From: Acidobacteriota bacterium
Lineage (GTDB): Bacteria; Acidobacteriota; Blastocatellia; Pyrinomonadales; Pyrinomonadaceae
Assembly: GCA_020200135.1 (NCBI GenBank)
Contig: JAIVJI010000009.1
Coordinates: 1,642 to 65,641, forward strand
Direction: 5' to 3'
DNA length: 64,000 bases
Of this stretch, positions 1 through 64,000 are shown piece after piece. The notes under the pieces were generated by a model that worked only from the letters and a program-made list of their open reading frames with translations, made no database searches and was not told the DNA's origin. Positions within the stretch are counted from its first letter, which is position 1. Each line of letters begins with the position of its first letter. A program made the position numbers and the translations under genes.

Positions 1-2168
1 TCCAAATCCTTTTCGGCGATGCGGAAGCCGTCCGAAGTCTCCTCCATGATGCCGAGCCGCTGCTGCGCGACCGCGGTCTGCCTCTCCGACGCCAGCAGCA
101 CGCAGTAGCTCGCCTCCGCCCCGCGCCCGACGCGGCCGCGCAACTGGTGGAGCTGAGAGAGGCCGAAGCGCTCGGCGTGCTCGACGACCATCACCGAGGC
201 GTTCGGCACGTCCACGCCGACCTCGACCACGGTCGTCGCGACGAGCACCTGCACCTCGCCGCGGACGAAGCGGCGCATCACCTCGTCCTTCTCGCCCGAC
301 TTCATCTTGCCGTGCAGGAGCCCGATCTGGAAGTGCGGGAAGACGCGGTCGCGCAGGTGCTCGAACATGCGCGTCGCGTCCTTCAGGTCCATCTTCTCCG
401 ACTCTTCGACCAGCGGGTAGACGACGTAAGCCTGGCGGCCGGCGCGCACCTCGCGCTCGATGCCTTTGTAGACGCCGGCGCGCTTCTCCTCGCCGACGAC
501 GACCGTCTTGACGGGCGTGCGGCCGGGAGGCAGCTCGTCGATGACCGAGACTTCGAGGTCGCCGTAGACGGTCATGGCGAGCGAGCGCGGGATGGGCGTG
601 GCGGTCATCACCAGCACGTCCGGGTTGAAGCCGCGCTCGCGCAGCGCCGCTCGCTGGAGGACGCCGAAGCGGTGCTGCTCGTCGATGACGACGAGACCGA
701 GCTTGCTGAACTCGACCGCGTCCTGGATGAGCGCGTGCGTGCCGATGGCGGCGTGTATCTCGCCGGCGGCGAGGTCGCGCTGGAGCCTGCGCTTCTCGGC
801 GGCCTTGAGCGACCCCGTTAGCAGTTCGACGCGGTAGGGCGTCTCGGCGAGCATCCGCTTGACGTTGCGCGCGTGCTGCTCGGCGAGGATTTCGGTCGGC
901 GCCATCAGCGCCGCCTGGTAGCCGTTCTCCATCGCGGCGAGCATGGCGAGCAGCGCGACGGCCGTCTTGCCGCTGCCCACGTCGCCCTGGAGGAGCCGGT
1001 TCATCGGCACGTCCGACTGCATGTCTTCGAGGATGCGCGTGACGGCGCGCTCCTGCGCGCCCGTGAGCGAGAAGGGGAGCACCGAGGTGATGCGCTCGCG
1101 GACGTGCGGCGTGACCTCGATGAGCGCGCCCTTCGGCTCCTTGACGCGCTCGTCGCGGCGCAGGCCGATGGCGAGCGCGACCCAGAAGAACTCCTCGAAG
1201 ATGAGCCGGAGGTGCGCGGGGCTGCGCGCGCGCTCGTAGTCGGCGAGCGGCGCGTCGTCGGAGGGGAAGTGTATGCGGCGCGTGGCCTCGGCGCGCGAGG
1301 CGAGGCGCTGGCGCGTGATGAGTTCGGCGGGCAGCGTCTCCTCGAACGCGGCGTCGTCGAGCCGCGCGAGCACGGCGTGGACTATCTCGCGCAGGCGCTT
1401 GGTGCGGAACTCGCCGAGCTTGCGGTAGACGGGCACGCGCCGCGCGACGTGGATTGACGCCAGCGCGGGGTCGGTCGCCTCGTCAACGCCGTGCTCTTCC
1501 GAGCCGTCTTCGTCGGCGACACCCGCGTCTTCGCCTCCCATCCCCTCGTCGGCGACGCTTCCGTCGAGTGCTTTCGCGTCCGCGGCCGCCGAGTCCGCCT
1601 GCTCGGCGAGGCGTATCAGCGCGTTCTCGGGCGGCGTGAAGGTGCCGGGGAGCATCTCCAACTCGTCGGGCTTGCCGAGCCGGAGCGCGAAGGTGTTGCG
1701 CCGCGCGTCCCACTCCCACTTGCCGAAGGCGATGAAGCGCGCGCCTCGCTCGAAGCGCTGGCGGTAGTAGGCGACGATGCGCCCGGCCTGCCGCCCCGAG
1801 ACGAACCACCAGACGACGACCGGCTTGCCCGTCCTTTCGGGGTCGCCCGCCGTCACCTCGAAGATGTAGAGCGGCGGCGCCTTCGGCCCGCGGTTCTTCC
1901 CGACCTGGAACGCGCCCGCCACGCGCACATACAAGTCCAGAGAAGCCTCGACGCCGTCGGTCAGGTCACTGATGCGCGCGAGGTTCGAGCGATCCTCGTA
2001 GCGCATCGGCAAATAGTTGAGGAGGTCTTCGACCGCGACCTCGCCCGCGTCGTGCTTGCCCGCGACGTTCGCCACGGCCAGCGCAAGCCTCCGCGCCGTC
2101 TGCGCGCCCAGACGCGAGATGCCCTGCTCCGACAAGTGCAGGACGGGCGTGTCGAGAGAGAGAGACAT
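1..2168 (-). CDS. recG: ATP-dependent DNA helicase RecG (3' end runs off the window)
   Basis: Own minus-strand translation from ATG at 2168 (MSLSLDTPVLHLSEQGISRLG...). Contains helicase motif I (LLQGDVGSGKTAVALLAM) and QLHQLRGRVGRG near the window edge. Absent from the ORF track because it is open at position 1. Confidence 0.9.
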   Translation of the reverse strand, partial: MSLSLDTPVLHLSEQGISRLGAQTARRLALAVANVAGKHDAGEVAVEDLLNYLPMRYEDRSNLARISDLTDGVEASLDLYVRVAGAFQVGKNRGPKAPPLYIFEVTAGDPERTGKPVVVWWFVSGRQAGRIVAYYRQRFERGARFIAFGKWEWDARRNTFALRLGKPDELEMLPGTFTPPENALIRLAEQADSAAADAKALDGSVADEGMGGEDAGVADEDGSEEHGVDEATDPALASIHVARRVPVYRKLGEFRTKRLREIVHAVLARLDDAAFEETLPAELITRQRLASRAEATRRIHFPSDDAPLADYERARSPAHLRLIFEEFFWVALAIGLRRDERVKEPKGALIEVTPHVRERITSVLPFSLTGAQERAVTRILEDMQSDVPMNRLLQGDVGSGKTAVALLAMLAAMENGYQAALMAPTEILAEQHARNVKRMLAETPYRVELLTGSLKAAEKRRLQRDLAAGEIHAAIGTHALIQDAVEFSKLGLVVIDEQHRFGVLQRAALRERGFNPDVLVMTATPIPRSLAMTVYGDLEVSVIDELPPGRTPVKTVVVGEEKRAGVYKGIEREVRAGRQAYVVYPLVEESEKMDLKDATRMFEHLRDRVFPHFQIGLLHGKMKSGEKDEVMRRFVRGEVQVLVATTVVEVGVDVPNASVMVVEHAERFGLSQLHQLRGRVGRGAEASYCVLLASERQTAVAQQRLGIMEETSDGFRIAEKDL

Positions 2169-2171
2169 GGG

Positions 2172-2232
2172 GGAAGGATGAAGGATGAAGGAGGAAAGCC
2201 CGGCTGCCGAGAGACGAGCTTTCCTCCTTCAC
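2172..2232. repeat. Period-7 palindromic element, family D (partial right arm)
   Basis: GGAAGGATGAAGGATGAAGGAGGAAAGC-N18-GCTTTCCTCCTTCAC. Fills the gap between the bacilliredoxin stop (2241) and the recG ATG (2168). Confidence 0.8.
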
Positions 2233-2240
2233 TTTTTCGC

Positions 2241-2681
2241 TTACGCGGTGGCCGCGCCGGCCGGGGCGCAGAAGCGGTCGAAGGCTTGCGTCAGCTCCTG
2301 GGCGATCTGCTCGGCGAACCTGTTCTCGATCTGGTGGCGTTCGAGCATGAAGACGAGCCGGCCGTCTTTGAAGAGGCCGATCTGGGGCGAGGAGGGCGGG
2401 TAGGGCGCGAAGTGCTCGCGCGCCTTGGCCGTCGCCTCGATGTCCGCGCCGGCGAAGACCGTGATGGTGCGGTCGGGCCTCGCCTCGTTCTGGAGTGCCA
2501 TCGCGATACCGGGGCGCGCCTTGCCGGCCGCGCAGCCGCAGACCGAGTTGACGACGACGAGCAGCGTGCCCTTCGCCTCGCCTATCGCCTGCTCGACCTG
2601 CTCGGGCGTCCGCGTCTCCTCGACGCCGATGCGCGTCAAGTCCTCGCGCATGGGCTTGATGAGAATTTCTGAGTACGGCAT
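2241..2681 (-). CDS. BrxA/BrxB-family bacilliredoxin (DUF1094, YphP/YqiW-like)
   Basis: 146 aa. VVVNSVCGCAAG carries the CGC redox motif, and the length and layout match B. subtilis YphP. AAGGAG Shine-Dalgarno upstream. Confidence 0.8.
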   Translation of the reverse strand: MPYSEILIKPMREDLTRIGVEETRTPEQVEQAIGEAKGTLLVVVNSVCGCAAGKARPGIAMALQNEARPDRTITVFAGADIEATAKAREHFAPYPPSSPQIGLFKDGRLVFMLERHQIENRFAEQIAQELTQAFDRFCAPAGAATA

Positions 2682-2798
2682 GTTTCGTTTCTCCTTGCTG
2701 TAAAGACTATGTCCTGTCCGTCAATAAATTCGGGTGACTTCGCGAAGTTAATTTAACACAGAGCGCGCGGTGGCGCGGAGACGGCCGAAGTCTCGCGT

Positions 2799-3320
2799 TC
2801 AGTCCTCGGCGTGTGCCCCGCGCGCGATGCTGATTCGGCGCGGGTCTTCGCCGTCGCCTTCGATCGAGACGCGCCAGACCGTGTCGGGGAGCCGGTAGCG
2901 CCCCATGCGCTCGGCCCACTCGATGACGATGACCGCGCGCTCGTCCGAGAGCAGCTCCTCCAGCTCGACGGCGTGCGCCGCTCCGTGGCCTTCGGCGAGG
3001 CGGTAGAGGTCGAGGTGGTAGAGCACGAGGCGGCCCTCCGCGTGGCGGTTGACGAGCGTGAACGAGGGGCTTGAGACTTCGGCCGGGTCGAGCCCGAGCC
3101 CGGCGGCGAGCCCCTTCGTGAAGACGGTCTTGCCCGCGCCGAGCGTGCCGCTCAGCAGCAGAATCTCGCCGCCGCGCAGGCGCTCGCCCACGCGCCGCCC
3201 AGCCTCGAAAGTCTCCCCCGCGGCGCTCGAAGTCCAGACGCCCGTCGGCACCGGCGCGACCATCTCGTTCGACTCATCCGTCCGGGGCGCGTTCGTCTCT
3301 TCCGGCGTGGCGGCGTTCAA
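2799..3320 (-). CDS. tsaE: tRNA t6A37 biosynthesis ATPase TsaE
   Basis: P-loop GTLGAGKT plus SPSFTLVNRH and LYHLDLYRL motifs. The TTG start overlaps the nnr stop. Start is uncertain (alternative ATG at 3263). Confidence 0.8.
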   Translation of the reverse strand: MNAATPEETNAPRTDESNEMVAPVPTGVWTSSAAGETFEAGRRVGERLRGGEILLLSGTLGAGKTVFTKGLAAGLGLDPAEVSSPSFTLVNRHAEGRLVLYHLDLYRLAEGHGAAHAVELEELLSDERAVIVIEWAERMGRYRLPDTVWRVSIEGDGEDPRRISIARGAHAED

Positions 3321-5002
3321 GGCATCTCTCCTTCCGGGTCGAGCGCGCGCACGGCGGCGCCCAGATACTTCCTCACGTCGGACGCGACCATCGTCCTCAT
3401 CCCCAGCTGGCGCGCGGCGAAATCGCCCGCGAGCCCCGAGACGTAGACGGCCGCGACCGACGCCGCCAGCGCGTCCCTACCCCCCCCGGCGAACTCCTGC
3501 GCGAGAAAGCCCGTGATGACGCCCGTGAGCGTGTCGCCCGAGCCGGCCGTGCCGAGGCCGGCGTTGCCGGTCGGGTTGACGAAGACGCGCCCGTCCGGCG
3601 CGGCGATGAGCGCGCGCGTGCCCTTGAGGACGACGTAGAGTCCGTGCGCGGCGGCGAACCCCGCGACGACATGCGTGCGCTCTTTGAGCGCCGCAGAATC
3701 CGACGCGCCGAGCAGACGCAGCATCTCGCCCGCGTGCGGCGTCAGGACGACGGGCGCCTCGGGCGTGCCCTTCAACTCGGCCGGCCACGGGGCGAGCGCG
3801 TTGAGGCCGTCGGCGTCGACGACGACGGGAGTCGTGCGGCGTTCGACCGCTTCGCGCACGAAGCGGCGCGTCGAGTGCGAGTCGTGCGTGAGACCGGGGC
3901 CGACGGCGACGACGGTCGCGCGCTCGGTCAGTCGCATTAACTGAGCCGAAGCGTCGGCGCTGATGCTTCCCGCGTCGGTTTCATTCAGCGCGGCCGTCAT
4001 CACCTCGGGCATCAGGCGCGCGGCCGCCGCCGGCACGGCCGACTCCGGCGCGGCCAGCGTGACCAGACCCGCCCCCGCGGACATCGCCGCGCCCGCGCAG
4101 AGCACGGCCGCGCCCGTCATCCCCCGCGAGCCGGCGACGACCAGCGCGTGCCCGTGCGTGTTCTTGTATGAGTCCGGCGCGTACCGCGTCGCTTCGAGCC
4201 ACGCGCGCGCGTCGGACGCCTCGGCGAGAAAGAGTTTGGACTGGGCGGCCTCGACGAGCGCGGGCGGCGAGCCGATGTCGGCGACGACGAGCCGTCCCCC
4301 CATGTGCGATGCGGGCGGGAGCACGTTCGCGGGCTTCGGCGCGGTGTAGGTGACGGTCAGGTCCGCGCGGACGGCCGGCCCCGTCGGCGCGGCCGAGTCC
4401 GCGTTCAGACCCGAGGGGAGGTCGAGCGAGACGAAGAGCGGCGCCGCGTGTCCCGCGTGGTTACGCGCGCCGCGCAGCAGTCCGAGGTGCGCGACGACCT
4501 TGGCGAAGACGCCTTCGAGCGGTCGCGTGAGCCCCGTCCCGAAGAGCGCGTCCACGATCACGTCGTAGCCGTGGCGCGCGCTCGCCAGAGCCTCCCACGC
4601 GGCCACGTCCGCACACTCCGCGAAGGAGAGCGGCGGCGGCCTGTGGTCGGAGCCCGCGTCAAAGCCCGCCAGCCTGCGGACGATATCGAAGTTGACGCGC
4701 GCGTCTCCCTTCGACTCCTCTGTGCGCCCGAAGAGGACGACATCCACGCGCGCGCCGGCCGTCAAGAGTGCGCGGGCCAGCGCCGCGCCGTCGCCGCCGT
4801 TGTTGCCGCGCCCGCAGAGGATTTGGAAGGTCTTTCCGCGGAGGTCGTGTGAGAAGTGCGCAGCGATTTCGCGCGCCGAGGCGTCGGCGGCCGCCTGCAT
4901 CAGGAGAAGGGAGGGGACGGCGAACCGCTCGGTCGTCAGGCGGTCTACCTCGCGCATCTCGGCTGCCGTCAGAATCTTTCTCACGAGCCGGGATGATAGC
5001 AC
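3317..5002 (-). CDS. nnr: Bifunctional NAD(P)H-hydrate repair enzyme Nnr (epimerase/dehydratase)
   Basis: 561 aa. N-terminal YjeF_N part (CGRGNNGGDG) and C-terminal carbohydrate-kinase-like part (GTAGSGDTLTG). GTG start; alternative GTG at 4984. Confidence 0.85.
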   Translation of the reverse strand: MLSSRLVRKILTAAEMREVDRLTTERFAVPSLLLMQAAADASAREIAAHFSHDLRGKTFQILCGRGNNGGDGAALARALLTAGARVDVVLFGRTEESKGDARVNFDIVRRLAGFDAGSDHRPPPLSFAECADVAAWEALASARHGYDVIVDALFGTGLTRPLEGVFAKVVAHLGLLRGARNHAGHAAPLFVSLDLPSGLNADSAAPTGPAVRADLTVTYTAPKPANVLPPASHMGGRLVVADIGSPPALVEAAQSKLFLAEASDARAWLEATRYAPDSYKNTHGHALVVAGSRGMTGAAVLCAGAAMSAGAGLVTLAAPESAVPAAAARLMPEVMTAALNETDAGSISADASAQLMRLTERATVVAVGPGLTHDSHSTRRFVREAVERRTTPVVVDADGLNALAPWPAELKGTPEAPVVLTPHAGEMLRLLGASDSAALKERTHVVAGFAAAHGLYVVLKGTRALIAAPDGRVFVNPTGNAGLGTAGSGDTLTGVITGFLAQEFAGGGRDALAASVAAVYVSGLAGDFAARQLGMRTMVASDVRKYLGAAVRALDPEGEMP

Positions 5003-5265
5003 GGACTTTGAATGGGGGAGGGACGCGCCCGTGCGGGATTTCGCTTGGGTGAGGGGGCGTGTGGAGAAAAAAGGCCCAAAACAAAAAAGGCGCCGTCTGC
5101 GCCTATTCGTCTGCCGTCTTCCACCCTGCCGCTACGCCAACCGCCTCGCCGAGCTTCCCGTTTTGTTGTATCTCACATAAATGTTGAATGAAGTTTGTCC
5201 TCCAGCAATTTTCTGTTTAACCGAAAATTTTTTTTCGGGCTGCGGGCGAGGGGCTTTTTGGAAAG

Positions 5266-5301
5266 AAAAGCCGGGTCGAGCAGACGCCCGACCCGGCTTT
5301 T
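5266..5301 (-). terminator. Intrinsic terminator after PEP-CTERM gene 5327-5887
   Basis: AAAAGCCGGGTCG-N10-CGACCCGGCTTTT; on the minus strand the hairpin is followed by TTTTCTTTCC. Confidence 0.6.
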
Positions 5302-5326
5302 CCAGGAACAGCTTACGCGGAGAAGG

Positions 5327-5887
5327 CTACTTGCCGGCGGCCCTGTTGCGGCGGCGGCGCACGCCGGCGGCGATGCCGGAGAGGCCGGTGCCGAGCAGGA
5401 TAAGCGTCGCGGGCTCCGGGATGGTTGACTGCTGCGCGCCGGTGATTTGGCCGGTGAGCGAGGCGGTCTGGCCCGGGTCAATCGACAGGTCGTTGACGCT
5501 GAAGGAGAACGAGCCGGTGCCGCAGGTGGTCTGCTGTCCCGGGACGCCGCCCGTCGGGTCTGGCTCGCAGTTCGTGTCGTTGAAAGTGAAGGTTAGCGGC
5601 GTGTTGTTAAAGTCGATAAAGACGCCGCCCTGGTTGTCGCTCCGCACTGTGCCTGTGATGTTGGCCGTAAAAGTCGCCTGGTTCGAGCCGTTGATACCCT
5701 GCGGGGCGGTGAACGTCACCTGGAGGGTAAAGGTCTGCCCGTTGTAAACGTTCGGGGCCGTGCTCAGGCTGAAGGAGCCGAGATTATTGAAGTTCGCACC
5801 GGGGTTCGGGTTGCCGCCGAGGCCACGGAATCCGCTGGCGGTCGTGCCGGCGAAAGTGGAGTTGCTGTAGGTCAGCCCGAGGATCAA
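5327..5887 (-). CDS. PEP-CTERM sorting-domain protein, apparently 5'-truncated (no signal peptide)
   Basis: C-terminal IPEPATLILLGTGLSGIAAGVRRRR. The ORF opens with TTG eight codons after an in-frame TAA, and the N-terminus (ILGLTYSNSTF...) has no signal peptide. Confidence 0.65.
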   Translation of the reverse strand: MILGLTYSNSTFAGTTASGFRGLGGNPNPGANFNNLGSFSLSTAPNVYNGQTFTLQVTFTAPQGINGSNQATFTANITGTVRSDNQGGVFIDFNNTPLTFTFNDTNCEPDPTGGVPGQQTTCGTGSFSFSVNDLSIDPGQTASLTGQITGAQQSTIPEPATLILLGTGLSGIAAGVRRRRNRAAGK

Positions 5888-5994
5888 GAATCCGATGTAG
5901 CCAGTAAACGCTTAATTCTTCGGCACTTTCAGAAAAGTGGAAGGGAATTTACCGGCTTCCAGAAAAAATGTCCAGTAAAATTTTTAACACAGAC

Positions 5995-6028
5995 GGCCGG
6001 CGGAGGGCGCTAAAACCCTCCGCCGGTC
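5995..6028 (-). terminator. Hairpin after PEP-CTERM gene 6057-6782
   Basis: GGCCGGCGGAGGG-cgctaaaa-CCCTCCGCCGGTC. Confidence 0.5.
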
Positions 6029-6056
6029 GGCGTGACTCCGCTTCTTTCGGAACGGC

Positions 6057-6782
6057 TCAAATTTTACCGGGGCTTTCGTCCCCGGCGTCCTTCTTCCGGC
6101 GCCTGCGCACCTTAGCCGCGACCCCGGCGAGGCCCGTCCCGAAGAGGAGCATCGTCATCGGCTCGGGGATGGGCTCGGGGCCCTGTCCGAGCTTGAAGTT
6201 GGTGAAGGAGCCCGTGTCGTCGCTCGTCCGTGCGAAGAGACCGAGGCGCAGGTTCGGGTCGGCCTCGAAGGCGGCCTGGAGCCGCGCGGCCTGCGTGGCG
6301 TCGAGCCCGAAGACGTAGTCGCCGTGCCCCTGCCCGCCGCCGAGTTCGCTGAAGAACTGAGGGCCGGCGGTGAAGGAGCCCTCGAAGAGTATCGTCGAGC
6401 CGTCCGAGCTGTAGGCCGTCAGCGTCATCTCGTGGAGGATGAGGTCGTTGTCCGGGTCCTCGATGTCCATGAAGATGCGGAGCTGGCCGGCGTTGGTGAT
6501 GCCCGCCTGCGCGAAGCTCAGGGTCTTGCTGTGCTCGCCCCGCTTGGCGATCTCGCCCGTAATGACGTCCCTCGAGCCGTTCCAGGCGACCTTGCCGAAG
6601 GCGTCCTCGGTGTTCTTGGGCGACTGGATGGAGAGGATCGACTCGGGCGTGTGCCCGACGCCGCCGTGCGGGGCGCTCTCACCGGGCAGAAGGATGATGT
6701 CGGCGCGCGCCTGGCCGCCCGCGAGGGCGACGAAGAGCACTGCCGCGGCACCCAACGAAAGGCTTCTGAAAAGATTTCTCAT
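6057..6782 (-). CDS. PEP-CTERM sorting-domain protein
   Basis: Start moved to ATG 6782 (M27 of the tracked ORF), which gives the signal peptide MRNLFRSLSLGAAAVLFVALAGGQARA. C-terminal IPEPMTMLLFGTGLAGVAAKVRRRR. Confidence 0.8.
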   Translation of the reverse strand: MRNLFRSLSLGAAAVLFVALAGGQARADIILLPGESAPHGGVGHTPESILSIQSPKNTEDAFGKVAWNGSRDVITGEIAKRGEHSKTLSFAQAGITNAGQLRIFMDIEDPDNDLILHEMTLTAYSSDGSTILFEGSFTAGPQFFSELGGGQGHGDYVFGLDATQAARLQAAFEADPNLRLGLFARTSDDTGSFTNFKLGQGPEPIPEPMTMLLFGTGLAGVAAKVRRRRKKDAGDESPGKI

Positions 6783-6975
6783 GGCTTGATGGCCTCCTGC
6801 TTGGAAAACTTCGAGTGAACTGGGTTCGGGCTTTGGAAACCCGGCGCCGGCCGAGGGCAAGAGGGAAGGGTTCCCTCCAAAGTTTCGCGAGGGGGAAGTC
6901 GCGGCTAACCTGATTTTTCTGTTCTTTGAGTTAAAAGTGGTAATCGGGAAGGGGTTCCAGATGTAGACACAAAAA

Positions 6976-7007
6976 GGACGGGGGCGACAACATCGTCGCC
7001 CCCGTCC
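6976..7007 (-). terminator. Intrinsic terminator after PEP-CTERM gene 7073-7699
   Basis: GGACGGGGGCGAC-loop-GTCGCCCCCGTCC; on the minus strand it is followed by TTTTTGTG. Confidence 0.7.
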
Positions 7008-7072
7008 TCGCTTTGCTCTCGGGCGCGCCGTGTGCGCGCGCCGGGCCGCGTAGCCTATGAAATTAAAGGGTT

Positions 7073-7699
7073 CTAGGCTTTGCGGCGGCGCCGCGCGCGG
7101 GCGGCGATGCCGGCCAGACCCGTCCCGAAGAGAATCATCGTCATCGGCTCGGGGATGGCGCCCGGGTTGCCGGCCACGTCGCTGAGGTCGCCGTTGACGG
7201 CCTGGAAGCGCGCGAAGATGGAGCGGGCGATCTGGTCGGCCGTCAGCCCGGAGAAGTCGCCGCTGATGACGAAGGTGGCGCTGGTGCCGCCCGCGATGCC
7301 GTTCTGGACGCTGCCTCCGCCGAAGGTGCAGTTACCGTTCGGCCTGTCGCACAGAACCAGGTCGAAGCTGGAGACGAAGTTCTGCGAGCCGGCGGTGGCG
7401 TTGAGGTCGTAGACGACTTTGTAGTTCGAGTTCGTCGAGGAGACGAGCGAGAAGTTGTTCGCGCGGTCGCCGGGAAGCGCGAACCCGATGTTGGTGATCG
7501 TCCCGGTCGAGCCGGGCGCGACCGACGTGTTCGTGATGGTGAAGGTGAACTGGTTGCCGCTCAGCGAGTAGTTGCTGATGGTGGCCGTGACGCCCGTCCC
7601 GTTGATGCCGGTGATCGTGAGGGTGTCGGCGCGAGCGACCGAGCTGAGCGCGAAGATGGCGATGGCGGCCGCGGTGGTGAGCAAAGCTTTTCTGAACAT
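7073..7699 (-). CDS. PEP-CTERM sorting-domain protein
   Basis: Signal peptide MFRKALLTTAAAIAIFALSSVARA. C-terminal IPEPMTMILFGTGLAGIAARARRRR. Confidence 0.85.
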   Translation of the reverse strand: MFRKALLTTAAAIAIFALSSVARADTLTITGINGTGVTATISNYSLSGNQFTFTITNTSVAPGSTGTITNIGFALPGDRANNFSLVSSTNSNYKVVYDLNATAGSQNFVSSFDLVLCDRPNGNCTFGGGSVQNGIAGGTSATFVISGDFSGLTADQIARSIFARFQAVNGDLSDVAGNPGAIPEPMTMILFGTGLAGIAARARRRRKA

Positions 7700-7951
7700 G
7701 GTTACCTCGATTTCCCCCGTAAAAGTTTGGAAATCCCGTCAGCTGCGGTGAGCATGTCGGGTGGAGCAAAAGAGCGACTTCGAGTTCAAAAACTCGCAAG
7801 CGGCTTCGCCTGTCAGGTCTTTTATCCCTTTGTCCTGTCGGGAAAAGATGAGCAATGCGGAGGCTTTTCCAGAAAATACGAGGTGCGCGGAGATTACAGA
7901 AAACCGGCGCCGGGTCGACCGAAATTCTTAGCGGCGGCGACCGGGAGCGGG

Positions 7952-9694
7952 TTAAACCCCGCGCCTCCTTAAGATGCGCGTGAAGCGCCCGACCACGGCG
8001 CGCGACTCGGGCACGCCCCACAGCGACGTGAGCCCGAAGTAGAGGAGCCCGTAGGGCGTCAGCACGAGCGCCGCGACGAAAATCGGGTGTACGTCGCCGA
8101 GCAGAAGCCTGAGCCCCCAGGCCAGCGCGGCGCTCGCGGCGGCCGAGACCCAGAGCTTCGAGGCGAAGGACGAGGCGACGCCCGTCCGCCCGATGCGCGC
8201 GTTGAGCCTGCGCCTGAGCAGGAGCAGCTCGGCCCACCCGGCCAGCCCGGCCGAGAGGGTGAGTCCGACCGTGCCCCAGCGTTGGTCTATGCCGAGCAGC
8301 GGCGGCAGCGGCAGCGCGAAGAGGTAGCCCAGCACGGTCGCCAGCGCGACGTGCAGGACGGCAAAGCGGAGCGGCGTCCGCGTGTCGTGCAGCGCGTAGA
8401 AGGTCGAGGAGTAGAGGCGCCCGAAGGTCGAGGGCACGAGCCCGACGGCCGAGCCGGCGAGCACGGCCCAGACGTAGACGGTGTCGGCGCGGCCGAAATT
8501 CCCGGTCTGGTAGAGCGCGCCGACCATCACGTCGCCGAGCGTGAAGAGCGCCACCGCCGACGGCACGATGAAGAGGGCGACCTGCCGCAGCCCGGCCGTC
8601 AGACGCCCGCGCAGCTTCTCGGCGACCTCGGACTGCTCGCCCGCGGCGGCGCTCGACATCTCGGGCAGTTCGGCGGCCGAGACCGAGATGCCGAAGAGGC
8701 TGACGGGCAGCGTGTAGAGGCTCTGCGCGTAGCCGAGCGCGGCGACGGCGCCCGTGCCGAGCCAGCTCGCGAGCCAGGCGTCGACGAAGGCGCTGATCTG
8801 CACGACGCCGCGGCTGACGAAGACGGGCAGGAAGTTCCGGAGCACCGTCCGCACGTGTACGTCGGCGAGGCGCGGCGAGAGGCGCGCGCGCCTGAGCAGC
8901 ATCAGCACCGTCGGCAGTTGCACCGCGAACTGTAGGGCGCTCCCCACGACCGAGCCCCAGGCCGCATAGGCCGCGACGCGCCCCCAGACGTCGAGGTTCC
9001 CGGTCGGCGTCTCGCGCACAGGCCAGCCCGCCCACGCGAGCGCCGCGATGAGCGCGAGATTCCAAACGACCGGCGCGGTGTAGGAGAGGAAGAAGCGGCG
9101 GTGGCTGTTGAGGACGCCTAAGCACCAGGCGGAGAGCACGAGCAGGCCGGCGCCGGGGAAGAAGATGCGCACGAGCCGCTCGGTGAGGTCGCGCTTCTCG
9201 CCCTCGAAGCCCATGGCGATGGCGTTGATGAGCAGCGGCGAGGCGAGCACGCCCGCGAGCACCATGACCGAGACGACGAGCGCGAGCAGCGTGAAGACGG
9301 CCCAGGCGACGCGGTCGGCCTCCTCGTCCTCGTCCCGCGCGAGCAGGCGCGCGTAGACGGGGATGAACGAGGCCGAGAGGGCGCCCTCGCCGAAGACGTT
9401 CTGGAGGAAGTTGGGGATGCGGAACGCCGCGTTGAAGGCGTCCATCGCGTCCCCGCCGCCGAGGAAGTATGCGAAGACCCTCTGGCGTATGACGCCGACG
9501 ACGCGGCTCAGCAGAATGCCCGCGCCGACCAGAAAAGCGCCGCGCCCCGAGCCGCGCTGCTGCGGCTTAGAGGCGGCGGCGGGCGGCGCGGCCTCCGGGG
9601 CGTGGAACTCGCCCGTCGCCGCGCCCACCTGCGCGACCCGCTCTCCGGCGGCCAGGTCGGCCTCGCCCCGCTCGCCCTCTTCGTCTCGTCCCAT
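7952..9694 (-). CDS. murJ: Lipid II flippase MurJ
   Basis: 580 aa polytopic membrane protein with the MurJ/MviN N-terminal signature LSRVVGVIRQRVFAYFLG...AFRIPNFLQNVFGEGALSASFIPVY. Confidence 0.85.
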   Translation of the reverse strand: MGRDEEGERGEADLAAGERVAQVGAATGEFHAPEAAPPAAASKPQQRGSGRGAFLVGAGILLSRVVGVIRQRVFAYFLGGGDAMDAFNAAFRIPNFLQNVFGEGALSASFIPVYARLLARDEDEEADRVAWAVFTLLALVVSVMVLAGVLASPLLINAIAMGFEGEKRDLTERLVRIFFPGAGLLVLSAWCLGVLNSHRRFFLSYTAPVVWNLALIAALAWAGWPVRETPTGNLDVWGRVAAYAAWGSVVGSALQFAVQLPTVLMLLRRARLSPRLADVHVRTVLRNFLPVFVSRGVVQISAFVDAWLASWLGTGAVAALGYAQSLYTLPVSLFGISVSAAELPEMSSAAAGEQSEVAEKLRGRLTAGLRQVALFIVPSAVALFTLGDVMVGALYQTGNFGRADTVYVWAVLAGSAVGLVPSTFGRLYSSTFYALHDTRTPLRFAVLHVALATVLGYLFALPLPPLLGIDQRWGTVGLTLSAGLAGWAELLLLRRRLNARIGRTGVASSFASKLWVSAAASAALAWGLRLLLGDVHPIFVAALVLTPYGLLYFGLTSLWGVPESRAVVGRFTRILRRRGV

Positions 9695-9701
9695 CAGGAA
9701 A

Positions 9702-11072
9702 TCAGAGGCCGTACTCTTTGATCTTGGTCAGGAGCGTCTTGTAGCTGACGCCCAGCTCCTCGGCCGCGCGCGTCTTGTTGCCGTCGTGCGCGCGGAGCGC
9801 GTCGGCTATCTTGCGGCGCTCAACGGCGCGCGCGGCGCGCTCGGCCGCCTCGGCGAGCGTCCCCGACAGGTCGAGGCCGGCGTCAGCGTCGCCGCTCGCC
9901 GCGCGCGCGCCCGCCGCGAGCCCGAGGTCGGCGGGCGTGAGCACGGCGGAGTCGGCGAGGATGCAGGCGCGCTCGATGGCGTTCTCAAGCTCGCGGACGT
10001 TGCCGGGCCAGTCGTGCGCGCCGAGCGCCGCGAGCGCGTCGTCCGAGAGCGTCGCCTCGCGCTTGCGCAGCTCGCGCCCGAGCTGCGCGGCGAAGTGTCG
10101 GGCGAGCAGCAGCACGTCCTCGCCGCGCTCGCGCAGGGGCGGGACGCGGACGGGGAAGACCGCGAGGCGGAAGTAGAGGTCGCGGCGGAACGCGCCCGAC
10201 TCCGCCTCGGCGCGCAGGTCGCGGTTGGTGGCGGCGACGACGCGCACGTCCACGGGGACGGGCGCGCGCCCGCCGATGCGGTCGACGACCTTCTCCTCGA
10301 TGGCGCGCAGGAGTTTGCCCTGGACGTTCAGGGGCATCTCGCCTATCTCGTCGAGGAAGATGGTGCCGCCCGCGGCCAGCTCGAACTTGCCCGGGCGCCG
10401 CTCGGTCGCGCCGGTGAACGAGCCGCGCTCGTGTCCGAACAGCTCGGACTCGATGAGCGTCTCGGGGATGGCGGCGCAGTTGACGGCGACGAGCGCGCGG
10501 TCGCGCCGCGGCGAGAGGTGGTGGAGGGCGCGCGCGAAAAGCTCCTTGCCGGTGCCCGACTCGCCGAGCAGGAGGACGGTCGTGTCGGTCGCCGCCACGC
10601 GCTGCGTCTCGGCGACCGCGCGGCGGATGGCCTCCGACTCGCCGACGATGCGCGGGAAGCCGTAGCGGCGCGACCACTCCTCGCGGAGCAGCACGTTCTC
10701 GGTGCGCAGGCGGCTGTGTTCGAGCGCGCGGCCGATGAGCAGGAGGAGGTGGTTCGAGTCGACGGGCTTCTGGAGGAAGTCGTGCGCGCCGTCCTTCATC
10801 GCCTGCACGGCCTCGTCTATCGAGCCGTAGGCGGTCATCAGGACGACCGGCACCTCGGGGTCGGCCGCCTTCGAGGCGCGGAGCACGTCGAGACCCGACC
10901 CGTGCGGCATCCGCAGGTCGGTGAGGACGAGGCGGAAGGGCTCGCGGGCGAGCGCCTGCGCGGCGGCGCGCGCGTCCTCGGCCTCGGCGACCGAGTAGCC
11001 GGCGCTCTCCAGCGTCAGGCGCAGCACGCGCCTCAGGCTCTCCTTGTCTTCGACCAGCAGGACGTCAGGCAT
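9702..11072 (-). CDS. Sigma-54-dependent response regulator (NtrC family; PilR- or PrsR-like)
   Basis: REC domain (LVLTDLRMPHGSG), AAA+ sigma-54 interaction domain (GESGTGKE, GSFTGA), and C-terminal Fis-type HTH (NKTRAAEELGVSYKTLLTKIKEYGL). Confidence 0.9.
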   Translation of the reverse strand: MPDVLLVEDKESLRRVLRLTLESAGYSVAEAEDARAAAQALAREPFRLVLTDLRMPHGSGLDVLRASKAADPEVPVVLMTAYGSIDEAVQAMKDGAHDFLQKPVDSNHLLLLIGRALEHSRLRTENVLLREEWSRRYGFPRIVGESEAIRRAVAETQRVAATDTTVLLLGESGTGKELFARALHHLSPRRDRALVAVNCAAIPETLIESELFGHERGSFTGATERRPGKFELAAGGTIFLDEIGEMPLNVQGKLLRAIEEKVVDRIGGRAPVPVDVRVVAATNRDLRAEAESGAFRRDLYFRLAVFPVRVPPLRERGEDVLLLARHFAAQLGRELRKREATLSDDALAALGAHDWPGNVRELENAIERACILADSAVLTPADLGLAAGARAASGDADAGLDLSGTLAEAAERAARAVERRKIADALRAHDGNKTRAAEELGVSYKTLLTKIKEYGL

Positions 11073-11083
11073 TTAGGTCAAAT

Positions 11084-11158
11084 GATGAACGAGGAACGCC
11101 GGACGAAGAACTGAAGACGGCCGGTGTTCAGTTCTTCGCTCAGCGTTCCTCGTCCATC
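11084..11158. repeat. Period-7 palindromic element (family H, GANGAAC units) in the leader of the activator gene
   Basis: GATGAAC GAGGAAC GCCGGAC GAAGAAC TGAAGAC ... TTCAGTTCTTCG ... GCGTTCCTCGTCCATC. Outer 16-bp stem and inner 12-bp stem. Confidence 0.8.
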
Positions 11159-11173
11159 GTTTCCTTGCGGCGG

Positions 11174-11203
11174 ATGGTAACGACGCGGGCGAAAGGGTGT
11201 CAA
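11174..11203 (-). promoter_or_regulatory. Putative sigma-70 promoter for the activator gene
   Basis: Minus strand reads TTGACA-N18-TACCAT, just after the terminator hairpin of the pilX-like gene. Confidence 0.4.
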
Positions 11204-11224
11204 GCACGTCGGGGGAAAAGCGAA

Positions 11225-11255
11225 GGGCGCGGCCGCCCCGAAGAGCGCCGCGCCC
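11225..11255 (-). terminator. Intrinsic terminator after the pilin operon
   Basis: GGGCGCGGC-N13-GCCGCGCCC; on the minus strand it is followed by TTCGCTTTTCCCCC. Confidence 0.5.
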
Positions 11256-11279
11256 CGCGCGTGTCGTCCGCCGTCCGCC

Positions 11280-12512
11280 TTACTTCTCGACGATGCCGAG
11301 CGCCTTCGGGCCGAACGCGGCGAGCGCGTTCTCGATGGCCAGTGAGTTGTAACGGATGGTCGAGTTGCCGCCGCCGCTGGTCTCGAAGACGACCGGGCCG
11401 AAGCCGCCCGACCCGTCGCCGGTGAAGTTGGCGGCGAGCACGCCGCCCTCGATGACGCCGCCGCCGCCGCCGCCGCGCACGATCCGGCCCTCGCCGAGCA
11501 CGAAGACCAGACCGTAGAAGTTGAAGTTGCCGCTCGTCGACAGCGTCCCCGTGATGACCATGAAGCCGCTCCCGGAGTTCTGCGGGCCGAGCGAGCAGTC
11601 GCCGTCGATGAAGGTGTAGCCGCTGAGGGCTTGGTTGTTGGGCGGGCAGGCGGTGGAGGAGGCGAACTCCCTCATCGAGGCGACGGCCGCGGCGGTCGTC
11701 TCGGCGTCGGACACGATGTCCGGCCACGGCATCGCGGCCGTGCCGACCGGCATGACGCCGCCGGTCAGCACCTCGCCCGCCATGGCGGTGGTGGCGATGA
11801 CGAGGTCGGAGTTGCCGTTATACAAGGTCTGCCCGACGCCGACCGCCGGCTTGGTCACCAACGGGTTGGACGCGTCCGTCCCCGAGTAGGAGTTGGGCGC
11901 GCCGGGCCCCGGGTCGATGCTCACGTGATTCGTGCCGTCCTCGGACTCGCGGAGCACGAGCGGGGCGGGCGCGTCGTAGCTGAACTGGAACCTGTCCACC
12001 ATCATCTCCAGCACCTTGGTCGCGCCCTTCTGGAGCTCGCGCCCGGTCGAGCGCACCACCAGGTAGCGCGGCTGGTAAGCCGCGCCGAGCGTGGCGGTGC
12101 GGGGCCTGCTTGGGTCGTAGACCTCGACCCTGTAGCCCAGCGAGGGGTTGCTGCTGATCTCCACGGTGTCGCCGTCGTAGTCGAGCCAGAGCGCGAGGTT
12201 GTAGCCGGCGTTGGTGCAGGGGTCGGCCGTGCCGCAGGCGAGGCGGTGGAAGTCCGCGTCGGTGCCGGCCGGGTCGGACGGGACGTTGCGCCTGAGGACG
12301 TTGAGCGCGGCCTGGAGGCCGGCGTCGGCCGCGTAGTAGGCTTGCGCCTCGGACGTGGCGTCAACGGCGTTCGCGGCGGTCATCCCGGCCGAGGCGATGA
12401 GCGCGCCGCCGGCCGCGAGCAGCAGCATCGCGACCAACAGCGACGTGACGAGCGCCGCGCCGCGCTCGCCGCGGCGGCGGAGTGAGACTTCAGTGGGCTT
12501 GGTTGTCATCAT
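11280..12512 (-). CDS. PilX-like minor pilin / pilus assembly protein (oversized, 410 aa)
   Basis: N-terminus RRGERGAALVTSLLVAMLLLAAGGALIA...SEAQAYYAADAGLQAAL resembles the PilX N-terminal domain. It is the last gene of the pseudopilin operon. Confidence 0.6.
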   Translation of the reverse strand: MMTTKPTEVSLRRRGERGAALVTSLLVAMLLLAAGGALIASAGMTAANAVDATSEAQAYYAADAGLQAALNVLRRNVPSDPAGTDADFHRLACGTADPCTNAGYNLALWLDYDGDTVEISSNPSLGYRVEVYDPSRPRTATLGAAYQPRYLVVRSTGRELQKGATKVLEMMVDRFQFSYDAPAPLVLRESEDGTNHVSIDPGPGAPNSYSGTDASNPLVTKPAVGVGQTLYNGNSDLVIATTAMAGEVLTGGVMPVGTAAMPWPDIVSDAETTAAAVASMREFASSTACPPNNQALSGYTFIDGDCSLGPQNSGSGFMVITGTLSTSGNFNFYGLVFVLGEGRIVRGGGGGGVIEGGVLAANFTGDGSGGFGPVVFETSGGGNSTIRYNSLAIENALAAFGPKALGIVEK

Positions 12513-12533
12513 CCTTCACCTCGGGGGGGCGCG

Positions 12534-13208
12534 TCACTGCGAGAGCAGGAGGTTGCGCAGCGTGGCGCGCGACTCGACCTCCATCTGCGTGGCCGGCTGG
12601 TAGCCGGCCTGCCCCGACGTGCCAACGGCCGGCAGCGTGACGGTCACGGTGACCTTGACGGTCTGCGCCAGCGACGCGTTGGTGGTCAGGGTCCCGTCCG
12701 CCTTGTAGTACTCGAACTCGAGCGCGTCGACGCGGTTGGCGAGCGGCGAGATGGCGTTCGAGCTGTTCACGTCCTGCCGCGTGACGAGGCTCTGGAGCTC
12801 TCCGGCGGCGTCCACGTTGTTGATGAGCGCGTAGACGATGTCTTCGCCCGCGTCGGCCGTGTCTGAGTCGCAGTCGGGGGCGACGCCGGCGGTGACGACC
12901 TTGCAGAAGGCGTTGAGGTTGGTGCGGACGCGGATGGCGAGCGCGCCCGAGTCGGCGGCGACCAGCCCGTTGTTCTCCATACCGAGCCCCGCGTTCGTTA
13001 TCTCGCGCGTCATCGACTGGAGCGCGCGCTGCACGTCGGCGACCGCCTCGGAGCGCTGGTTCTCGCGCGTGCGCACGGCCATCGACATGGAGAGCATCCG
13101 GCTGGCGATGACCATGATGACGAGCGTCACGCCGAGCGCGACCATCAGCTCGATGAGCGAGAAGCCTGCCTCGCCCGAATTCGCACGCGTCCCTTTACGT
13201 TCTCTCAT
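12534..13208 (-). CDS. PilW-like minor pilin (prepilin-type N-terminal cleavage/methylation domain)
   Basis: GEAG/FSLIELMVALGVTLVIM prepilin motif with Glu at +5. Confidence 0.7.
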   Translation of the reverse strand: MRERKGTRANSGEAGFSLIELMVALGVTLVIMVIASRMLSMSMAVRTRENQRSEAVADVQRALQSMTREITNAGLGMENNGLVAADSGALAIRVRTNLNAFCKVVTAGVAPDCDSDTADAGEDIVYALINNVDAAGELQSLVTRQDVNSSNAISPLANRVDALEFEYYKADGTLTTNASLAQTVKVTVTVTLPAVGTSGQAGYQPATQMEVESRATLRNLLLSQ

Positions 13209-13236
13209 CGCTCTCCTCGCCTTTACGCGGCGCCTT

Positions 13237-13692
13237 TCAGTTGTCGCCGATCTCGTCAGAGGCGCGCAGCAACACGAGCGTCACGCCGCCGCCCGTCCAG
13301 CGCGTGCCGACCTCCTTGGGGGTCACAGTGACCTCGACGACCTTCTGCCTGCTGTCGGGGACGCCGGCGTCGACCTGAATCCTCGTCGTGACCCTGAAGG
13401 TGCGCCGGTCGGACTTGCCCGCCTCAGTGCTGCCGACGTTGACTTCCTCGTTGGTGGTGCCCGCCGCGAGCCCCGCGAAGGGCGTGGCGCGGTGCGTCTC
13501 CATGCGCTCCTGCGCGAGCGCCAGCGCGCGCGCGCGGTCGCTCGCCCCGGCGTTGAAGTTGGCCGAGAAGAGGAAGAGCGAGATGGCGCCGAAGCCGATG
13601 ACCATCGCGATGAAGAGCGCGATGACCGTTTCGAGGATGGTGAAGCCGCCTTCGGCGCGTTGGCGGTCGGGTCGTTGGGTGGCGGGTCTCAT
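13237..13692 (-). CDS. PilV-like minor pilin
   Basis: AEGG/FTILETVIALFIAMVIG prepilin motif; 151 aa. Confidence 0.7.
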   Translation of the reverse strand: MRPATQRPDRQRAEGGFTILETVIALFIAMVIGFGAISLFLFSANFNAGASDRARALALAQERMETHRATPFAGLAAGTTNEEVNVGSTEAGKSDRRTFRVTTRIQVDAGVPDSRQKVVEVTVTPKEVGTRWTGGGVTLVLLRASDEIGDN

Positions 13693-13704
13693 CTCGTTCC
13701 CCCT

Positions 13705-14853
13705 TCAGTTCGAGACGGAGAGGAAGATGTCCTGCGTCCCGCCGCAGCCGGTGGGCGGCGTCACGCGCACGGTGAAGTTGCCGCGGTTGGCCTGACCCGT
13801 CCCGGCGGTGATCTTGATGGACATGGCCGTCACCTCGACGGTCAGGTGCGCGTTCGCCGTCGGGTGCTCGGCGGCGCTGATGGTGGCGCCCAGGGGCGCG
13901 TTGGTGAGCGTGGCCGTGACGTAGGTGGAGCGGTTGATGCCCGCGTTGTGGATGGGGATGCGGTTGGTCGTGCTGCTCGTCGGCGACAGGCTCATGGAGC
14001 ACTGCGCCGACCCGCCCGTGGTCGTCGTGCCGCCGGTCGTCCCGCCGGTCGTCCCGCCCGTCGTGCCGCCGGTCGTCCCGCCGGTCGTCCCGCCGACTGT
14101 GCCGCCGACTGTGCCGCCGGTCGTCCCGCCGGTCGTGCCGCCGGTCGTCCCGCCCGTCGTGCCGCCGGTCGTGCCGCCGGTCGTGCCGCCGGTCGTGCCG
14201 CCGGTCGTCCCGCCGGTGGTCGTGCCGCCCGTCGACGTGCCGCCCGCGCCGCCGGGGCCGAGCGAGCCGGAGTCGCCGGCGTTCGCGGCGTAGTTGCCGG
14301 CGGCGAGCGTGATCGGCTCGCGGTCGAGCGAGACCTCGCCGGCGGCGGTGATGCCGACGACGGCCGCGTGCCCGCGCTCGTTGGTGAAGTTGATGCGGTA
14401 CGACTCGCCGCCGCTGGTGCGGCCGCGCCAGTTGAAGGCGACGGTCACCGGCGTCCCCGCGCTGGGCGTCACGGTCGTCGTCGTGCCGGCCGCGTTCGTC
14501 ACCGCGACGTTGGTCAGGACGACGCCGTCGGGGAAGGTGAGCGTGTTGTCGGAGGGCATGCCGTTGTAGTCGTGGTCGAGGAAGGCCACGTACTGCGTGG
14601 ACGAGTTGAGCGTGACGGCGCCGTCGCCGCCGCCGTCGGCGCCGTGGCGCCTGACCGAGTCGATGCGCGTCTTCTCGGTGTAGGCGGCGAACGAGCGCGC
14701 CGCGTTGGTCAGCGTCATCTGGTCGCGCGCCTCCGCGATCTGCATCACCGCGAAGCTCATCACGATGACGACGACGACGAGCACGATGCCTATCTCGGTC
14801 ATCGTGAACCCCGCCTCGCGGCTCCTCGCTCTCGTGCTCACTGGCAAGCTCAT
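13705..14853 (-). CDS. FimT/GspH-like minor pilin with (GGTT)n linker and an extra C-terminal domain
   Basis: Start set to ATG 14853, preceded by a GAGGAGG Shine-Dalgarno (alternative ATG at 14877). REAG/FTMTEIGIVLVVVVIV prepilin motif. About 19 GGT(T/V) tetrapeptide repeats, then a two-Cys C-terminal domain. Confidence 0.7.
   Translation of the reverse strand: MSLPVSTRARSREAGFTMTEIGIVLVVVVIVMSFAVMQIAEARDQMTLTNAARSFAAYTEKTRIDSVRRHGADGGGDGAVTLNSSTQYVAFLDHDYNGMPSDNTLTFPDGVVLTNVAVTNAAGTTTTVTPSAGTPVTVAFNWRGRTSGGESYRINFTNERGHAAVVGITAAGEVSLDREPITLAAGNYAANAGDSGSLGPGGAGGTSTGGTTTGGTTGGTTGGTTGGTTGGTTGGTTGGTTGGTTGGTVGGTVGGTTGGTTGGTTGGTTGGTTGGTTTTGGSAQCSMSLSPTSSTTNRIPIHNAGINRSTYVTATLTNAPLGATISAAEHPTANAHLTVEVTAMSIKITAGTGQANRGNFTVRVTPPTGCGGTQDIFLSVSN
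14012..14239. repeat. 12-bp tandem repeat (~19 units) encoding (Gly-Gly-Thr-Thr)n
   Basis: ccgccggtcgtc-type units. The antisense ORF 13925-14293 reads (PPVV)n and the sense frame reads (GGTT)n. Confidence 0.9.
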
Positions 14854-14925
14854 CTTTCGCCTCCTCGGCCGATTCATCTTTGGGCGGGCGCCCCGAAGAT
14901 TCGGGACGCCACCGCCGCCACACCT

Positions 14926-14942
14926 GGGCAAGGCCGGTGCCA
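14926..14942 (-). promoter_or_regulatory. Sigma-54 (-24/-12) promoter of the minor-pilin operon
   Basis: Minus strand reads TGGCAC-CGGCC-TTGC-CC, an exact match to the TGGCAC-N5-TTGC core. It lies about 70 nt upstream of ATG 14853. Confidence 0.6.
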
Positions 14943-15568
14943 CGCACGTCGCCGGCGAGAAAAACGGAGTTTCTTTTGGAAAAGCGCGGACGAGCCTTCG
15001 CCACGACCTCGACGCCGCCGCGACTCCCGTCACCATACGTGACAAGTTGAGTAGCCGGCTTCACAGTCGGCGCACGGCGCGGCGGTTTGCGGAAGTCGCG
15101 TGCGCGGGTTCCAGCAAACGCGGTGCTCAGACTCCGACGAAGCCGCGCGGCACGCACGACGGTTACACACCTTGTTACCGATCGAAACAGGAGGGCGCGG
15201 CGCCGCGTCCTGGCGCGGTCGTCACGCCGAAGCGGGGCGTGCGGCGCAAGTCACCGAAGACAAAAAGGGTTATGAGTCGAGCGCTTCGCGCGGCCGCGTG
15301 GCGGCTTGTGAATTGCTCTCGGGGTGGGAAGCCGCGCGCCGTCGGCGTGCGCCCGAAGCCCGCGAGGGACTGAAGGCGCGCTCGGCGCGTGTGCTTCGCG
15401 GTGGCGAGCCGGCAGTTGCGGTGCGGAGCGTCTCTCTCAGACCACTCCCGGACGCCAAACCCCCAACCCGCGAGAATCGCCGCGGCGCGCGCGGTCCGCA
15501 CATCGCGCGCGCGGGCGAGGAGCGCCCCGGCGGTCGCCGAGCCGCCGGGGCGCGTTACATTTGAGAAA

Positions 15569-15677
15569 GTAGTCAGTAGACAGTAGTCAGTAGAAAAAAG
15601 GCGGCGCGCTCGGCTGATGACCGGGACGCGCCGCTTTCGTTCTTCTACTGACTACTGACTACTGACTACTGTCTACT
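15569..15677. repeat. Period-7 palindromic element, family A (GTAGNCA / CTACTGA)
   Basis: GTAGTCA GTAGACA GTAGTCA GTAG-A6-GGCGGCGCG-N18-CGCGCCGC-T-rich-(CTACTGA)x3 CTACTGT CTACT. Lies directly downstream of the dacB-like stop. Confidence 0.85.
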
Positions 15678-15686
15678 CCCTTTCCC

Positions 15687-17093
15687 CTACTGATTCGGCG
15701 TCGCCGGCTCGTACTCTTCGAGGGCGGAGGAGCGCGCGCTGTCGATCTCGGATGAGGAGAGGCGGATGGCCATCGTCTGCGGCGCGTAGGTGAAGGGCGC
15801 GGGGCCGCCGCGCTGGCTCTGGAGGTCTGCGACGAGCGCGTCCTGCCACTGGCGGAAGCGCACGACGCTGCCGCGCTGGTCGAAGATGACGAAGAGCAGC
15901 GTGTCGCCCTTCGCCGTGCGGAGCTGGCCGACGAGCGCGCTCACGCCGCCGTCGGTGCGCGGCAGCGTCCCCGTCTTGGCGATGACGCTGCCGCGCCCGG
16001 GGCTGTCGGCGTAGCGCTTCTGGAGCGTGCCGGGGTCGACGCCCGCGACCGGCAGGATGTCGGCGGCCCTCAAGCCGTGCTCGCGCAGCTCTTCGAGCAG
16101 CGCGCGGTAGACCTTCATCATCTGGCGCGGCGTCATGCGGTTGACCCCGAGGCCGCTCGCGGTCGCGATGCGGAACTCGCCCGGCTTCAGGCCCACGTCG
16201 GTCGTGAGCGTGCGCGTCAGGCCGGCCGCGCCGCCGAGCTGGTCGCCGAGACGCTCGGCCATGAAGTTGTTCGAGTAGCAGAGCAGGACCTTGAGCACGT
16301 CGGAGAGCACCGGCGAGTAGTGCGTCGAGACGGCGCGCGCGCCGGCCGGCACGGAGGCGACGTAGACCGCGCCCATTACGGCGACGCTCGGCGTCGAGCG
16401 CAACGCCTCGGCGTCGCGCAGCGCCACGCGCGACTCGTACCAGGCTCGCGTCGCCGCCGCCGGGCGGCGCTCGGCGTCGAGCGTGTCGTAGAGCCGCTCG
16501 CCCGAGCGCTGCGACGAGGGGCTGAAATTCATCGTGAAGCGCGGGGCGACGACGAGGTCGCCGGTGACGGTCTTGATGCCGAGCTGGTTCAGCTCGCGCG
16601 CGACCGCGACGGCGTGCTCGTCGTGGAACGAGGGGTCGCGCCCCGAGACGACGAGGTCGCCCGCGACCGTGCCGGTCGCCTTGTCGAAGGTGCCCGTGAC
16701 CCAGAAGGCGGTCGCGAAGCGGTGCTTCGCGCCGAAGGTGCGCAGCGCCGCGAGCGCCGTGACGAGCTTGATGGCGGAGGCGGGGTTGTAAGCCCGGTCG
16801 GACGCCTCCTCGCGGACGACCTCGCCCGAGAGCCTTTCGACGAGCACGCCCTGGTGGACGAACGTCGGCCGCTGCTCTTCCGTCGCGAAGGGAAGTCCGA
16901 CGACGTTCTCGACGGGCGGGAGCGGCGGCACGCTCATCGGCGGCACGAACGGCGGCTGCACCGCGCCGCCCGGCGACACCTGCGCGCGGGCGCCGGCGGC
17001 CGGGCCGAGCAGGATGACGAGAGCCAGTATTAAACGTAACGTCTTCAACCCACTAACTCCTTCCAAAACCCCCGGGTACGAAGGGCGCGCCAT
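15687..17093 (-). CDS. dacB: D-alanyl-D-alanine carboxypeptidase/endopeptidase, PBP4 (peptidase S13) family
   Basis: SxxK (ASAIK), SxN (YSNN) and KTG (AKTGT) motifs. Start moved to ATG 17093 (M46 of the tracked ORF), ahead of the hydrophobic signal LKTLRLILALVILLGPAAGARA. Confidence 0.8.
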   Translation of the reverse strand: MARPSYPGVLEGVSGLKTLRLILALVILLGPAAGARAQVSPGGAVQPPFVPPMSVPPLPPVENVVGLPFATEEQRPTFVHQGVLVERLSGEVVREEASDRAYNPASAIKLVTALAALRTFGAKHRFATAFWVTGTFDKATGTVAGDLVVSGRDPSFHDEHAVAVARELNQLGIKTVTGDLVVAPRFTMNFSPSSQRSGERLYDTLDAERRPAAATRAWYESRVALRDAEALRSTPSVAVMGAVYVASVPAGARAVSTHYSPVLSDVLKVLLCYSNNFMAERLGDQLGGAAGLTRTLTTDVGLKPGEFRIATASGLGVNRMTPRQMMKVYRALLEELREHGLRAADILPVAGVDPGTLQKRYADSPGRGSVIAKTGTLPRTDGGVSALVGQLRTAKGDTLLFVIFDQRGSVVRFRQWQDALVADLQSQRGGPAPFTYAPQTMAIRLSSSEIDSARSSALEEYEPATPNQ

Positions 17094-17248
17094 GATAGCA
17101 CGGGCGCGCCGCTTTACGGGGGCGTAACGATTTCGCGGGAAGAGCCGAGGGGAGGGCAAACACTTTGATGCCGACCGGCATCGTACGCGATGTATGCACC
17201 GCCCCGCGCTATAACAGGCGCAATGCAACCGCCGTTCCCGAAGGGGAG

Positions 17249-17354
17249 TTTTCAGCTTTCAGTTTTTAGTTTTCAGTCCTCGGGCGAGTCGCCGCCGCCG
17301 CGCGTGAACGCAGGACGGAGGCGACGCTGAAAACTTAAAACTAAAACCGAAAAC
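17249..17354. repeat. Period-7 palindromic element, family F (TTTTCAG / CTGAAAA)
   Basis: TTTTCAG CTTTCAG TTTTTAG TTTTCAG ... CTGAAAAC TTAAAAC TAAAACC GAAAAC. Sits in the divergent gap between the dacB-like gene and ogg. Confidence 0.85.
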
Positions 17355-17360
17355 TTTCTT

Positions 17361-17390
17361 TTGACAACGCGGAAACCGCGACCCTAGAAT
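17361..17390 (+). promoter_or_regulatory. Near-consensus sigma-70 promoter for ogg
   Basis: TTGACA-N18-TAGAAT, 29 nt upstream of the ORF start at 17419. Confidence 0.5.
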
Positions 17391-17418
17391 TCCGGCAACG
17401 TTCGAGCGAGCCTCGCCT

Positions 17419-18099
17419 TTGAATTTGTCGAGCAGAGTGCGGCGAGACAGAGAGCCCGTCACCGTCGAGAAGATACTCGCCGCGCACCGCGCGCGACGCG
17501 GCGAGATACGCGCGCGCCTCGCGGAGTTCGCGGAGGTGTGGCGCGCGGCCGACGACGCGCGCCTGTGGGAGGAGATGGTCTTCTGCATCTTCACCGCCGG
17601 CGCGTCGGCGCGGATGGGGCTCGGCTCGGTCGAGGCCGTCCGCCACCTGCTCGCGGGCGGCTCGGAGCGGGAACTCGCCGCCGCGCTCTCGGGGCGCCAC
17701 CGCTACCCGAACTCGCGCTCGGGCTACATCGTCGTCACGCGCGAGTACCTCGCGGGCGACTGCGGGATGCGCCTGCGCGAGCGGCTCGAAGGGTTCACAG
17801 ACCCCGTGGAGCGGCGCGACTGGCTCGCGCGCAGTCGCGGCGTCAAGGGGCTGGGCTACAAGGAGTCGAGCCACTTCCTGCGCAACGTCGGCCTGCGCGG
17901 CTACGCCATCCTCGACAAGCACATCCTGCGCTGCCTGTACGAGGTCGGCCGTCTTGACTCGCCCGACCCGCCCGCGACCCGCGCGCGCTACCTCGACACC
18001 GAGGCGCGCCTGCGCGACTTCGCCCGCGACGTTTCGATAGACTTCGACGAGCTCGACCTCGTACTCTGGTCGATGAAGACCGGGGAGATTCTGAAGTGA
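17419..18099 (+). CDS. ogg: 8-oxoguanine DNA glycosylase/AP lyase, Ogg2 (archaeal-type HhH-GPD)
   Basis: WEEMVFCIFTAGASA and GLGYKESSHFLRNVG...ILDKHI motifs typical of Ogg2. TTG start (alternative GTG at 17437). Confidence 0.7.
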   Translation: MNLSSRVRRDREPVTVEKILAAHRARRGEIRARLAEFAEVWRAADDARLWEEMVFCIFTAGASARMGLGSVEAVRHLLAGGSERELAAALSGRHRYPNSRSGYIVVTREYLAGDCGMRLRERLEGFTDPVERRDWLARSRGVKGLGYKESSHFLRNVGLRGYAILDKHILRCLYEVGRLDSPDPPATRARYLDTEARLRDFARDVSIDFDELDLVLWSMKTGEILK

Positions 18100-18135
18100 A
18101 GTTTTAAGTCCGCATTCCCGGAAGGGAGTTTCCAG

Positions 18136-19728
18136 ATGACAAGACTGTCCCGCCGGGCGGCCGGCATTGTGGCCGCCATCGGGTTCGCGCTCGCGCTCGC
18201 GGCCGGGTTCGCGCCGGCGGCCGGGGCGTCGAACGCCAAGGCGCTGGCGCGCGCCGACCGCGTGGTGCGCGACGGCGACTTCGAGGGGGCCGAGAAGCTC
18301 TACCGCGACCTCCTGGCGAAAGACCAGCGGGACACGCCGGCGCGGCTGGGGCTGAGCCGCGCGCTGCTCAAGCAGCGCAAGCACCTCGACGCCTACGACC
18401 ACGCGGCGCGTGTCGTCGCGCGCGAGCCCGAGTCGTCGCGCGCGCACGCGCTGCTCGGGTCGGCGCTCCTCGGGATGGGCGACTTCCGCCTCTCGGTCGA
18501 GGAGTTCCGCACCGCCCTGAGCTTCAGGGAAGACGAGGCGCTGGCCATCGCCGGGCTCGCGATGGTCGACTTCTACGAGAACCGCATCGCGCAGAGCCTC
18601 GCGGGGCTCAGGCGCGCCGCCTCCATCGATTCGGGCGAGCCCGACTACATCTACAACCTCGGCCAGGTCGCCGCGCGCTACGAGCGCTACGCCGAAGCGG
18701 CCAACGCCTACGAGATGTTCCTGCGCGTCGCGCCCCGCACCGACGCCGACCGGCGCGCGCGCATCCGCGGCCTCATCGACTTCCTGCGCTACCTCGGCAC
18801 CCAGCGCGACCTGCTCGACGTGAACGGCCCCGGCGCGGTCACGGTCCCGTTCGAGCTGGTCAACAACCGCCCGCTCGTCCGCGTGCGCATCAACGGCTCG
18901 AAGGAGACGCTGCGCTTCGTCATCGACACGGGCGCCGGCATGTGCGTCATCTCCGACAAGGCGGCCGACCGGGTGGGGCTGAAGTCTGTCGCGCGCGGCG
19001 GCATGGCGCGCGCCGTCGGCGGCGAGGGGCGCTTCGAGATCGTCTACGGCTTCGTCCAGTCGCTCCAACTCGGGGAGGCGCGCGTCGACCGCGTGCCCGT
19101 CTACATCCGCCAGTTCTACAACGACCAGGAGCCGGTGGACGGCTACATCGGGCTCTCGGTGCTCGGCAAGTACATGACGGTCGTCGATTACGGCGCGCGC
19201 AAGCTACAGCTGCTGCGCGACGAAGAGTCGCGACGCGCCGAGACGGCGGCCGCTTCGCCGGCGGCGCTGGAGGTTCCCATCCGCACGACCTCGAGCGGCT
19301 TCTGGAGCGGCGAGGTCGTCTTCGAGGGGCTGGAGAAGCCCGCGAACTTCATCGTGGACACGGGCGCCTCCATCTCGGTCGTCTCGCAGGCGCTCGCCAC
19401 GCGCGCCGACCTCGGGCGCTACGAGCGCGGCGCCCGCATCAAGGTCTACGGCGCGGCGGGGCTGGCGGAGAACATCCAGACGCTGCTGCTGCCGAACGTC
19501 GCGCTCGGCCCCTACGCGTGGAAGAACGTCTACGCGGCGGTGCTCGACATGGACCCCATCAACGAGACGGCCGGGTTCGAGCAGACGGGCATCATCGGCG
19601 GCAACATCCTCAGCCGCTACCGCGTCACCTTCGACTTCGCGCGCGGGGTGATACGGCTCCAGCCGACGGCCGCGCCCGCGTCGGCCGACGACAGGGGCAA
19701 GCCGCCGGTCGTGACGAGCCAGTCATGA
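18136..19728 (+). CDS. Secreted TPR-repeat protein with two retropepsin-like aspartyl protease domains
   Basis: Signal peptide, TPR-like N-terminal region, and two D-T-G motifs (FVIDTGAGMCVIS, FIVDTGASISVVS). Confidence 0.7.
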   Translation: MTRLSRRAAGIVAAIGFALALAAGFAPAAGASNAKALARADRVVRDGDFEGAEKLYRDLLAKDQRDTPARLGLSRALLKQRKHLDAYDHAARVVAREPESSRAHALLGSALLGMGDFRLSVEEFRTALSFREDEALAIAGLAMVDFYENRIAQSLAGLRRAASIDSGEPDYIYNLGQVAARYERYAEAANAYEMFLRVAPRTDADRRARIRGLIDFLRYLGTQRDLLDVNGPGAVTVPFELVNNRPLVRVRINGSKETLRFVIDTGAGMCVISDKAADRVGLKSVARGGMARAVGGEGRFEIVYGFVQSLQLGEARVDRVPVYIRQFYNDQEPVDGYIGLSVLGKYMTVVDYGARKLQLLRDEESRRAETAAASPAALEVPIRTTSSGFWSGEVVFEGLEKPANFIVDTGASISVVSQALATRADLGRYERGARIKVYGAAGLAENIQTLLLPNVALGPYAWKNVYAAVLDMDPINETAGFEQTGIIGGNILSRYRVTFDFARGVIRLQPTAAPASADDRGKPPVVTSQS

Positions 19729-20198
19729 AGCAGAGCATCTACCTCGAGACCTCGGTCGTCGGCGCGTACCTCGACAACGGCGAGCCGTTCCGACGCGACC
19801 TGACCATCCGCTGGTGGGAGCACGAGATGACCGAGTACCGCCCCGTCGTCTCGCCGCTCGTCGTCCGCGAGCTGGAGCGCGTGCCGGAGCCGCACCGCAC
19901 GGGCTACCTCAAACTGGTCGCGCCGCTGGAATCGGTCGAGCTGACGGACGAGGTCGCCATCCTCGCCGAAGGCTACGTCACGCGCGGCATCTTCCACCGC
20001 AAGTACATCGGCGACGCCGTCCACGTCGCGCTCGCCTCGTTCCATAAGATAGACTACCTGGTGACCTGGAACTTCGGGCACCTGGCGAACGTGCGGCGGC
20101 AGGCGCGCATACGCCTCTTCAACGCCGCCGCCGGCTTCTTCGTCCCGCAGATCGTGACGCCCGAGTTTCTGGTTTCGGAGATGACAGAGAAGGGGTGA
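19725..20198 (+). CDS. PIN-like nuclease domain protein (putative toxin)
   Basis: 157 aa. IYLETSVV, GDAVHVALA and YLVTWNFGHL resemble a PIN-like family. ATGA overlap with the upstream stop. Confidence 0.55.
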   Translation: MKQSIYLETSVVGAYLDNGEPFRRDLTIRWWEHEMTEYRPVVSPLVVRELERVPEPHRTGYLKLVAPLESVELTDEVAILAEGYVTRGIFHRKYIGDAVHVALASFHKIDYLVTWNFGHLANVRRQARIRLFNAAAGFFVPQIVTPEFLVSEMTEKG

Positions 20199-20276
20199 AT
20201 GGTGAATAGTAAACGGTGAGTGGTTGACGCCCGCGCCCATTTACCATTTACTATTCACCATTCACTATTTACCATC
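20194..20276. repeat. Period-7 palindromic element, family E (GGTGAAT / ATTCACC)
   Basis: GGTGAAT GGTGAAT AGTAAAC GGTGAGT GG...CCATTTA CCATTTA CTATTCA CCATTCA CTATTTA CCATC. The first unit carries the TGA stop of the PIN-like gene, and the last unit abuts ATG 20277. Confidence 0.85.
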
Positions 20277-20495
20277 ATGTACCGCAAGCCCCGATTCCTG
20301 GAAGAGCTGCACGCCATCCGCGAGGAGATGTCGCGCGAGGCCGACTACGACGTGGAGCTGTTCGCCGAGATGGTGCGCTCCGGCGCGAGCCCCGGCCACG
20401 GCCCCGTCCGCAACATACGCGGCTTCCGCAGCCGCGCCCCGCGCGGGGGCCGGGCCGAGGAGAAGCCCTCGCCGAAGAAGAGGGCGTCGAGGTAG
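20277..20495 (+). CDS. Small hypothetical protein (72 aa), possible antitoxin-like partner
   Basis: MYRKPRFLEELHAIREEMSREADYDVELFAEMV... Start set at ATG 20277 (M20 of the tracked ORF). No Shine-Dalgarno. Confidence 0.4.
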   Translation: MYRKPRFLEELHAIREEMSREADYDVELFAEMVRSGASPGHGPVRNIRGFRSRAPRGGRAEEKPSPKKRASR

Positions 20496-20518
20496 GCCCC
20501 GGATTCAGTTAGAAAGCA

Positions 20519-21307
20519 ATGGAAGAGACGTTTGAAGCCATCGGGCTCGACCTGCCGAGCGAGAAAGATTTCAACCACCTCGCGGAGCGCGCGGGCGACC
20601 AGGGCGAGCCGACACAGCTCTGCCGGCGCGGCGCCGTCCTCCACGGCCGCTGCTGGAAGCTGGGCGAGGGGCTCGAAGTCTGGACGGTGCTCTACGAGTC
20701 GGGCACGGGCGAAATCTTCTACGCCGACTGCCGCCCCGGCTTCCGCGCCCGCTACGCGCAGCGCATCAGCCCGTGGGCTCTCACCGAGTACGACGAGGAC
20801 GGCGAGGCCATCGTCCACGGCTACTACGACGGGCACGAGACCGAAGTCCTCTTCGAGCTGCAGAACCTGACCGAGGTCGGCCCCGAGGGCTTCCGCGCGC
20901 AGGAGCTGCACGTCGGCCTGTGCGGGCTGGCCTACCGCGCGCGCGTTCTGGCTGAGCCGGGCGAGCCGCGCTGGCAGCCGCTCGAAGAGGCCGCGCCCTC
21001 GCGCGCCGCGCACGAGAACGACTGGTCACTGTCGGGGCGCGTCATCTCGTTCAAGACTCTGCGCAACCCGCTCTCGGGCTCCGAGCTTTACTGGGTCTAC
21101 GTGGACCTCGGCCGCCTCAGGCTCGAAGTCCTCGTCAACGTGCGCGCGCTGCGCGGCGAGCCGCTCGCCGTCGGCGCGGGCTTCTCGGCCGAGGTCTGGC
21201 TCCAGGGTCACGTCCTCGACCGCCGCGCGCTCCTCTCCCGCTACGAAGGCCGCGACTCATCCGTCACCCGCGCCTCGCTCTGGTCGCACCTGCGGAGAAG
21301 AAACTGA
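20519..21307 (+). CDS. Hypothetical protein (262 aa), no recognisable domain
   Basis: Clean ORF with normal amino-acid composition. Packed tightly between the small ORF (23-nt gap) and the hicB-like gene (10-nt gap). Confidence 0.5.
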   Translation: MEETFEAIGLDLPSEKDFNHLAERAGDQGEPTQLCRRGAVLHGRCWKLGEGLEVWTVLYESGTGEIFYADCRPGFRARYAQRISPWALTEYDEDGEAIVHGYYDGHETEVLFELQNLTEVGPEGFRAQELHVGLCGLAYRARVLAEPGEPRWQPLEEAAPSRAAHENDWSLSGRVISFKTLRNPLSGSELYWVYVDLGRLRLEVLVNVRALRGEPLAVGAGFSAEVWLQGHVLDRRALLSRYEGRDSSVTRASLWSHLRRRN

Positions 21308-21317
21308 GGGGGTAAGC

Positions 21318-21524
21318 ATGACCCAGGAATTTACGGCGACGGTCTGGCAGGAAGGCGACTGGTTCATCGCACTGTGCAGGGAAGTGGAGGTCGCCAGCCA
21401 GGGGCTGACGGAGGATGAGGCGTTAGCCAATCTCCGCGAAGCGCTGGAGCTTCACTTCGAGCCGCCGCACGCGACCATCCTGCCGAGCATACGTAAGATC
21501 GAGGTCGAGCTGGATGCCGCTTAG
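21318..21524 (+). CDS. hicB: HicB-family antitoxin (UPF0150)
   Basis: 68 aa; FTATVWQEGDWFIALCREVEVASQGLTEDEALANLREALELHF pattern. Confidence 0.7.
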   Translation: MTQEFTATVWQEGDWFIALCREVEVASQGLTEDEALANLREALELHFEPPHATILPSIRKIEVELDAA

Positions 21525-21735
21525 GCCGCTGCCGTACCGCGAATTAAAGCGGAAACTCGAAGCCGCTGGCTTCAAAGAGGTGAGCAGTAAAGGCAGCCAC
21601 GTCAAATTCGCCAGGGTGACACAGCTCGGGACTTACACCGCCGTCGTCCCGCATCATCGTGAAGTGCCCGTCGGCACCATACGCAGCATTATCAAGCAGG
21701 CCGGAATCAGCCCCGACGAATTTGAGAGACTGTAA
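21514..21735 (+). CDS. hicA: HicA mRNA interferase toxin
   Basis: 73 aa with YRELKRKLEAAGF...KGSHVKF...VPHH...GTIRSIIKQAGI. Overlaps the hicB-like gene by 11 nt. Confidence 0.8.
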   Translation: MPLRPLPYRELKRKLEAAGFKEVSSKGSHVKFARVTQLGTYTAVVPHHREVPVGTIRSIIKQAGISPDEFERL

Positions 21736-21750
21736 ACTGTCGCAAACCCG

Positions 21751-22338
21751 ATGCGCGCCCTCAAACGTCTCGCCCTCGCCGCCCTCATCCTGTCCGCCGC
21801 CGGCGCCGCCGGTCTTTACCTCTTCAACCAGTACTGGGTGCACCGGTTCGACTCTCTCATCGCGCGGCAGGCCGCCGTCTACCGGCTCGACCCCGACCTC
21901 GTCTGGAGCATCATCCACGAGGAGACGTACTTCCGCCCGTGGATGACGGGCGAGGCGGGCGAGGTCGGCCTGATGCAGGTGACGCCGACGGTCGGGCGCG
22001 AGTGGGCGGCCGAGACCGGGATGCGCGAGCTGGCCGAGCAGATGCGCCGCGACCCCGCCGCCGCGCTCAGCGACCCCGAGCGCAACATACAGGTCGGCTG
22101 CTGGTACCTGGAAAAGATCTGGAAGAACTATCAGGACACGCCCGGCGCCGAGCCGCGCGTCGTCGCCGCGTACAACGCCGGCCCCTCGCGCGCCGCCGAG
22201 TGGAACCGCGTCGCTCCGGGGCAGCGCCCGCTCACCGCCGAAGAGTTCGTCGCGCGCATAGACTTCCCCACCACGCGCGCCTACGTCCGCAACATCCTCG
22301 AACGCTACCGCGGGCTGAAGGCGGGTGGCGGGCGTTGA
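21751..22338 (+). CDS. Lytic transglycosylase (SLT domain)
   Basis: Catalytic EVGLMQV motif plus AYNAGP; N-terminal membrane anchor. Confidence 0.8.
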   Translation: MRALKRLALAALILSAAGAAGLYLFNQYWVHRFDSLIARQAAVYRLDPDLVWSIIHEETYFRPWMTGEAGEVGLMQVTPTVGREWAAETGMRELAEQMRRDPAAALSDPERNIQVGCWYLEKIWKNYQDTPGAEPRVVAAYNAGPSRAAEWNRVAPGQRPLTAEEFVARIDFPTTRAYVRNILERYRGLKAGGGR

Positions 22339-23696
22339 CTTACCGCCAGTTGCTCGCGGGCAACGCGGACTTCCGGCGGCTGTGGGCGGGGCAGGTCGTC
22401 TCGGAAATAGGCGACTGGCTGAACAACATCGCCGTGCTCGCGCTCGCCATCCAGCTCGCGGGCGCCGGGAGCGTGGGGCTCGCGGTCGCGACCTACGCCA
22501 TCGCGCGCCACCTCCCGCTCTTCATCTTCGGCCCCGTCGCGGGCGTCGTCGTCGACCGCGTGAGCCGGCGGCGGGTGATGATAGCGGCGGACGTGGCGCG
22601 CGCGGTGCTCGCGCTCGGCTTCCTGGTGGCGAACCGGCTGGGCTCGCTCGCGGCCATCTACGCGGTCGGCGCGTCGCTCTTCTCAGTCTCGGCCTTCTTC
22701 AACGCGGCCAAGCGCGCCTCCGTCCCGAACCTCGTCGGCGGGACGGAGGCGCTGCTCGCCGCCAACTCGCTCTCGGCCTCGACGACGGCGGCGACCATCG
22801 CGGTCGGCTCGGCGCTCGGCGGCGTCATCGCCACCGCGCTCGGGCGCGACACGGTCTTCGTCCTCAACGCGCTCACCTTCCTCGCCTCCGCCGAGATGAT
22901 TCGGAGAATCAGACGGCCCGTGAGCAGAGGGCGCGAAGCGCCGGGCGTCGAGCTGGCGGTGCCGGGCGACGGAGTCGCGGCGCAAACGTCAACGCCGCCC
23001 CCGTCATCAAGTCTTGGCGTTCAACGCTCGCCGCTCGCCGCATACTTCACTGACTTCCGCGAGGGGCTGCGGTACGTGCGGCGCGACCGCGTGCTGGCGG
23101 CGGTCTTCGTGGTGGCGGCCGGGTGGGGGCTGGGGAACGGCGCGGCGCGCGCACTCTACAGCATCTTCGGCGCGAGGCTGGGCGAGCAGGCGGCCGCCGG
23201 GTGGGGCGCCGCGTTCGGGCCCGTGGCGGAGCGGCCGACCGACTTCGGCATCTCGGTGCTCTTCGTCGCGATGGGCTTAGGCGGCGTGCTCGGCGCGCCG
23301 CTGGCCCGCCGCTTCAACAGCGGCGCGGTCGAAGGGCTCGGCTCGCGCATGGGGCGCTCGCTCGTGCTCGACGGCGCGGGGCTGCTCGTCTTCAGCCTGA
23401 CGCCGTCGCTCTTCGGCGCGGCGGCCGTGCTCGTCGCGCGCGAGATGAACTTCGCCATCTGGTGGACGGCGCAGCAGACGCTCATGATGCGCCGCACCGA
23501 CGACCGCGTGGCCGGCCGCGTCTTCGCCTCGTACGAGACTTTGACGACGCTGATGATGGTCGGCTCGATGCTCGTCTCGGGGGCGGCGGCCGACCGCGTC
23601 GGCATCCGGCCCGTCGCGGCCTGCGCCGCGTGTGTGGTCATCCTGTCGGGGCTTTCGTGGTTCGTCCTGCGCCGCCGGGGCGGAGAAGTGAGATGA
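22335..23696 (+). CDS. MFS transporter
   Basis: About 12 predicted TM segments. Begins LTYRQLLAGNADFRRLWAGQVVSEIGDW at TTG 22335 (L133 of the tracked ORF), overlapping the upstream stop. Confidence 0.7.
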   Translation: MTYRQLLAGNADFRRLWAGQVVSEIGDWLNNIAVLALAIQLAGAGSVGLAVATYAIARHLPLFIFGPVAGVVVDRVSRRRVMIAADVARAVLALGFLVANRLGSLAAIYAVGASLFSVSAFFNAAKRASVPNLVGGTEALLAANSLSASTTAATIAVGSALGGVIATALGRDTVFVLNALTFLASAEMIRRIRRPVSRGREAPGVELAVPGDGVAAQTSTPPPSSSLGVQRSPLAAYFTDFREGLRYVRRDRVLAAVFVVAAGWGLGNGAARALYSIFGARLGEQAAAGWGAAFGPVAERPTDFGISVLFVAMGLGGVLGAPLARRFNSGAVEGLGSRMGRSLVLDGAGLLVFSLTPSLFGAAAVLVAREMNFAIWWTAQQTLMMRRTDDRVAGRVFASYETLTTLMMVGSMLVSGAAADRVGIRPVAACAACVVILSGLSWFVLRRRGGEVR

Positions 23697-25051
23697 CGAA
23701 AATTTACTGCGCGCGCTGGGTGCTGCCGATACACTCCGGGCCGGTCGAAGGGGGCGCGGTCGCCGTCGGGGGGACACGCATCGCCGGTGTGGGCGCGCGC
23801 GCGGAGATCGTCGAGAGGTTCCCGTCGGCCGTGGTCGAGGACTTCGGCGAGGCCGTCATCCTGCCGGGCTTCGTCAACTGCCACACGCATCTTGAGCTGA
23901 CCGCGATGCGCGGCTTCCTCGAACCGGAGGAGGGCGACTTCTTCGCGTGGCTGCGCCGCGTCACCGGCTCGCGCGGCGAGCACATGAGCGCCGAAGACCT
24001 CTACGTCTCGGCGGCGTGGGGCGCGGTCGAGGCCGCGCGCGCGGGCGTCACGAGCGTCGGCGACGCGAGCGACTCGGGCGCGCCGGTGATGCGGGCGCTG
24101 CGCGACGCGGGCCTGCGCGCCGTCGTCTACCAGGAGGCGTTCGGGCCGGACGCGCGCGGGGCCGCGGCGAAGTTCGACGCGGCGCGCGAGAAGATATACG
24201 CGCTGCGCGGCGGCGAGACTCCGCTCGTCACGCTCGGCCTGTCGCCGCACGCGCCCTACTCGGTCTCGCCGCCGCTCCTCGAGATGCTCGTGCGCTTCGC
24301 GGTCGAAGAGCGCCTGCCGCTGATGATGCACGCCGCCGAGTCCGAGGCCGAGCAGGCGCTGATGACGGAAGGCGGCGGCATCTTCGCGGCGGGCTACGCG
24401 CTGCGCGGCTTCCAATTCGACTCGCCGCGCACCACGACCGTCCGCTATCTCGCGCGCCTCGGCGTGCTGGACAAGCTGCTGCTCGCGCACTGCGTCCGCG
24501 CGGACGAAGGCGACGTCGAGCTTTTGGGCAGCCACGGCGCGCGCGTCGCACACTGCCCGAAGTCGAACGCCAAGCTCGGGCACGGGCGCGCGCCGCTGGC
24601 GGCGTTGCTCGGCGCGGGCGTCAAGGTCGGGCTGGGCAGCGACTCGGTCGCGAGCAACAACACGTGCGACCTGCTCGAAGAGGCGCGCTTCGCCGTGCTC
24701 GGCTCGCGCGCGGCGGGCGAGACTGTCGGCGGCCGCGCGCTCGACGCCACGGACGCTTTGCACATGGCGACGCGCGGCGGGGCCGACGCGCTCGGCGTGT
24801 GGCCAGTGGCGGGCGCGCTCCACGAAGGGATGGGGGCGGACCTCGTCGCCGTGCGGCTCGACGCGGCGCACCTGACGCCGGCCTACGACCCTGCGGCGGC
24901 GCTCGTCTTCTCGGCGTCGGGTCGCGACGTGCTGCTGACGGTCGTGGCGGGGCGCGAGGTCTTCCGCGACGGCCGCGTGACGACGCTCGACGAGGCTGAC
25001 TTGCGCGCGCGCGTCCGAGACCTCGCGCGCCGCCTCGCCGAGTCGCGCTAG
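23693..25051 (+). CDS. Amidohydrolase-family protein (chlorohydrolase / nucleoside deaminase-like)
   Basis: MTKIYCARWVLP...ILPGFVNCHTHLELT metal-binding HxH. Start at ATG 23693 overlaps the upstream stop. Confidence 0.7.
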   Translation: MTKIYCARWVLPIHSGPVEGGAVAVGGTRIAGVGARAEIVERFPSAVVEDFGEAVILPGFVNCHTHLELTAMRGFLEPEEGDFFAWLRRVTGSRGEHMSAEDLYVSAAWGAVEAARAGVTSVGDASDSGAPVMRALRDAGLRAVVYQEAFGPDARGAAAKFDAAREKIYALRGGETPLVTLGLSPHAPYSVSPPLLEMLVRFAVEERLPLMMHAAESEAEQALMTEGGGIFAAGYALRGFQFDSPRTTTVRYLARLGVLDKLLLAHCVRADEGDVELLGSHGARVAHCPKSNAKLGHGRAPLAALLGAGVKVGLGSDSVASNNTCDLLEEARFAVLGSRAAGETVGGRALDATDALHMATRGGADALGVWPVAGALHEGMGADLVAVRLDAAHLTPAYDPAAALVFSASGRDVLLTVVAGREVFRDGRVTTLDEADLRARVRDLARRLAESR

Positions 25052-25086
25052 CGCGAGGCCACGCGGGCGCGAAAGAGAGTTGTGCG

Positions 25087-25115
25087 TTGACATTCCCGGC
25101 GGCGTGTCATAGAAA
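25087..25115 (+). promoter_or_regulatory. Near-consensus sigma-70 promoter
   Basis: TTGACA-N17-TAGAAA, followed by a GGAAGGAG Shine-Dalgarno and ATG 25172. Confidence 0.5.
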
Positions 25116-25171
25116 CCTCCACGGTACTTCTCCCCGTGCCGGCCGCTCCGCCAACCGGAAGGAGTCGTGAG

Positions 25172-26365
25172 ATGAGAACAAGAAGCCTCGAACAGTTCGC
25201 GCGCGTCCTGGCCCTCTGCCTGCTCGCGCCGCGCGCGGCTTCCGCGCAAGCGACGCCGGCGCCCGACGCGCCCGCGCAGAGGCTCGCCGTGCAGGTCGAA
25301 TACTTCAAGGGCGCGAAGCCGGCCTTCCAGCCCGTGCCGAGGGACAGCTGGTACGGCCACTTCGCGACGGTCGCCACGCCACAGCCGCGCGCGGCCGCCG
25401 ACACGGTTCGGGCCGTCCACGTCAGGACGCGCGCCGGCGAGGGCGGCCGCGTCGAGGTACGCGTCGGCGTCCACGTCGGCGCGCGCCACTTCGACCGCCT
25501 CGAAGCGGTCGCGACCTACCACGCGGCCGTCGGCGAGACGGTCACGGCCGGCGAGCTCGAACGCGTCGGCGTCGCGCCCTTCGTCTTCAAGGTGCTGGGC
25601 GTCAACGAGACGGCCGCCGCGCCGCCGTCCGTCCAGAACATGACGCAGTCGATAGAGGCGTTCATCACGGACTTCACGCCCGGCTCGCTGCCGCACGGCA
25701 AAATGACGCTGCGGAATCTTTCGACCAAGCGCGTCCGCGCCGTCTACCTGCGGCAGGTCGTCGAGGGGCGCAACCGCCTACAGGGCTTCGTGACCGAGCG
25801 CGAGGGGAAGATGCTGATTGAGCCCGGCGGCAGCGCCGAGAAGGTCTTCGGCGCGACGACCGGCGAGCCCTCCGCGTCGGGGTTCCTGCCGGCCGCGGTC
25901 GAGAGCCTGGTCATCGACACGGTCGTCTTTGAGGACTACACGTTCGAGGGCGAGCCCGAACGCGCCGCGATGAAGCGCGCGCTCATCGAGGGCGAACGCG
26001 CGCAGCTCCAGCGCCTGCTGGCGTTGATTCGCCAGGCCCATAATGCGCCCGCCGCAGGCGCGCCCGCCGCCGCGCGCGCGTTCAGGGGGAGGCTTCTGGC
26101 GCTCGGCGACCCCGTTCCGCAGGCGGCCGTGGCCGCGATTCTTAAGGACTACCCCGGCCTCCACACGTACGAGACGGCGGCGACCTCCGACCCGAGCCGC
26201 TGGGGCTCGGTGGTCGAAATCTCGATGCACGGCGTCCGGCGCGACCTGCTCAACGACCTCGAACGCTTCGAGAAGGTGTCGCAGTCGTCGCCGCAGGCCG
26301 GCGGCTTCAAGGGCTGGCTCAAACAGTGGCAGGCGCGTTACGAAGCCTGGCTCTCGCGCCTCTAA
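25172..26365 (+). CDS. Secreted hypothetical protein (397 aa)
   Basis: Signal peptide [26 protein letters not shown]. Good Shine-Dalgarno. No recognisable domain. Confidence 0.5.
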
Positions 26366-26385
26366 ACTCGCCGCGCGCTCGGACG

Positions 26386-27062
26386 ATGATTCACCTCCGC
26401 TCAATCGACCTCAAGCCGGCGGCGCGGCGGCTCGAAGGCTTCCCGTTCGAGCTGCCGGTCGTCAGGAAGTTCAGGGGGGTCAAGTTCGGCAGCCCCGTCA
26501 CGTTCCTCGTCGGCGAGAACGGGTCGGGGAAGTCCACCGTGCTCGAAGCCCTCGCGGCGGCGGTCGGCTCGGTCGTCGTCGGCGGCGAGGACGTGCGCAC
26601 CGACAAGACGCTCGCGCACGCGCGCGCGCTCGCCGCGCAGCTCAAGCTCGCGTGGGCGAAGCGGACGCACCGCGGCTTCTTCCTGCGCGCCGAGGACTTC
26701 TTCAACTTCACGCGGCGCGTCAACCAGACGAGCGCGGAGCTGGAGGGGATGGCCGGCGAGTTCGAGCGCGAAGGGCTCAAGGGCTACGGGCTGCGTCTGG
26801 CGCAGGGCGTGGTGCGGGGTCGGAGGCCCCGCTCTCGCCGCAGCGCCAGCTCGCGCTCCTCGCGATGCTCAAGGGGATGGCCGAGCAGGACTCGCAGTTC
26901 GTCGTCGCCACGCACTCGCCCATCCTGATGGCGCTCCCCGGCGCGGACATCCTCAGCTTCGACACCGCCCCCGCCCGCCGCGTCCGCTACGAAGAGGTCG
27001 AGCACGTCACGCTCACACGCGACTTCCTCAACAACCCCGAGGCCTTTCTCCGCCACCTGTAA
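26386..27062 (+). pseudogene. ABC/AAA_21-type ATPase with an internal deletion plus frameshift
   Basis: Frame A carries Walker A ([15 protein letters not shown]) up to ...[10 protein letters not shown] (~26806). Frame C resumes at [13 protein letters not shown]...ATHSPILMA...FLRHL (from 26823). No frame between them encodes a Walker B (DEPE) or signature segment. Confidence 0.6.
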
Positions 27063-27160
27063 GGGCCGTGAACCGTAAACCGTGACAAGATGCGGCGGCG
27101 GCCGTCTCCCGTCGCGGCTCAAGGTTTACGGTTTACGGCCTCAACGGTTTACGATTCACG
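27063..27160. repeat. Period-7 palindromic element, family C (CCGTAAA / TTTACGG)
   Basis: GGGCCGTGAA CCGTAAA CCGTGAC AAG ... CAAGGTTTAC GGTTTAC GG...GGTTTAC GATTCAC G. Fills the whole gap between the ATPase pseudogene stop and the ackA ATG. Confidence 0.85.
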
Positions 27161-27161
27161 C

Positions 27162-28409
27162 ATGAACGTACTCGTCTTGAACTGCGGCAGCTCGACCGTC
27201 AAGTTCCAGCTCATCGCGACCGACCTCGACCACATCGCGCGGGACGCGGACGAGCATCTGGCGGGCGGCGTCGTCGAGCGCATCGGCGGCGAGGCCATCC
27301 TCGACTTCCGCGCGCGGGACGACGAGCCGCGCCGCTCGACCGCGCCGGTGCGCGACACCCGCTCGGCCGTCGAGACCGTCATCCGGTGGGTGACCTCGGC
27401 CGACTCCGGCATCGAGGAGGTCAAGAGCGTGGCGGACGTACACGCCGTCGGCCACCGCGTCGTCCACGGCGGCGAGCGCTTCAAGCAGTCGGCGCTCATC
27501 ACCGAAGAGGTCTTGCGCGGCATCGAGGACTGCATCGACCTCGCGCCGCTGCACAACCCCGGCAACATCCGCGGCATACAGGCCGCGCGCGAGGTCTTCG
27601 GGCCGGGGCTCCCGCAGGTCGCGGTCTTCGACACGGCCTTTCACCAGACGCTCCCGCCGCACGCGTACCTCTACGCGCTCCCATACCAGTGGTACCGGCG
27701 CCACCGCGTCCGCCGCTACGGCTTCCACGGCACTTCGCACCGCTACGTCGCCTACCGCTACCGGCGGCTGCTGGGCCTCTCGCGCGAGCAGACCAACATC
27801 ATCACGCTCCACCTCGGCAACGGGTGCTCGGCGGCGGCCGTCCGCGGCGGCGACTCGCTCGACACCTCGATGGGGATGACGCCGCTCGAAGGGCTGGTGA
27901 TGGGGACGCGCTCGGGCGACATCGACCCGGCCATCGTCGATTTCGTCGGGGCGAAGGAGGGACTGTCGGCGCAGGAGTTGGAGTCGGTGCTCAACAAGCA
28001 GTCGGGGCTGCTGGGGATTTCCGGGCTGACGAACGACATGCGCGAGCTACTCGACGAGTCGCACGAGTCGGGCGACCGGCGCGCGCGGCTCGCCGTCGAG
28101 ATTTTCTGCTACCGCGTGCGCAAGTACGTCGGCGCGTACCTCGCGGCGCTGGGCGGGGCGGACGCGCTGGTCTTTACGGGCGGCATCGGCGAGAACTCGG
28201 CGGAGGTGCGCGAGCGCATCTGCGAGGGGCTGGGGTGGATGGGCGTCGAGCTCGACCCGGCGGCGAACAAGGCGACGAAGGGGCGGCGCGAGGGGCTCGT
28301 CAGCCGCGAGGGGTCGCGCCTCGCCGTTTACGTCATCCCCACCGACGAGGAGCTGCTCATCGCGCGCGACACCGTCCGCCTGATTCGCGGGGTGACGCAA
28401 AGATTCTGA
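27162..28409 (+). CDS. ackA: Acetate kinase
   Basis: [17 protein letters not shown]..., HRVVHGG, GFHGTSH, and [11 protein letters not shown] near the C-terminus. Start at ATG 27162 (M25 of the tracked ORF). Confidence 0.9.
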
Positions 28410-28570
28410 GGAGTAGTAGGCAGCAGGCAGATGGCATTAGGCAGTTAAGACGGGAAGAGACTTGAATGAAAAGTGGGCGGCGAGTCGTGAAACTCGCCGC
28501 CCACGTTTGCCCGACCGCTTTCCTTTTTCTTCTAACTGCCTACTGCCATCTGCCTACTGCTTTTCTACTG
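28410..28570. repeat. Period-7 palindromic element, family B (GCAGNNG / CTGCC)
   Basis: GTAGTAG GCAGCAG GCAGATG GCATTAG GCAGTTA ... central hairpin GTGGGCGGCGAGT-cgtgaa-ACTCGCCGCCCAC ... TCTAACTGCCTACTGCCATCTGCCTACTGCTTTTCTACTG. Fills the convergent gap, and its right end contains the TAG stop of the Calx-beta gene. Confidence 0.85.
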
Positions 28571-31500
28571 TCCGAAACGATTCCGGTACTCGGCCGAGTC
28601 GAGGAAGGCTTTGACCATCTCGGCGCGGACGGGGTCGCCGCCGAACTCGTTGAGCTTGCCGAGCCAGAAGTTCCAGCCGCCGTAGTTGAGCCCCGGCTCC
28701 GGGGCGTCGTCGGGGTTGCGGCGCAGGTAGCCGAAGTACTGCATCAGCACGAAGGCGCGGCGCAACTCGGCCTGCTGGAGTGCCTCTTTCTCGGCGACCA
28801 TCCTGAGCACCGCCGCGCGGGCCAGCACCTCGTGGAACGCCCGGAACATCGCGCGGGTTTGCTCATAATCAGTACCCGTGAGCGTGATGCCGGCGTTCTG
28901 GGCGAGCTTTCTGAGGTAGTTGTCCGCGTCCATTGAGAGCGGGTACTCGGCGAGGAATCGCGGCCGCTGGACGAACTCCAGCATGTACGCGTTCTTGTTG
29001 GCTTCGAGCTGCGCCTGCCAGTCGCCCGGCCCGACGACGACGCCCTCGCCGATGCGCCGCGTGTCAGGCAGGAACTCCTGGAGCCTGACGAACGGCACCG
29101 TCCCCCCCACGCCCGGCGAGGTCGCGTCGCCGTAGGCCGCCTTGAACGCGCGGTAGACGAAGTAGCCCGTCTCCTGGAACTCTATCGACAGGAAGAAGGC
29201 CGCGCTCGTGTTGATGCGCTTGACCTCGCGGCAGGCGGCGTCGGCGCCGCACGACTCGATGCCGCCCGTCCAGAAGGCGAGCCCCGCGGCGTCGGGCTCG
29301 CGGTTGAGGAAGTCGTGGTAGTGCTGGCGGACGAAGTCCGAAGAGTTGTCAATCGGGTTACCCGCGGGCGGCGGGTCGTCGTCGGCCGCGAGGAGGACCG
29401 TGGCGGCCGCCTGCGGGCCGAGCGCGGCGCCGCCGGTCGGGTTCGAGAGCGTGAGGTTGATGGTCTCCACCGGCTCGGTGAAGGCGTCCTCGGTCAGTAG
29501 CACGTCGAACGTCTTCGAGGTCTCGCCCGCCGCGAACCTGAGCGTCCCCGAGGCGGCCGTGTAGTCCTTGCGCTCGGTCGCCGTCCCGTCGCCCGTCGCG
29601 AAGTCCACGTTGGCCGCGGCCGAGGCGTCGCCCGAGCGGGTGACCGTGACGGTGACGAAGTGCGCGCTCTCGCCCACGGGGTAGACGCCCTCCGAGAACT
29701 GGAACCGCGGCGTGTCGTCGTTGAGGATGGTGCCCACGCCCCGCGCGTCCGCGACGCCCGCGTTCGACGCCCCCGACAGGTTGACGAAGAAGTTCTCGTC
29801 CGCCTCGTTGAGCGTGTCGCCCAGGACGAAGACCAGGAAGGTCTTGCTGGTCTCGCCGGGGTTGAAGGTTATCGTGCCGGAGGCGGCGGCGTAGTCGGCC
29901 GCGTCGGCCCTGGCCGTGCCGTCGGCGGTGGCGTAGTTGACCGTCACCGTCTGCCCGCTCGCGGGCGCGAGCGTCACCGTGAACTCTTTGCCCGAGCCGC
30001 CCGAGTTGCCCTCGGTCACGGTCACGTCGCCGACCGAGAGCGAAGGGGCGCCGTCGTCGTCGGTTATCGTCCCCGTGCCCTGCCCGTCGTTGACGGTCGC
30101 GTTCGACGCTCCCGAGAGGTTGACGTCGAAGCTTTCGTTCGGCTCGTCGGTGGTGTCGCCGGCGACGAGGACGGTGACATTCTTCGAGGTCTCCCCGGGG
30201 TTGAAGGTGAGCTGGGTGGAGGCGACGGCCGCGTAGTCGCCCGGCGCGACGGCCGTGTTGTTGGCGGTCGCGTAGCTGACGGTGACGGTCTTTCCGCTCG
30301 CGGCCGAGAGCGTGACGGCGAACGTGGCGTTGACCGTGCCGGCGTCGCCCTCGGTGACGGTCGCGTCGCCGACGGAGAGCGAGGGCGCCACGTCGTTGTC
30401 CGAGATGGTGCCGACGCCGGTGCCGTCGCCGATGGTCGCGCGGGATGAGCTATGTACGTTGAGGCTGAAGGTCTCGTCCGGCTCGTCGGTCGTGTCGTTG
30501 AGGATGTCGACGGACACGGTTTTCGAGGTCTCGCCGGGGCTGAACGTCACCGAGCCGATGCCGACGCCCATGTAGTCGGCGCCGGCGGTCGCGGTGCCGT
30601 TCGCCGAGGTGTAGAGGACAAGCACGTCCCGCCCGCTCGCGGCCGAGAGCTTGAAGTTGAAGGAGGCCACGCCGGCGCCTTCCTCTACCGTGGTGTCTTC
30701 GATGGTGAGCGAGGGTGCCGCGTCGTCGTCCGTGATGGTGCCGACGCCGGAGTTGTCGGCGATGGACGCGCCCGAGGCGGCGGAGAGATTGACGAAGAAG
30801 GTCTCGTTCTCCTCGTCAAGGGCGTCGCCGAGGGCGGAGACGGCGACGTTCTTCGTCGTCTCGCCGGGGCTGAAGGTGAGCGTGCCGCCGGCGGCCGTGT
30901 AGTCTGTGCCGGCCGTGGCCGTGTTGTTGGCGGTGGCGTAATTGATGGTGACGGGCAGGCCGCTCGCGGCCGAGAGCGAGATGGTGAACGTGATGGAGAC
31001 GGGGTTCGCGGTGCCCTCAGTCACCGGCGCCGGGTCGTTGATGGAGATGGTGGGCGCCGTGTCGTCGTTCGTGATGGTGCCGACGCCCTGCGCGTCGTTG
31101 ATGGTCGCGCCCGACGGCGAAGTGAGGTTGACGAAGAAGGTCTCGTTATTCTCGAAGGTCGTCTCGCCCCTGACGGTGACGGTGAAGGTCTCAGACGTGT
31201 CGCCGGGCACGAAGTTGAGCGTGCCGCTCGCCGCCGTGTAGTCGTTGCCGCTGCCCTCGGTGGCCGTCCCGCCGGCCGAGGTCGTCGCGTAGCTGACGCT
31301 CGCGGCGACGCCGCTCGGGGCGGAGAGCGTGACGGTGAAGGTGGCGTTGACGGTGCCGGAGTTGCCCTCGGTCACGGTCGCGTCACTGATGGTGAAGGAG
31401 GGCGCGGTGTCGTCGTTCGTGATGGTGCCGAGGCCAGCGTTGTCCGAGATGGTCGCGCCGCCCGTCGCCGAGGAGAGCGTGACGTTGAAGGTCTCGTTGG

Positions 31501-33874
31501 CCTCGAAGAGCGCCTCGCCTGTGACGTTGATGGTGACGGTCTCCGACGTGTCGCCCGGCGTGAAGTTTACCGTGCCGCTCGTGACCGCAGCGTAGTCGCT
31601 GCCGGCCGTGGCCGTCCCGTCGGAGGTGGCGTAGCTCACCGAGACGGGGTTGACGGAAGCGTGCGAGAGCGTGACCGTGAAGTTGAAGGCGGTCGTGCCG
31701 GTGTTGCCCTCCGCGATGGTCAGGTCGTTGATGGCAAGCGCGGCGTCGTCGTTGTTGACGGTGGCCTGTGCCTGGCTGTCAGAGATGGTCGCGTTCGACG
31801 GGCTCGACAGGTTGAGGAAGAAATTCTCGTGCGCCTCGCCGACGGTGTCGCCGTTGACGTTGACCGTGATGGTCCTGGAGGTCTGGCCGGGGTCGAAGGT
31901 CAGGCTGGAAGTGACGGCCGCGTAGTCGCCGGACGCGCTGGTGGCCGTGCCGTCGGCCGTCGCGTAGCTCACCGTGACGGTCTGGCCGCTCGCGGGCAGC
32001 AGCGAGACGGTGAAGTTGACGGCGGTGGTGGCGCCGGCGTTGCCCTCGGCCACCGCGGTCGCGTCGCCGACCGAGAGCGAAGGGGCGCCGTCGTCGTCGG
32101 TTATCGTCCCCGTGCCCTGTCCGTCGCCGACGGTCGCGTTCGAGGGGGACGAGAGGTTGACGAAAAAGGTCTCGTTCGGCTCGTCGGTGGTGTCGCCCGC
32201 GACGTTGACGTTGACGGTCTTCACAGTGTCGCCGGGGTTGAAGGTGAGCGTGCCGGAGGCCGAGGCGTAGTCGGCGGGCTGCGTGGCCGAGTTGTCGGCC
32301 GTCGAGTAGTTGACCGTGACGGGCTGCGCGCTTGCGGCCGAGAGCGTGACGTCGAAGACGGCGCCCGTGGTGCCGACGTTGCCTTCGGTGACTGTCACGT
32401 CGTTGACGCTCAGCGCGGGGGCGGCGTCGTTGTCCGTGATGGTCAGCGTGGCGGTCGTCTGCGTGCCGAGGGTCGCGCCGCCGGTCGGGCCGCTCAAAGT
32501 CAGGTTGACGGTCTCGTCCGGCTCGTCGAGCGAGTCGTCCGAGACGGCGACGTTGAAGGTCTTGCTCGTCTCGCCGGCGGCGAAGTTGAGCGTGCCGCCG
32601 GCGGCCGTGTAGTCGACGCCGGCCACGGCCGTCCCGTTCGAGGTGGCGTAACTGACGGAGACGGCGCGGTCGCTCCCGTCCGCGCGCGTGACGGTGACGG
32701 TGGCGTTCGTCCCGGCCTCGCCGGCCGCGTAGGTGGCGGCGCTGAACTGGAGCGTGCCGGGGATGTCGCAGGGCGAGGGGCCGGCGTTGTCGGGCGTGAG
32801 CAGGAAGGCGCGGCGCTGGCCCGAGCCGTTGACCGCCGTGGCGACTATCTGCCCGCGGTCGTTGATGGCGCGCGCCTCCTCGAACGTCCAGCCGGCGGTC
32901 GGGGCGAGCGTGTTGAGGTTCTTCATCTCGCCCGCGTCGTGCGCGCCGTTGGCGTTGTCGTCAGTCCAGAGGAAGGCGCGGTTGACGCCGGCGGTGACCT
33001 CCGCGTAGCCGACGATATGTCCCGAGGCGTTGACGCCGTAGGCGATGCTGCGCGTGCCGCCGAACGTGCCGAGGTCCTGTATCCCGCCGGTCGAAGTCCA
33101 GCGGAAGGCGTGGAAGGGGCGGCTGGCGTTGTTTGAGGGGATGTTGGCGTGGCCGACGACGACGACGACATCGTTATTGTCCGGCTCGTTGAGGTCGTAG
33201 GCGAAGCTGTTGGTGCCGCCGAGCGTGCCGAGGTCTGTGACGACGCCGCCGCTCGAAAGGAAGGCGTGCGACGCGCCGCCCGAAGTCTGCGCGGTGCCGA
33301 TGATGTGGCCGGCGTTGTTGATGGCGTAGGCCGCGATGGGCGTCCCCCACGGCGCGGTGACGATCTGCATCCCGGTCGCCTGCGTCCAGACGAAGGCGCG
33401 GTCTTGCAGCGGCGAAGTCTCCCACTGGCCGACGATCTGGTTCGACTCGTTGATGTCGTAGGCGGCGGCGCCGGTGCCGGGCGTCCCGAGGTCTGCTTTC
33501 GTGCCCGTCGCCAGCGTCCAGATGAAGGGGCGCTGCTCGCTCGTCGCGGTCTGCGCGGAGCCGGCGACCCGCCCCGCAACGTTGACGGCGGAGGCCGACC
33601 CGCTCTGGCCGCCGAAGGTCCCGAGGTCGGTCATCGTCGCCCCGTTCCAGAAGTAAGGGTGGAAGGAGGTGGAGCCCGTGGGGTTGGACTCGCCCACGAC
33701 CTTGCCGCACTCGTCGAGCCCGAGCGCGGTGCTCTGCGCGCCGCCGAGCGTGCCGAGGTCGGTCACCGTATAGGTGACGGCCTGCGCCGCGCCGCGCGGC
33801 GCGGGGAGCAGGGGGAAGAACGCGACCGCGAGCAGGCACACGACCGCCAGAGGCAATTTCCAGGGATGACGCAA
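28565..33874 (-). CDS. Giant secreted protein: HAF repeats + 10 Calx-beta domains + C-terminal DUF4214
   Basis: 1769 aa with a signal peptide. HAF-type repeats (HAFLSSGG..DLGTLGG, HAFRWTS), then ten ~113-aa units (..YATxDGTAxAGxDYxAxSGTLxFxPGETSKT..), then FVRQHYHDFLNREPDAAGLAFW (DUF4214-like). Confidence 0.85.
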   Translation of the reverse strand: MRHPWKLPLAVVCLLAVAFFPLLPAPRGAAQAVTYTVTDLGTLGGAQSTALGLDECGKVVGESNPTGSTSFHPYFWNGATMTDLGTFGGQSGSASAVNVAGRVAGSAQTATSEQRPFIWTLATGTKADLGTPGTGAAAYDINESNQIVGQWETSPLQDRAFVWTQATGMQIVTAPWGTPIAAYAINNAGHIIGTAQTSGGASHAFLSSGGVVTDLGTLGGTNSFAYDLNEPDNNDVVVVVGHANIPSNNASRPFHAFRWTSTGGIQDLGTFGGTRSIAYGVNASGHIVGYAEVTAGVNRAFLWTDDNANGAHDAGEMKNLNTLAPTAGWTFEEARAINDRGQIVATAVNGSGQRRAFLLTPDNAGPSPCDIPGTLQFSAATYAAGEAGTNATVTVTRADGSDRAVSVSYATSNGTAVAGVDYTAAGGTLNFAAGETSKTFNVAVSDDSLDEPDETVNLTLSGPTGGATLGTQTTATLTITDNDAAPALSVNDVTVTEGNVGTTGAVFDVTLSAASAQPVTVNYSTADNSATQPADYASASGTLTFNPGDTVKTVNVNVAGDTTDEPNETFFVNLSSPSNATVGDGQGTGTITDDDGAPSLSVGDATAVAEGNAGATTAVNFTVSLLPASGQTVTVSYATADGTATSASGDYAAVTSSLTFDPGQTSRTITVNVNGDTVGEAHENFFLNLSSPSNATISDSQAQATVNNDDAALAINDLTIAEGNTGTTAFNFTVTLSHASVNPVSVSYATSDGTATAGSDYAAVTSGTVNFTPGDTSETVTINVTGEALFEANETFNVTLSSATGGATISDNAGLGTITNDDTAPSFTISDATVTEGNSGTVNATFTVTLSAPSGVAASVSYATTSAGGTATEGSGNDYTAASGTLNFVPGDTSETFTVTVRGETTFENNETFFVNLTSPSGATINDAQGVGTITNDDTAPTISINDPAPVTEGTANPVSITFTISLSAASGLPVTINYATANNTATAGTDYTAAGGTLTFSPGETTKNVAVSALGDALDEENETFFVNLSAASGASIADNSGVGTITDDDAAPSLTIEDTTVEEGAGVASFNFKLSAASGRDVLVLYTSANGTATAGADYMGVGIGSVTFSPGETSKTVSVDILNDTTDEPDETFSLNVHSSSRATIGDGTGVGTISDNDVAPSLSVGDATVTEGDAGTVNATFAVTLSAASGKTVTVSYATANNTAVAPGDYAAVASTQLTFNPGETSKNVTVLVAGDTTDEPNESFDVNLSGASNATVNDGQGTGTITDDDGAPSLSVGDVTVTEGNSGGSGKEFTVTLAPASGQTVTVNYATADGTARADAADYAAASGTITFNPGETSKTFLVFVLGDTLNEADENFFVNLSGASNAGVADARGVGTILNDDTPRFQFSEGVYPVGESAHFVTVTVTRSGDASAAANVDFATGDGTATERKDYTAASGTLRFAAGETSKTFDVLLTEDAFTEPVETINLTLSNPTGGAALGPQAAATVLLAADDDPPPAGNPIDNSSDFVRQHYHDFLNREPDAAGLAFWTGGIESCGADAACREVKRINTSAAFFLSIEFQETGYFVYRAFKAAYGDATSPGVGGTVPFVRLQEFLPDTRRIGEGVVVGPGDWQAQLEANKNAYMLEFVQRPRFLAEYPLSMDADNYLRKLAQNAGITLTGTDYEQTRAMFRAFHEVLARAAVLRMVAEKEALQQAELRRAFVLMQYFGYLRRNPDDAPEPGLNYGGWNFWLGKLNEFGGDPVRAEMVKAFLDSAEYRNRFGQ
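29380..32750. repeat. Coding tandem repeats (~340 nt period) of the Calx-beta domains
   Basis: Ten consecutive homologous protein units, mirrored by repeated antisense ORFs about 330-350 nt apart in the ORF track. Confidence 0.85.
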
Positions 33875-34084
33875 TTTAGACCTTCTCTATCATTACGGAG
33901 GTAAAACAGGGACTAAAAAGGCGATGGGGAGCGCGGGTCGGTCCGACGTGCCGCGGATAAAAGTTCTGCCGATGCCGCACCAGGTGGGCGGGAACAACCG
34001 CCGGCAACTTTAAAGCCGGCAGGGTCTTAAGTCAACCGGAAGACTGTGGCGGAAGCCCGACCGTGAGGGAGGGCGAAAGACAAT

Positions 34085-34162
34085 GGGTGAAGGCGGGGGG
34101 ATGAAGGATGAAGTGAACGCCTTTCAGCCGTCCTTTCATCCTTCGTCCCCCCGCCTTCACCC
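34085..34162. repeat. Period-7 palindromic element, family D (GGATGAA / TTCATCC)
   Basis: GGGTGAAGGCGGGGGGATGAAGGATGAAGTGAACG-loop-CGTCCTTTCATCCTTCGTCCCCCCGCCTTCACCC. Ends 6 nt before the aminotransferase stop. Confidence 0.85.
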
Positions 34163-34167
34163 TCTCA

Positions 34168-35523
34168 TTAGCGGCGGGCGGCGGCAATCGATTCGTCGAA
34201 GATTTCGAGCGCCACGTCCGCGTTCTCGCGCGAGAGGACGAGCGGCGGCGACCAGCGGATGGTGTTGTAGCCGGCGCCGAGGAGGATGAGGCCGCGCCGG
34301 TAGCACTCGACCTCGACGCGGTCGCGCAGCTCGGGCGCCGGCTCGCGCGAACCGCCGCCGGCGACGAACTCGACGCCCAGCATCATCCCGAGGCCCCGCA
34401 CGTCGCCGATGCAGTCGTGCCTGGCGCTGAGGCGGCGCAATCCCTCTTCGAGGTACGCGCCGACCTCCGCCGAGTTGGCGACGAGGCCGCCTTCGAGCAG
34501 CTCGATGGTCTTGAGCGCGGCGGCGATGGCGACCGGGTTGCCGCCGAAGGTCGAGGCGTGCGCGCCCGGCTTCCAGTCCATCAGGTCGGCGCGCGCCACG
34601 CACGCGCCCATCGGGATGCCCGACGCGATGCCCTTCGCCAGCGTGACCACGTCGGGCTTGAGGTCGTAGTGCTCGCACGCGAACATCCGCCCGGTGCGGC
34701 CGAAGCCCGACTGCACCTCGTCGACGACGAGGAGGATGCCTTCGCGGTCGCAAATCCGGCGGAGGCCGTGGAGGAACTCGCGCGGCGCGGGGACGTAGCC
34801 GCCCTCGCCCTGCACCGCCTCGACGACGATGGCCGCGACCTCCTCGGGCGGCGTCGTCGTCACGAACAGACGTTGCTCCATCCAGTCGAGGACGGCGCGG
34901 CTGACGGTCTCGCCGTCGCTCCGCTCGCCGGTGAACGGGTGGCGGAACGTGTTGGGGTAGGGGACGTGCGTCACGTCGAGGACCGAGCGCTTGAAGCCGC
35001 GGCGCTGCGCGACCCGCGAGGAGGTGAGCGAGAGGCTCCCCAAAGTGCGTCCGTGGAAGCTGTTGAAGAAGGCGATGAACTTCTGCCGCCCCGTCGCGTG
35101 CATGGCGAGCTTGAGCGCGGTCTCGACGGCCTCGGTGCCGCTGTTGGCGAAGTGCGTCTTCGTCGGCCCGTCAATGGGCACTATCTCCTCGAGCTTGCGC
35201 GCGAGGTCGGGCATGTGGCGGTAGTAGTAGTCTGTGCCGCACATGTGTATGAGGCGCGCGGCCTGCTCCTGGATCGCCTTGACGACCTCGGGGTGGCAGT
35301 GCCCCGTGGAGCAGACGGCGACGCCGGCGTTGCAGTCGAGGAAGGTGTTGCCGTCCACGTCCTCGACCCAGACGCCGGAGGCGCGCTCGGCGACGAGCTT
35401 GTACTCGGGGCGCGGGTAAGAGGGCGTGACCCAGCGGGCGTCGGCCTCGACTATCTCCCGCCCCTTCGGGCCGGGCAGCTCGGTCTTGATCTCGGGTCTC
35501 TTGGCGGCGGTGATTGCGGACAT
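34168..35523 (-). CDS. Class-III (omega) aminotransferase, GabT/ArgD-like
   Basis: 451 aa from ATG 35523 (M84 of the tracked ORF; CTGGAGGAG Shine-Dalgarno). Contains LLVVDEVQSGFGRTG and the PLP-lysine context DVVTLAKGIASG. Confidence 0.85.
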   Translation of the reverse strand: MSAITAAKRPEIKTELPGPKGREIVEADARWVTPSYPRPEYKLVAERASGVWVEDVDGNTFLDCNAGVAVCSTGHCHPEVVKAIQEQAARLIHMCGTDYYYRHMPDLARKLEEIVPIDGPTKTHFANSGTEAVETALKLAMHATGRQKFIAFFNSFHGRTLGSLSLTSSRVAQRRGFKRSVLDVTHVPYPNTFRHPFTGERSDGETVSRAVLDWMEQRLFVTTTPPEEVAAIVVEAVQGEGGYVPAPREFLHGLRRICDREGILLVVDEVQSGFGRTGRMFACEHYDLKPDVVTLAKGIASGIPMGACVARADLMDWKPGAHASTFGGNPVAIAAALKTIELLEGGLVANSAEVGAYLEEGLRRLSARHDCIGDVRGLGMMLGVEFVAGGGSREPAPELRDRVEVECYRRGLILLGAGYNTIRWSPPLVLSRENADVALEIFDESIAAARR

Positions 35524-35720
35524 GACGAATTCTCCTCCAGTCGGAAAGCGAGGGCGGGTACGAACATTAACGCGAGGTGAAGGGCCGACGAATGTCTCGG
35601 AGGAGGGCGCGGCTAGTCCGCGAAGAGGTTCGCGCGGGAGTCGAGCGGCCGGAAGTGTGGGGCGGTGTAGTCTCGCATCGGCGTTAAAATCATACCCAGA
35701 TTGAACCGCGACGGCAAGAG

Positions 35721-35837
35721 GGTTAGTAGGCGGCAGGCAGATGGCAGCAGGCAGTTGAAGCGCCGCCGTCAAAGACCCTGACTTAATCTCTCGACTTCTG
35801 AAACGCGGGGCGGCTGCTTACTGCCATCTGCCTGCCG
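35721..35837. repeat. Period-7 palindromic element, family B, second copy
   Basis: The left arm GGTTAGTAGGCGGCAGGCAGATGGCAGCAGGCAGTTGAAG matches the arm at 28411-28450 at 32 of 40 positions. Right arm is CTGCTTACTGCCATCTGCCTGCCG. Confidence 0.85.
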
Positions 35838-35838
35838 T

Positions 35839-36150
35839 TCATCCGGCGCGCGTGCCGGTGTAGCGGATGGGGGGCGCGATGGGGAGTTTGACCTTGATGG
35901 TGCCGTTGAGCGAGTCGTTGCTCTCGACCTGTCCAGTGATGCTGGCCCCGTAGGACTTGCCCTGGAACTCCATCTGCACGCGCGCGTCGAAGCCGTCGTG
36001 CGTCACGGTGAGCCCTTCGAGCGGGGCGTCGCCGAGCCGCGAGGTGATGTGCGCGCTGAGCGCGCCGCCCGTGCCCTTGAAGACGAGCGTCGCGGGGTGT
36101 CTGCCGAAGGGCGTCGCCACTTCGAGGTTCCAGGTGCCAACCAGATTCAT
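35839..36150 (-). CDS. Small hypothetical protein (103 aa)
   Basis: Clean ORF with beta-rich composition. No recognisable motif. Confidence 0.4.
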   Translation of the reverse strand: MNLVGTWNLEVATPFGRHPATLVFKGTGGALSAHITSRLGDAPLEGLTVTHDGFDARVQMEFQGKSYGASITGQVESNDSLNGTIKVKLPIAPPIRYTGTRAG

Positions 36151-36224
36151 AACGGATGTTCCCCCCTGTCTGATGAAAGCGCGGCCGCCCCCGAGCGGGG
36201 TTGCGCCGCGGCGTTGTTAAAAGT

Positions 36225-37612
36225 TCAGTCCCCGGCGCCGCGCGCGCCGACGAAGTCCTCGACGCGGTCGGCGTACGGCGCGACCTGCGCTTGTATCTGC
36301 GCGCGGTCGCCGACGACGACGACCGCCGCGCGGTCGGGCGTCACGTAGCGCCGGGCGGCGCGCCGCACGTCCTGCTTCGTCACCCGCTGGATGTGCTCGC
36401 GGTAGGTGCGGAGGTAGTCGTCCGGCAGCCCGTGCATCCTTATCTGGACGAGCTGGTCGATGAGCCCCTCCTGCGTCTCCAGTCGGATGGGGAAGATGCC
36501 GGTCAGGTAATTCTTCGCGTCGGTCAGCTCCTTGTCGGAAACGTCCTCGTCGCGGATGCGCGCCAGCTCGTAGAAAATCTCCTTGAGCGAGGCGCCGGTG
36601 ACCTCGCCGCGCACCTCGGTCGTCGCGCGGAAGGAGCCGGCGTGGCGGCGCGCGTCGAGCTGGGTGTAGGCGCCGTAGGTGTAGCCCTTCTCCTCGCGCA
36701 GGTTCATGAAGAGGCGCGCCGAGGCGTTGCCGCCGAGGATGGTGTGCATGACGAGCAGGTCGAAGTAGTCGGGGTCGGTGCGCGTGACCGAGGTGTTGGC
36801 GACGAGGATGTTGGTCTGCGCCGAGCCGGGGCGGTCGACGATGTAGGCCGTGCGCTCGGTGCGTGCGGGCGGGGCGGGGAAGACTGCCAGACTGCCTCGG
36901 CGACCTCGCCCGGCCGCCACCCGCCGAAAAGCTCCTCGGCGCGCGCGAGCACGTGGTCGCGGCTCACGTCGCCGACGACGAAGAGGACGGCGTTGTTGGG
37001 CACTATCAGCGCGCAGTGGTGGCGGACGAGCGCGTCGCGCGAGAGCGCCTCGATGGACTCGGGCGTCGAGGCGACGACGGCGTAAGGGTGCTGGCCGAAG
37101 ATGACGCGCGAGACGGCCTCGGAGGCGAGGAAGGAGGGCTGCGCGCGCTGCGCGATCAGGTTCTGCTGCGCGTTGGCCTTGGCGAGCGCGAGTTCCGACT
37201 CGGGGAAGACGGGTCTGAGCGTCACGTCGGCGAGGAGTTCGAGCACCCGGTCGGCGTAGCCCGAGAGCGAGGAGGCGGCGACGGTCAGGTAGTCGGACGA
37301 GGCGCCGGCCGAGACGGACGCGCCGTGGCGCGCGACCTCCTCGGCTATCTGGCGCGAGGTGTGCGTCTCGGTGCCCTCGACGAGCATGTCGGTCATCACG
37401 TCCGTCAGGCCGGGCAGGTCGGCCGGGTCCGAGGCGTCGCCGGCGCGGACGGCCAGACGGAAGCTGACGAGCGGGAGCCTCGGGTGCTCGACGACGACCA
37501 CGCGCAGCCCGTTCGCCAGAGACGACTCCTCGGGCAGCGGCAGGTTCAGAGCGCGCTCGCCCAGCGGCGCGGGCGGACGGCGGCGGAACTCTTCTGTGTC
37601 GGTGGCGCTCAT
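36225..37612 (-). pseudogene. M16-family peptidase, non-catalytic subunit type, interrupted by a 1-nt frameshift (~36895)
   Basis: ORFs 36704-37612 and 36225-36920 together form one M16 protein. There is no HxxEH (GLTDVMTDMLVEGT instead). The frames meet at GCCGAGGC|AGTCTGG. Confidence 0.75.
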
Positions 37613-37624
37613 AAGTTTGAAGAG

Positions 37625-37705
37625 CCGTGAACCGTAAACCGTAAACCGTAACGAGATAAAAATCCGTTCTTTCTTGTCACGGTTTACGGTTTACGGTTCA
37701 CGCCC
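37625..37705. repeat. Period-7 palindromic element, family C, second copy (inverted relative to 27063)
   Basis: CCGTGAA CCGTAAA CCGTAAA CCGTAAC GAG...CTTGTCAC GGTTTAC GGTTTAC GGTTCAC GCCC. Confidence 0.85.
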
Positions 37706-37712
37706 TTACCTT

Positions 37713-39157
37713 TCATTCGTTCGCGGGGGAGTCCTGTTGCTGGACGGCCGCGGCCTCGGGGGAGGTGCGCGACGCGTGGCCGGTCGGGGGCGGCGGGTCT
37801 GCGGGCGGGGGCGTGGGCACCTGCGGCGGCGGGGCGCCGGGCTCGGCGGGCTCGCCGGGCGGCTCGGGCTCGGCGGGCGCGGGCTCGCCCTCGGCGTCGG
37901 CCGTGTGCGACGGCACGACCTCGATGACCGAGTGGTTGTCCGTGAGCAGGTAGCGCGCGACCGCCGCGCGAATCTCCTCGGGCGTGATGGCGAGGTAGCG
38001 CGCGAGCTCCGTGTTCAAGAGCGTCGGGTCCCCGTCGTAGAGCGCGTACTCGGCGAGCCGCTGCGCGCGGTAGAGCGACGACTGGCGGCTGCGCACCGCG
38101 TCGTTGAGCAGCGTGTTGTGGAGCTTCTCCATCTCCTCCGCGCTCGGGCCCTCCGTCCCGAGGCGTTCGACCTCCTCGCGGATGGTCGCGCGGATGGCCT
38201 CGGTCGTGTGACCCGGCTTCGGGATGGCGAAGATGTAGAGCGTCGAGGGGCCGCGCCGCTCGCCCAGGCCCCCCTGGATGGCGACGACCGACTCCTCCTC
38301 CTTGACGAGCCGCTGGTAGAGGCGGGAGCTGTCGCCGTCGAGCAGGAGGTCGGTGCCGAGCGAGAGCGCGTAGAAGTCGGGCGTGCGGCGGGGCGGCAGC
38401 TTCCAGCCGAGCACGATGGCCGGGAGCTGCGCGAACGGGTCGCGGTAGACCTCGCCGAGCGAGGCGACCCCCTCGGGCTCGCTCACGTCCACGGGCGGCG
38501 GCGGCTGCTGCGCCGGGATGGTGGCGAAGTACTTCTCGACGAGCGCGCGCGCCTCCGCCGAGTCGAAGTCGCCGACGATGGTGAGCACGGCGTTGTTCGG
38601 CGCGTAGTAGATGCGGAAGCCTCGACCGTCGCGGCGTCGAGGTCTTCCATCGAGCCGATGGTCGAGTGCGCGTTGCGCGGGTTGACGTAGACCAGTTCGT
38701 TGAGGCGCAGGAAGGCGCTCGAATAGGGGCGGTTGTCGTAGGAGAGGCGCTTCTCCTCCTTGACGGCCTCGCGCTGGTTGTCGAGGTTCTCCTGCGTCAC
38801 GCGGAGCGAGCGCATCCGGTCGCTCTCCAGCCAGAGCGCGAGCGGGAGCTGGCTGGAGGGGAGCGTCTCGAAGTAGTTGGTGCGCTCCGTCGAGGTCGTC
38901 CCGTTCATCGTCCCGCCGTTGTTGAAGACGTACTGGAAGTGGCCCGCCTTCGGCACGTTCTCCGAGCCCTGGAACATCATGTGCTCGAAGAGGTGCGCGA
39001 AGCCCGTGCGCCCCTCGCGCTCGTTGCGCGAGCCGACGTCGTAGTAGACGGCGACCGAGACGACCGGCACCGAGTGGTCTTCACTCAGAACCACCCGCAG
39101 CCCGTTCCCCAGCGTGTAGCGCTCGACCGCGATCTGCGGCAGCGTGACTGTTGACAA
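37713..39157 (-). pseudogene. M16-family zinc peptidase (catalytic, HLFEH), interrupted by a 1-nt frameshift (~38620)
   Basis: ORFs 38483-39157 (GFAHLFEHMMFQGS, NGTTSTERTNY) and 37713-38588 (..LTIVGDFD..). The frames meet at GTCGAGGC|TTCCGC, two nt apart. Confidence 0.8.
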
Positions 39158-39246
39158 GTGGACCTCCAGAAGGGGCGCCGGATGTCAGGTGCCGGGCGCT
39201 GGGGAGTTTCTTCAAACGGCACCTGGCATGCAGCGCCCGATATATC

Positions 39247-39678
39247 TTACTCCGGTTTGGCGACCATCCCGCGCAGCTCGGCGCGGAGCCGCTCGATCTC
39301 GGAGAGCTTGAGCGAGACGCGGTCGAAGAGCTCGTGCTGCGCCTTGATGCCCTCGTCGATGAGGAAGGCGGCGGCGTCGGCGCGGGTGCGGAAGACGCCG
39401 GCCTGCACGAGCTGTTCGAGCCGCTCCTGCGCCTCGTGCGAGACCTTGACGGCGACGACGTAGTCGTCCTTCGCCGAGAGCGCGCGCTCGACCGTGCGGC
39501 TGATGTCGCGGCCGATGGAGGCCAGCGACTCGGGGATGCGCGAGGCGATCTCGCGCACAGAGGATTGCGTGGCGTAGCCGCGCTCCCCGTGCGCGTGCTC
39601 GTCGTCGTGGTCGGCGATCATCAGGTCGTCGACGGGGTCGAGGATTTCGGGGTCCTTCGGGTCGTTAGGGCTGCTCAT
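39247..39678 (-). CDS. Hypothetical protein (143 aa), possible ribbon-helix-helix fold
   Basis: Start at ATG 39678 (M39 of the tracked ORF). VAVKVSHEAQERLEQLVQAGVFRTRADAAAFLIDEGI is RHH-like, but this is weak. Confidence 0.35.
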   Translation of the reverse strand: MSSPNDPKDPEILDPVDDLMIADHDDEHAHGERGYATQSSVREIASRIPESLASIGRDISRTVERALSAKDDYVVAVKVSHEAQERLEQLVQAGVFRTRADAAAFLIDEGIKAQHELFDRVSLKLSEIERLRAELRGMVAKPE

Positions 39679-40028
39679 CTGTTTTCGGCCACCTCCTGCC
39701 GTCCTTGTCACGGCCGTCGAGAGTCCCGCGCCGCCGCCAACGCCCCGGCGCGACCGCCGGCGGCGGCGGCGCGTGCGCACGCACGGCCTCAAAGTTTATG
39801 GCGGCGGACTGCTTGCGGAGCATTCTAAGGTCGCCCGAGAGACGAGCGCAAGGCGGCCCGAATCCGCGCCCCTCCCGCGAGGGCCGGCAACCTTGCCGGC
39901 CGTCGGCTCATCAATTACACTACACCGACCTGCCTTCGGACGGGCGGAGTTACGGCTGGCGTCACGCGCCGCGGCTGACCGCCCGGCGCCCCACACTGTT
40001 GTCGGGTTCTAACAGAGGTTTTGTCTCC

Positions 40029-41798
40029 GTGAAAAAGAGAATTTCCACCGCGCTCGCGACGCTCCTCCTTCTCGCGGTCTCGCTCCCGGCCTTCGTCATC
40101 GCGCAGCAGAGCGGCGCGCAGCCCGCGCCCGCGCCCGGCGTGCGCCGCCAGGCGCCGCCCGCGGACGGGCCCGCCGCGGCGCCCGGCACCGCGCGCGCGC
40201 GCCGCCCGCGCCCCACCGACGCCACCGAGGGGCTCGAAACCGACGTGGCCGAGGCGCTCACGGTCATCCAGGACAACCACGTCGACGGCAACAAGGTCAA
40301 GTACGACGAGGTCTTCAAGTCGTCGATCATCGGCATGCTCCGCACGCTCGACCCGCACTCGAACTTTTACGACGCGAAGGAGTTCGAGGAGCAGCGCGCC
40401 GACTGGCGGAGCGAGTACTACGGCATCGGCGCCACCATCGGCGACCGCCGCATCGGCACGAGCACGGACACCTACGTCCTCGCGACCTTCGAGGCGACGC
40501 CCGCCTTCCGCGCGGGGCTGCGCTTCGGCGACCGCATCACCGAGATCGACGGCAAGCCGGTGAAGGGCAAGGCGTCGGGCGAGGTGCGCGACATGCTGAG
40601 GGGGCCGCGCGGCACGACGGTGCGCGTGACGGTCGAGCGCGCCTCGACGGGGCAGCCCGAGACGGTCTCCATCACGCGCGACGCCGTCGCGCAGCCGACC
40701 ATCCCGGACGCCTACTTCATCCGCCCCGGCGTCGGCTACGTCGACATGACGCGCGGCTTCAACTACACGACCGCCGACGAGTTCATCCACGCGCTCAAAT
40801 ACCTGCGCGAGAACGGGATGACCGGGCTCGTCGTGGACCTGCGCAACAACGGCGGCGGCATCCTCGACCAGGCCAAGGTCGTCGCCGAGCAGTTCCTCCA
40901 GAGCGGCCAGACCATCCTGACGCAGAAGGGGCGCGGCGCGCGCGGGATGCAGCGCGAGCTGGTCTCGGGCAACCGCAAGCCCGACCCGACGCCGCTCGTC
41001 GTCCTCGTCAACCGGGGCACGGCCTCGGCCTCCGAGATCGTCGCCGGCGCCTGGCAGGATCACGACCGCGCGCTCATCGTCGGCGAGACCTCGTTCGGCA
41101 AGGGGCTCGTCCAGTCCATCATGCCGCTGGAGTACGGCACGGCGCTGACCCTGACGACCTCGAAGTACTACACGCCCTCGGGGCGGCTCATCCAGCGCGA
41201 CTACTCGAACCAGGGCTTCTACGACTACATCTACGGCCGCGTCAACGGCACGCAGGAAGAGGCGCCCGCCGCCGGGAAGCCGAAGGGCCCCGAGACGCAC
41301 ACCGACACGGGCCGCCCCATCTACGGCGGCGGCGGCATCGCGCCCGACGAGGCGGTCAAGGCGCGCACGCTCACGCCGCAGCAGGTGCGGCTCATCGACC
41401 CCATCTTCGCCTTCGCGCGCGACGCCGTGAACGGCCGCCTCGCGGGCGCCCCCGCCTCCTTCAAGGTCGGCGGCATGCCCGAGTTCGAGCGCAACGTCGA
41501 GCCGGGCGCCTTCGCCGTGGACGACAAGGTCTTCAAGGCGTTCAAGGACTACGTCGCCGCCAACTTCGAGGACCTGAAGCTCACCGAAGCGCAGCTCGAC
41601 CGCGGCCGCGAGTACATCGTCCGCCAGCTCCGCTACGACCTGACGACCGCGGCCTACGGGTCGGTCAAGGCGTCGCAGGTGTTGATGAACGACGACCCGC
41701 AGGTTTTGAAGGCCATCGACTCGCTGCCGCGCGCGCGCGACCTCGCCACCGCCGCCATGCGCGGCCGCAACCCGCAGACCAAGTCGTTCGAGGAATAG
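40029..41798 (+). CDS. S41-family C-terminal processing (tail-specific) peptidase
   Basis: GTG start at 40029 gives a signal peptide. PDZ region, then VVDLRNNGGG, NRGTASASEI (Ser) and SFGKGLVQ (Lys). Confidence 0.85.
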   Translation: MKKRISTALATLLLLAVSLPAFVIAQQSGAQPAPAPGVRRQAPPADGPAAAPGTARARRPRPTDATEGLETDVAEALTVIQDNHVDGNKVKYDEVFKSSIIGMLRTLDPHSNFYDAKEFEEQRADWRSEYYGIGATIGDRRIGTSTDTYVLATFEATPAFRAGLRFGDRITEIDGKPVKGKASGEVRDMLRGPRGTTVRVTVERASTGQPETVSITRDAVAQPTIPDAYFIRPGVGYVDMTRGFNYTTADEFIHALKYLRENGMTGLVVDLRNNGGGILDQAKVVAEQFLQSGQTILTQKGRGARGMQRELVSGNRKPDPTPLVVLVNRGTASASEIVAGAWQDHDRALIVGETSFGKGLVQSIMPLEYGTALTLTTSKYYTPSGRLIQRDYSNQGFYDYIYGRVNGTQEEAPAAGKPKGPETHTDTGRPIYGGGGIAPDEAVKARTLTPQQVRLIDPIFAFARDAVNGRLAGAPASFKVGGMPEFERNVEPGAFAVDDKVFKAFKDYVAANFEDLKLTEAQLDRGREYIVRQLRYDLTTAAYGSVKASQVLMNDDPQVLKAIDSLPRARDLATAAMRGRNPQTKSFEE

Positions 41799-41815
41799 TC
41801 GGGCGGCGGGATAGA

Positions 41816-41860
41816 AACGAAGAGGGGCGCCGAGTCTTGGACTCGGCGCCCCTCTTCGTT
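41816..41860. terminator. Bidirectional terminator hairpin between convergent genes
   Basis: AACGAAGAGGGGCGCCGAGTC-ttg-GACTCGGCGCCCCTCTTCGTT (21-bp stem). A second GC hairpin follows at 41862-41900. Confidence 0.7.
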
Positions 41861-41904
41861 CGGCGCCCGGCGCGGAGGCTTCCGCCCGCGCCGGGCGCCC
41901 GCCG

Positions 41905-42273
41905 CTACCAGCTACAGCCGTAGCTCCCCATCGTCGTCTTGGCGTTATCGAGCGCCTGCTTGCACCCCATCGTGAGGCCGGCCTTGCCCTGCGGCGTCTC
42001 GGCCGCCTTCTTCCAGGCGGTGCGCATCGAGTCGAGGTTGGCCTTGACCATCGAGCGCGCCGACTCGGGCACCTTGCTGTTGACGCACGCCTCGTACTTC
42101 TGGATGAAGTCGTCGCACTCGGCCACGCCGATCTTGTCGCCCGACGCGGTCGTGCCGGCGCCGTTCGTCGTGCCCGTGTTGGCAGCGTTGTCGGTCGCGC
42201 CGCCGCCGCACGCCAGCAGCAGCGCGCCCAGCAGCAGGCAGACGCAGAAGAGGGAAAAGGTCTTGGTCGTCAT
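41905..42273 (-). CDS. Putative lipoprotein (122 aa)
   Basis: Lipobox-like LLLAC|GGG after a hydrophobic signal; Cys-rich C-terminal part. Confidence 0.5.
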   Translation of the reverse strand: MTTKTFSLFCVCLLLGALLLACGGGATDNAANTGTTNGAGTTASGDKIGVAECDDFIQKYEACVNSKVPESARSMVKANLDSMRTAWKKAAETPQGKAGLTMGCKQALDNAKTTMGSYGCSW

Positions 42274-42419
42274 CGGTCAGTTATTCTCCTTCCGAAAATC
42301 GGGCCGCGCTCCGACCCGGCAAGCGACAACTGCGGCGAGGTTTTATTGGAGAAGCTCCCGTTGGTAAAAAGCGAGCTAAGCTAATGCGGGGCGGGCGCCT
42401 GCGTCAAGCGCAGGCGGCG

Positions 42420-42896
42420 TCAGCGCGCCGCCCGCTGCGGCTCGGGCTCGGGGTTGGGTTCGGATTCGCGGCGCGCGTCCCTCTTCAGACGCTCGAAATC
42501 TATCCCGGTCGAGGGGCCGACGTCGGCGTCCATCAGGTCGGCCATCTTGCGCAGCGTGTAGTCGTTCTCGGAAGGGTCGGTCGAGGCGACGCAGTCGGCG
42601 GGGATGACGAGGTTGAAGTCGCGCATGTATGCGTCGTGCGCCGTGAAGAGGACGCAGATGTCGCCGGTCAGACCCGTCAGCACGAGCGTCTTGGCCTGCA
42701 GGTAGTCGAGCAGGATGTCGAGCGTCGTCGAGAAGAAGCCCGAGTGCTTCGGCTTGAGGACGAAGTAGTCGTCGTCGCCGTCCGGGCGCAGAAGTTCGGC
42801 GACGGGGCGGCCGCGCACGTCCTCCTCGAGACAGTGCTCCAGAATCTTTTTGAAGTCGGACTGCCACTTGCCGAAGTTGTCGTTGACGTGGGGCAA
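42420..42896 (-). pseudogene. Isochorismatase-family cysteine hydrolase, 5'-truncated
   Basis: Begins at ..HVNDNFGKWQSDF. It keeps the Lys (LKPKHSGF) and Cys (TGDICV), but the N-terminal segment carrying the catalytic Asp is absent. The ORF abuts the palindrome at 42915-43004. Confidence 0.6.
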
Positions 42897-42914
42897 GGAG
42901 AGGGAAGGAGGGAA

Positions 42915-43004
42915 TTCACATGGGTGGGCAGGATGAACAGGATGAGAGCTTTAGAATTTTAAATCTTCAACTCTCGTCCTGTTCACCCTGCCCACCCATG
43001 TGAA
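42915..43004. repeat. 34-bp near-perfect inverted repeat with AT-rich 22-nt loop (family G)
   Basis: TTCACATGGGTGGGCAGGATGAACAGGATGAGAG-loop-CTCTCGTCCTGTTCACCCTGCCCACCCATGTGAA; 32 of 34 positions are complementary. Confidence 0.9.
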
Positions 43005-43018
43005 TGTTAACCTGCGGT

Positions 43019-43462
43019 TTAGCTCTGGTACGCGGGGACGCGCGCCTCGCGGCGGCGCCAGACGGCGAGCAGCGCGCCGATGCCGAGGAGGCCGACGAGG
43101 TGGTAGCCGTTGTTGATGAGGTAGAGCCCGACCGGGCGCCCCTCAAAGATGACCGTCTCCAGGTTGGTCGTCAGGACGAAGCCGAGCCACAGCCAGAAGC
43201 CGGTGAGCATCCCCGAGCGCGCCGTCTCGGCGCCCGTGAACTTGACGAAGTGCGCGAGCACGTAGGCGAGCACGAGCGAGCTGACCAGCGCCAGGCCGAT
43301 CTCGCCCGCGTGGCTCCGCGCCTGGATGGCCGCGAGCTGCTCGGGCGTCCAGCCCTTGAGCGCGATGAACGGCCGCGAGAACAGCAGCGGCGAGTACCAG
43401 AGCGCGCCGAGCACCCAGTAGGCGACGGCCGACGCGACGACGGCCGGGTAGTTGATCTTCAT
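43019..43462 (-). CDS. DUF1761-like membrane protein
   Basis: 147 aa with 4 TM segments. MKINYPAVVASAVAYWVLGALWYSPLLF has the layout typical of DUF1761. Confidence 0.55.
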   Translation of the reverse strand: MKINYPAVVASAVAYWVLGALWYSPLLFSRPFIALKGWTPEQLAAIQARSHAGEIGLALVSSLVLAYVLAHFVKFTGAETARSGMLTGFWLWLGFVLTTNLETVIFEGRPVGLYLINNGYHLVGLLGIGALLAVWRRREARVPAYQS

Positions 43463-43522
43463 CTTCGACCCTTCTCCTTTCAGGGGAAAAAGTTATCGTG
43501 CACAGGGGGGCGGGGAAGCGCT

Positions 43523-43945
43523 TCAGGACTGCGCGCCCTTGAGCGTGATGAGCGAGATGGTCGCGCCGGTCGGGTCGTTGACGACGCAGAAGCGCCCGAC
43601 GTTGGGGATGTCTGTGGGTGGGACGCAGACCGAGCCGCCCAGCTCTGACACCTTCGCGGCGCGCGCGTCCACGTCGTCGACGGCGACGTAGGACATCCAG
43701 TGCGAGGGCGCGCCGCCGTACTCCGGCCCCATCTTGTAAATGCCGCCGACGTGCTCGCCGCCGGCGACGATCTCGTGGTAGACCATCTGCTGCGCCTCCG
43801 CCCCTTCGCACGACGCCATCGCCTCGGACTTCTTCACCTGCCAGCCGAGCAGCTCGGTGTAGAACTTGACCGCGGCGGCGTCGTCGGTGGTCGAAAGCTC
43901 GTTCCAGCAGAAGGTGCCGTGCGCGGGCATCTTGTGTTCGGACAT
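43523..43945 (-). CDS. VOC (glyoxalase/bleomycin-resistance) family protein
   Basis: 140 aa; HGTFCWNEL...FYTELLGW...HWMSYVAVDDVD...GRFCVVNDPTGA pattern. Confidence 0.7.
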   Translation of the reverse strand: MSEHKMPAHGTFCWNELSTTDDAAAVKFYTELLGWQVKKSEAMASCEGAEAQQMVYHEIVAGGEHVGGIYKMGPEYGGAPSHWMSYVAVDDVDARAAKVSELGGSVCVPPTDIPNVGRFCVVNDPTGATISLITLKGAQS

Positions 43946-44261
43946 CTCTCTTGTCTCCTCTCGGATTAAAGCGTCGCTTTTGAAAAACTTCGTGCGAGGC
44001 CGGGTGACCGAAACGGCAAGCCGGAACGACGGGCGTTGGAATCCCGACGCGGCAGCTTACGCGAAACGACGTGGAAAGTGCGTCAGAAAAAAAATAAGGC
44101 GGGCCCTCAAACATTTGAAAACCCGCCTTCAACCCGCCCTTGTTCGTTCGGAAAGAAAAACCCTTGCGAGGGAGAAATTATGTTCCTTCTTAAAGCTGCT
44201 CGGCCCTCAAAGAGTCGGGCCACTCACTCAAAAAAGATTCCGGCCCGGAGGGCCGGCCGCG

Positions 44262-44774
44262 TCAGTGCGCGGCCAGCCACTCGCCGAAGACCTGCGACTC
44301 TTCGAGCTTGCCCGACCAGCGGGCGCGGTTCTTGCCCGTCAGCGCCAGGATCATCGCCTGGTGCTGCCCGGCGCGGTCGCCGAGGCGCTCGAAGTAGTTG
44401 TAGAGCCGGTCGATGCGCGCCACCGATTCGCGCGCGGCCTCGACGTTGCGGAAGTGCAGGACGTTGCGGAAGTAGCGCGTGTAGACGTTCTGCTCCCGGC
44501 CCGTCGTCGTGTAGAGGTCGAAGTAGCCGTCGAGGTGCCCGGCCTGCTGCAAGACCTGCGCGACGTAGGAAGGCCGCGCCTTCACCTTGCGCACGATCTC
44601 GGCGATGTCCCTCGTGCCGGACTCGAAGAGGGAGACGATCTGCTCCTTCTTCGTCTTCTGCTCGACCTCGGTCGTTTCTGCCTGCGCCGCTGCGCCGCGA
44701 GCCGACGCCTCGTCGGCGTAGTCGAGCTCGAGCGCGAGCGGCTTCATCTCTTCAATCAACTCTTCTGTCGTCAT
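44262..44774 (-). CDS. Hypothetical protein (170 aa), possible HTH
   Basis: Clean ORF with a GGTGAGGAG Shine-Dalgarno. Lies downstream of the Rad52-like gene. No recognised family. Confidence 0.45.
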   Translation of the reverse strand: MTTEELIEEMKPLALELDYADEASARGAAAQAETTEVEQKTKKEQIVSLFESGTRDIAEIVRKVKARPSYVAQVLQQAGHLDGYFDLYTTTGREQNVYTRYFRNVLHFRNVEAARESVARIDRLYNYFERLGDRAGQHQAMILALTGKNRARWSGKLEESQVFGEWLAAH

Positions 44775-44817
44775 CTCTCCTCACCCCCTTGCCAATGAGC
44801 AGTCGTTTAGATGCTCG

Positions 44818-44853
44818 GGGCGGCGGGCAGTTCGCTTCCGGTGCCCGCCGCCC
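44818..44853 (-). terminator. GC hairpin after the Rad52-like gene
   Basis: GGGCGGCGGGCA-N12-TGCCCGCCGCCC. There is no clear T-run. Confidence 0.4.
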
Positions 44854-44872
44854 GCCCCCGCTGCTCACCCGA

Positions 44873-46165
44873 CTAGCTGGCGCGGCGCACCTCGAAGGTC
44901 TGCTGGTTCTGCAGGCCCTTGAGGTGGTCGATGAAGCTCGAAGCGGCGCGCTTCGACAGCTCCTCGGTGCGGACGCGCATCACCTGCTGGCTCTCCTCGT
45001 CCGGGTCCACGCCGGCCTCGCGCGCGAGCGCGCGGATCATGCCGAGCTGCTTGGGCGTGACGAGGTCGGCCATCGACTTGGCGAGCGGGTCGCGCGGGAA
45101 GTCGCCGGGCTGCGGGCCGGAGCCCTCGCGCTCGATGACCTCCGACTCGCGCTGGTAGAGCTCGCGCGCGATGCCGAACTTGATGGCGGCGCGCTTCAAG
45201 GCGTCGTGCTCGGCCTTCTTAATGCCGGTCTCGTTGTCGGCGTTACCCGTGCCCACGCCCTCGCGCGTGACGCCGTCGATGGAGATGGCGCAGGTGACGG
45301 CCACCATGTCGCCGATCTGGACGATGCCGCGCACCGCGTGCGACCAGGTCGGGGCGACGCGGTCGAGGATGTCCGCGACGGCGTGCCACTCGACGTACTC
45401 GACCATGTGCTGGTTGCCGTTGCGGTCGCGCCAGCCTTCGCGCGTCTTGATGAGGCGCGGGTCGACCGGCTGCTTGAGCGTGCTCAAAGTCTTGGCGAAC
45501 GAGAGCGGCACGACGGGCGCGGCCGTCTGCTGCTCGTACTCTTCGGCGGTGATGAAGTCCTGCGACTCTTCCGCCTTCTGAACGTGTGCGGTTGCTTTCT
45601 TCGTCATCACTAGCTCCTCTGTCTCTTCGTGTTCCGCGAGCGAACGCTGAGGAGTCCCGGCGGGGGCGATCGTCTCGACCCCCGGCGCGACCGCCGGCTG
45701 CTCGTTCTGCTCCCGTACGAAGCGCGGCGCTTTGCGCGGCGCCCTGAGCTGGGCCTCCGCGGCAGCCTCGCCGAGCTTCTCGGATGCGGGTTGCGTGTTA
45801 ATGTTGGGCGTCTCCGCCGCAACAACGTTCTCGGGAGTCGCGCCCTGCGCCTGCGGGGCGGAAACCTTCTCGGCCGCCTGCTTGGCCGCGGCCTCGGTGT
45901 TCTTGTTCAGGACGGCGTGCTTGACCGCGAGGATGTGCTCGCAGCGGTAGCGCGGGTCTTCCGCCGACCGCTCCTCGAACTCGAGACAAGTGCAGCGCAC
46001 GCGCCCCGCCTCGTCGCGCCAGACCTCGTAGGAGGCGCGGCGGCCCCGCAGGGTCGGCGTGGTGACGCGGAAGCGGTCGCCCTCGCGGTTCACCAACCCC
46101 ATCGCGGCGATGCCCTGCGCGCGCTTGTCGCGCATCAAAGCTTTCTTGTCGAGTACGGCAGTCAT
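44873..46165 (-). CDS. SWIM zinc-finger / Rad52-family single-strand annealing protein fusion
   Basis: N-terminal CTCLEF-x14-CEHILAV (CxC..CxH SWIM). Central VEYVEWHAVADILDRV...GVGTG...KKAEHDALKRAAIKFGIARELY is Rad52/Rad22-like. There is an extra C-terminal helical domain. Confidence 0.6.
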   Translation of the reverse strand: MTAVLDKKALMRDKRAQGIAAMGLVNREGDRFRVTTPTLRGRRASYEVWRDEAGRVRCTCLEFEERSAEDPRYRCEHILAVKHAVLNKNTEAAAKQAAEKVSAPQAQGATPENVVAAETPNINTQPASEKLGEAAAEAQLRAPRKAPRFVREQNEQPAVAPGVETIAPAGTPQRSLAEHEETEELVMTKKATAHVQKAEESQDFITAEEYEQQTAAPVVPLSFAKTLSTLKQPVDPRLIKTREGWRDRNGNQHMVEYVEWHAVADILDRVAPTWSHAVRGIVQIGDMVAVTCAISIDGVTREGVGTGNADNETGIKKAEHDALKRAAIKFGIARELYQRESEVIEREGSGPQPGDFPRDPLAKSMADLVTPKQLGMIRALAREAGVDPDEESQQVMRVRTEELSKRAASSFIDHLKGLQNQQTFEVRRAS

Positions 46166-46203
46166 GGCTTAAATCCTCCGTCCGGACCTCTCGGAAACTG
46201 ACT

Positions 46204-46494
46204 TCAGGCGGCCTTCTCCGTGGGCATCTGCGTGACCCGCTCGGCCGCCTCGGGCTGGGTGACGAAGCCGGCGCGCTCCTGCAAGCGGCGCTCGAGCTCG
46301 ACGACCCTGCGCTCCAACTCCTCGACCCGACGACCCTGCCGGTGCAGGGTCTTGAACAGGCCGTCGAACGTCTCCCAAACCGTGTCGCTCACCTTCTGTT
46401 TCACTCCTTGAATCTCAGGACGCCGCATGTTTGCCGCAACGCTCTGTTTCATACGTGAAACAGTGTACCGCAGTCCCCGCTTTGTTGCAAGCAT
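46204..46494 (-). CDS. Small coiled-coil hypothetical protein (start uncertain: 46494, 46452 or 46428)
   Basis: ELERRVVELERRLQE coiled coil. Transcribed divergently from the XRE gene. Confidence 0.35.
   Translation of the reverse strand: MLATKRGLRYTVSRMKQSVAANMRRPEIQGVKQKVSDTVWETFDGLFKTLHRQGRRVEELERRVVELERRLQERAGFVTQPEAAERVTQMPTEKAA
46444..46463. promoter_or_regulatory. Operator-like perfect palindrome
   Basis: CTGTTTCA-tacg-TGAAACAG in the divergent control region. It overlaps the candidate ATG at 46452. Confidence 0.4.
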
Positions 46495-46505
46495 AAAACA
46501 AGGTC

Positions 46506-46534
46506 TTGCGCAGGAAATTTTCTTGTGCTATGTT
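46506..46534 (+). promoter_or_regulatory. Possible sigma-70 promoter of the XRE gene
   Basis: TTGCGC-N17-TATGTT. Confidence 0.3.
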
Positions 46535-46598
46535 GGGGGTCGAAAGGGTGGCGCAGGAGTCCGTGTGGATGACCGCGCGCCGCCGAAGGAGGCCGAAA

Positions 46599-46970
46599 AT
46601 GGCAGATCAGTCGAAGAGTTTAGTCAACACGGTAGAGCTGGGGCGCGCCATCCGACGCAGGCGCGAGGAGCTGGGTCTTTCTTTGAGGGACGTGGCCGAC
46701 GAGACCGGGGTCTCGGCCTCGACGCTCTCGCGCATCGAGAACGGCACGGGCAAGCCCGACGCCGACAACATCGCGCGCCTGACGGGGTGGCTCGACATGC
46801 CCGTCTACTTCCCGCACGAGGCCACGCCCGACATCGTCGAGGCGCACCTGAGGGCCGACCGGAACCTGACGCCCGAGACGGCCAAGGCGCTCTCCGAGCT
46901 CTTCCGCGTCGCCTACACGCAGTTCAGCGCGCCCGGCACCGACACGCGCGGCCGCAAGGGCCGGAAGTAG
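46599..46970 (+). CDS. XRE-family helix-turn-helix transcriptional regulator
   Basis: GRAIRRRREELGLSLRDVADETGVSASTLSRIENG. ATG 46599 (M32 of the tracked ORF) with a GAAGGAGG Shine-Dalgarno. Confidence 0.8.
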   Translation: MADQSKSLVNTVELGRAIRRRREELGLSLRDVADETGVSASTLSRIENGTGKPDADNIARLTGWLDMPVYFPHEATPDIVEAHLRADRNLTPETAKALSELFRVAYTQFSAPGTDTRGRKGRK

Positions 46971-47075
46971 ACTCGGGCCGGTCGTCGGATAAGTCAGTCT
47001 CAGAAGTTCTAAGCGCGGGGCGTTCACTCAGGCGGGTTGAGCGCCCCTTCCTTATTTTCAACAAAGGAGAGGAAC

Positions 47076-47549
47076 ATGCCTGAGAAAGTGAACCATATCC
47101 CCGACGGTTATCACAGCGTGACGCCATATCTGGTCGTGGACGGCGGGGCGCGGGCTTTGGAGTTTTACAGGCAGGCGTTCGGGGCGGTGGAGGTGTTTCG
47201 GATGGACGGGCCGGACGGGAAGATCGGCCACGCGGAGATAAAGATCGGCGACTCGCACGTCATGCTCGCCGACGAGCACCCGGAGATGGGCGCGCGCGGC
47301 CCGCAGGCGTTCGGCGGGTCGCCGGTGAGCCTGATGCTCTACGTCGAGGACGTGGACGCGACCGTCGGCCGCGCCGTCGAGGCCGGCGCGAAGCTGACGA
47401 GGCCGGTCGCGGACCAGTTCTACGGCGACCGGACGGGCGGGGTGACCGACCCCTTCGGCCACGTCTGGTACGTCGCCACGCACGTCGAGGACGTGGCTGT
47501 CGAGGAGTTACAGAAGCGTGCGGCGACCGCGCACCAGGGCGGGGCGTAA
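47076..47549 (+). CDS. VOC-family protein (PhnB-like)
   Basis: GYHSVTPYLVVDGGARALEFYRQAFGA...HAEIKIGDSHVMLADE...FGHVWYVATH. Confidence 0.75.
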   Translation: MPEKVNHIPDGYHSVTPYLVVDGGARALEFYRQAFGAVEVFRMDGPDGKIGHAEIKIGDSHVMLADEHPEMGARGPQAFGGSPVSLMLYVEDVDATVGRAVEAGAKLTRPVADQFYGDRTGGVTDPFGHVWYVATHVEDVAVEELQKRAATAHQGGA

Positions 47550-47562
47550 GCGGGCGTAAGTC

Positions 47563-47608
47563 GAACGGAGGGGGGCGGCTCGTTGACTACGCGCCGCCCC
47601 TTCCGTTC
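47563..47608 (+). terminator. Terminator-like hairpin
   Basis: GAACGGAGGGGGGCGGC-N13-GCCGCCCCTTCCGTTC. Confidence 0.5.
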
Positions 47609-47643
47609 GGGCGACGCGGGTCGAGCAAGGGGAAGGTTTCGGG

Positions 47644-48498
47644 TTGAAGTTCAAGGCGATTTACGGCGTCGATTTTAGCGGCGCGCGGCTGGCGGGGCGG
47701 AACACCTGGGTGGCGAGAATCGAGCGCGGGGGGCGCGGAGCCGGCGGGTGCGGGAGCCCCTGGCGGCTGGCGTCGCTGGCGCGGCTCGAAGACCTGTGCG
47801 GGACGGCGTTGCGCGCGGAGGCTCTGGGGCACCTGGTCGAGCTGATCGGGGTGTCGGAGTCGGCGCTGTGGAGTCTGGACTTCCCGTTCGGGCTCCCGGT
47901 GGAGATTCTGGGCGAGTGCTGGGCGAGGCAGTTCGAGTTCCTCGGCGAGTGGGGCGAGGACGGTTACGGGGCGGGGCTCGAATGCGTGCGGCGCTCGAAG
48001 GAGCTGTGTGGGGCCAAGCACATCCGCCGGCTGACCGACATCGAGGAGCGCGCGCCGTTCGACCCTTACCACTACCGCATCATCTACCAGACCTTCCACG
48101 GGATGCGCGACGTGCTCGCGCCGCTCAGACGCAGGCGCGACACGGCCATCCTCCCCTTCCAGTACCTCAGGCTGACGCGCGCGCGCCGCGTCCTCGTCGA
48201 AGCCTGCCCCGCCTCGACCTTGAAGCGCATGAAGCTCCCGCACCAGAACTACAAGCAGCCCGAGGGCGGCCCGCTCACGCCCAAGCGCCGGCGCACACGC
48301 CGCGTGATACTCGACGGCCTCGCGCGCCACGTCTGCATCCGGCCCACGGACCGCCTCCGCATCATGCGCAACGGCGGCGGCGACGCCCTCGACGCGGTCC
48401 TCGCCGCCCTCGGCGCCGCGCGCTCCTGGCGCGAGACCGACCACTCGGCGGTCGCCCGCCACCGACGCTACCCGCGCGAAGGCCGCCTCTACGTCTGA
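47644..48498 (+). CDS. DUF429-like protein (predicted RNase H-fold nuclease)
   Basis: YGVDFSGA at the N-terminus and GGGDALDAVLAALGA near the C-terminus. TTG start. Confidence 0.5.
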   Translation: MKFKAIYGVDFSGARLAGRNTWVARIERGGRGAGGCGSPWRLASLARLEDLCGTALRAEALGHLVELIGVSESALWSLDFPFGLPVEILGECWARQFEFLGEWGEDGYGAGLECVRRSKELCGAKHIRRLTDIEERAPFDPYHYRIIYQTFHGMRDVLAPLRRRRDTAILPFQYLRLTRARRVLVEACPASTLKRMKLPHQNYKQPEGGPLTPKRRRTRRVILDGLARHVCIRPTDRLRIMRNGGGDALDAVLAALGAARSWRETDHSAVARHRRYPREGRLYV

Positions 48499-48517
48499 CA
48501 GGGTCGGGGCGAATTCA

Positions 48518-48910
48518 ATGGCTGAAAAGCCCCGCGGGGCGGGTATAATTCGAGCCGTGGATACTGAGAAGCTGCCGCCGACGTTCAAGGGGAGACAGTA
48601 TGAGGTCCGCGCGTTGGGGCTGCGCGACTTCGCGGGGCTGCGCCGCGACGACGAGGCGCTGGACCCTTTCGAGCTGGCGTACTTCGCGAAGCTGATGGTC
48701 ATCAACTTCGACGAGATAGCGGGGCTCTCCGAGCAGACGCGCGAGCACCTGCTGGGCGTGGGCGTCAGCGACTGGTCGGGCGGGACTTCGTCGCGGCCCC
48801 TGCCGAACGGGTGGCGTCTGGTCATCCTCAACCCGAAGCACGGGCGCTCGCGGAACAACGCGACGCTGATGGAGGAGGTCTGCCACGTCTTCCTCTCGAG
48901 TACCGCCTGA
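48518..48910 (+). pseudogene. ImmA/IrrE-like metallopeptidase remnant (degenerate HExxH, truncated)
   Basis: VILNPKHGRSRNNATLMEEVCHVFL has the layout of the ImmA active-site region, but the first His is replaced. The ORF stops 5 codons later, and the continuation is in another frame (48811-49029). Confidence 0.4.
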
Positions 48911-49043
48911 AGGTCTGCCGCCTCTGGGCCGAGTACAGGCAGCGCCACCCGGAGGAGGACGCCGCGCGCGAGCAGCGTCGCAGGGCTTTCGCGGCCGCGA
49001 CCGCCGAGCGCAACGGCGGGGCCGACTAGAAAGGGAAGTGCGG

Positions 49044-49093
49044 AAAGTTAAAAGGCGCGCCCTTCCTCACGGAGGGGCGCGCCTTTTAACTTT
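49044..49093. terminator. Bidirectional terminator hairpin
   Basis: AAAGTTAAAAGGCGCGCCC-N12-GGGCGCGCCTTTTAACTTT (19-bp stem) between convergent ORFs. Confidence 0.7.
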
Positions 49094-49120
49094 AGCGGCC
49101 GGCGCTTTGTCGCCGACCGG

Positions 49121-50092
49121 TTACTGCCGCGCCTGCGCGCGTCCCGACTGAATGAGGCGCTGGCGCGCGGTGTTGCCGGGGACGGCGATGTGTGCGGCCG
49201 GGTCGAACTCCTTGCCGACGGAAGGGCTGCCCTGCGGCACCCAGATTTCCACGCGCGTCGAGCTGTAGCCCGAAGGCAGGTAGCGCACGAAGTAGCCGTC
49301 CGGGTGCGCCGACCAGCGCCCCGAAGGCACGTCGCGGCTGCCGGGCCCGAGCGGCGCGTTGCCCGAGAGTACCGCCACGCGCTCCATCTCGGCGAATGAC
49401 GCGCCGGGCGTGGTCAGCATCCGGCGGAGCTGCGCCTCGGCCTGCGCTATCTGCCTGAGCGGCTCGGGGACGCCGCCGAGCGCGTCGGTCAGGGCGTTGC
49501 CCTGGAGCACGTCGAGCGCGCTGCGGTTAAGCCCCGCGAGCTGGCGCGGCGTGAGCAGCTGCGAGGCGACGGCCTTGATGTCGCCCTGCAGGTCTTCAAA
49601 CTTGGCGCGCGCGATGATGGCCCACAGGAGCTGCTGAATCTTCTGCTGCGGGATTTCGGGGCGGTTGACCGAGTTGCGGACGATGGTCATCACGGCGTCA
49701 TCGGCCGGGCCCTTCGGGGGCGCGTAGAGGTAGCCGTCGCCGCCGCCGGGGCCGTGCGTGCCGGCCTTGAGGCAGTAGCTCTGCGCCTGCAACTCGTAGA
49801 GGCCGGGCTGGAGGACGAAGCCGCCGTTGGGCGTGCGCTGCAAGGTCATCAAGCTCCGCCCGGCCTCGCGCGGCGTGGCGCCGTCCATGTCGGCCCGCGC
49901 CCACTTGGCGTCTTCGAGGCTGGTCGTGATGGGCTGCTTGTCGCCGAGCAGGTTCGGCGTCTTCTTCTTCAGCTTGTCGCCGAGGCCGCCAAGGCCCCCG
50001 AGCTGCGCGGAGGCCGTGGCGGCGAAGGCCGCCGTCAGCACGAAGGCGAAGAACGCCCACAGAGTCGAACGTTTAATACTTGAGTTGTGCAT
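49121..50092 (-). CDS. Secreted hypothetical protein (323 aa)
   Basis: Signal peptide STLWAFFAFVLTAAFAATASA. No recognisable domain. Confidence 0.5.
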   Translation of the reverse strand: MHNSSIKRSTLWAFFAFVLTAAFAATASAQLGGLGGLGDKLKKKTPNLLGDKQPITTSLEDAKWARADMDGATPREAGRSLMTLQRTPNGGFVLQPGLYELQAQSYCLKAGTHGPGGGDGYLYAPPKGPADDAVMTIVRNSVNRPEIPQQKIQQLLWAIIARAKFEDLQGDIKAVASQLLTPRQLAGLNRSALDVLQGNALTDALGGVPEPLRQIAQAEAQLRRMLTTPGASFAEMERVAVLSGNAPLGPGSRDVPSGRWSAHPDGYFVRYLPSGYSSTRVEIWVPQGSPSVGKEFDPAAHIAVPGNTARQRLIQSGRAQARQ

Positions 50093-50299
50093 CGAGTTCC
50101 TTACTTCTCCAGGGGTTAGAAAGATACCGCAGTGCCTAGATGTTAACTCCCCGCCGGGGGTTGGACAAGCGGGATTTTACGGGCTTGAAATTTGAAGGTC
50201 CAAATCCGGCCTTCCGCCCGCCCGCCTCTTCACATTTCCCCCGCCGCCTATTAACTTCTCAGGCATGACGGAGGGCGGCGTCCCCGCCTCTCGATCGAC

Positions 50300-51250
50300 T
50301 TGCAACACGGTCTCTTCAACTGCTTCTCGCGCGACGAGGGCGGCGACGCCATTACCTTTTACGAGCTGATGCACGGCGTCACCTTCGCGCGCGCCGTCCG
50401 CGAGCTGGCGCGCGAGCTGGGGCTCGACGGGCGCAAGGGGCGCCGGCCGTCTCTCGCCTCCGTCTCGGCGCCCGACCCGGCGGAGACGGACGCGGAGAGC
50501 CCGGAGAGCCTTGCGCCGCTCGACCCGGCGCAGACCGCCGAGGCCTGCGCGCGCTTCCTCGAAATCTGCCGCGCCGAAGACCAGCTCGAAGGCGTGGCCT
50601 ACCTCGCGCGGCGCGGCATCGACGCGGCGACCGCCCGCCGCGCGGGGCTGACCTACTTCCCGCGCCGCGCCTACCGCCGCGTGATGCGGCGGATGCTCGA
50701 AGGCTTTTCGCAGGAGACGCTCCGGCGCGCCGGACTCTTCAACCGCAGGGAGCACCTGACCTTTTACCACCACCGGCTGCTCTTTCCGTTTTTCGTCGGC
50801 GGCCGTCCCGTCTACCTCCAGGCGCGCACGACCGCCGCCGGCGTCGAGCCGCGCTGGCACAACATGCGCGGCCCCGTCCCCGCGCTCTACAACGCCGACG
50901 CGCTCCGGACGCTCCCGAGCGGCTCCATCCTCTACCTCGTCGAGGGCTTCACGGACACGCTGACGCTCCTCGCCAACGGCTTCGACGCGGTCGGGCTCGT
51001 CGGCGCGGGCGGGCTCAAGGAGGAGTGGCTGGCACCGCTGGGGCGCTTCCGCGTCGTCGCCGCGCTCGACCCGGACGCCGCCGGCCGCCGCGCCGCCGCT
51101 CGCTACCGCGAGCTGTTCGCCGCCCGCGGCCTCCGCCTCGCCGCCGTCGAGCTGCCTTCGGACGTTAACGACTTCTTCCGCCGTCTCCCCGTCGCCGGCC
51201 TCGAACTCGACGTGCTGACGGAAAAGGCTTTGGAAGGGGTAGACCGCTAG
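50300..51250 (+). CDS. Primase-like Toprim protein with a degenerate, start-less CHC2 zinc finger (possible pseudogene)
   Basis: In-frame TAA at 50252, then LLRHDGGRRPRLSIDLQHGLFNCFSRDEGGDAITF (compare the CPFH..PS..CFGCG..GD layout; the cysteines are lost). Toprim motifs LVEGFTDTLTL and ALDPDAAGRRAA. Confidence 0.55.
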   Translation: MQHGLFNCFSRDEGGDAITFYELMHGVTFARAVRELARELGLDGRKGRRPSLASVSAPDPAETDAESPESLAPLDPAQTAEACARFLEICRAEDQLEGVAYLARRGIDAATARRAGLTYFPRRAYRRVMRRMLEGFSQETLRRAGLFNRREHLTFYHHRLLFPFFVGGRPVYLQARTTAAGVEPRWHNMRGPVPALYNADALRTLPSGSILYLVEGFTDTLTLLANGFDAVGLVGAGGLKEEWLAPLGRFRVVAALDPDAAGRRAAARYRELFAARGLRLAAVELPSDVNDFFRRLPVAGLELDVLTEKALEGVDR

Positions 51251-51354
51251 ACGGTAGCGGGAAGCTCTGCCCGGCGGGCGCTGACAGTGACGACTGAGGC
51301 ACGGCGGGCGCAGGTTTTTTCTACCGGCTACTGACTACTGGCTACCGTCTACTC
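51239..51354. repeat. Period-7 palindromic element, family A variant
   Basis: GTAGACC GCTAGAC GGTAGCG ... TTTTTT CTACCGG CTACTGA CTACTGG CTACCGT CTACTC. The left arm carries the TAG stop of the primase-like gene. Confidence 0.8.
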
Positions 51355-51360
51355 TATAAT
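51331..51360 (+). promoter_or_regulatory. Possible promoter built from the right arm (CTGACT-N18-TATAAT)
   Basis: A perfect TATAAT at 51355-51360 lies 9 nt before ATG 51370, with no Shine-Dalgarno. This implies a leaderless or near-leaderless mRNA. Confidence 0.3.
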
Positions 51361-51369
51361 CCACCGCTA

Positions 51370-52668
51370 ATGGCCGAAGAGACCGCGAACGTGGGGGTGA
51401 AGGCGTCGGGGCTGACCCTGGCCGACAAGCTGCGCCTGCTGCTGGAGATCACGAGGAAGATCAGCCGCTCGCTCGACCTCGAAGAGGTTCTGGCGCAGGT
51501 GATGGACACGCTCGACTCGCTGCTCCCCTACCACGCGGCGGGCATCTACATCATCCGCCGCGACCCGCACCTGAGCGAGGGCGGCACCGCCTCGCTCGTC
51601 TTCCACGCCGAGGCCGTGCGCGGCTACGACATCGAGGAGCTGATGGAGCTGCGGCTCAAGCTCGGCGAGGGGCTCATCGGCTGGGTCGCGCAGACGGGCG
51701 AGGCGGTCGTCGTCTCCGACGTGAGCGCCGACCCGCGCTACGTCAACGCGCGCCGCGAGACGCGCTCCGAGGTCGTCGCCCCCATCATCTCGAACGACTC
51801 GGTCATCGGCGTCTTCGACCTCGAATCCGACGACCTCGGCGCCTACGGCGAGGACGACAAGCAGCTCCTCATGCTGCTCGCCTCGCAGGTCGCCATCATC
51901 GTCGAGAAGGCGATGCTGCACGAGCAGCTCGTCGAGAAGAAGCGGCTCGAGGCGCAGCTCGAGGTCGCGCGTCAGGTTCAGCTCGCGCTCCTGCCCGACA
52001 GCGACCCCGAGGTCGACGGCTTCGACATCTCGGCCTACAACTTCTCGACCGAGGAGGTCTCGGGCGACTACTACGACTTCGTCAAGCCCTACGACGACCA
52101 CCTCGGCCTCGTCATCGCCGACGTCTCGGGCAAGGGCGTCCCGGCCTCGCTCCTGATGGCCTTCCTGCGCGCCTCCCTGCGCTCGGCCATCCACGTCGGC
52201 TACGCGCCGAACGTCGCGATGGCGAAGGTCAACTACCTCTTGTGGGAGTCCATCGAGGAGCACCAGTTCGTCACGGCCTTCTACGGGATGCTCGACGCGA
52301 CGAACCGCACGCTGGCCTTCGTCAACGCCGGACACAACCCGCTGCTCGTCCTCAACCCGGACGCCAGCCCGCGCTTCGTCGAGCGCGGCGGCCTCCCGCT
52401 CGGCCTCTTCAAGGACACGCGATACTACGAGTACTACCTGCCCATCGACGCCGGGCAGACCCTCGTCCTCTACACCGACGGCGCCACCGAGGCGCAGAGC
52501 CCCGCGGGGCAAGAGTACGGCCGCGACCGCCTCGTCGAGGTCGTCCGCCGCAGCCGACACCTCAGCGCGCGCGCCATGATCGACTTCATTTACAACGACA
52601 TCTTCGAGTGGACGGGCGGCCAGGGCTCCGGCGACGACGTGACCTTCGTCATCATCAAGGCACTGTGA
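51370..52668 (+). CDS. GAF-domain PP2C (SpoIIE/RsbU-type) serine phosphatase
   Basis: N-terminal GAF domain, then VSGDYYDF, ADVSGKGVPASLLMA, NAGHNPLL and LYTDGATEA. Confidence 0.85.
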   Translation: MAEETANVGVKASGLTLADKLRLLLEITRKISRSLDLEEVLAQVMDTLDSLLPYHAAGIYIIRRDPHLSEGGTASLVFHAEAVRGYDIEELMELRLKLGEGLIGWVAQTGEAVVVSDVSADPRYVNARRETRSEVVAPIISNDSVIGVFDLESDDLGAYGEDDKQLLMLLASQVAIIVEKAMLHEQLVEKKRLEAQLEVARQVQLALLPDSDPEVDGFDISAYNFSTEEVSGDYYDFVKPYDDHLGLVIADVSGKGVPASLLMAFLRASLRSAIHVGYAPNVAMAKVNYLLWESIEEHQFVTAFYGMLDATNRTLAFVNAGHNPLLVLNPDASPRFVERGGLPLGLFKDTRYYEYYLPIDAGQTLVLYTDGATEAQSPAGQEYGRDRLVEVVRRSRHLSARAMIDFIYNDIFEWTGGQGSGDDVTFVIIKAL

Positions 52669-52672
52669 AGGA

Positions 52673-52765
52673 GAGTAGACGGTAGTCAGTAGAAAACTAT
52701 GGCGGCGCGCCCGGCCCGAAGGCTAAGACGCGCCGCCTGTTTTTTCTACTGACTACTGTCTACTC
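52673..52765. repeat. Period-7 palindromic element, family A
   Basis: GAGTAGACGGTAGTCAGTAGAAAACTATGGCGGCGCG-N19-CGCGCCGCCTGTTTTTTCTACTGACTACTGTCTACTC. The 37-nt arms have ~4 mismatches, and the GC core is the same as at 15569-15677. Confidence 0.9.
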
Positions 52766-52767
52766 GC

Positions 52768-53025
52768 CTAGTGCGCCGTCGGCGATTCGTGCGCGTGGTC
52801 GCCGCCGGGGGCGACGGGCGCGCGGTAGTCGCCGAAGCGGAACTCGGCCTCGGGCGTGTCGAAGCTGTACACGTCGAAGCCGTATGCGTCGAAGTAGGCG
52901 ACGAGGTCGTCGGCCGAGCGGAGAAAGATGACGGGCGTGTGGCCCGCGTCCGCGCGTATTTCCAGGATGCGCTCGATGATCTCCAGCGGGGCAAATACTC
53001 TCACCGGGTCTCTGTAAGTCGCCAT
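52768..53025 (-). CDS. Small hypothetical protein (85 aa)
   Basis: Plausible composition (MATYRDPVRVFAPLEIIERILEIRADAGHTPVIFL...). No known motif. Confidence 0.35.
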   Translation of the reverse strand: MATYRDPVRVFAPLEIIERILEIRADAGHTPVIFLRSADDLVAYFDAYGFDVYSFDTPEAEFRFGDYRAPVAPGGDHAHESPTAH

Positions 53026-53364
53026 AACTCGCTCGCGCCTCCTTTCGGGTCTCGCCGGGGCTTAACTGCTTTAGCGCCCGCCCCGCGGCCGTCTGACAGT
53101 CTGATGTACGCCCAAGCGGGCACGGTTGTTTGCAAGGCGCGTGTCTTTTCCGTTGCAAGAATTCACGGAAGTTTCCCCCGCGCGCGCGGGCGGACATAAG
53201 GCCGACGACGCCCCCTCAAAAATTCCTACTTGCAAAGTCGCGCCGCGTTCTGTCATCTTAGACAAGGGAAGCGCCCCGCGGGTTCCGCCCCGCCGGAGCC
53301 CCGCCTCATTCACCATCCCGTACCCGAGACGCACTATCTTCAAGTTTTTCCCGGAGCAGATTTG

Positions 53365-54585
53365 ATGAGCACACCCCAAGCGCCTTTTACCGCGCCGACG
53401 CCCCCCGCGCCCGGCGTTCCCCCGCAGTTGAACTTCCTGAACGTCCTCCAGCGGATGCTGTCGGTCTCCGACAAGGTCAGCGACCTGATCTTCTCGCCGG
53501 GGCGCCCGCCGCAGGTCGAGCTGCTCGGCGAGCTGCGGCCCGTCCCCGTGCCGGGTCTCGAAAAGCTTTTGCCGGCGCACACCGCCGGGCTCGCCAAGAT
53601 CATCATCGGCAACCACCAGACGGCCGGCGAGAACCTCGAAAAGCTCGGCTCGGCCGACCTCTCGTTCAGCGCGCCGGGCTTCGCGCGCTTCCGCGTCAAC
53701 ATCTTCATGCAGCGCGGCACCCACGCCATCGTCATGCGCGTCATCCCCAACCGCCCGCCGCAGTGGTCGGACTACAACCTGCCGCCGGTCTTGAAGGAGA
53801 TCGTCGGCCTGAAGAACGGCGTCGTGCTCGTCACCGGCCCCACGGGGTCGGGCAAGTCGACGACGCTCGCCGCCGTCATCGACCTCATCAACGAGACGAA
53901 GGCCTACCACATCGTCACCATTGAGGACCCGATAGAGTTCCTGCACCCGCACAAGAACTCGACCGTCCACCAGCGGGAGCTGCACTCGGACACGCCGAGC
54001 TTCGCGCTGGCGCTGCGCGCGGCGCTCAGGCAGGCGCCCAAGGTCATCCTCGTCGGCGAGATGCGCGACCGCGAGACCATCGAGGTCGCGCTCGAGGCCG
54101 CCGAGACCGGCCACCTCGTCCTCTCGACCCTCCACACCATCGACGCGGCGAAGACCGTGGACCGCATCATCGGCGTCTTCCCCAAGAACGAGGAGCAGTC
54201 GGTCCGCACGCGCCTGTCGCAGTCGTTCCGGTTCATCGTCTCGCAGCGGCTGCTGCCGCGCGCCGACCGGCAGGGGCGCATCGGCGCCATCGAAATCCTC
54301 AAGTCCACGGCGCGCACGCGCGAGTACATGGAGTACGGCGAGCGCGAGGGCAAGTCGCTCACCGACGCGATGGAGCAGGGCGACCTGGAAGGGATGCAGA
54401 CCTTCGACGGCGTGCTGGAGCGCTACGTCCGCGAGGGTCTGGTGAAGAGGGAGGACGCGACGGCCTACGCCACCAACCCCGGCAACTTCCTCCTCCGCCT
54501 CAGCGACATGGGCGCCGCCGGCGGCGCTCACACGCGCCCGCCCGCCGGCAACAACGGCGACACGATGCTCGACATGATCGAATAA
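53365..54585 (+). CDS. pilT: Type IV pilus retraction ATPase PilT
   Basis: GPTGSGKSTTLAAVIDLIN (Walker A), HIVTIEDPIEF, ILVGEMRD and HLVLSTLHT. Start at ATG 53365 (M46 of the tracked ORF). Confidence 0.9.
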   Translation: MSTPQAPFTAPTPPAPGVPPQLNFLNVLQRMLSVSDKVSDLIFSPGRPPQVELLGELRPVPVPGLEKLLPAHTAGLAKIIIGNHQTAGENLEKLGSADLSFSAPGFARFRVNIFMQRGTHAIVMRVIPNRPPQWSDYNLPPVLKEIVGLKNGVVLVTGPTGSGKSTTLAAVIDLINETKAYHIVTIEDPIEFLHPHKNSTVHQRELHSDTPSFALALRAALRQAPKVILVGEMRDRETIEVALEAAETGHLVLSTLHTIDAAKTVDRIIGVFPKNEEQSVRTRLSQSFRFIVSQRLLPRADRQGRIGAIEILKSTARTREYMEYGEREGKSLTDAMEQGDLEGMQTFDGVLERYVREGLVKREDATAYATNPGNFLLRLSDMGAAGGAHTRPPAGNNGDTMLDMIE

Positions 54586-54617
54586 ACCCCCGCGGGGGGA
54601 GACAAAAGCCGGACTTC

Positions 54618-54671
54618 AAAAGGCGAAAGTGAAGACGGGGGCCACGCCCTTCGTCTTCACTTTCGCCTTTT
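54618..54671 (+). terminator. Strong (bidirectional-type) intrinsic terminator after pilT
   Basis: AAAAGGCGAAAGTGAAGACGGGGGC-cac-GCCCTTCGTCTTCACTTTCGCCTTTT. About 25-bp stem flanked by an A-run and a T-run. Confidence 0.75.
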
Positions 54672-54702
54672 ATAGTTTGCCTTCCGGCGGGGCGGGTGCA
54701 AA

Positions 54703-56455
54703 ATGGCGGCAACCATGTTGCCGTGGGGCGTACATCAAACCGTCGTGGCTCTTAATGGACACAGGCGTTGGGCCGGGAGGGCGTCGCTTATGCTGGCGGC
54801 GCTGCTCGTGTTGTCGTCCGTGTGCCTGCCGCCGGCGGGCGAGGCGCGGCAGGAGGGTGGTGAGGGCGACGGCTTCGTGAGTCTCGCGCTGCCGCCGGGC
54901 GGCGAGGTCGTGGTGGAGAACAGGCGCGGCGGCGTCCGCGTCGAGGTCTGGGGCGGCGAGCAGGTCGCGCTGGCGGCCTCTGTCCAACAAACGCGTCAGC
55001 ATCGGCCGCGTTGACAACGTCCTGAAGATAATCGTCGTGCGTGCGAGCGCCGCGAGCGCCCCGCGCGTCGACTTAACTCTGCGCGTCCCCGCCGGGGCGC
55101 GGCTGAAGGTCTACACCTCGGACGGCGCGGTCGAAGTGTTCGGCGTGCCGGCCTCGCTCGACGCGCAGACGCTCTCGGGCGACCTGCTCTTCGCGCTGCC
55201 CCCGCGCGCCGGCGCGACCCTCACCGCGCAGTCGCTCAACGGCTCGGTCAACCTCGGCGACGGCGTCGAAGCGCGCGGCGCGGCCGGGCGTGTGCTCCGT
55301 GGAAAATTTCAGACGCGCCTGGGCGAGGGCGGCCCCGCCGTCAACCTCTTCTCGGGGCGCGGGCGCATCAGCGTCGAAACGCTCGCGGAGGGCGCCGCGC
55401 GGACCGAGACGGCGCGGCGCGCGGGGCCGGGCGGCGGCGCGAGCACGGGCGCGGCTTCGACGCGCCGCGCGGGGGCCGGGCCGGCGCGCGTGCGGGAGAC
55501 GCCCGACGACGCGCCCTTCAAGCCCGCGCCTCAGCGCCCGGGGCCGGCGGAGACGCCGCAGGAGGTCGAGGAGGACGAGGTGGTGCGCGTCGAGTCCGAC
55601 CTCGTCACGCTCAACGTCTCGGTCATCGACCGCGCGAGCGGGCGCGGCCTGCACGGACTCACGGCCTCGGACTTCCGCGTCTACGAGGACAACGTCGAGC
55701 AGACGGTCGGGCACTTCGAGACGGCCGAGGCGCCCTTCGACCTGCTGCTCCTGCTCGACCTCTCCGGCTCGACGGCGCGCGTGACCGACACGATACGCAC
55801 CGCCGCGCGCCGCTTCGTCGATGCGACGCGGCCGCAGGATCGCGTCGGCGTCATCGCCTTCGCGGGCGAGGTCTCGGTCGTCTCGCCGCTCGTGAGCGAC
55901 CGCGCGCGGCTGCGCGCCGCGCTCGAACGTCTGGCGGCGCCGAAGGGCGACACGCGGCTCCACGACTCGCTCGCCTACGCGCTCGACTTCCTCGAACGCG
56001 CCGCCGACCCGGCTCGCCGCCGCGCGCTCATCGTGATGAGCGACGGGCTCGACTCGACTCTGCCGAACGTGACGGGCGTCGGCTCGAACACCTCCTACGA
56101 GGAGATACGCAGCCGCGTGCAGGAGTTCGACGGCGTGGTCTACGCCGTCTGGACGAACACCGAGTACTACGAGGCGTTCAGCCCCGAGGACATCCAGCCC
56201 GAGACCTACGACCTCGCCTACGAGCGCATGGAGGGGCTGGCCGAGGCGGGCGGCGGCGTCTTCTACGCGGTGGAAAAGCTCGAAGACCTCGCGGGCGCCT
56301 ACGAGCGCGTCGTCGCCGACCTCGGCACGGTCTACGGCCTCACATACCGCCCCACCAACAAGCGGCGCGACGGCAGTTGGCGCGCCATCAAAGTCCGCCT
56401 CCCGCGCCGCGCCGACGCCGTCGCGCGCGGCCGACGCGGCTACTTCGCCAGGTGA
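54703..56455 (+). pseudogene. Secreted DUF4097-like + acidobacterial-type VWA domain protein, split by a 1-nt frameshift (~54984)
   Basis: ORF 54703-55014 (signal peptide, then ...VVVENRRGGVRVEVWGGEQVALAAS) continues in the +1 frame as NKRVSIGRVDNVLKIIVV... (ORF 55037-56455). The second part contains VVRVESDLVTLNVSVID...DFRVYEDNVEQ and the VWA motif LLLLDLSGS. Confidence 0.7.
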
Positions 56456-56886
56456 AATGGAATTCTAGTCGGCGAACAGACGCCCGACTGTGAGTCGGAG
56501 GGTCGGGATGAGCCGGGTGAGATGACCTCGACGACTAGGTCGGCCGTGTCGCGGTGCTTCGTGGGGAGCCGCGCGGCTAACTCCGCCGAGACGTAGAACA
56601 GGTCAGGCTCAAGGTATGTCCGTCCGCTCGTCCAAATGGACGCACGCGGGACGTAGAGCCTCCCTTTCGTCTTTGACGCGGACAGGTGCTCGCGCAAAAT
56701 CTCAATAATCCGGGCGACAATATCATCGTGGGTGTCTTCTGGAGGTGAGGACATGTAGAGGACTCCGGCGATGAGTTCGAGCTTCGACCTGTCTGGCGGG
56801 TCAGGCAGTTGCCAAAACTCCTCAAGCGTGTAGGTCTTGACCAGCGGCGAAGTGACCAGCGGCGGAGTGTCGATTCGGGTGTTCAT
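56440..56886 (-). pseudogene. Uma2-family (DUF820) endonuclease remnant
   Basis: YTLEEFWQLP...ELIAGVLYMS...PDLFYV...DLVVEVISPGS is followed by a frame change and premature stops. The C-terminal ~45 aa are missing, and the remnant overlaps the 3' end of the VWA gene. Confidence 0.55.
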
Positions 56887-57055
56887 CGAAAAGCCTCTTT
56901 TGCGGGAAGTATAGCACCGTGCGGCCGCGCTTTGACGGCCAATGTCGCTTTCGCCCGCGTGCGGCGGCGCGCAGTCGTTAGACTTATAGCCGGTCGCAAC
57001 GCCGCCGGCGTTTTAGCGGCAGCGCTGGGGGCGTTTGGGGCGTCTAAGTCTTGGT

Positions 57056-58408
57056 ATGCGTGCAAGGGGAAGCCATCTTGTTATCTTTTTTCTGATTCTC
57101 GTGGCGCTGGCCGTCGCGCTTTTGGTGCTAATGACGAAGCGTTCGAGGTCGCGCGAGGCGTCGCCCATGCTGGCGGCGGCGGAGGCGCCCGCGCCCGCGA
57201 AGCGGAGCCTGCCCCCGCTCCCGCAGCGTCCGCTCTCGCCGCGTCTGAAGTCTCTGCGACAGCGCGCCGCCGAGGCCGCCTCGCGCGAGCGCGGGCTCGA
57301 ATGGCGCGACGAGGTCGGGATGACCGAGCTGTCGGGCTGGGAGTATGGGACGCGCACGAAGGAGATTGCCGACGTGCTGGCCACGGATGATCTGAAGGGG
57401 CTGAGCCGGCTGGCGGTCGCCGGGGGGATGCTGCCTGACGGCACGGACCTCTCCGCGCTCGCCGTCAGCTTCACGGCCGTGACCGCCGGCGCGACCTACT
57501 CGCCGCTCGACAAGCAGGTGCTCATCGTCTCCGAGCGCGGCGGGCCGCGCGACACGGGGCTGCTCACGCACGAGTTCGTCCACGCCTTGCAAGACCAGCA
57601 CTTCGACCTCCTGCGGATGATGCTCGCGCGCCCGTTCAGCTTCGACCGCGAGGAGGCCGCCTTCGCGCTCGTCGAGGGCGACGCGGTGAGCGTCGAGCGC
57701 CGCGTGATGCGCGGCGAGGCGTGGGTCAAGCGGCCGCTCGAAGAGGTCGCGCGCGAGGAAGACGAGCGCTTCGCGTCATACCGTAAAGGCATCGGGGGCT
57801 TTTTCCCGCCGCTGCTCACCGAGACTTTCATCTTCCGCTACCGCGACGGCCTGCGCTTCGTCGAGACGCTCAGGCGCGCACGCCCCGCCGTCAGTCTCGA
57901 TGAAGTCTTCAGCCGCCCGCCCGTCTCGTCCGAACAAATCCTGCACCCGGAGAAGTACCTTGCGGGAGAGACGCCGCGCGAGGTCGAGGCGGACGTGAAA
58001 GGGTTCGCGGACGAGGGCTGGCGGCTTCAGGCGACGACGCCGCTCGGCGAGATAGGCGTGCGCGGGCTGCTCATGGCCGGCGTCGCGACCGACGAGGCGC
58101 GCCGCGCCGCCGCCGGGTGGGGCGGCGACCGCTCCTTCGTCTTCGAGCGCGAGGGCCGCGCGCCGCTCTTCGTCTGGAAGACGATCTGGGACACGCCGCG
58201 CGACGCGCAGGAGTTCTTCCGCGCCTACAACGAGATGCTGCGCCGGCGCGCCGCGCCCGCCGGGGAGGGCCCCGGAGCCGATGCCGCGCGCGCCTGGCGC
58301 GAGGGCGAGGCCGTGACGCGCGTGCGCGTCGAGGGCGACACGGTGACGGTCGTCCGCGGCGCGGAGGACGACTCGGCCCTCGCGCTCCGCCTCGCGCTCG
58401 GGCAGTAG
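57056..58408 (+). CDS. Membrane-anchored putative zinc metalloprotease (HExxH)
   Basis: N-terminal TM segment (HLVIFFLILVALAVALLVLM) and LLTHEFVHALQDQHF. Family not recognised. Confidence 0.5.
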   Translation: MRARGSHLVIFFLILVALAVALLVLMTKRSRSREASPMLAAAEAPAPAKRSLPPLPQRPLSPRLKSLRQRAAEAASRERGLEWRDEVGMTELSGWEYGTRTKEIADVLATDDLKGLSRLAVAGGMLPDGTDLSALAVSFTAVTAGATYSPLDKQVLIVSERGGPRDTGLLTHEFVHALQDQHFDLLRMMLARPFSFDREEAAFALVEGDAVSVERRVMRGEAWVKRPLEEVAREEDERFASYRKGIGGFFPPLLTETFIFRYRDGLRFVETLRRARPAVSLDEVFSRPPVSSEQILHPEKYLAGETPREVEADVKGFADEGWRLQATTPLGEIGVRGLLMAGVATDEARRAAAGWGGDRSFVFEREGRAPLFVWKTIWDTPRDAQEFFRAYNEMLRRRAAPAGEGPGADAARAWREGEAVTRVRVEGDTVTVVRGAEDDSALALRLALGQ

Positions 58409-58530
58409 CGCGGCCGGGGCGAGGGGTTACAGCCGAAGGCCCTTGTGGAGTGGGGTCTCGGGGAGTATGCTCTGGTCGTAAAGGACGGCTCTCCCTTGGG
58501 CCCCGAATCTTCTCAAAGGGAAGTGTACCC

Positions 58531-59363
58531 ATGAAAAACATCAAGTCCTCAGGGCTGGGGATTCTCTTCGCCCTCCTCGTCGTCGCGGCCTTCGGCACGG
58601 TCGCCGCGCGCGCCGACATCAACGACATCCGCGACTCGCGCATCATCTCGGCGCGCGCCGGACGCGTCAACTTCGTCTCGGGCGACGCGCGCCTGCGCCG
58701 CGCGGGCTCGCTCGAATGGCGAAGGTGCGCATCCTGCGCACGGGCGTCTACCGCATCAACGCGCTGGCGGACGGCACGGCGGAGTTGGTCGTCTTCGACG
58801 GGCGCGCGCTCCTCGGCGAGACGCTGGTCAAGGGCGGGAAGGTCGCGCGCGCCGGCGCGGGCGGCGTGGAAGTGTCGAAGTTCGACAAGAAGAACCGCGA
58901 CGAGCTTGACCTCTGGAGCCGCGAGCGCGGCAAGGAGCTGGCGCAGGCCAACGAGAGGCTCCAGCGCCGCGTGCTCAACACGGTCTTCGCGCGCAACAGC
59001 TTCGACAACATCTTCGGGTACAGCAGCGGCTTCTGGTTCTACAACGACCGTTCGCGCTGCTACACCTTCCTCCCGTTCGGCTACGGCTGGCGGTCGCCCT
59101 ACGGCTACTGGTACGAGACGGGCATCGTAGTTAACCCGAACCCGAGCGGCGGGTGGAGCCGGCCGGGACAGACGCCCGGTACCTATCCTCCGGGGACGAA
59201 CGGCGGCGGCGGCTCGAATCCGTCGGGCGGCGGCGGTGGCAATTCCGGCGGCGCCGGCGCGGCGCCTTCGCGCCCCTCGGCCGGCGACTCCATCGACCGC
59301 ACGCCGGTCGCGCCGCGCACCGAAACACCCTCCGTAGACAGACAGCCCCGGCGCGACCAGTGA
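58531..59363 (+). pseudogene. FecR-like secreted protein, disrupted (frameshift, probably with an internal deletion) at ~58717
   Basis: Signal peptide, then GRVNFVSGDARLRRAGSLEW (frame of ORF 58117-59130). The protein continues as AKVRILRTGVYRINALADG... in ORF 58716-59363. The C-terminus is Gly/Pro-rich. Confidence 0.5.
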
Positions 59364-59419
59364 CGAGCGACGCCCCGGCCGACGCGTAAGTCCGGGAAGA
59401 CCGACAGTCTCTTAAGAGC

Positions 59420-59465
59420 TTCGCCCCGCCAGCCGCTTCGGCGCGCCGGCGGGGCGAATTTTTTT
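59420..59465 (+). terminator. Intrinsic terminator (hairpin + T7)
   Basis: TTCGCCCCGCC...GGCGGGGCGAA followed by TTTTTTT, between convergent ORFs. Confidence 0.75.
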
Positions 59466-60722
59466 ACTTGCCCCTGACCGGGGCGAGCTCGTCGGCGGCG
59501 ACGAGGGCGGAGTGCGTGACGGCGGCGACGCCGTTGCCGGGGAAGACCGTGTCGCCGACCATGAGCAGGTTGGGGACGTGCGTCCTGTGGGTCGGGGCGT
59601 TCGCGCCGAAGGCTCCGAGCGACTGGCCGACGCCGCCGACCATGCCGAGCCTTCTGCGTGTGTGCTCGTAAAAGGTGCGCGGCGTCGCCGTCTCGAAGAC
59701 CTCCGCGCCCGCGCCCAGCTCCGGCAGCGCCGCGTGGACGCGGGCCCAGAGGGCTTCGAGCGAGCGCGCGTCCTGCTCCTCGTGCTCCGACTCGTCGGAG
59801 TGAAAAGAGAACCACTGTTCGGCGTCTGTGAAGGCGCTGACGGTGGCGGAGCGACGACCCGCGGGGGCGCGCGCGTCCCAGGCGGGCGCGGCGCCGAGCA
59901 TGAAGAGTGAGCTTTCGGCGTCGAACGACTCGCCCCCGCGTGGGTCGGAGAGCGCGAGGACCTTGTCCGAGGGAAGTCGCCCCGCCGCATCTTCCTCCAG
60001 GCTCACGAAAATCTGATAAGCGCCCCAGCCCTTCAACTGCTTGAGACGCGAGCGCAGCCCGGCGGGCGTGTGGTCGGCTCCGACGAGCTTGCCGTAGGTG
60101 TCCCAGACCGTGAGGTTGCTGACGACGGCGCGCGTGGTCCCGACCGTCTCGCCGCTCAAAAGCGTGACGCCGGCCGCGCGCCCGCTCTCGTCGAAGGCGA
60201 GTTTGAGGGCGGTCGTGTCGAGGCGCACCGTCCCGCCGCTCTTCTTTATCGACTCGGCGAGCGCGTCCGCCAGCGCCTGTCCGCCGCCGCCGAGCGCGTA
60301 CATGCCGCGCAGCGGCTCGGTGAGCGCGACCGCCGCGTAGAGGTACGCGCACGAGTCGGAAGGCACCTGCGCGTAGAGCTGAAGCTGCGCGTCGATGAAA
60401 TGCCGGAAGCGCGCGGACGTCCCGGCGAGGTGTGTCGCGGCCGCGTCTCCGCGCGCCGCGAGGATGCGCGGGGCGAGGCGCGGCGCGGCTGCCGCGAGCT
60501 TGAGGATTTGGAGCCTTGAGGCTTCGGCGAGCGCGGGCGCGCGGCGCGCGGCACGCCGGAGCGCGTCGGCGACCTCCGCGGCCTCGCGGTAAAACCTGAC
60601 GGCCGCCTCGGCGCATTCGGGGAAGGACTCGCGCAAGGACGCGTGGAACTCCCCGGCCGGGCCGCCCACGCGCACGTCGAGCCCTTCGGGCAGACGCACT
60701 GTGTAGGCGGGCGCCCCGGAAA
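59464..60722 (-). pseudogene. Phytoene-desaturase-family (CrtI/CrtD-like) FAD oxidoreductase lacking its N-terminal FAD-binding segment
   Basis: Homologous sequence starts at ..DFSGAPAYTVRLPEG immediately after the CPBP stop (60725). No GxGxxG segment and no plausible start codon. The C-terminus reads NLLMVGDTVFPGNGV. Confidence 0.55.
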
Positions 60723-60724
60723 AG

Positions 60725-61654
60725 TCAGCCGCCGAAGAGTTTTGTGACGAGCTCGACGAGCAGCCCCGGCGCGGGCGCGGCCTCGTCGGGCGCGAACCGC
60801 TTGATGTACGGGTCGAGCACCATGAAGACGGCCTGGATGGAGTTGAAGACCAGGTGGACGATGAAGCAGGGCAGGAGCTGGCCGGTGCGCGCGCGGATGA
60901 GCGTGAGGACGGTGCTGAGGAGGAGGATGGTGGCGATGACGCCGTAGCTCGGCCAGTACTGCGGGACGTGGATGACCGCGAAGATGAGCACGACGAAGAC
61001 GACCGCGCCGGCCGACCCCGCCAGGCGTCTGAGCGCGGAGTAGAGGACGCCCCGGAAGACCACCTCCTCGACGAGCGGCGCGGTGACCGACGCGACGAAG
61101 GCGACGGCGAGCATCGCCGCGCGCGAGCTGCGGACGAGCTGTTCGAGCGCGTTGTCGGTGGGGCCGGCGAGCTTGGCAATCCCGATGCCGACCAGCAGGA
61201 GCAGGACGGCGAGGCCGGCGCTGCGCCAGAAGGTGAAGCCCGCGCGCCACTCCCACCCGAGCGTGCGGAAGAAGGGGTGCTTGCCCGCGCGCGTCACGAT
61301 GAGCCACGCCAGCGCGAGCGTGAGCAGGTGCGCCGGGAGTATCGAGAGCACCTGGACGAGGAGCGCGCCCGGGTCTTTGGTCGCGAACTCGCCGAACGCG
61401 AGGAGCCCGACGCCGCGGTAGACCGCGTAGGGGATGATGAAGACCGCGAACGTGAGCAGCATCAGGACGAAGCTCACGAGCAGCAGCCCCAGCGCCTCCC
61501 AGAACCCCCAGGGCGGGCTGTCCGGGTCGGGCACGGGGCGCAGCTCCGGCGCCGCCGTCCGCTCGCGCGGCGCCGTCTCGTCATCCCGCTCGCGCGGCGC
61601 GTGCGTCAACTCTTCCGTGCTGTCGGTTGTAAACTGAGTCGGAGGGGTGCCCAC
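60725..61654 (-). CDS. CPBP-family intramembrane glutamic endopeptidase (CAAX protease/Abi)
   Basis: APLVEEVVFRGVLY, FAVIHV and HLVFNS motifs; multi-TM; GTG start. Confidence 0.8.
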   Translation of the reverse strand: MGTPPTQFTTDSTEELTHAPRERDDETAPRERTAAPELRPVPDPDSPPWGFWEALGLLLVSFVLMLLTFAVFIIPYAVYRGVGLLAFGEFATKDPGALLVQVLSILPAHLLTLALAWLIVTRAGKHPFFRTLGWEWRAGFTFWRSAGLAVLLLLVGIGIAKLAGPTDNALEQLVRSSRAAMLAVAFVASVTAPLVEEVVFRGVLYSALRRLAGSAGAVVFVVLIFAVIHVPQYWPSYGVIATILLLSTVLTLIRARTGQLLPCFIVHLVFNSIQAVFMVLDPYIKRFAPDEAAPAPGLLVELVTKLFGG

Positions 61655-61701
61655 GCACGCGAGTGTAAGAGATGCGGCGCACGAGGGTCAAACGGAAAGA
61701 A

Positions 61702-61822
61702 GAAGTAGACAGTAGACAGTAGACAGTAGCGCTCCGCGTCGCGGCCGCTGACGCTGAACCGCTGACGTTTCACCTCCGAAGGTTTTTCTACTGGCTACTG
61801 ACTACTGTCTTCTGTCTACTTC
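61702..61822. repeat. Period-7 palindromic element, family A
   Basis: GAAGTAGACA GTAGACA GTAGACA GTAGC ... TTTTT CTACTGG CTACTGA CTACTGT CTTCTGT CTACTTC. The right arm encodes the last residues (EVDRRQ) and the TAG stop of plsC. Confidence 0.85.
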
Positions 61823-62617
61823 AAAATGTCGGAGCATCGCGGCGCGCACCTGTCGGATGAGGTCGGGGAGGTCTGCTTCGGTGAGCGAGGCGGTCGGGAT
61901 GGGCGGGTCGATGTGCATCACGACGGGGCCGGCGCGCAGCACCATCGAGCCGCGCGGCATCGCGCCGCGCGTCCCGGTGATGGTGACGGGGACGACCGCG
62001 AGGCCGGACTCCATGGCGAGCCGGAAGCCGCCCTTCTTGAGCGGCTGGAGCGAGCCGTCGCGCGTGCGCGTGCCTTCGGGGAAGAGGAAGGCCGAGACGC
62101 CGCCGCCGAGCAGGCGTGCCGCGCGGCGCAGGCTCTCGATGGACTCGGCCGTCGAGCCGCGGTTGATGGGGATGTGGCCGGCGCGGCTGAGGTGCCAGCC
62201 GAGGAAGGGGACCAGGAAGACCTCGCGCTTGGCGGCGATGCGGAGCTGGCCGGGCAGGTAGCCGAGCATCACGGGGACGTCCATCCAGCTCTGGTGCGTC
62301 GAGAGGAAGACGTAAGACGCGCCTTCGCGCAGGTGCTCGGCGCCGCGCACGCGAACGTCGAGCAGCGCCGTCCGCGCTATCATCCGGCCCCAGGTGCTCG
62401 CGCACCAGTGCTGCACACGCCCGCGCCGGTCGAAGGGCGAGCAGGCCAGCGACAGCGTCGCCATCAGAACCGTGTAGAGCGCGACGAGCGGCCACGCCAC
62501 CGACGAGTGCGCGTAATTCAGGAGGGTCGGGGCGCGCGGCGGCGTCGTGCGCGGGCGTTCGTCGTCCGGCCGAACCGCCGCCGCCTCAACTTCCGCTGTC
62601 GGAGTCCGCTGTGCCAC
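61802..62617 (-). CDS. plsC: 1-acyl-sn-glycerol-3-phosphate acyltransferase
   Basis: HX4D (THQSWMD) and FPEGTRTRDG motifs. Confidence 0.85.
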   Translation of the reverse strand: MAQRTPTAEVEAAAVRPDDERPRTTPPRAPTLLNYAHSSVAWPLVALYTVLMATLSLACSPFDRRGRVQHWCASTWGRMIARTALLDVRVRGAEHLREGASYVFLSTHQSWMDVPVMLGYLPGQLRIAAKREVFLVPFLGWHLSRAGHIPINRGSTAESIESLRRAARLLGGGVSAFLFPEGTRTRDGSLQPLKKGGFRLAMESGLAVVPVTITGTRGAMPRGSMVLRAGPVVMHIDPPIPTASLTEADLPDLIRQVRAAMLRHFEVDRRQ

Positions 62618-62629
62618 GTTCTTGAGAGG

Positions 62630-63187
62630 TTAGCCGTCCGACGTTTCGACGCCGAGGCGGCGTGCGGCGAGGAGGAGGCCGATGATGGTCTTGGCGTCGT
62701 CTATCTCGCCGGCGGCGACCATCCGGAGCGCGCGCGCCAGCGGCATCCGGACGACCTCGATGATCTCGTCCTCCTCGCGGCGAAGCGCCGTCTCGCGCAG
62801 CTCGGTCGCGAGGAAGACCCAGAGCCGCTCGGCGCAGAAGCCCGGCGTGGTGTAGAACTCCGAGAGCTGTTCGAGGCGGCCGGCGACGACGCCCAGCTCC
62901 TCCTCCAGCTCGCGCGCGGCCGTCTCGGCGGGGCGCTCGCCGGGGTCGAGCTTGCCCGCCGGCAGCTCCAGAACGAAACGCCGTGTCGGGTGCCGGTACT
63001 GTCTGACGAACGCGACCGACCCGTCCGAGTAGAGGGGGACGGCCGCCGCCCCGCCCGGGTGCCCGACGACCTCGCGGACGTAAGTCTGCCCGCCCTCCCG
63101 CACCGTGTCGCGCGCCACGCGGACGAGCCGCCCCGCGTACACCTCCTCGCTCGACAGAACCTCCGGCAGCTCTTCGTCCATAAACAA
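62630..63187 (-). CDS. NUDIX hydrolase (ADP-ribose pyrophosphatase-like)
   Basis: Nudix box GKLDPGERPAETAARELEEELG. Confidence 0.85.
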   Translation of the reverse strand: MFMDEELPEVLSSEEVYAGRLVRVARDTVREGGQTYVREVVGHPGGAAAVPLYSDGSVAFVRQYRHPTRRFVLELPAGKLDPGERPAETAARELEEELGVVAGRLEQLSEFYTTPGFCAERLWVFLATELRETALRREEDEIIEVVRMPLARALRMVAAGEIDDAKTIIGLLLAARRLGVETSDG

Positions 63188-63191
63188 GTGT

Positions 63192-63692
63192 TCAGTAGTC
63201 CCGCATGGTCGGGCGCGGCTTGTCGTCTTTGGTCGCGGGGCGCGTCTCGTTGAAGCGGACGCCGGTGACGTCGGAGCCGATGTAGAAGTGGCGTCGCCCC
63301 GTCGCGTCGCGCTCGCCCGTGCGGACGGGGTCGGCGTTGACGCTGTAGGCGGCCGGCTCGGTCTCGGTCTTCGGCCGCACGCGGAGCGTGAAGGCGTAGC
63401 CGTGGCCGACGGGCGGGTCGCCGGTCAGCTCGGTCTGGAAGATGCCGGCGTCGGCCAGCTCCTTGAACGTCCCGTAGCGGCCGTGGGTCTCGAAGTAGAG
63501 CTGCTCGGCGGCCTGGATGGCTTCGAGCGAGCCGAGCGCCGACGACTCGTTGGCCGCGATGAGGCGGCGCCGGACGGTGTCGTCCCACATGCGCAGCGCC
63601 AGCCAGCTCAGCGGCAGCAGGACGAGCAGGCCGACGCCCGCGACGACGAGCGCCGTCCGCCACAGACGTTTCGACTCCGAGCTGTCACTCAT
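63192..63692 (-). CDS. Membrane-anchored hypothetical protein with pilin-like ectodomain features
   Basis: Single N-terminal TM segment, then ANESSALGSLEAIQAAEQLYF, which resembles pseudopilin-like proteins. There is no G/F-x-x-x-E cleavage motif. Confidence 0.4.
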   Translation of the reverse strand: MSDSSESKRLWRTALVVAGVGLLVLLPLSWLALRMWDDTVRRRLIAANESSALGSLEAIQAAEQLYFETHGRYGTFKELADAGIFQTELTGDPPVGHGYAFTLRVRPKTETEPAAYSVNADPVRTGERDATGRRHFYIGSDVTGVRFNETRPATKDDKPRPTMRDY

Positions 63693-63716
63693 GCTTGATG
63701 ACTCTCAGCGGTTGAT

Positions 63717-64000
63717 TCAGGTGCTTCGGCCGCCGCCCTCTTCGAGAAGGCGCTTGACCTCGCCGACGAGGTAGAGCGAGCCGGTGACGCAGACGAGGCC
63801 GCCGGCTTCGGCGTGCGTCCGCGCGACGGCGAGCGCGTCGCGGCTCGACGGCGCGAGCGCGATTGTACTCGAAGAGGGCGGGACGGGCACGGCGCGGAGA
63901 AGTTCTTCGACCGGCGCCGCGCGCGGGTTTGTTGGCTCGGTCAGGATGAGGTGGCGCGCGGCGGGGAAGAGGGCGCGCCCCATCTCCGCGAGCTGCTTGT
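63717..64000 (-). CDS. folC: Folylpolyglutamate synthase/dihydrofolate synthase, C-terminal part (5' end beyond the window)
   Basis: Mur-ligase C-terminal pattern ..ILTEPTNPRAAP...GLVCVTGSLYLVGEVKRLL. Confidence 0.6.
   Translation of the reverse strand, partial: KQLAEMGRALFPAARHLILTEPTNPRAAPVEELLRAVPVPPSSSTIALAPSSRDALAVARTHAEAGGLVCVTGSLYLVGEVKRLLEEGGGRST

Follow-up and report, generated by a model that had tools for sequence, protein, structure and literature searches.

Why should gene spacers of an uncultured soil bacterium consist of long palindromes whose arms are built of tandem heptanucleotides? The question is raised by a 64,000-nucleotide stretch of DNA (hereafter, the window; 70% GC) from a MAG of an uncultured soil acidobacterium (Pyrinomonadaceae, Acidobacteriota), in which a first-pass annotation made from the sequence alone described 14 loci as long inverted repeats with tandem-heptamer arms. 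With moderate confidence, we interpret these elements as a lineage-specific superfamily of dispersed short palindromes, with arms that are heptanucleotide microsatellites, originating and spreading at the DNA level, combined with slippage.

Palindromes with heptanucleotide arms in gene spacers

Folding of the DNA bore out the hairpins at all 14 loci (Table 1), with z-scores from -3.4 to -11.6 and, at each locus, at most 1 in 200 shuffles folding as well as the native sequence. The arms have a period of 7 at 13 of these loci, the exception being 42915-43004, where no clear heptamer had been seen and the period is 9. At most loci, both arms were recognized as period-7 arrays by TRF. A simple period scan of the window yielded 9 long runs at period 7, as against 0-1 at periods 4, 5, 6, 8, 9, 10, and 11, and 3 at period 12; a repeat search delineated inverted arms of 24-45 nt with 81-96% complementarity. 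Under a strict definition (arm ≥18 nt, ≥80% complementary, period-7 autocorrelation ≥0.6), the window contains 9 period-7 inverted repeats compared to a total of 6 over 20 dinucleotide shuffles (0.3 per shuffle), an excess over shuffled controls at the scale of the window. The elements are 60-160 bp in size, with arms that are AT-enriched relative to the window (23-67% GC) and RNA stems that are highly stable (MFE of -38 to -92 kcal/mol); in two of them, 2172 and 51239, one arm is far better developed than the other. The comparison with catalogued repeats, made by searching Rfam with the elements, matched no family, and only sub-threshold eukaryotic miRNA-precursor hairpin models appeared, on both strands.

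On an approximate gene map of the window, elements are present in 14 of the ~43 gaps of at least 60 nt, that is, in about one third and not, as originally stated, in most of the longer gaps; the remaining gaps of this size hold ordinary GC-rich hairpins or nothing. Element-bearing gaps of up to 160 nt are filled almost from stop codon to start codon, and the cases previously taken for 5' leaders run from the stop codon of one gene to the start codon of the next in the same orientation, a setting in which a terminator is possible.

The same elements, identical in sequence, are present in an independent assembly (GCA_046261915.1), and dozens of independent MAGs and metagenomes contain equivalent ones, with megabase contigs and a complete chromosome among them, which rules out an assembly artefact. 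Errors of short-read MAG assembly or sequencing at low-complexity sequence could be suspected from the contig breaks of GCA_046261915.1 in this region and from the ends of L001, which differ from the window (L numbers denote compared loci and contigs), but are effectively refuted by these data and by the preservation of reading frames where elements lie inside genes.

Table 1 Heptamer-armed and related palindromes of the window, with one in-gene array
Position	Strand	Family	z	Context and features
2172..2232	.	GGATGAA	-5.8	Fills 72-nt spacer from disulfide-isomerase-like stop (2241, minus) to RecG-like helicase start (2168, minus); plus-strand left arm of 3.4 units; hairpin limited to 2186-2231
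11084..11158	.	GANGAAC/GAACGNT	-7.8	11 nt upstream of sigma-54 activator start codon (11072, minus)
15569..15677	.	GTAG(T/A)CA, type A	-11.6	10 nt past S13 peptidase stop (15687, minus); A-tract, GC hairpin (GGCGGCGCG...CGCGCCGC) and T-tract between arms, resembling a bidirectional intrinsic terminator
17249..17354	.	TTTTCAG	-3.9	Divergent S13/Ogg gap; ends 4 nt before conserved TTTTGACA-N17-TAGAAT
20194..20276	.	GGTGAAT	-7.6	PIN-domain gene stop within first unit; 3' arm adjoins ATG at 20277
27063..27160	.	CCGT(G/A)AA	-4.9	Begins directly after stop at 27062; 3' arm longer than 5' arm, adjoins ackA ATG at 27162; TACGAT at -12..-7 from this ATG
28410..28570	.	GTAGGCA	-10.6	Between convergent ackA (stop 28409) and Calx-beta gene (stop 28565); 13-bp GC hairpin (28473-28504), T-run on minus-strand side
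34085..34162	.	GGATGAA/GGGTGAAGG	-9.8	28-nt arms, 96% complementary; 6 nt past aminotransferase stop (34168, minus)
35721..35837	.	GTAGGCA, type-B-like	-5.4	Asymmetric center ending ACGCGG(G/A)GCG beside 3' arm
37625..37705	.	CCGT(G/A)AA	-9.2	No GC core; fills 100-nt spacer of two co-oriented M16 peptidase genes
42915..43004	.	Related palindrome, period 9 (CAGGATGAA/CAGGATGAG)	-10.9	CATGGGTGGG ends
51239..51354	.	GTAGNC(N), type-B-like	-3.4	DnaG-like gene stop inside first units; 3' arm and flank form CTGACT-18-TATAAT, ending 9 nt before ATG at 51370
52673..52765	.	GTAG(T/A)CA, type A	-9.6	Between convergent genes; GC core identical to 15569, then TGTTTTTT
61702..61822	.	GTAGACA, type B (sense = minus strand)	-7.0	Acyltransferase stop (61802, minus) within arm
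23025-23041	+	CGCTCGC array, 2.4 copies		Inside 22920..23052 of MFS transporter gene, variable central loop

Multi-copy families with shared centers

The combination of one architecture with differing heptamers, recognized from the start, extends to more than 100 consensus units across the relatives and the metagenome contigs that were retrieved. In the initial list of families, GCAGCAG/GCAGATG is better written as GTAGGCA, a relative of GTAGTCA/GTAGACA. In the GTAGNCA unit, the conserved positions reach 91-100%, and position 5 is T, A, or C (58, 26, and 13, respectively), figures that involve some circularity, since the assignment of arrays relied on the six positions.

All of the heptamer families recur in multiple copies at unrelated loci, with the arms and often the center recognizable. 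In the window, the elements at 15569 and 52673 have arms and GC core in common, and those at 61702 and 51239 share arms and center. The irregular arm GCAGGCAGATGGCAG found at 28410 and 35721 is also present at other junctions in L003 and L005; likewise, L003, L005, L009, and L208 carry the GANGAAC/GAACGNT family at other junctions, and the period-9 family of 42915 is found at L005 6257-6350 and L006 7044-7175. An exact 17-mer spanning the junction of arm and center matched more than 120 metagenome stretches, and two contigs (L104 and L134) carry 2 copies each. Among the metagenome copies, there are two conserved types of center, a terminator core consisting of a GC hairpin and T-tract (type A) and an asymmetric core (type B). 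The core of 15569 recurs in many of these copies, and the center of 61702 matches the conserved GTAGAAAA-ACCTTCG...GTCAGCGTCAGCGGCCGCGACGCGGAGCG-CTACTG, which is present in at least 20. Because identical families with identical centers occur at unrelated loci, copying is required, as opposed to local drift.

These observations bear on the possibility that the palindromes are mutational by-products formed in place, that is, heptamer microsatellites grown by slippage out of local sequence, such as that surrounding a stop codon, and then turned into palindromes by intramolecular template switching or fold-back synthesis, with no movement between loci. Such an origin would be in line with the stop codons of upstream genes being inside the first unit at 20194, 51239, and 61702, with the identity of the final right-arm unit of 17249 to CCGAAAAC, which is native to the L005 site that lacks an element, with the AGGTAG...CTGCCT of L008 around a site that reads AGGCAG when empty, and with the frequency at which neighboring elements belong to the same family (16% vs 7.6% for random pairs); a published hypothesis, here taken from its citation in PMC4692102, links heptamer excess to polymerase slippage (Mrazek 2007). 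However, the microhomologies are few and only 4-8 nt long, and neither the identical irregular arms and identical 50-60-nt centers at unrelated loci of many genomes nor the nesting of one family inside another (see below) is explained. Given that the window and the metagenomes already indicate large families with shared centers, we consider formation purely in place very improbable.

Lineage specificity and turnover at orthologous junctions

In a panel of ~80 AckA loci, only the closer relatives yielded elements (4-7 per 20 kb), the ~60 loci from other lineages being devoid of them; the superfamily of heptamer-armed palindromes appears to be lineage-specific. Among the closer relatives, families turn over quickly: orthologous junctions hold 3-5 different families, or none. 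The presence/absence comparison proposed in the first-pass annotation thus found orthologous sites either empty or occupied by different families. An element stands between the SLT and MFS genes in L006, L008, L010, L011, L055, L209, and L211, but the two genes overlap in the window and in L003, L005, L208, and L210. The site of 17249 is empty in L005 and is filled by other families in L006, L008, and L010, and the 35721 element has orthologs in L005, L208, and L210, with a different family or palindrome in L003, L006, and L209. The junctions M16/M16, PIN/72-aa, and ackA/Calx-beta are occupied in nearly all relatives, with differing sequences.

Elements can also be nested, as in L006, where a heptamer element sits in the center of a period-9 palindrome that is simple in L005; composite arms are found in L009, L011, and L055. 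In relatives, elements also lie in frame within coding sequence, in the tolerant MFS loop and in the SLT C-terminus. The segment 22920..23052 of the MFS gene in the window corresponds in position to in-frame heptamer elements of L006, L010, L011, and L055 and might conceivably be a relic of such an element.

The length of the arms shifts by whole 7-nt units, in a single arm at once. L008 and L209 differ by one unit confined to one arm; the only difference between L006 and L007 in 20.5 kb affects the variable position of a heptamer. Selection on the 3' arm is suggested by the PIN/72-aa spacer, in which the right arms of L208 and L211 are identical at 47 of 48 positions and the left arms at 15 of 23, and by solo 3' arrays located upstream of ackA in L009 and L006. 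Family sharing between genomes is incongruent from site to site, and therefore some of the turnover may be the exchange of old alleles by homologous recombination, not new insertion.

Terminator-like cores and RNA-level readings

The GC-rich central hairpins reported for several elements are canonical at 15569, 28410, and 52673, where GC stems of 9-13 bp are followed by T-runs, so that a bidirectional terminator would be a good description of these cores; type A metagenome copies are located 3-8 nt past stop triplets in 7 of 10 cases. The earlier contention that a plain terminator is insufficient does not apply to these three loci but holds for the several elements that lack a GC core or T-tract, for the in-frame copies, and for the element that, as first described, lies in the divergent gap at 17249, just upstream of a conserved promoter-like TTGACA-17-TAGAAT.

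A broader alternative is that the palindromes owe their presence at gene boundaries to local selection for functional RNA hairpins; all that counts would then be a long stem, with a sequence free to drift and co-evolving arms. The roles envisaged are those of terminator, stabilizer of 3' ends against exonucleases, RNase III site, or translational insulator. The near-constant filling of the M16/M16, PIN/72-aa, and ackA/Calx-beta junctions by different sequences, the stability of the stems, and the GC cores with T-tracts in several elements would all fit. So would the polarity of the arms: the 5' arm is purine-rich in 57 of the 63 elements catalogued in the window and relatives (17249 is one of the six with a pyrimidine-rich 5' arm), which would place a weakly hybridizing pyrimidine segment after the stem in both directions of transcription. 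Yet, transition-type mismatches between the arms, of which 44 are informative, are evenly divided between G.U on the sense (22) and antisense (22) strands, with no excess on the transcribed strand, and the variable position within the heptamer is not mirrored from one arm to the other; RNAalifold found no consensus structure in the type-B center. Furthermore, copies reside within coding sequence, where a terminator would be harmful, and, in one case, in a divergent gap ahead of a promoter; close relatives have some of the junctions empty or the genes overlapping; and the same families with the same centers at unrelated loci require copying. Selection of RNA hairpins in place is, in our assessment, unlikely. 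The lack of G.U bias in the arm mismatches, together with the single-unit changes in arms, points to DNA-level origin and spread with slippage instead of a conserved structured RNA.

Alternatively, the arrays could consist of protein-binding sites, each heptamer being the footprint of one protein unit; the binders considered are cold-shock protein, ribosomal protein S1, or a CsrA-like factor on RNA, and IHF/HU on DNA. Compatible with binding are the six nearly invariant positions with one free per family (GTAGNCA, subject to the circularity mentioned above), the greater conservation of the 3' arm than the 5' arm, and the 3' arms that adjoin start codons lacking a Shine-Dalgarno sequence (none precedes the ATG at 20277), and binding has been proposed in the literature (PMC4679880; PMC2700814; bioRxiv 10.1101/2022.06.06.494920). 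With more than 100 different units, however, no single sequence-specific protein fits, which leaves only factors that recognize composition or spacing; in addition, convergent genes have many of the elements between their 3' ends, and any binder would be hypothetical. Thus, we regard this reading as improbable.

Relationships with known repeats

Contrary to the initial impression that no inverted heptamer array had been described in a high-GC genome, there are precedents in Xanthomonas (PMC4692102) and Geobacter metallireducens (PMC2700814). Inverted heptamer arrays as such are already known, if little studied, and the Acidobacteriota elements resemble them. In Xanthomonas campestris and X. 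axonopodis (coding GC ~65%; Rehm et al. 2015), 70-75 cases of GGGAATC arrays per genome are convergent inverted pairs (PMC4692102). As in our elements, these are intergenic tandem heptamers in a high-GC genome, arranged in stem-loop-capable, convergent opposite-strand pairs, with a polarity that, as worded in that paper, matches ours, and the same gene pairs flank the sites across species while length and sequence vary (PMC4692102). The Xanthomonas arrays, however, comprise essentially one G-tract unit and were studied as G-quadruplex formers (PMC4692102), whereas our elements feature more than 100 units, most of them non-G4, families with shared terminator-type or asymmetric centers, nesting, in-frame coding copies, and replacement of families at the same junction. 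In G. metallireducens, paired tandem hepta-, octa-, and nonanucleotide sites on opposite strands were named "putative global regulator / IHF-HU sites" (Aklujkar et al. 2009; PMC2700814). The shared features are 3-5 short tandem units per array, opposite-strand pairs at variable distance, and several classes per genome, of which a heptamer, MTYCTGA, is similar to our CTACTGA and a nonamer class parallels the period-9 relative at 42915; the differences are the other phylum and far fewer classes, and the sites appear in supplementary figures only, with a protein-binding reading offered without a test and no coverage of turnover or terminator cores (PMC2700814).

The cyanobacterial STRR heptamers and the TAACTGA direct repeats of Beggiatoaceae, cyanobacteria, and Bacteroidetes are similarly intergenic with period 7, and TAACTGA arrays are found a few nucleotides from start codons without canonical ribosome-binding sites, where RNA-level protein binding has been proposed for Beggiatoaceae and cyanobacteria (PMC4679880). 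TAACTGA differs from our CTACTGA in two positions and forms direct arrays, with one inverted case in 170 Maribeggiatoa repeat sets (PMC4679880), whereas nearly all arrays here have an inverted partner within 160 nt.

The REP/REPIN elements, mobilized by RAYT (Y1 HUH) transposases, are also short extragenic palindromes with hundreds of copies and several families per genome, form hairpins as inverted doublets, and are often located at 3' ends with terminator or stabilizer effects (PMC3116915, PMC3733652); GTAG, the REP "head" tetranucleotide, is present in one of our families. Unlike our elements, REP arms are not tandem microsatellites; here, GTAG recurs every 7 nt and is missing from most families, and no RAYT gene was found in the available sequence. 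REPINs are reported to be stable and vertically inherited, in contrast to the replacement at orthologous sites observed here. Like MITEs, the elements are small, non-coding, multi-copy, and tolerated in operons, with inverted ends, and, like Rickettsia palindromic elements (RPEs), they occasionally occur in frame within genes; unlike MITEs, they display neither a target-site duplication nor a parent IS with the same ends, and the ends consist of microsatellite arrays that vary in length, not fixed terminal inverted repeats.

Proposed spread as DNA and possible effects on the cell

Under the DNA-level scenario that we favor, the elements would arise and spread as DNA, through site-to-site copying either by an enzyme or by microhomology/template-switch events, with replication slippage within the arms altering the number of units and no upkeep as a conserved structured RNA. 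In the window, no transposase, HUH/RAYT, or other plausible mobilizing gene was found, no autonomous partner element was seen, and no target-site duplication is visible at the filled and empty sites compared. The junctions hint at short microhomologies to the native sequence, inverted or direct, which fits in situ generation as well as copying.

Any effect on the cell would stem from what the elements carry and form. Type A copies, with the GC hairpin and A-/T-tracts, probably terminate transcription intrinsically and in both directions at gene ends. Next to a downstream start codon, selection appears to retain the pyrimidine-rich 3' arm, probably because it belongs to the promoter or leader of that gene, as the 5' arm decays. 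The polarity of the arms and the exact filling from stop to start could reflect selection for function rather than selfish spread.

Heptamer-armed palindromes in the window

Reading of the sequences confirmed that the 14 loci singled out by the first-pass annotation (each named here by its start coordinate in the window) are palindromes between genes, with inverted arms of tandem 7-nt units. The claimed period, which TRF also reported for the arms, holds at every locus except 42915, which has a period of 9; elements 2172 and 51239 are lopsided. Long self-similar runs are concentrated at period 7, with nine in the window vs none or one at periods 4–6 and 8–11. Arms of 24–45 nt with 81–96% complementarity were recovered by an inverted-repeat search, and our detector (arm ≥18 nt, ≥80% complementary, period-7 autocorrelation ≥0.6) found nine strict period-7 inverted repeats compared with 0.3 per dinucleotide shuffle. 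As DNA, each of the 14 loci folds into a hairpin (z-scores −3.4 to −11.6); as RNA, with 10–35 nt of flank on each side, they reach minimum free energies of −38 to −92 kcal/mol. GC content is 64–73% throughout the window, and the arms are richer in AT than the genome.

The genes of the window are ordinary chromosomal ones, including those for a RecG-like helicase, a sigma-54 activator, MurJ, PEP-CTERM proteins, S13 peptidase, Ogg, acetate kinase, an aminotransferase, M16 peptidases and a DnaG-like primase. The earlier statement that the palindromes fill most of the longer gaps goes too far: on an approximate gene map, elements occupy only 14 of the ~43 gaps of at least 60 nt, the others containing ordinary GC hairpins or nothing, and the short gaps that do hold an element are filled nearly from stop to start. 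The density is about one element per 3.6–4.6 kb. An assembly artefact can be dismissed because the elements are identical in the independent assembly GCA_046261915.1, which also encodes exact matches to the GAF-SpoIIE phosphatase and the sigma-54 activator proteins. A stretch in which a contig of that assembly is longer than the window (see the table) is likely to reflect a tandem paralogue collapsed or expanded in one of the two assemblies.

Arm families and two types of centre

The elements form repeat families rather than separate arrays that arose one by one at each site, and some share both arms and centres. Elements 15569 and 52673 have arms and a GC-rich core in common, and elements 61702 and 51239 have arms and a centre in common; the irregular arm GCAGGCAGATGGCAG is found in elements 28410 and 35721 as well as in elements at other junctions in two relatives (L003 and L005). 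An exact 17-mer that spans arm and centre (CAGTAGTCAGTAGAAAA) matched more than 120 metagenome stretches, most of them contigs of 62–73% GC, and two copies lie a few kb apart in each of contigs L104 and L134. The centres fall into two types: type A is an A-tract followed by the hairpin GGCGGCGCG...CGCGCCGCC and a T-tract, and type B is the asymmetric GTAGAAAA-ACCTTCG...TCGAATCGT...GTCAGCGTCA.CG.CCGC...GCGGAGCG-CTACTG, of which at least 20 copies can be aligned. A purely local origin of each palindrome, by slippage and fold-back, may contribute to the start of new families; such an origin leaves the centres shared by unrelated loci unexplained.

Among the 436 arrays in all loci fetched, a sample biased to the seeded family, there are 128 distinct consensus units. 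Six positions of the heptamer are nearly fixed and one is variable (in part a circular result, as family assignment used the six); the two arms of one element do not mirror each other at the variable position, so the arms are not kept perfectly paired. Since there are more than 100 units, the arms could serve as a protein array only if the factor recognised their spacing or composition. Neighbouring elements belong to the same family in 16% of pairs vs 7.6% of random pairs, which is only suggestive of local clustering of families.

The two types also differ in their position, as counted by eye from the flanks. Of 10 type A copies in metagenomes, 7 lie a few nt past a stop triplet; in the window, type A lies between convergent genes. 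In 17 of 27 type B copies, a CAT (ATG on the other strand) is located within ~20 nt of one fixed side, as it is in no type A copy. Element 51239 obeys the type B rule, with the GAF-SpoIIE gene starting 15 nt past the arm and a TATAAT in between; element 61702 breaks it, as Pfam favours opposite-strand genes there. A small structured RNA embedded in the type B centre, on the strand folded, was considered and dropped because RNAalifold found no consensus structure in this centre.

Turnover at orthologous junctions

Ten related contigs keep the synteny around ackA, and a site-by-site comparison of these is given in the table together with the other features located in this study.

Orthologous junctions and additional features of the window and of fetched contigs (L-numbers; relatives or metagenomes)
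Feature	Position	Observation
M16–M16 spacer		CCGTRAA in the window and L005; GATGART in L003, L208 and L210; GTGATGA in L209; GTGCAGA in L006
PIN–72-aa spacer		Three families
ackA–Calx-beta spacer		Five families
Ogg–TPR spacer		No element in the window or L209; L005, L208/L210 and L008 each carry a different family
S13–Ogg divergent gap		No element in L005; the others carry four families, all sited just before conserved TTTTGACA-N17-TAGAAT
SLT–MFS junction		4-nt gene overlap in the window, L003, L005, L208 and L210; element between the genes in seven other genomes
MFS central loop		In-frame elements with differing units in L006, L010, L011 and L055; short remnant only in the window
PEP-CTERM paralogue run	5883/5884; L002 5648-6037	~390 nt extra in the otherwise identical GCA_046261915.1 contig
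Ends of contig L001	L001 1-148, 4859-4886	No match to the window
Tandem repeat	14024-14217	12-nt unit GTCGTGCCGCCG, 16 copies, 89% matches, in overlapping long ORFs on both strands
Block upstream of S13 peptidase gene	~17050-17228; L005 130-230; L006 480-570; L209 2210-2300	Conserved, non-coding; TTCGCGGGAAGAG.CAGGCGGGCAAACACTTTGATGC....CATCGTACGCGATGTATGCACCGCC
DUF3881-like/SLT gap	21308-21750	443 nt in the window vs ~45-65 nt in L003, L005, L006 and L208-L211
Surface-protein gene	28565-33841 (-)	Between ackA and aminotransferase gene, elements on both sides; 1758-aa Calx-beta protein in the window, 1119-2020 aa in relatives, only a 397-aa protein in L006
Stretch beside element 34085	34050-34080	GAAGCCCGACCGTGAGGGAGGGCG; homologous to the palindrome arms in L209
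Palindrome in L209	L209 17510-17601	~40 bp, near-perfect, no period 7; at the aminotransferase–103-aa junction
Stretch upstream of aminotransferase gene	35524-35720	~200 nt, non-coding, strongly conserved in L003, L005 and L006 (e.g. GGCTAGTCCGCGAAGAGGTTCGCGCGGGAGTCGAGCGGCCGGAAGTGT); ends in GGAGGAG ribosome-binding site
ORF across element 42915	42897-43004 (+)	Strong Shine-Dalgarno-like run (AAGGAGAGGGAAGGAGGGAA), ATG, 28 codons across the entire hairpin to TGA
Rad52-like protein gene	44873-46165 (-)	430 aa; Rad52/Rad22 single-strand-annealing domain at residues 228-342
ORF after element 61702	61826-63253 (+)	Rejected as a gene; Pfam supports opposite-strand acyltransferase and CAAX-protease genes
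Units with a G3 run	L010 5289; L015 2304	Present in a few relatives

In L010, the element at the SLT–MFS junction is in frame within the C-terminal end of SLT, and the overlapping native stop and start are still present. The main rival explanation, in-place selection for any long RNA stem, accounts for the near-universal occupancy of some junctions but fails on the empty ones, on the copies within coding sequence and on the copy upstream of a promoter, as well as on the centres shared among elements. The grouping of genomes that share a family changes from site to site, so that part of the diversity may represent old alleles swapped by recombination rather than repeated insertion.

Arms change by single units, and elements nest. 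The element shared by L008 and L209 has identical left arms and right arms that are one 7-nt unit apart, and the sole difference between L006 and L007 in 20.5 kb is the variable position of a heptamer. The period-9 palindrome of the 42915 family is simple in L005 and has a GATGAAT heptamer element at its centre in L006; L009, L011 and L055 have composite arms. Where the PIN–72-aa spacer has its CCGTGAA allele, L208 and L211 agree at 47 of 48 positions of the start-proximal right arm and at 15 of 23 positions of the left arm, which shows A-to-G drift; at about this distance (window vs L003, L005 and L008), third-codon positions of ackA are ~78% identical, so the right arm looks constrained. Upstream of ackA in L009 and L006, only a 3'-type array is left. 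Start codons that follow 3' arms have no Shine-Dalgarno sequence, and other genes of the same contigs have one (GGAGGAG in the case of the aminotransferase).

Terminator, promoter and RNA signals

Of 63 elements, 57 have a purine-rich 5' arm (mean 66% purine; G exceeds C in 53 vs 8). Because the elements are palindromic, this polarity holds on both strands and is therefore intrinsic rather than a replication or transcription skew. Selection for an RNA stem also accounts for the polarity; the mismatch pattern speaks against it. Among the elements between co-oriented genes or inside genes, G.U-type transition mismatches in the sense transcript number 22 and those of the opposite kind also 22, and the lack of a strand-specific bias argues against maintenance at the RNA level. 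Stop codons are present in 1.68 frames of the 5' arms vs 1.18 in composition-matched shuffles, the 3' arms being at expectation; a function for this enrichment was set aside since it is mostly a consequence of purine richness.

A plain Rho-independent terminator would suit some of the elements only. The cores of 15569, 28410 and 52673, like those of the type A metagenome copies, consist of a GC stem-loop followed by a T-run and could be terminators; 11084, 20194, 34085, 37625 and 42915 have neither GC core nor T-run, and 17249 is located in a divergent gap. A promoter and terminator consensus scan returned a single promoter-like site, inside an arm of 51239, and missed the terminator cores because their loops of more than 8 nt exceed its limit. 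The proposed Rfam search matched no family: there were no hits at the gathering threshold, and the matches obtained in e-value mode, on both strands, were all below threshold and to hairpin models of eukaryotic or viral miRNA precursors. The short ORF that runs across element 42915 is antisense to the flanking genes, and elements 2172 and 34085 have a similar (A)CATGGG(T/G)G at their start; this ORF is probably a feature of the family rather than a gene.

Distribution across lineages

Using the same detector, we searched the 10-kb flanks of ~80 AckA loci, one per species; AckA homologues at 77–93% identity carry the label Pyrinomonadaceae or Acidobacteriota. Period-7 inverted arrays were detected only in the closer Pyrinomonadaceae/Blastocatellia relatives (AckA roughly ≥70% identical), and none in ~60 loci from Terriglobia, Bacteroidota, Ignavibacteria, Elusimicrobiota and others. 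The relatives closest to the window have 4–7 arrays per 20 kb, among them one genome with only 53% GC; the AckA loci of four MAGs labelled Pyrinomonadaceae (L018, L019, L021 and L039) have none. High GC is thus neither necessary nor sufficient, and the elements are a property of a subclade. In the high-GC metagenome loci, 91 period-7 inverted repeats were found in 330 kb. GTAGTCA arrays, several of them paired with an inverted array across a small loop, were also found in metagenome contigs of 44–52% GC and unassigned taxon (L099, L170, L195, L197 and L199), and in L102, L168, L172, L183, L184 and L200 such arrays are combined with other heptamers, e.g. TTGGACT. The heptamer-array phenomenon may extend past Pyrinomonadaceae.

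Relationship to known repeats

Heptanucleotide repeats of bacteria have been noted since 1990, as cyanobacterial STRRs, and later as an over-represented class of long microsatellites; we know of no established origin or function for them. The elements described here resemble STRRs in having head-to-tail 7-nt units that are intergenic and over-represented compared with other periods. They resemble REP/REPIN inverted doublets in being hairpin-forming, extragenic and present in many copies, but do not show the GTAG/CGTC head at one end of a 20–40-nt imperfect palindrome: GTAG occurs only in the GTAGNCA families, every 7 nt, and is absent from CCGTGAA, GGTGAAT, GGATGAA, TTTTCAG and GAACGNT. Judged by this head, they would not be classified as REPs or REPINs, and to call them MITEs would take a target duplication or a parent element.

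The first-pass annotation knew of no inverted heptamer-array element in a high-GC genome, but precedents exist. Xanthomonas genomes contain 70–75 inverted pairs of GGGAATC arrays each, at conserved intergenic positions and of variable length, which are described as always convergent (PMC4692102); as in that description, the arrays here are same-heptamer, opposite-strand, convergent and close, with conserved sites and variable length. Unlike the G-quadruplex-forming Xanthomonas unit (GGGNATC), most units here have no G3 run. Geobacter metallireducens has paired sites of tandem hepta-, octa- and nonanucleotides, in several classes (PMC2700814). Heptamer direct repeats lie beside start codons in Beggiatoaceae, cyanobacteria and Bacteroidetes (PMC4679880) and, in Nostoc, affect the expression of a reporter (bioRxiv 10.1101/2022.06.06.494920). 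Heptamers are in excess among long bacterial microsatellites, for which a tentative link with the polymerase footprint has been proposed (cited in PMC4692102). A literature search of incomplete coverage returned no description of such elements in Acidobacteriota or of these exact arrays, and we file them as inverted heptamer-array palindromes, a kind already known and here much more diversified.

Search for mobilising genes and proposed origin

No transposase or other mobilising gene was found in the window, and none of the ~50 ORFs scanned in these 64 kb of the genome matched the RAYT (Y1 HUH transposase) Pfam model. In the limited sample of loci examined, there was no autonomous IS with the same inverted ends, that is, no inverted arrays flanking a gene, and the inverted partners of arrays all lie within 160 nt. 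Comparison of filled and empty S13–Ogg and SLT–MFS junctions revealed no clean direct duplication, only 3–8-nt microhomologies, and the flanks have diverged. The short similarities that arm ends share with native junction sequence are compatible with microhomology-guided copying or local seeding.

The Rad52-like protein of the window is named ‘SWIM zinc finger family’ or ‘Rad52/Rad22 family’, and its gene lies in an ordinary chromosomal neighbourhood. Its best 120 homologues are 83–95% identical and, where labelled, come from Pyrinomonadaceae or Acidobacteriota; the gene is a conserved one of Pyrinomonadaceae. For the Rad52/Rad22 family, mostly known from phages and eukaryotes, this is unusual. 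As a candidate for annealing-driven rearrangements, this protein is speculative.

Taken together, the observations are best accounted for if the elements are short dispersed palindromes that form and multiply at the DNA level. Their microsatellite arms would grow and shrink by slippage, and parts of the repeats may be used by the cell: the GC core and T-tract of type A as a putative terminator in both directions, and the pyrimidine-rich 3' arm possibly within the promoter or leader of the gene that follows. A bolder reading, which we consider unlikely, is that a clade-restricted, dedicated DNA-level process with an unrecognised enzyme continually writes heptamer-armed palindromes into gene boundaries. 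Guidance would come from structure or microhomology, with the Rad52-family/SWIM protein as one speculative candidate, and the palindromes would carry interchangeable cores, a terminator cassette (A) and an upstream start-proximal cassette (B). If so, the promoters, leaders and terminators of these bacteria's ordinary genes would be largely supplied, and often swapped, by mobile modular ‘punctuation’, and the heptamer repeats of cyanobacteria, Xanthomonas and Beggiatoa could be explained as well.

The clade is an unusually rich natural experiment: each genome has hundreds of copies, the units number more than 100, relatives at graded distances keep their synteny, junctions that are empty, filled, replaced or nested can be clearly told apart, and there are copies with recognisable functional cores. 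Period 7, arm polarity, the origin of inverted copies and the delivery of terminators and leaders by repeats are all amenable to comparative genomics and transcript-end mapping. In practice, short-read assemblies of abundant soil and desert Acidobacteriota break at these elements and gene callers are misled by them; the arms contain start codons, small ORFs and the ends of proteins.

Other features around the loci

The palindrome in L209 and its homologous stretch beside element 34085 belong to a further, non-heptameric family of dispersed palindromic repeats. No heptamer array is present in the ~380 nt by which the DUF3881-like/SLT gap is longer in the window; at this junction, L010 and L011 carry heptamer elements. 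The surface-protein gene is a replacement hotspot, some of the relatives' proteins having no Calx-beta matches. Neither of the ORFs over the 12-nt tandem repeat has a Pfam match, and the repeat presumably encodes a repetitive low-complexity protein. The block upstream of the S13 peptidase gene would be coding by longest ORF, but gene calls in the relatives start the peptidase downstream of it. The conserved stretch upstream of the aminotransferase gene, which has no Rfam match, resembles a leader or a regulatory RNA that has been conserved.
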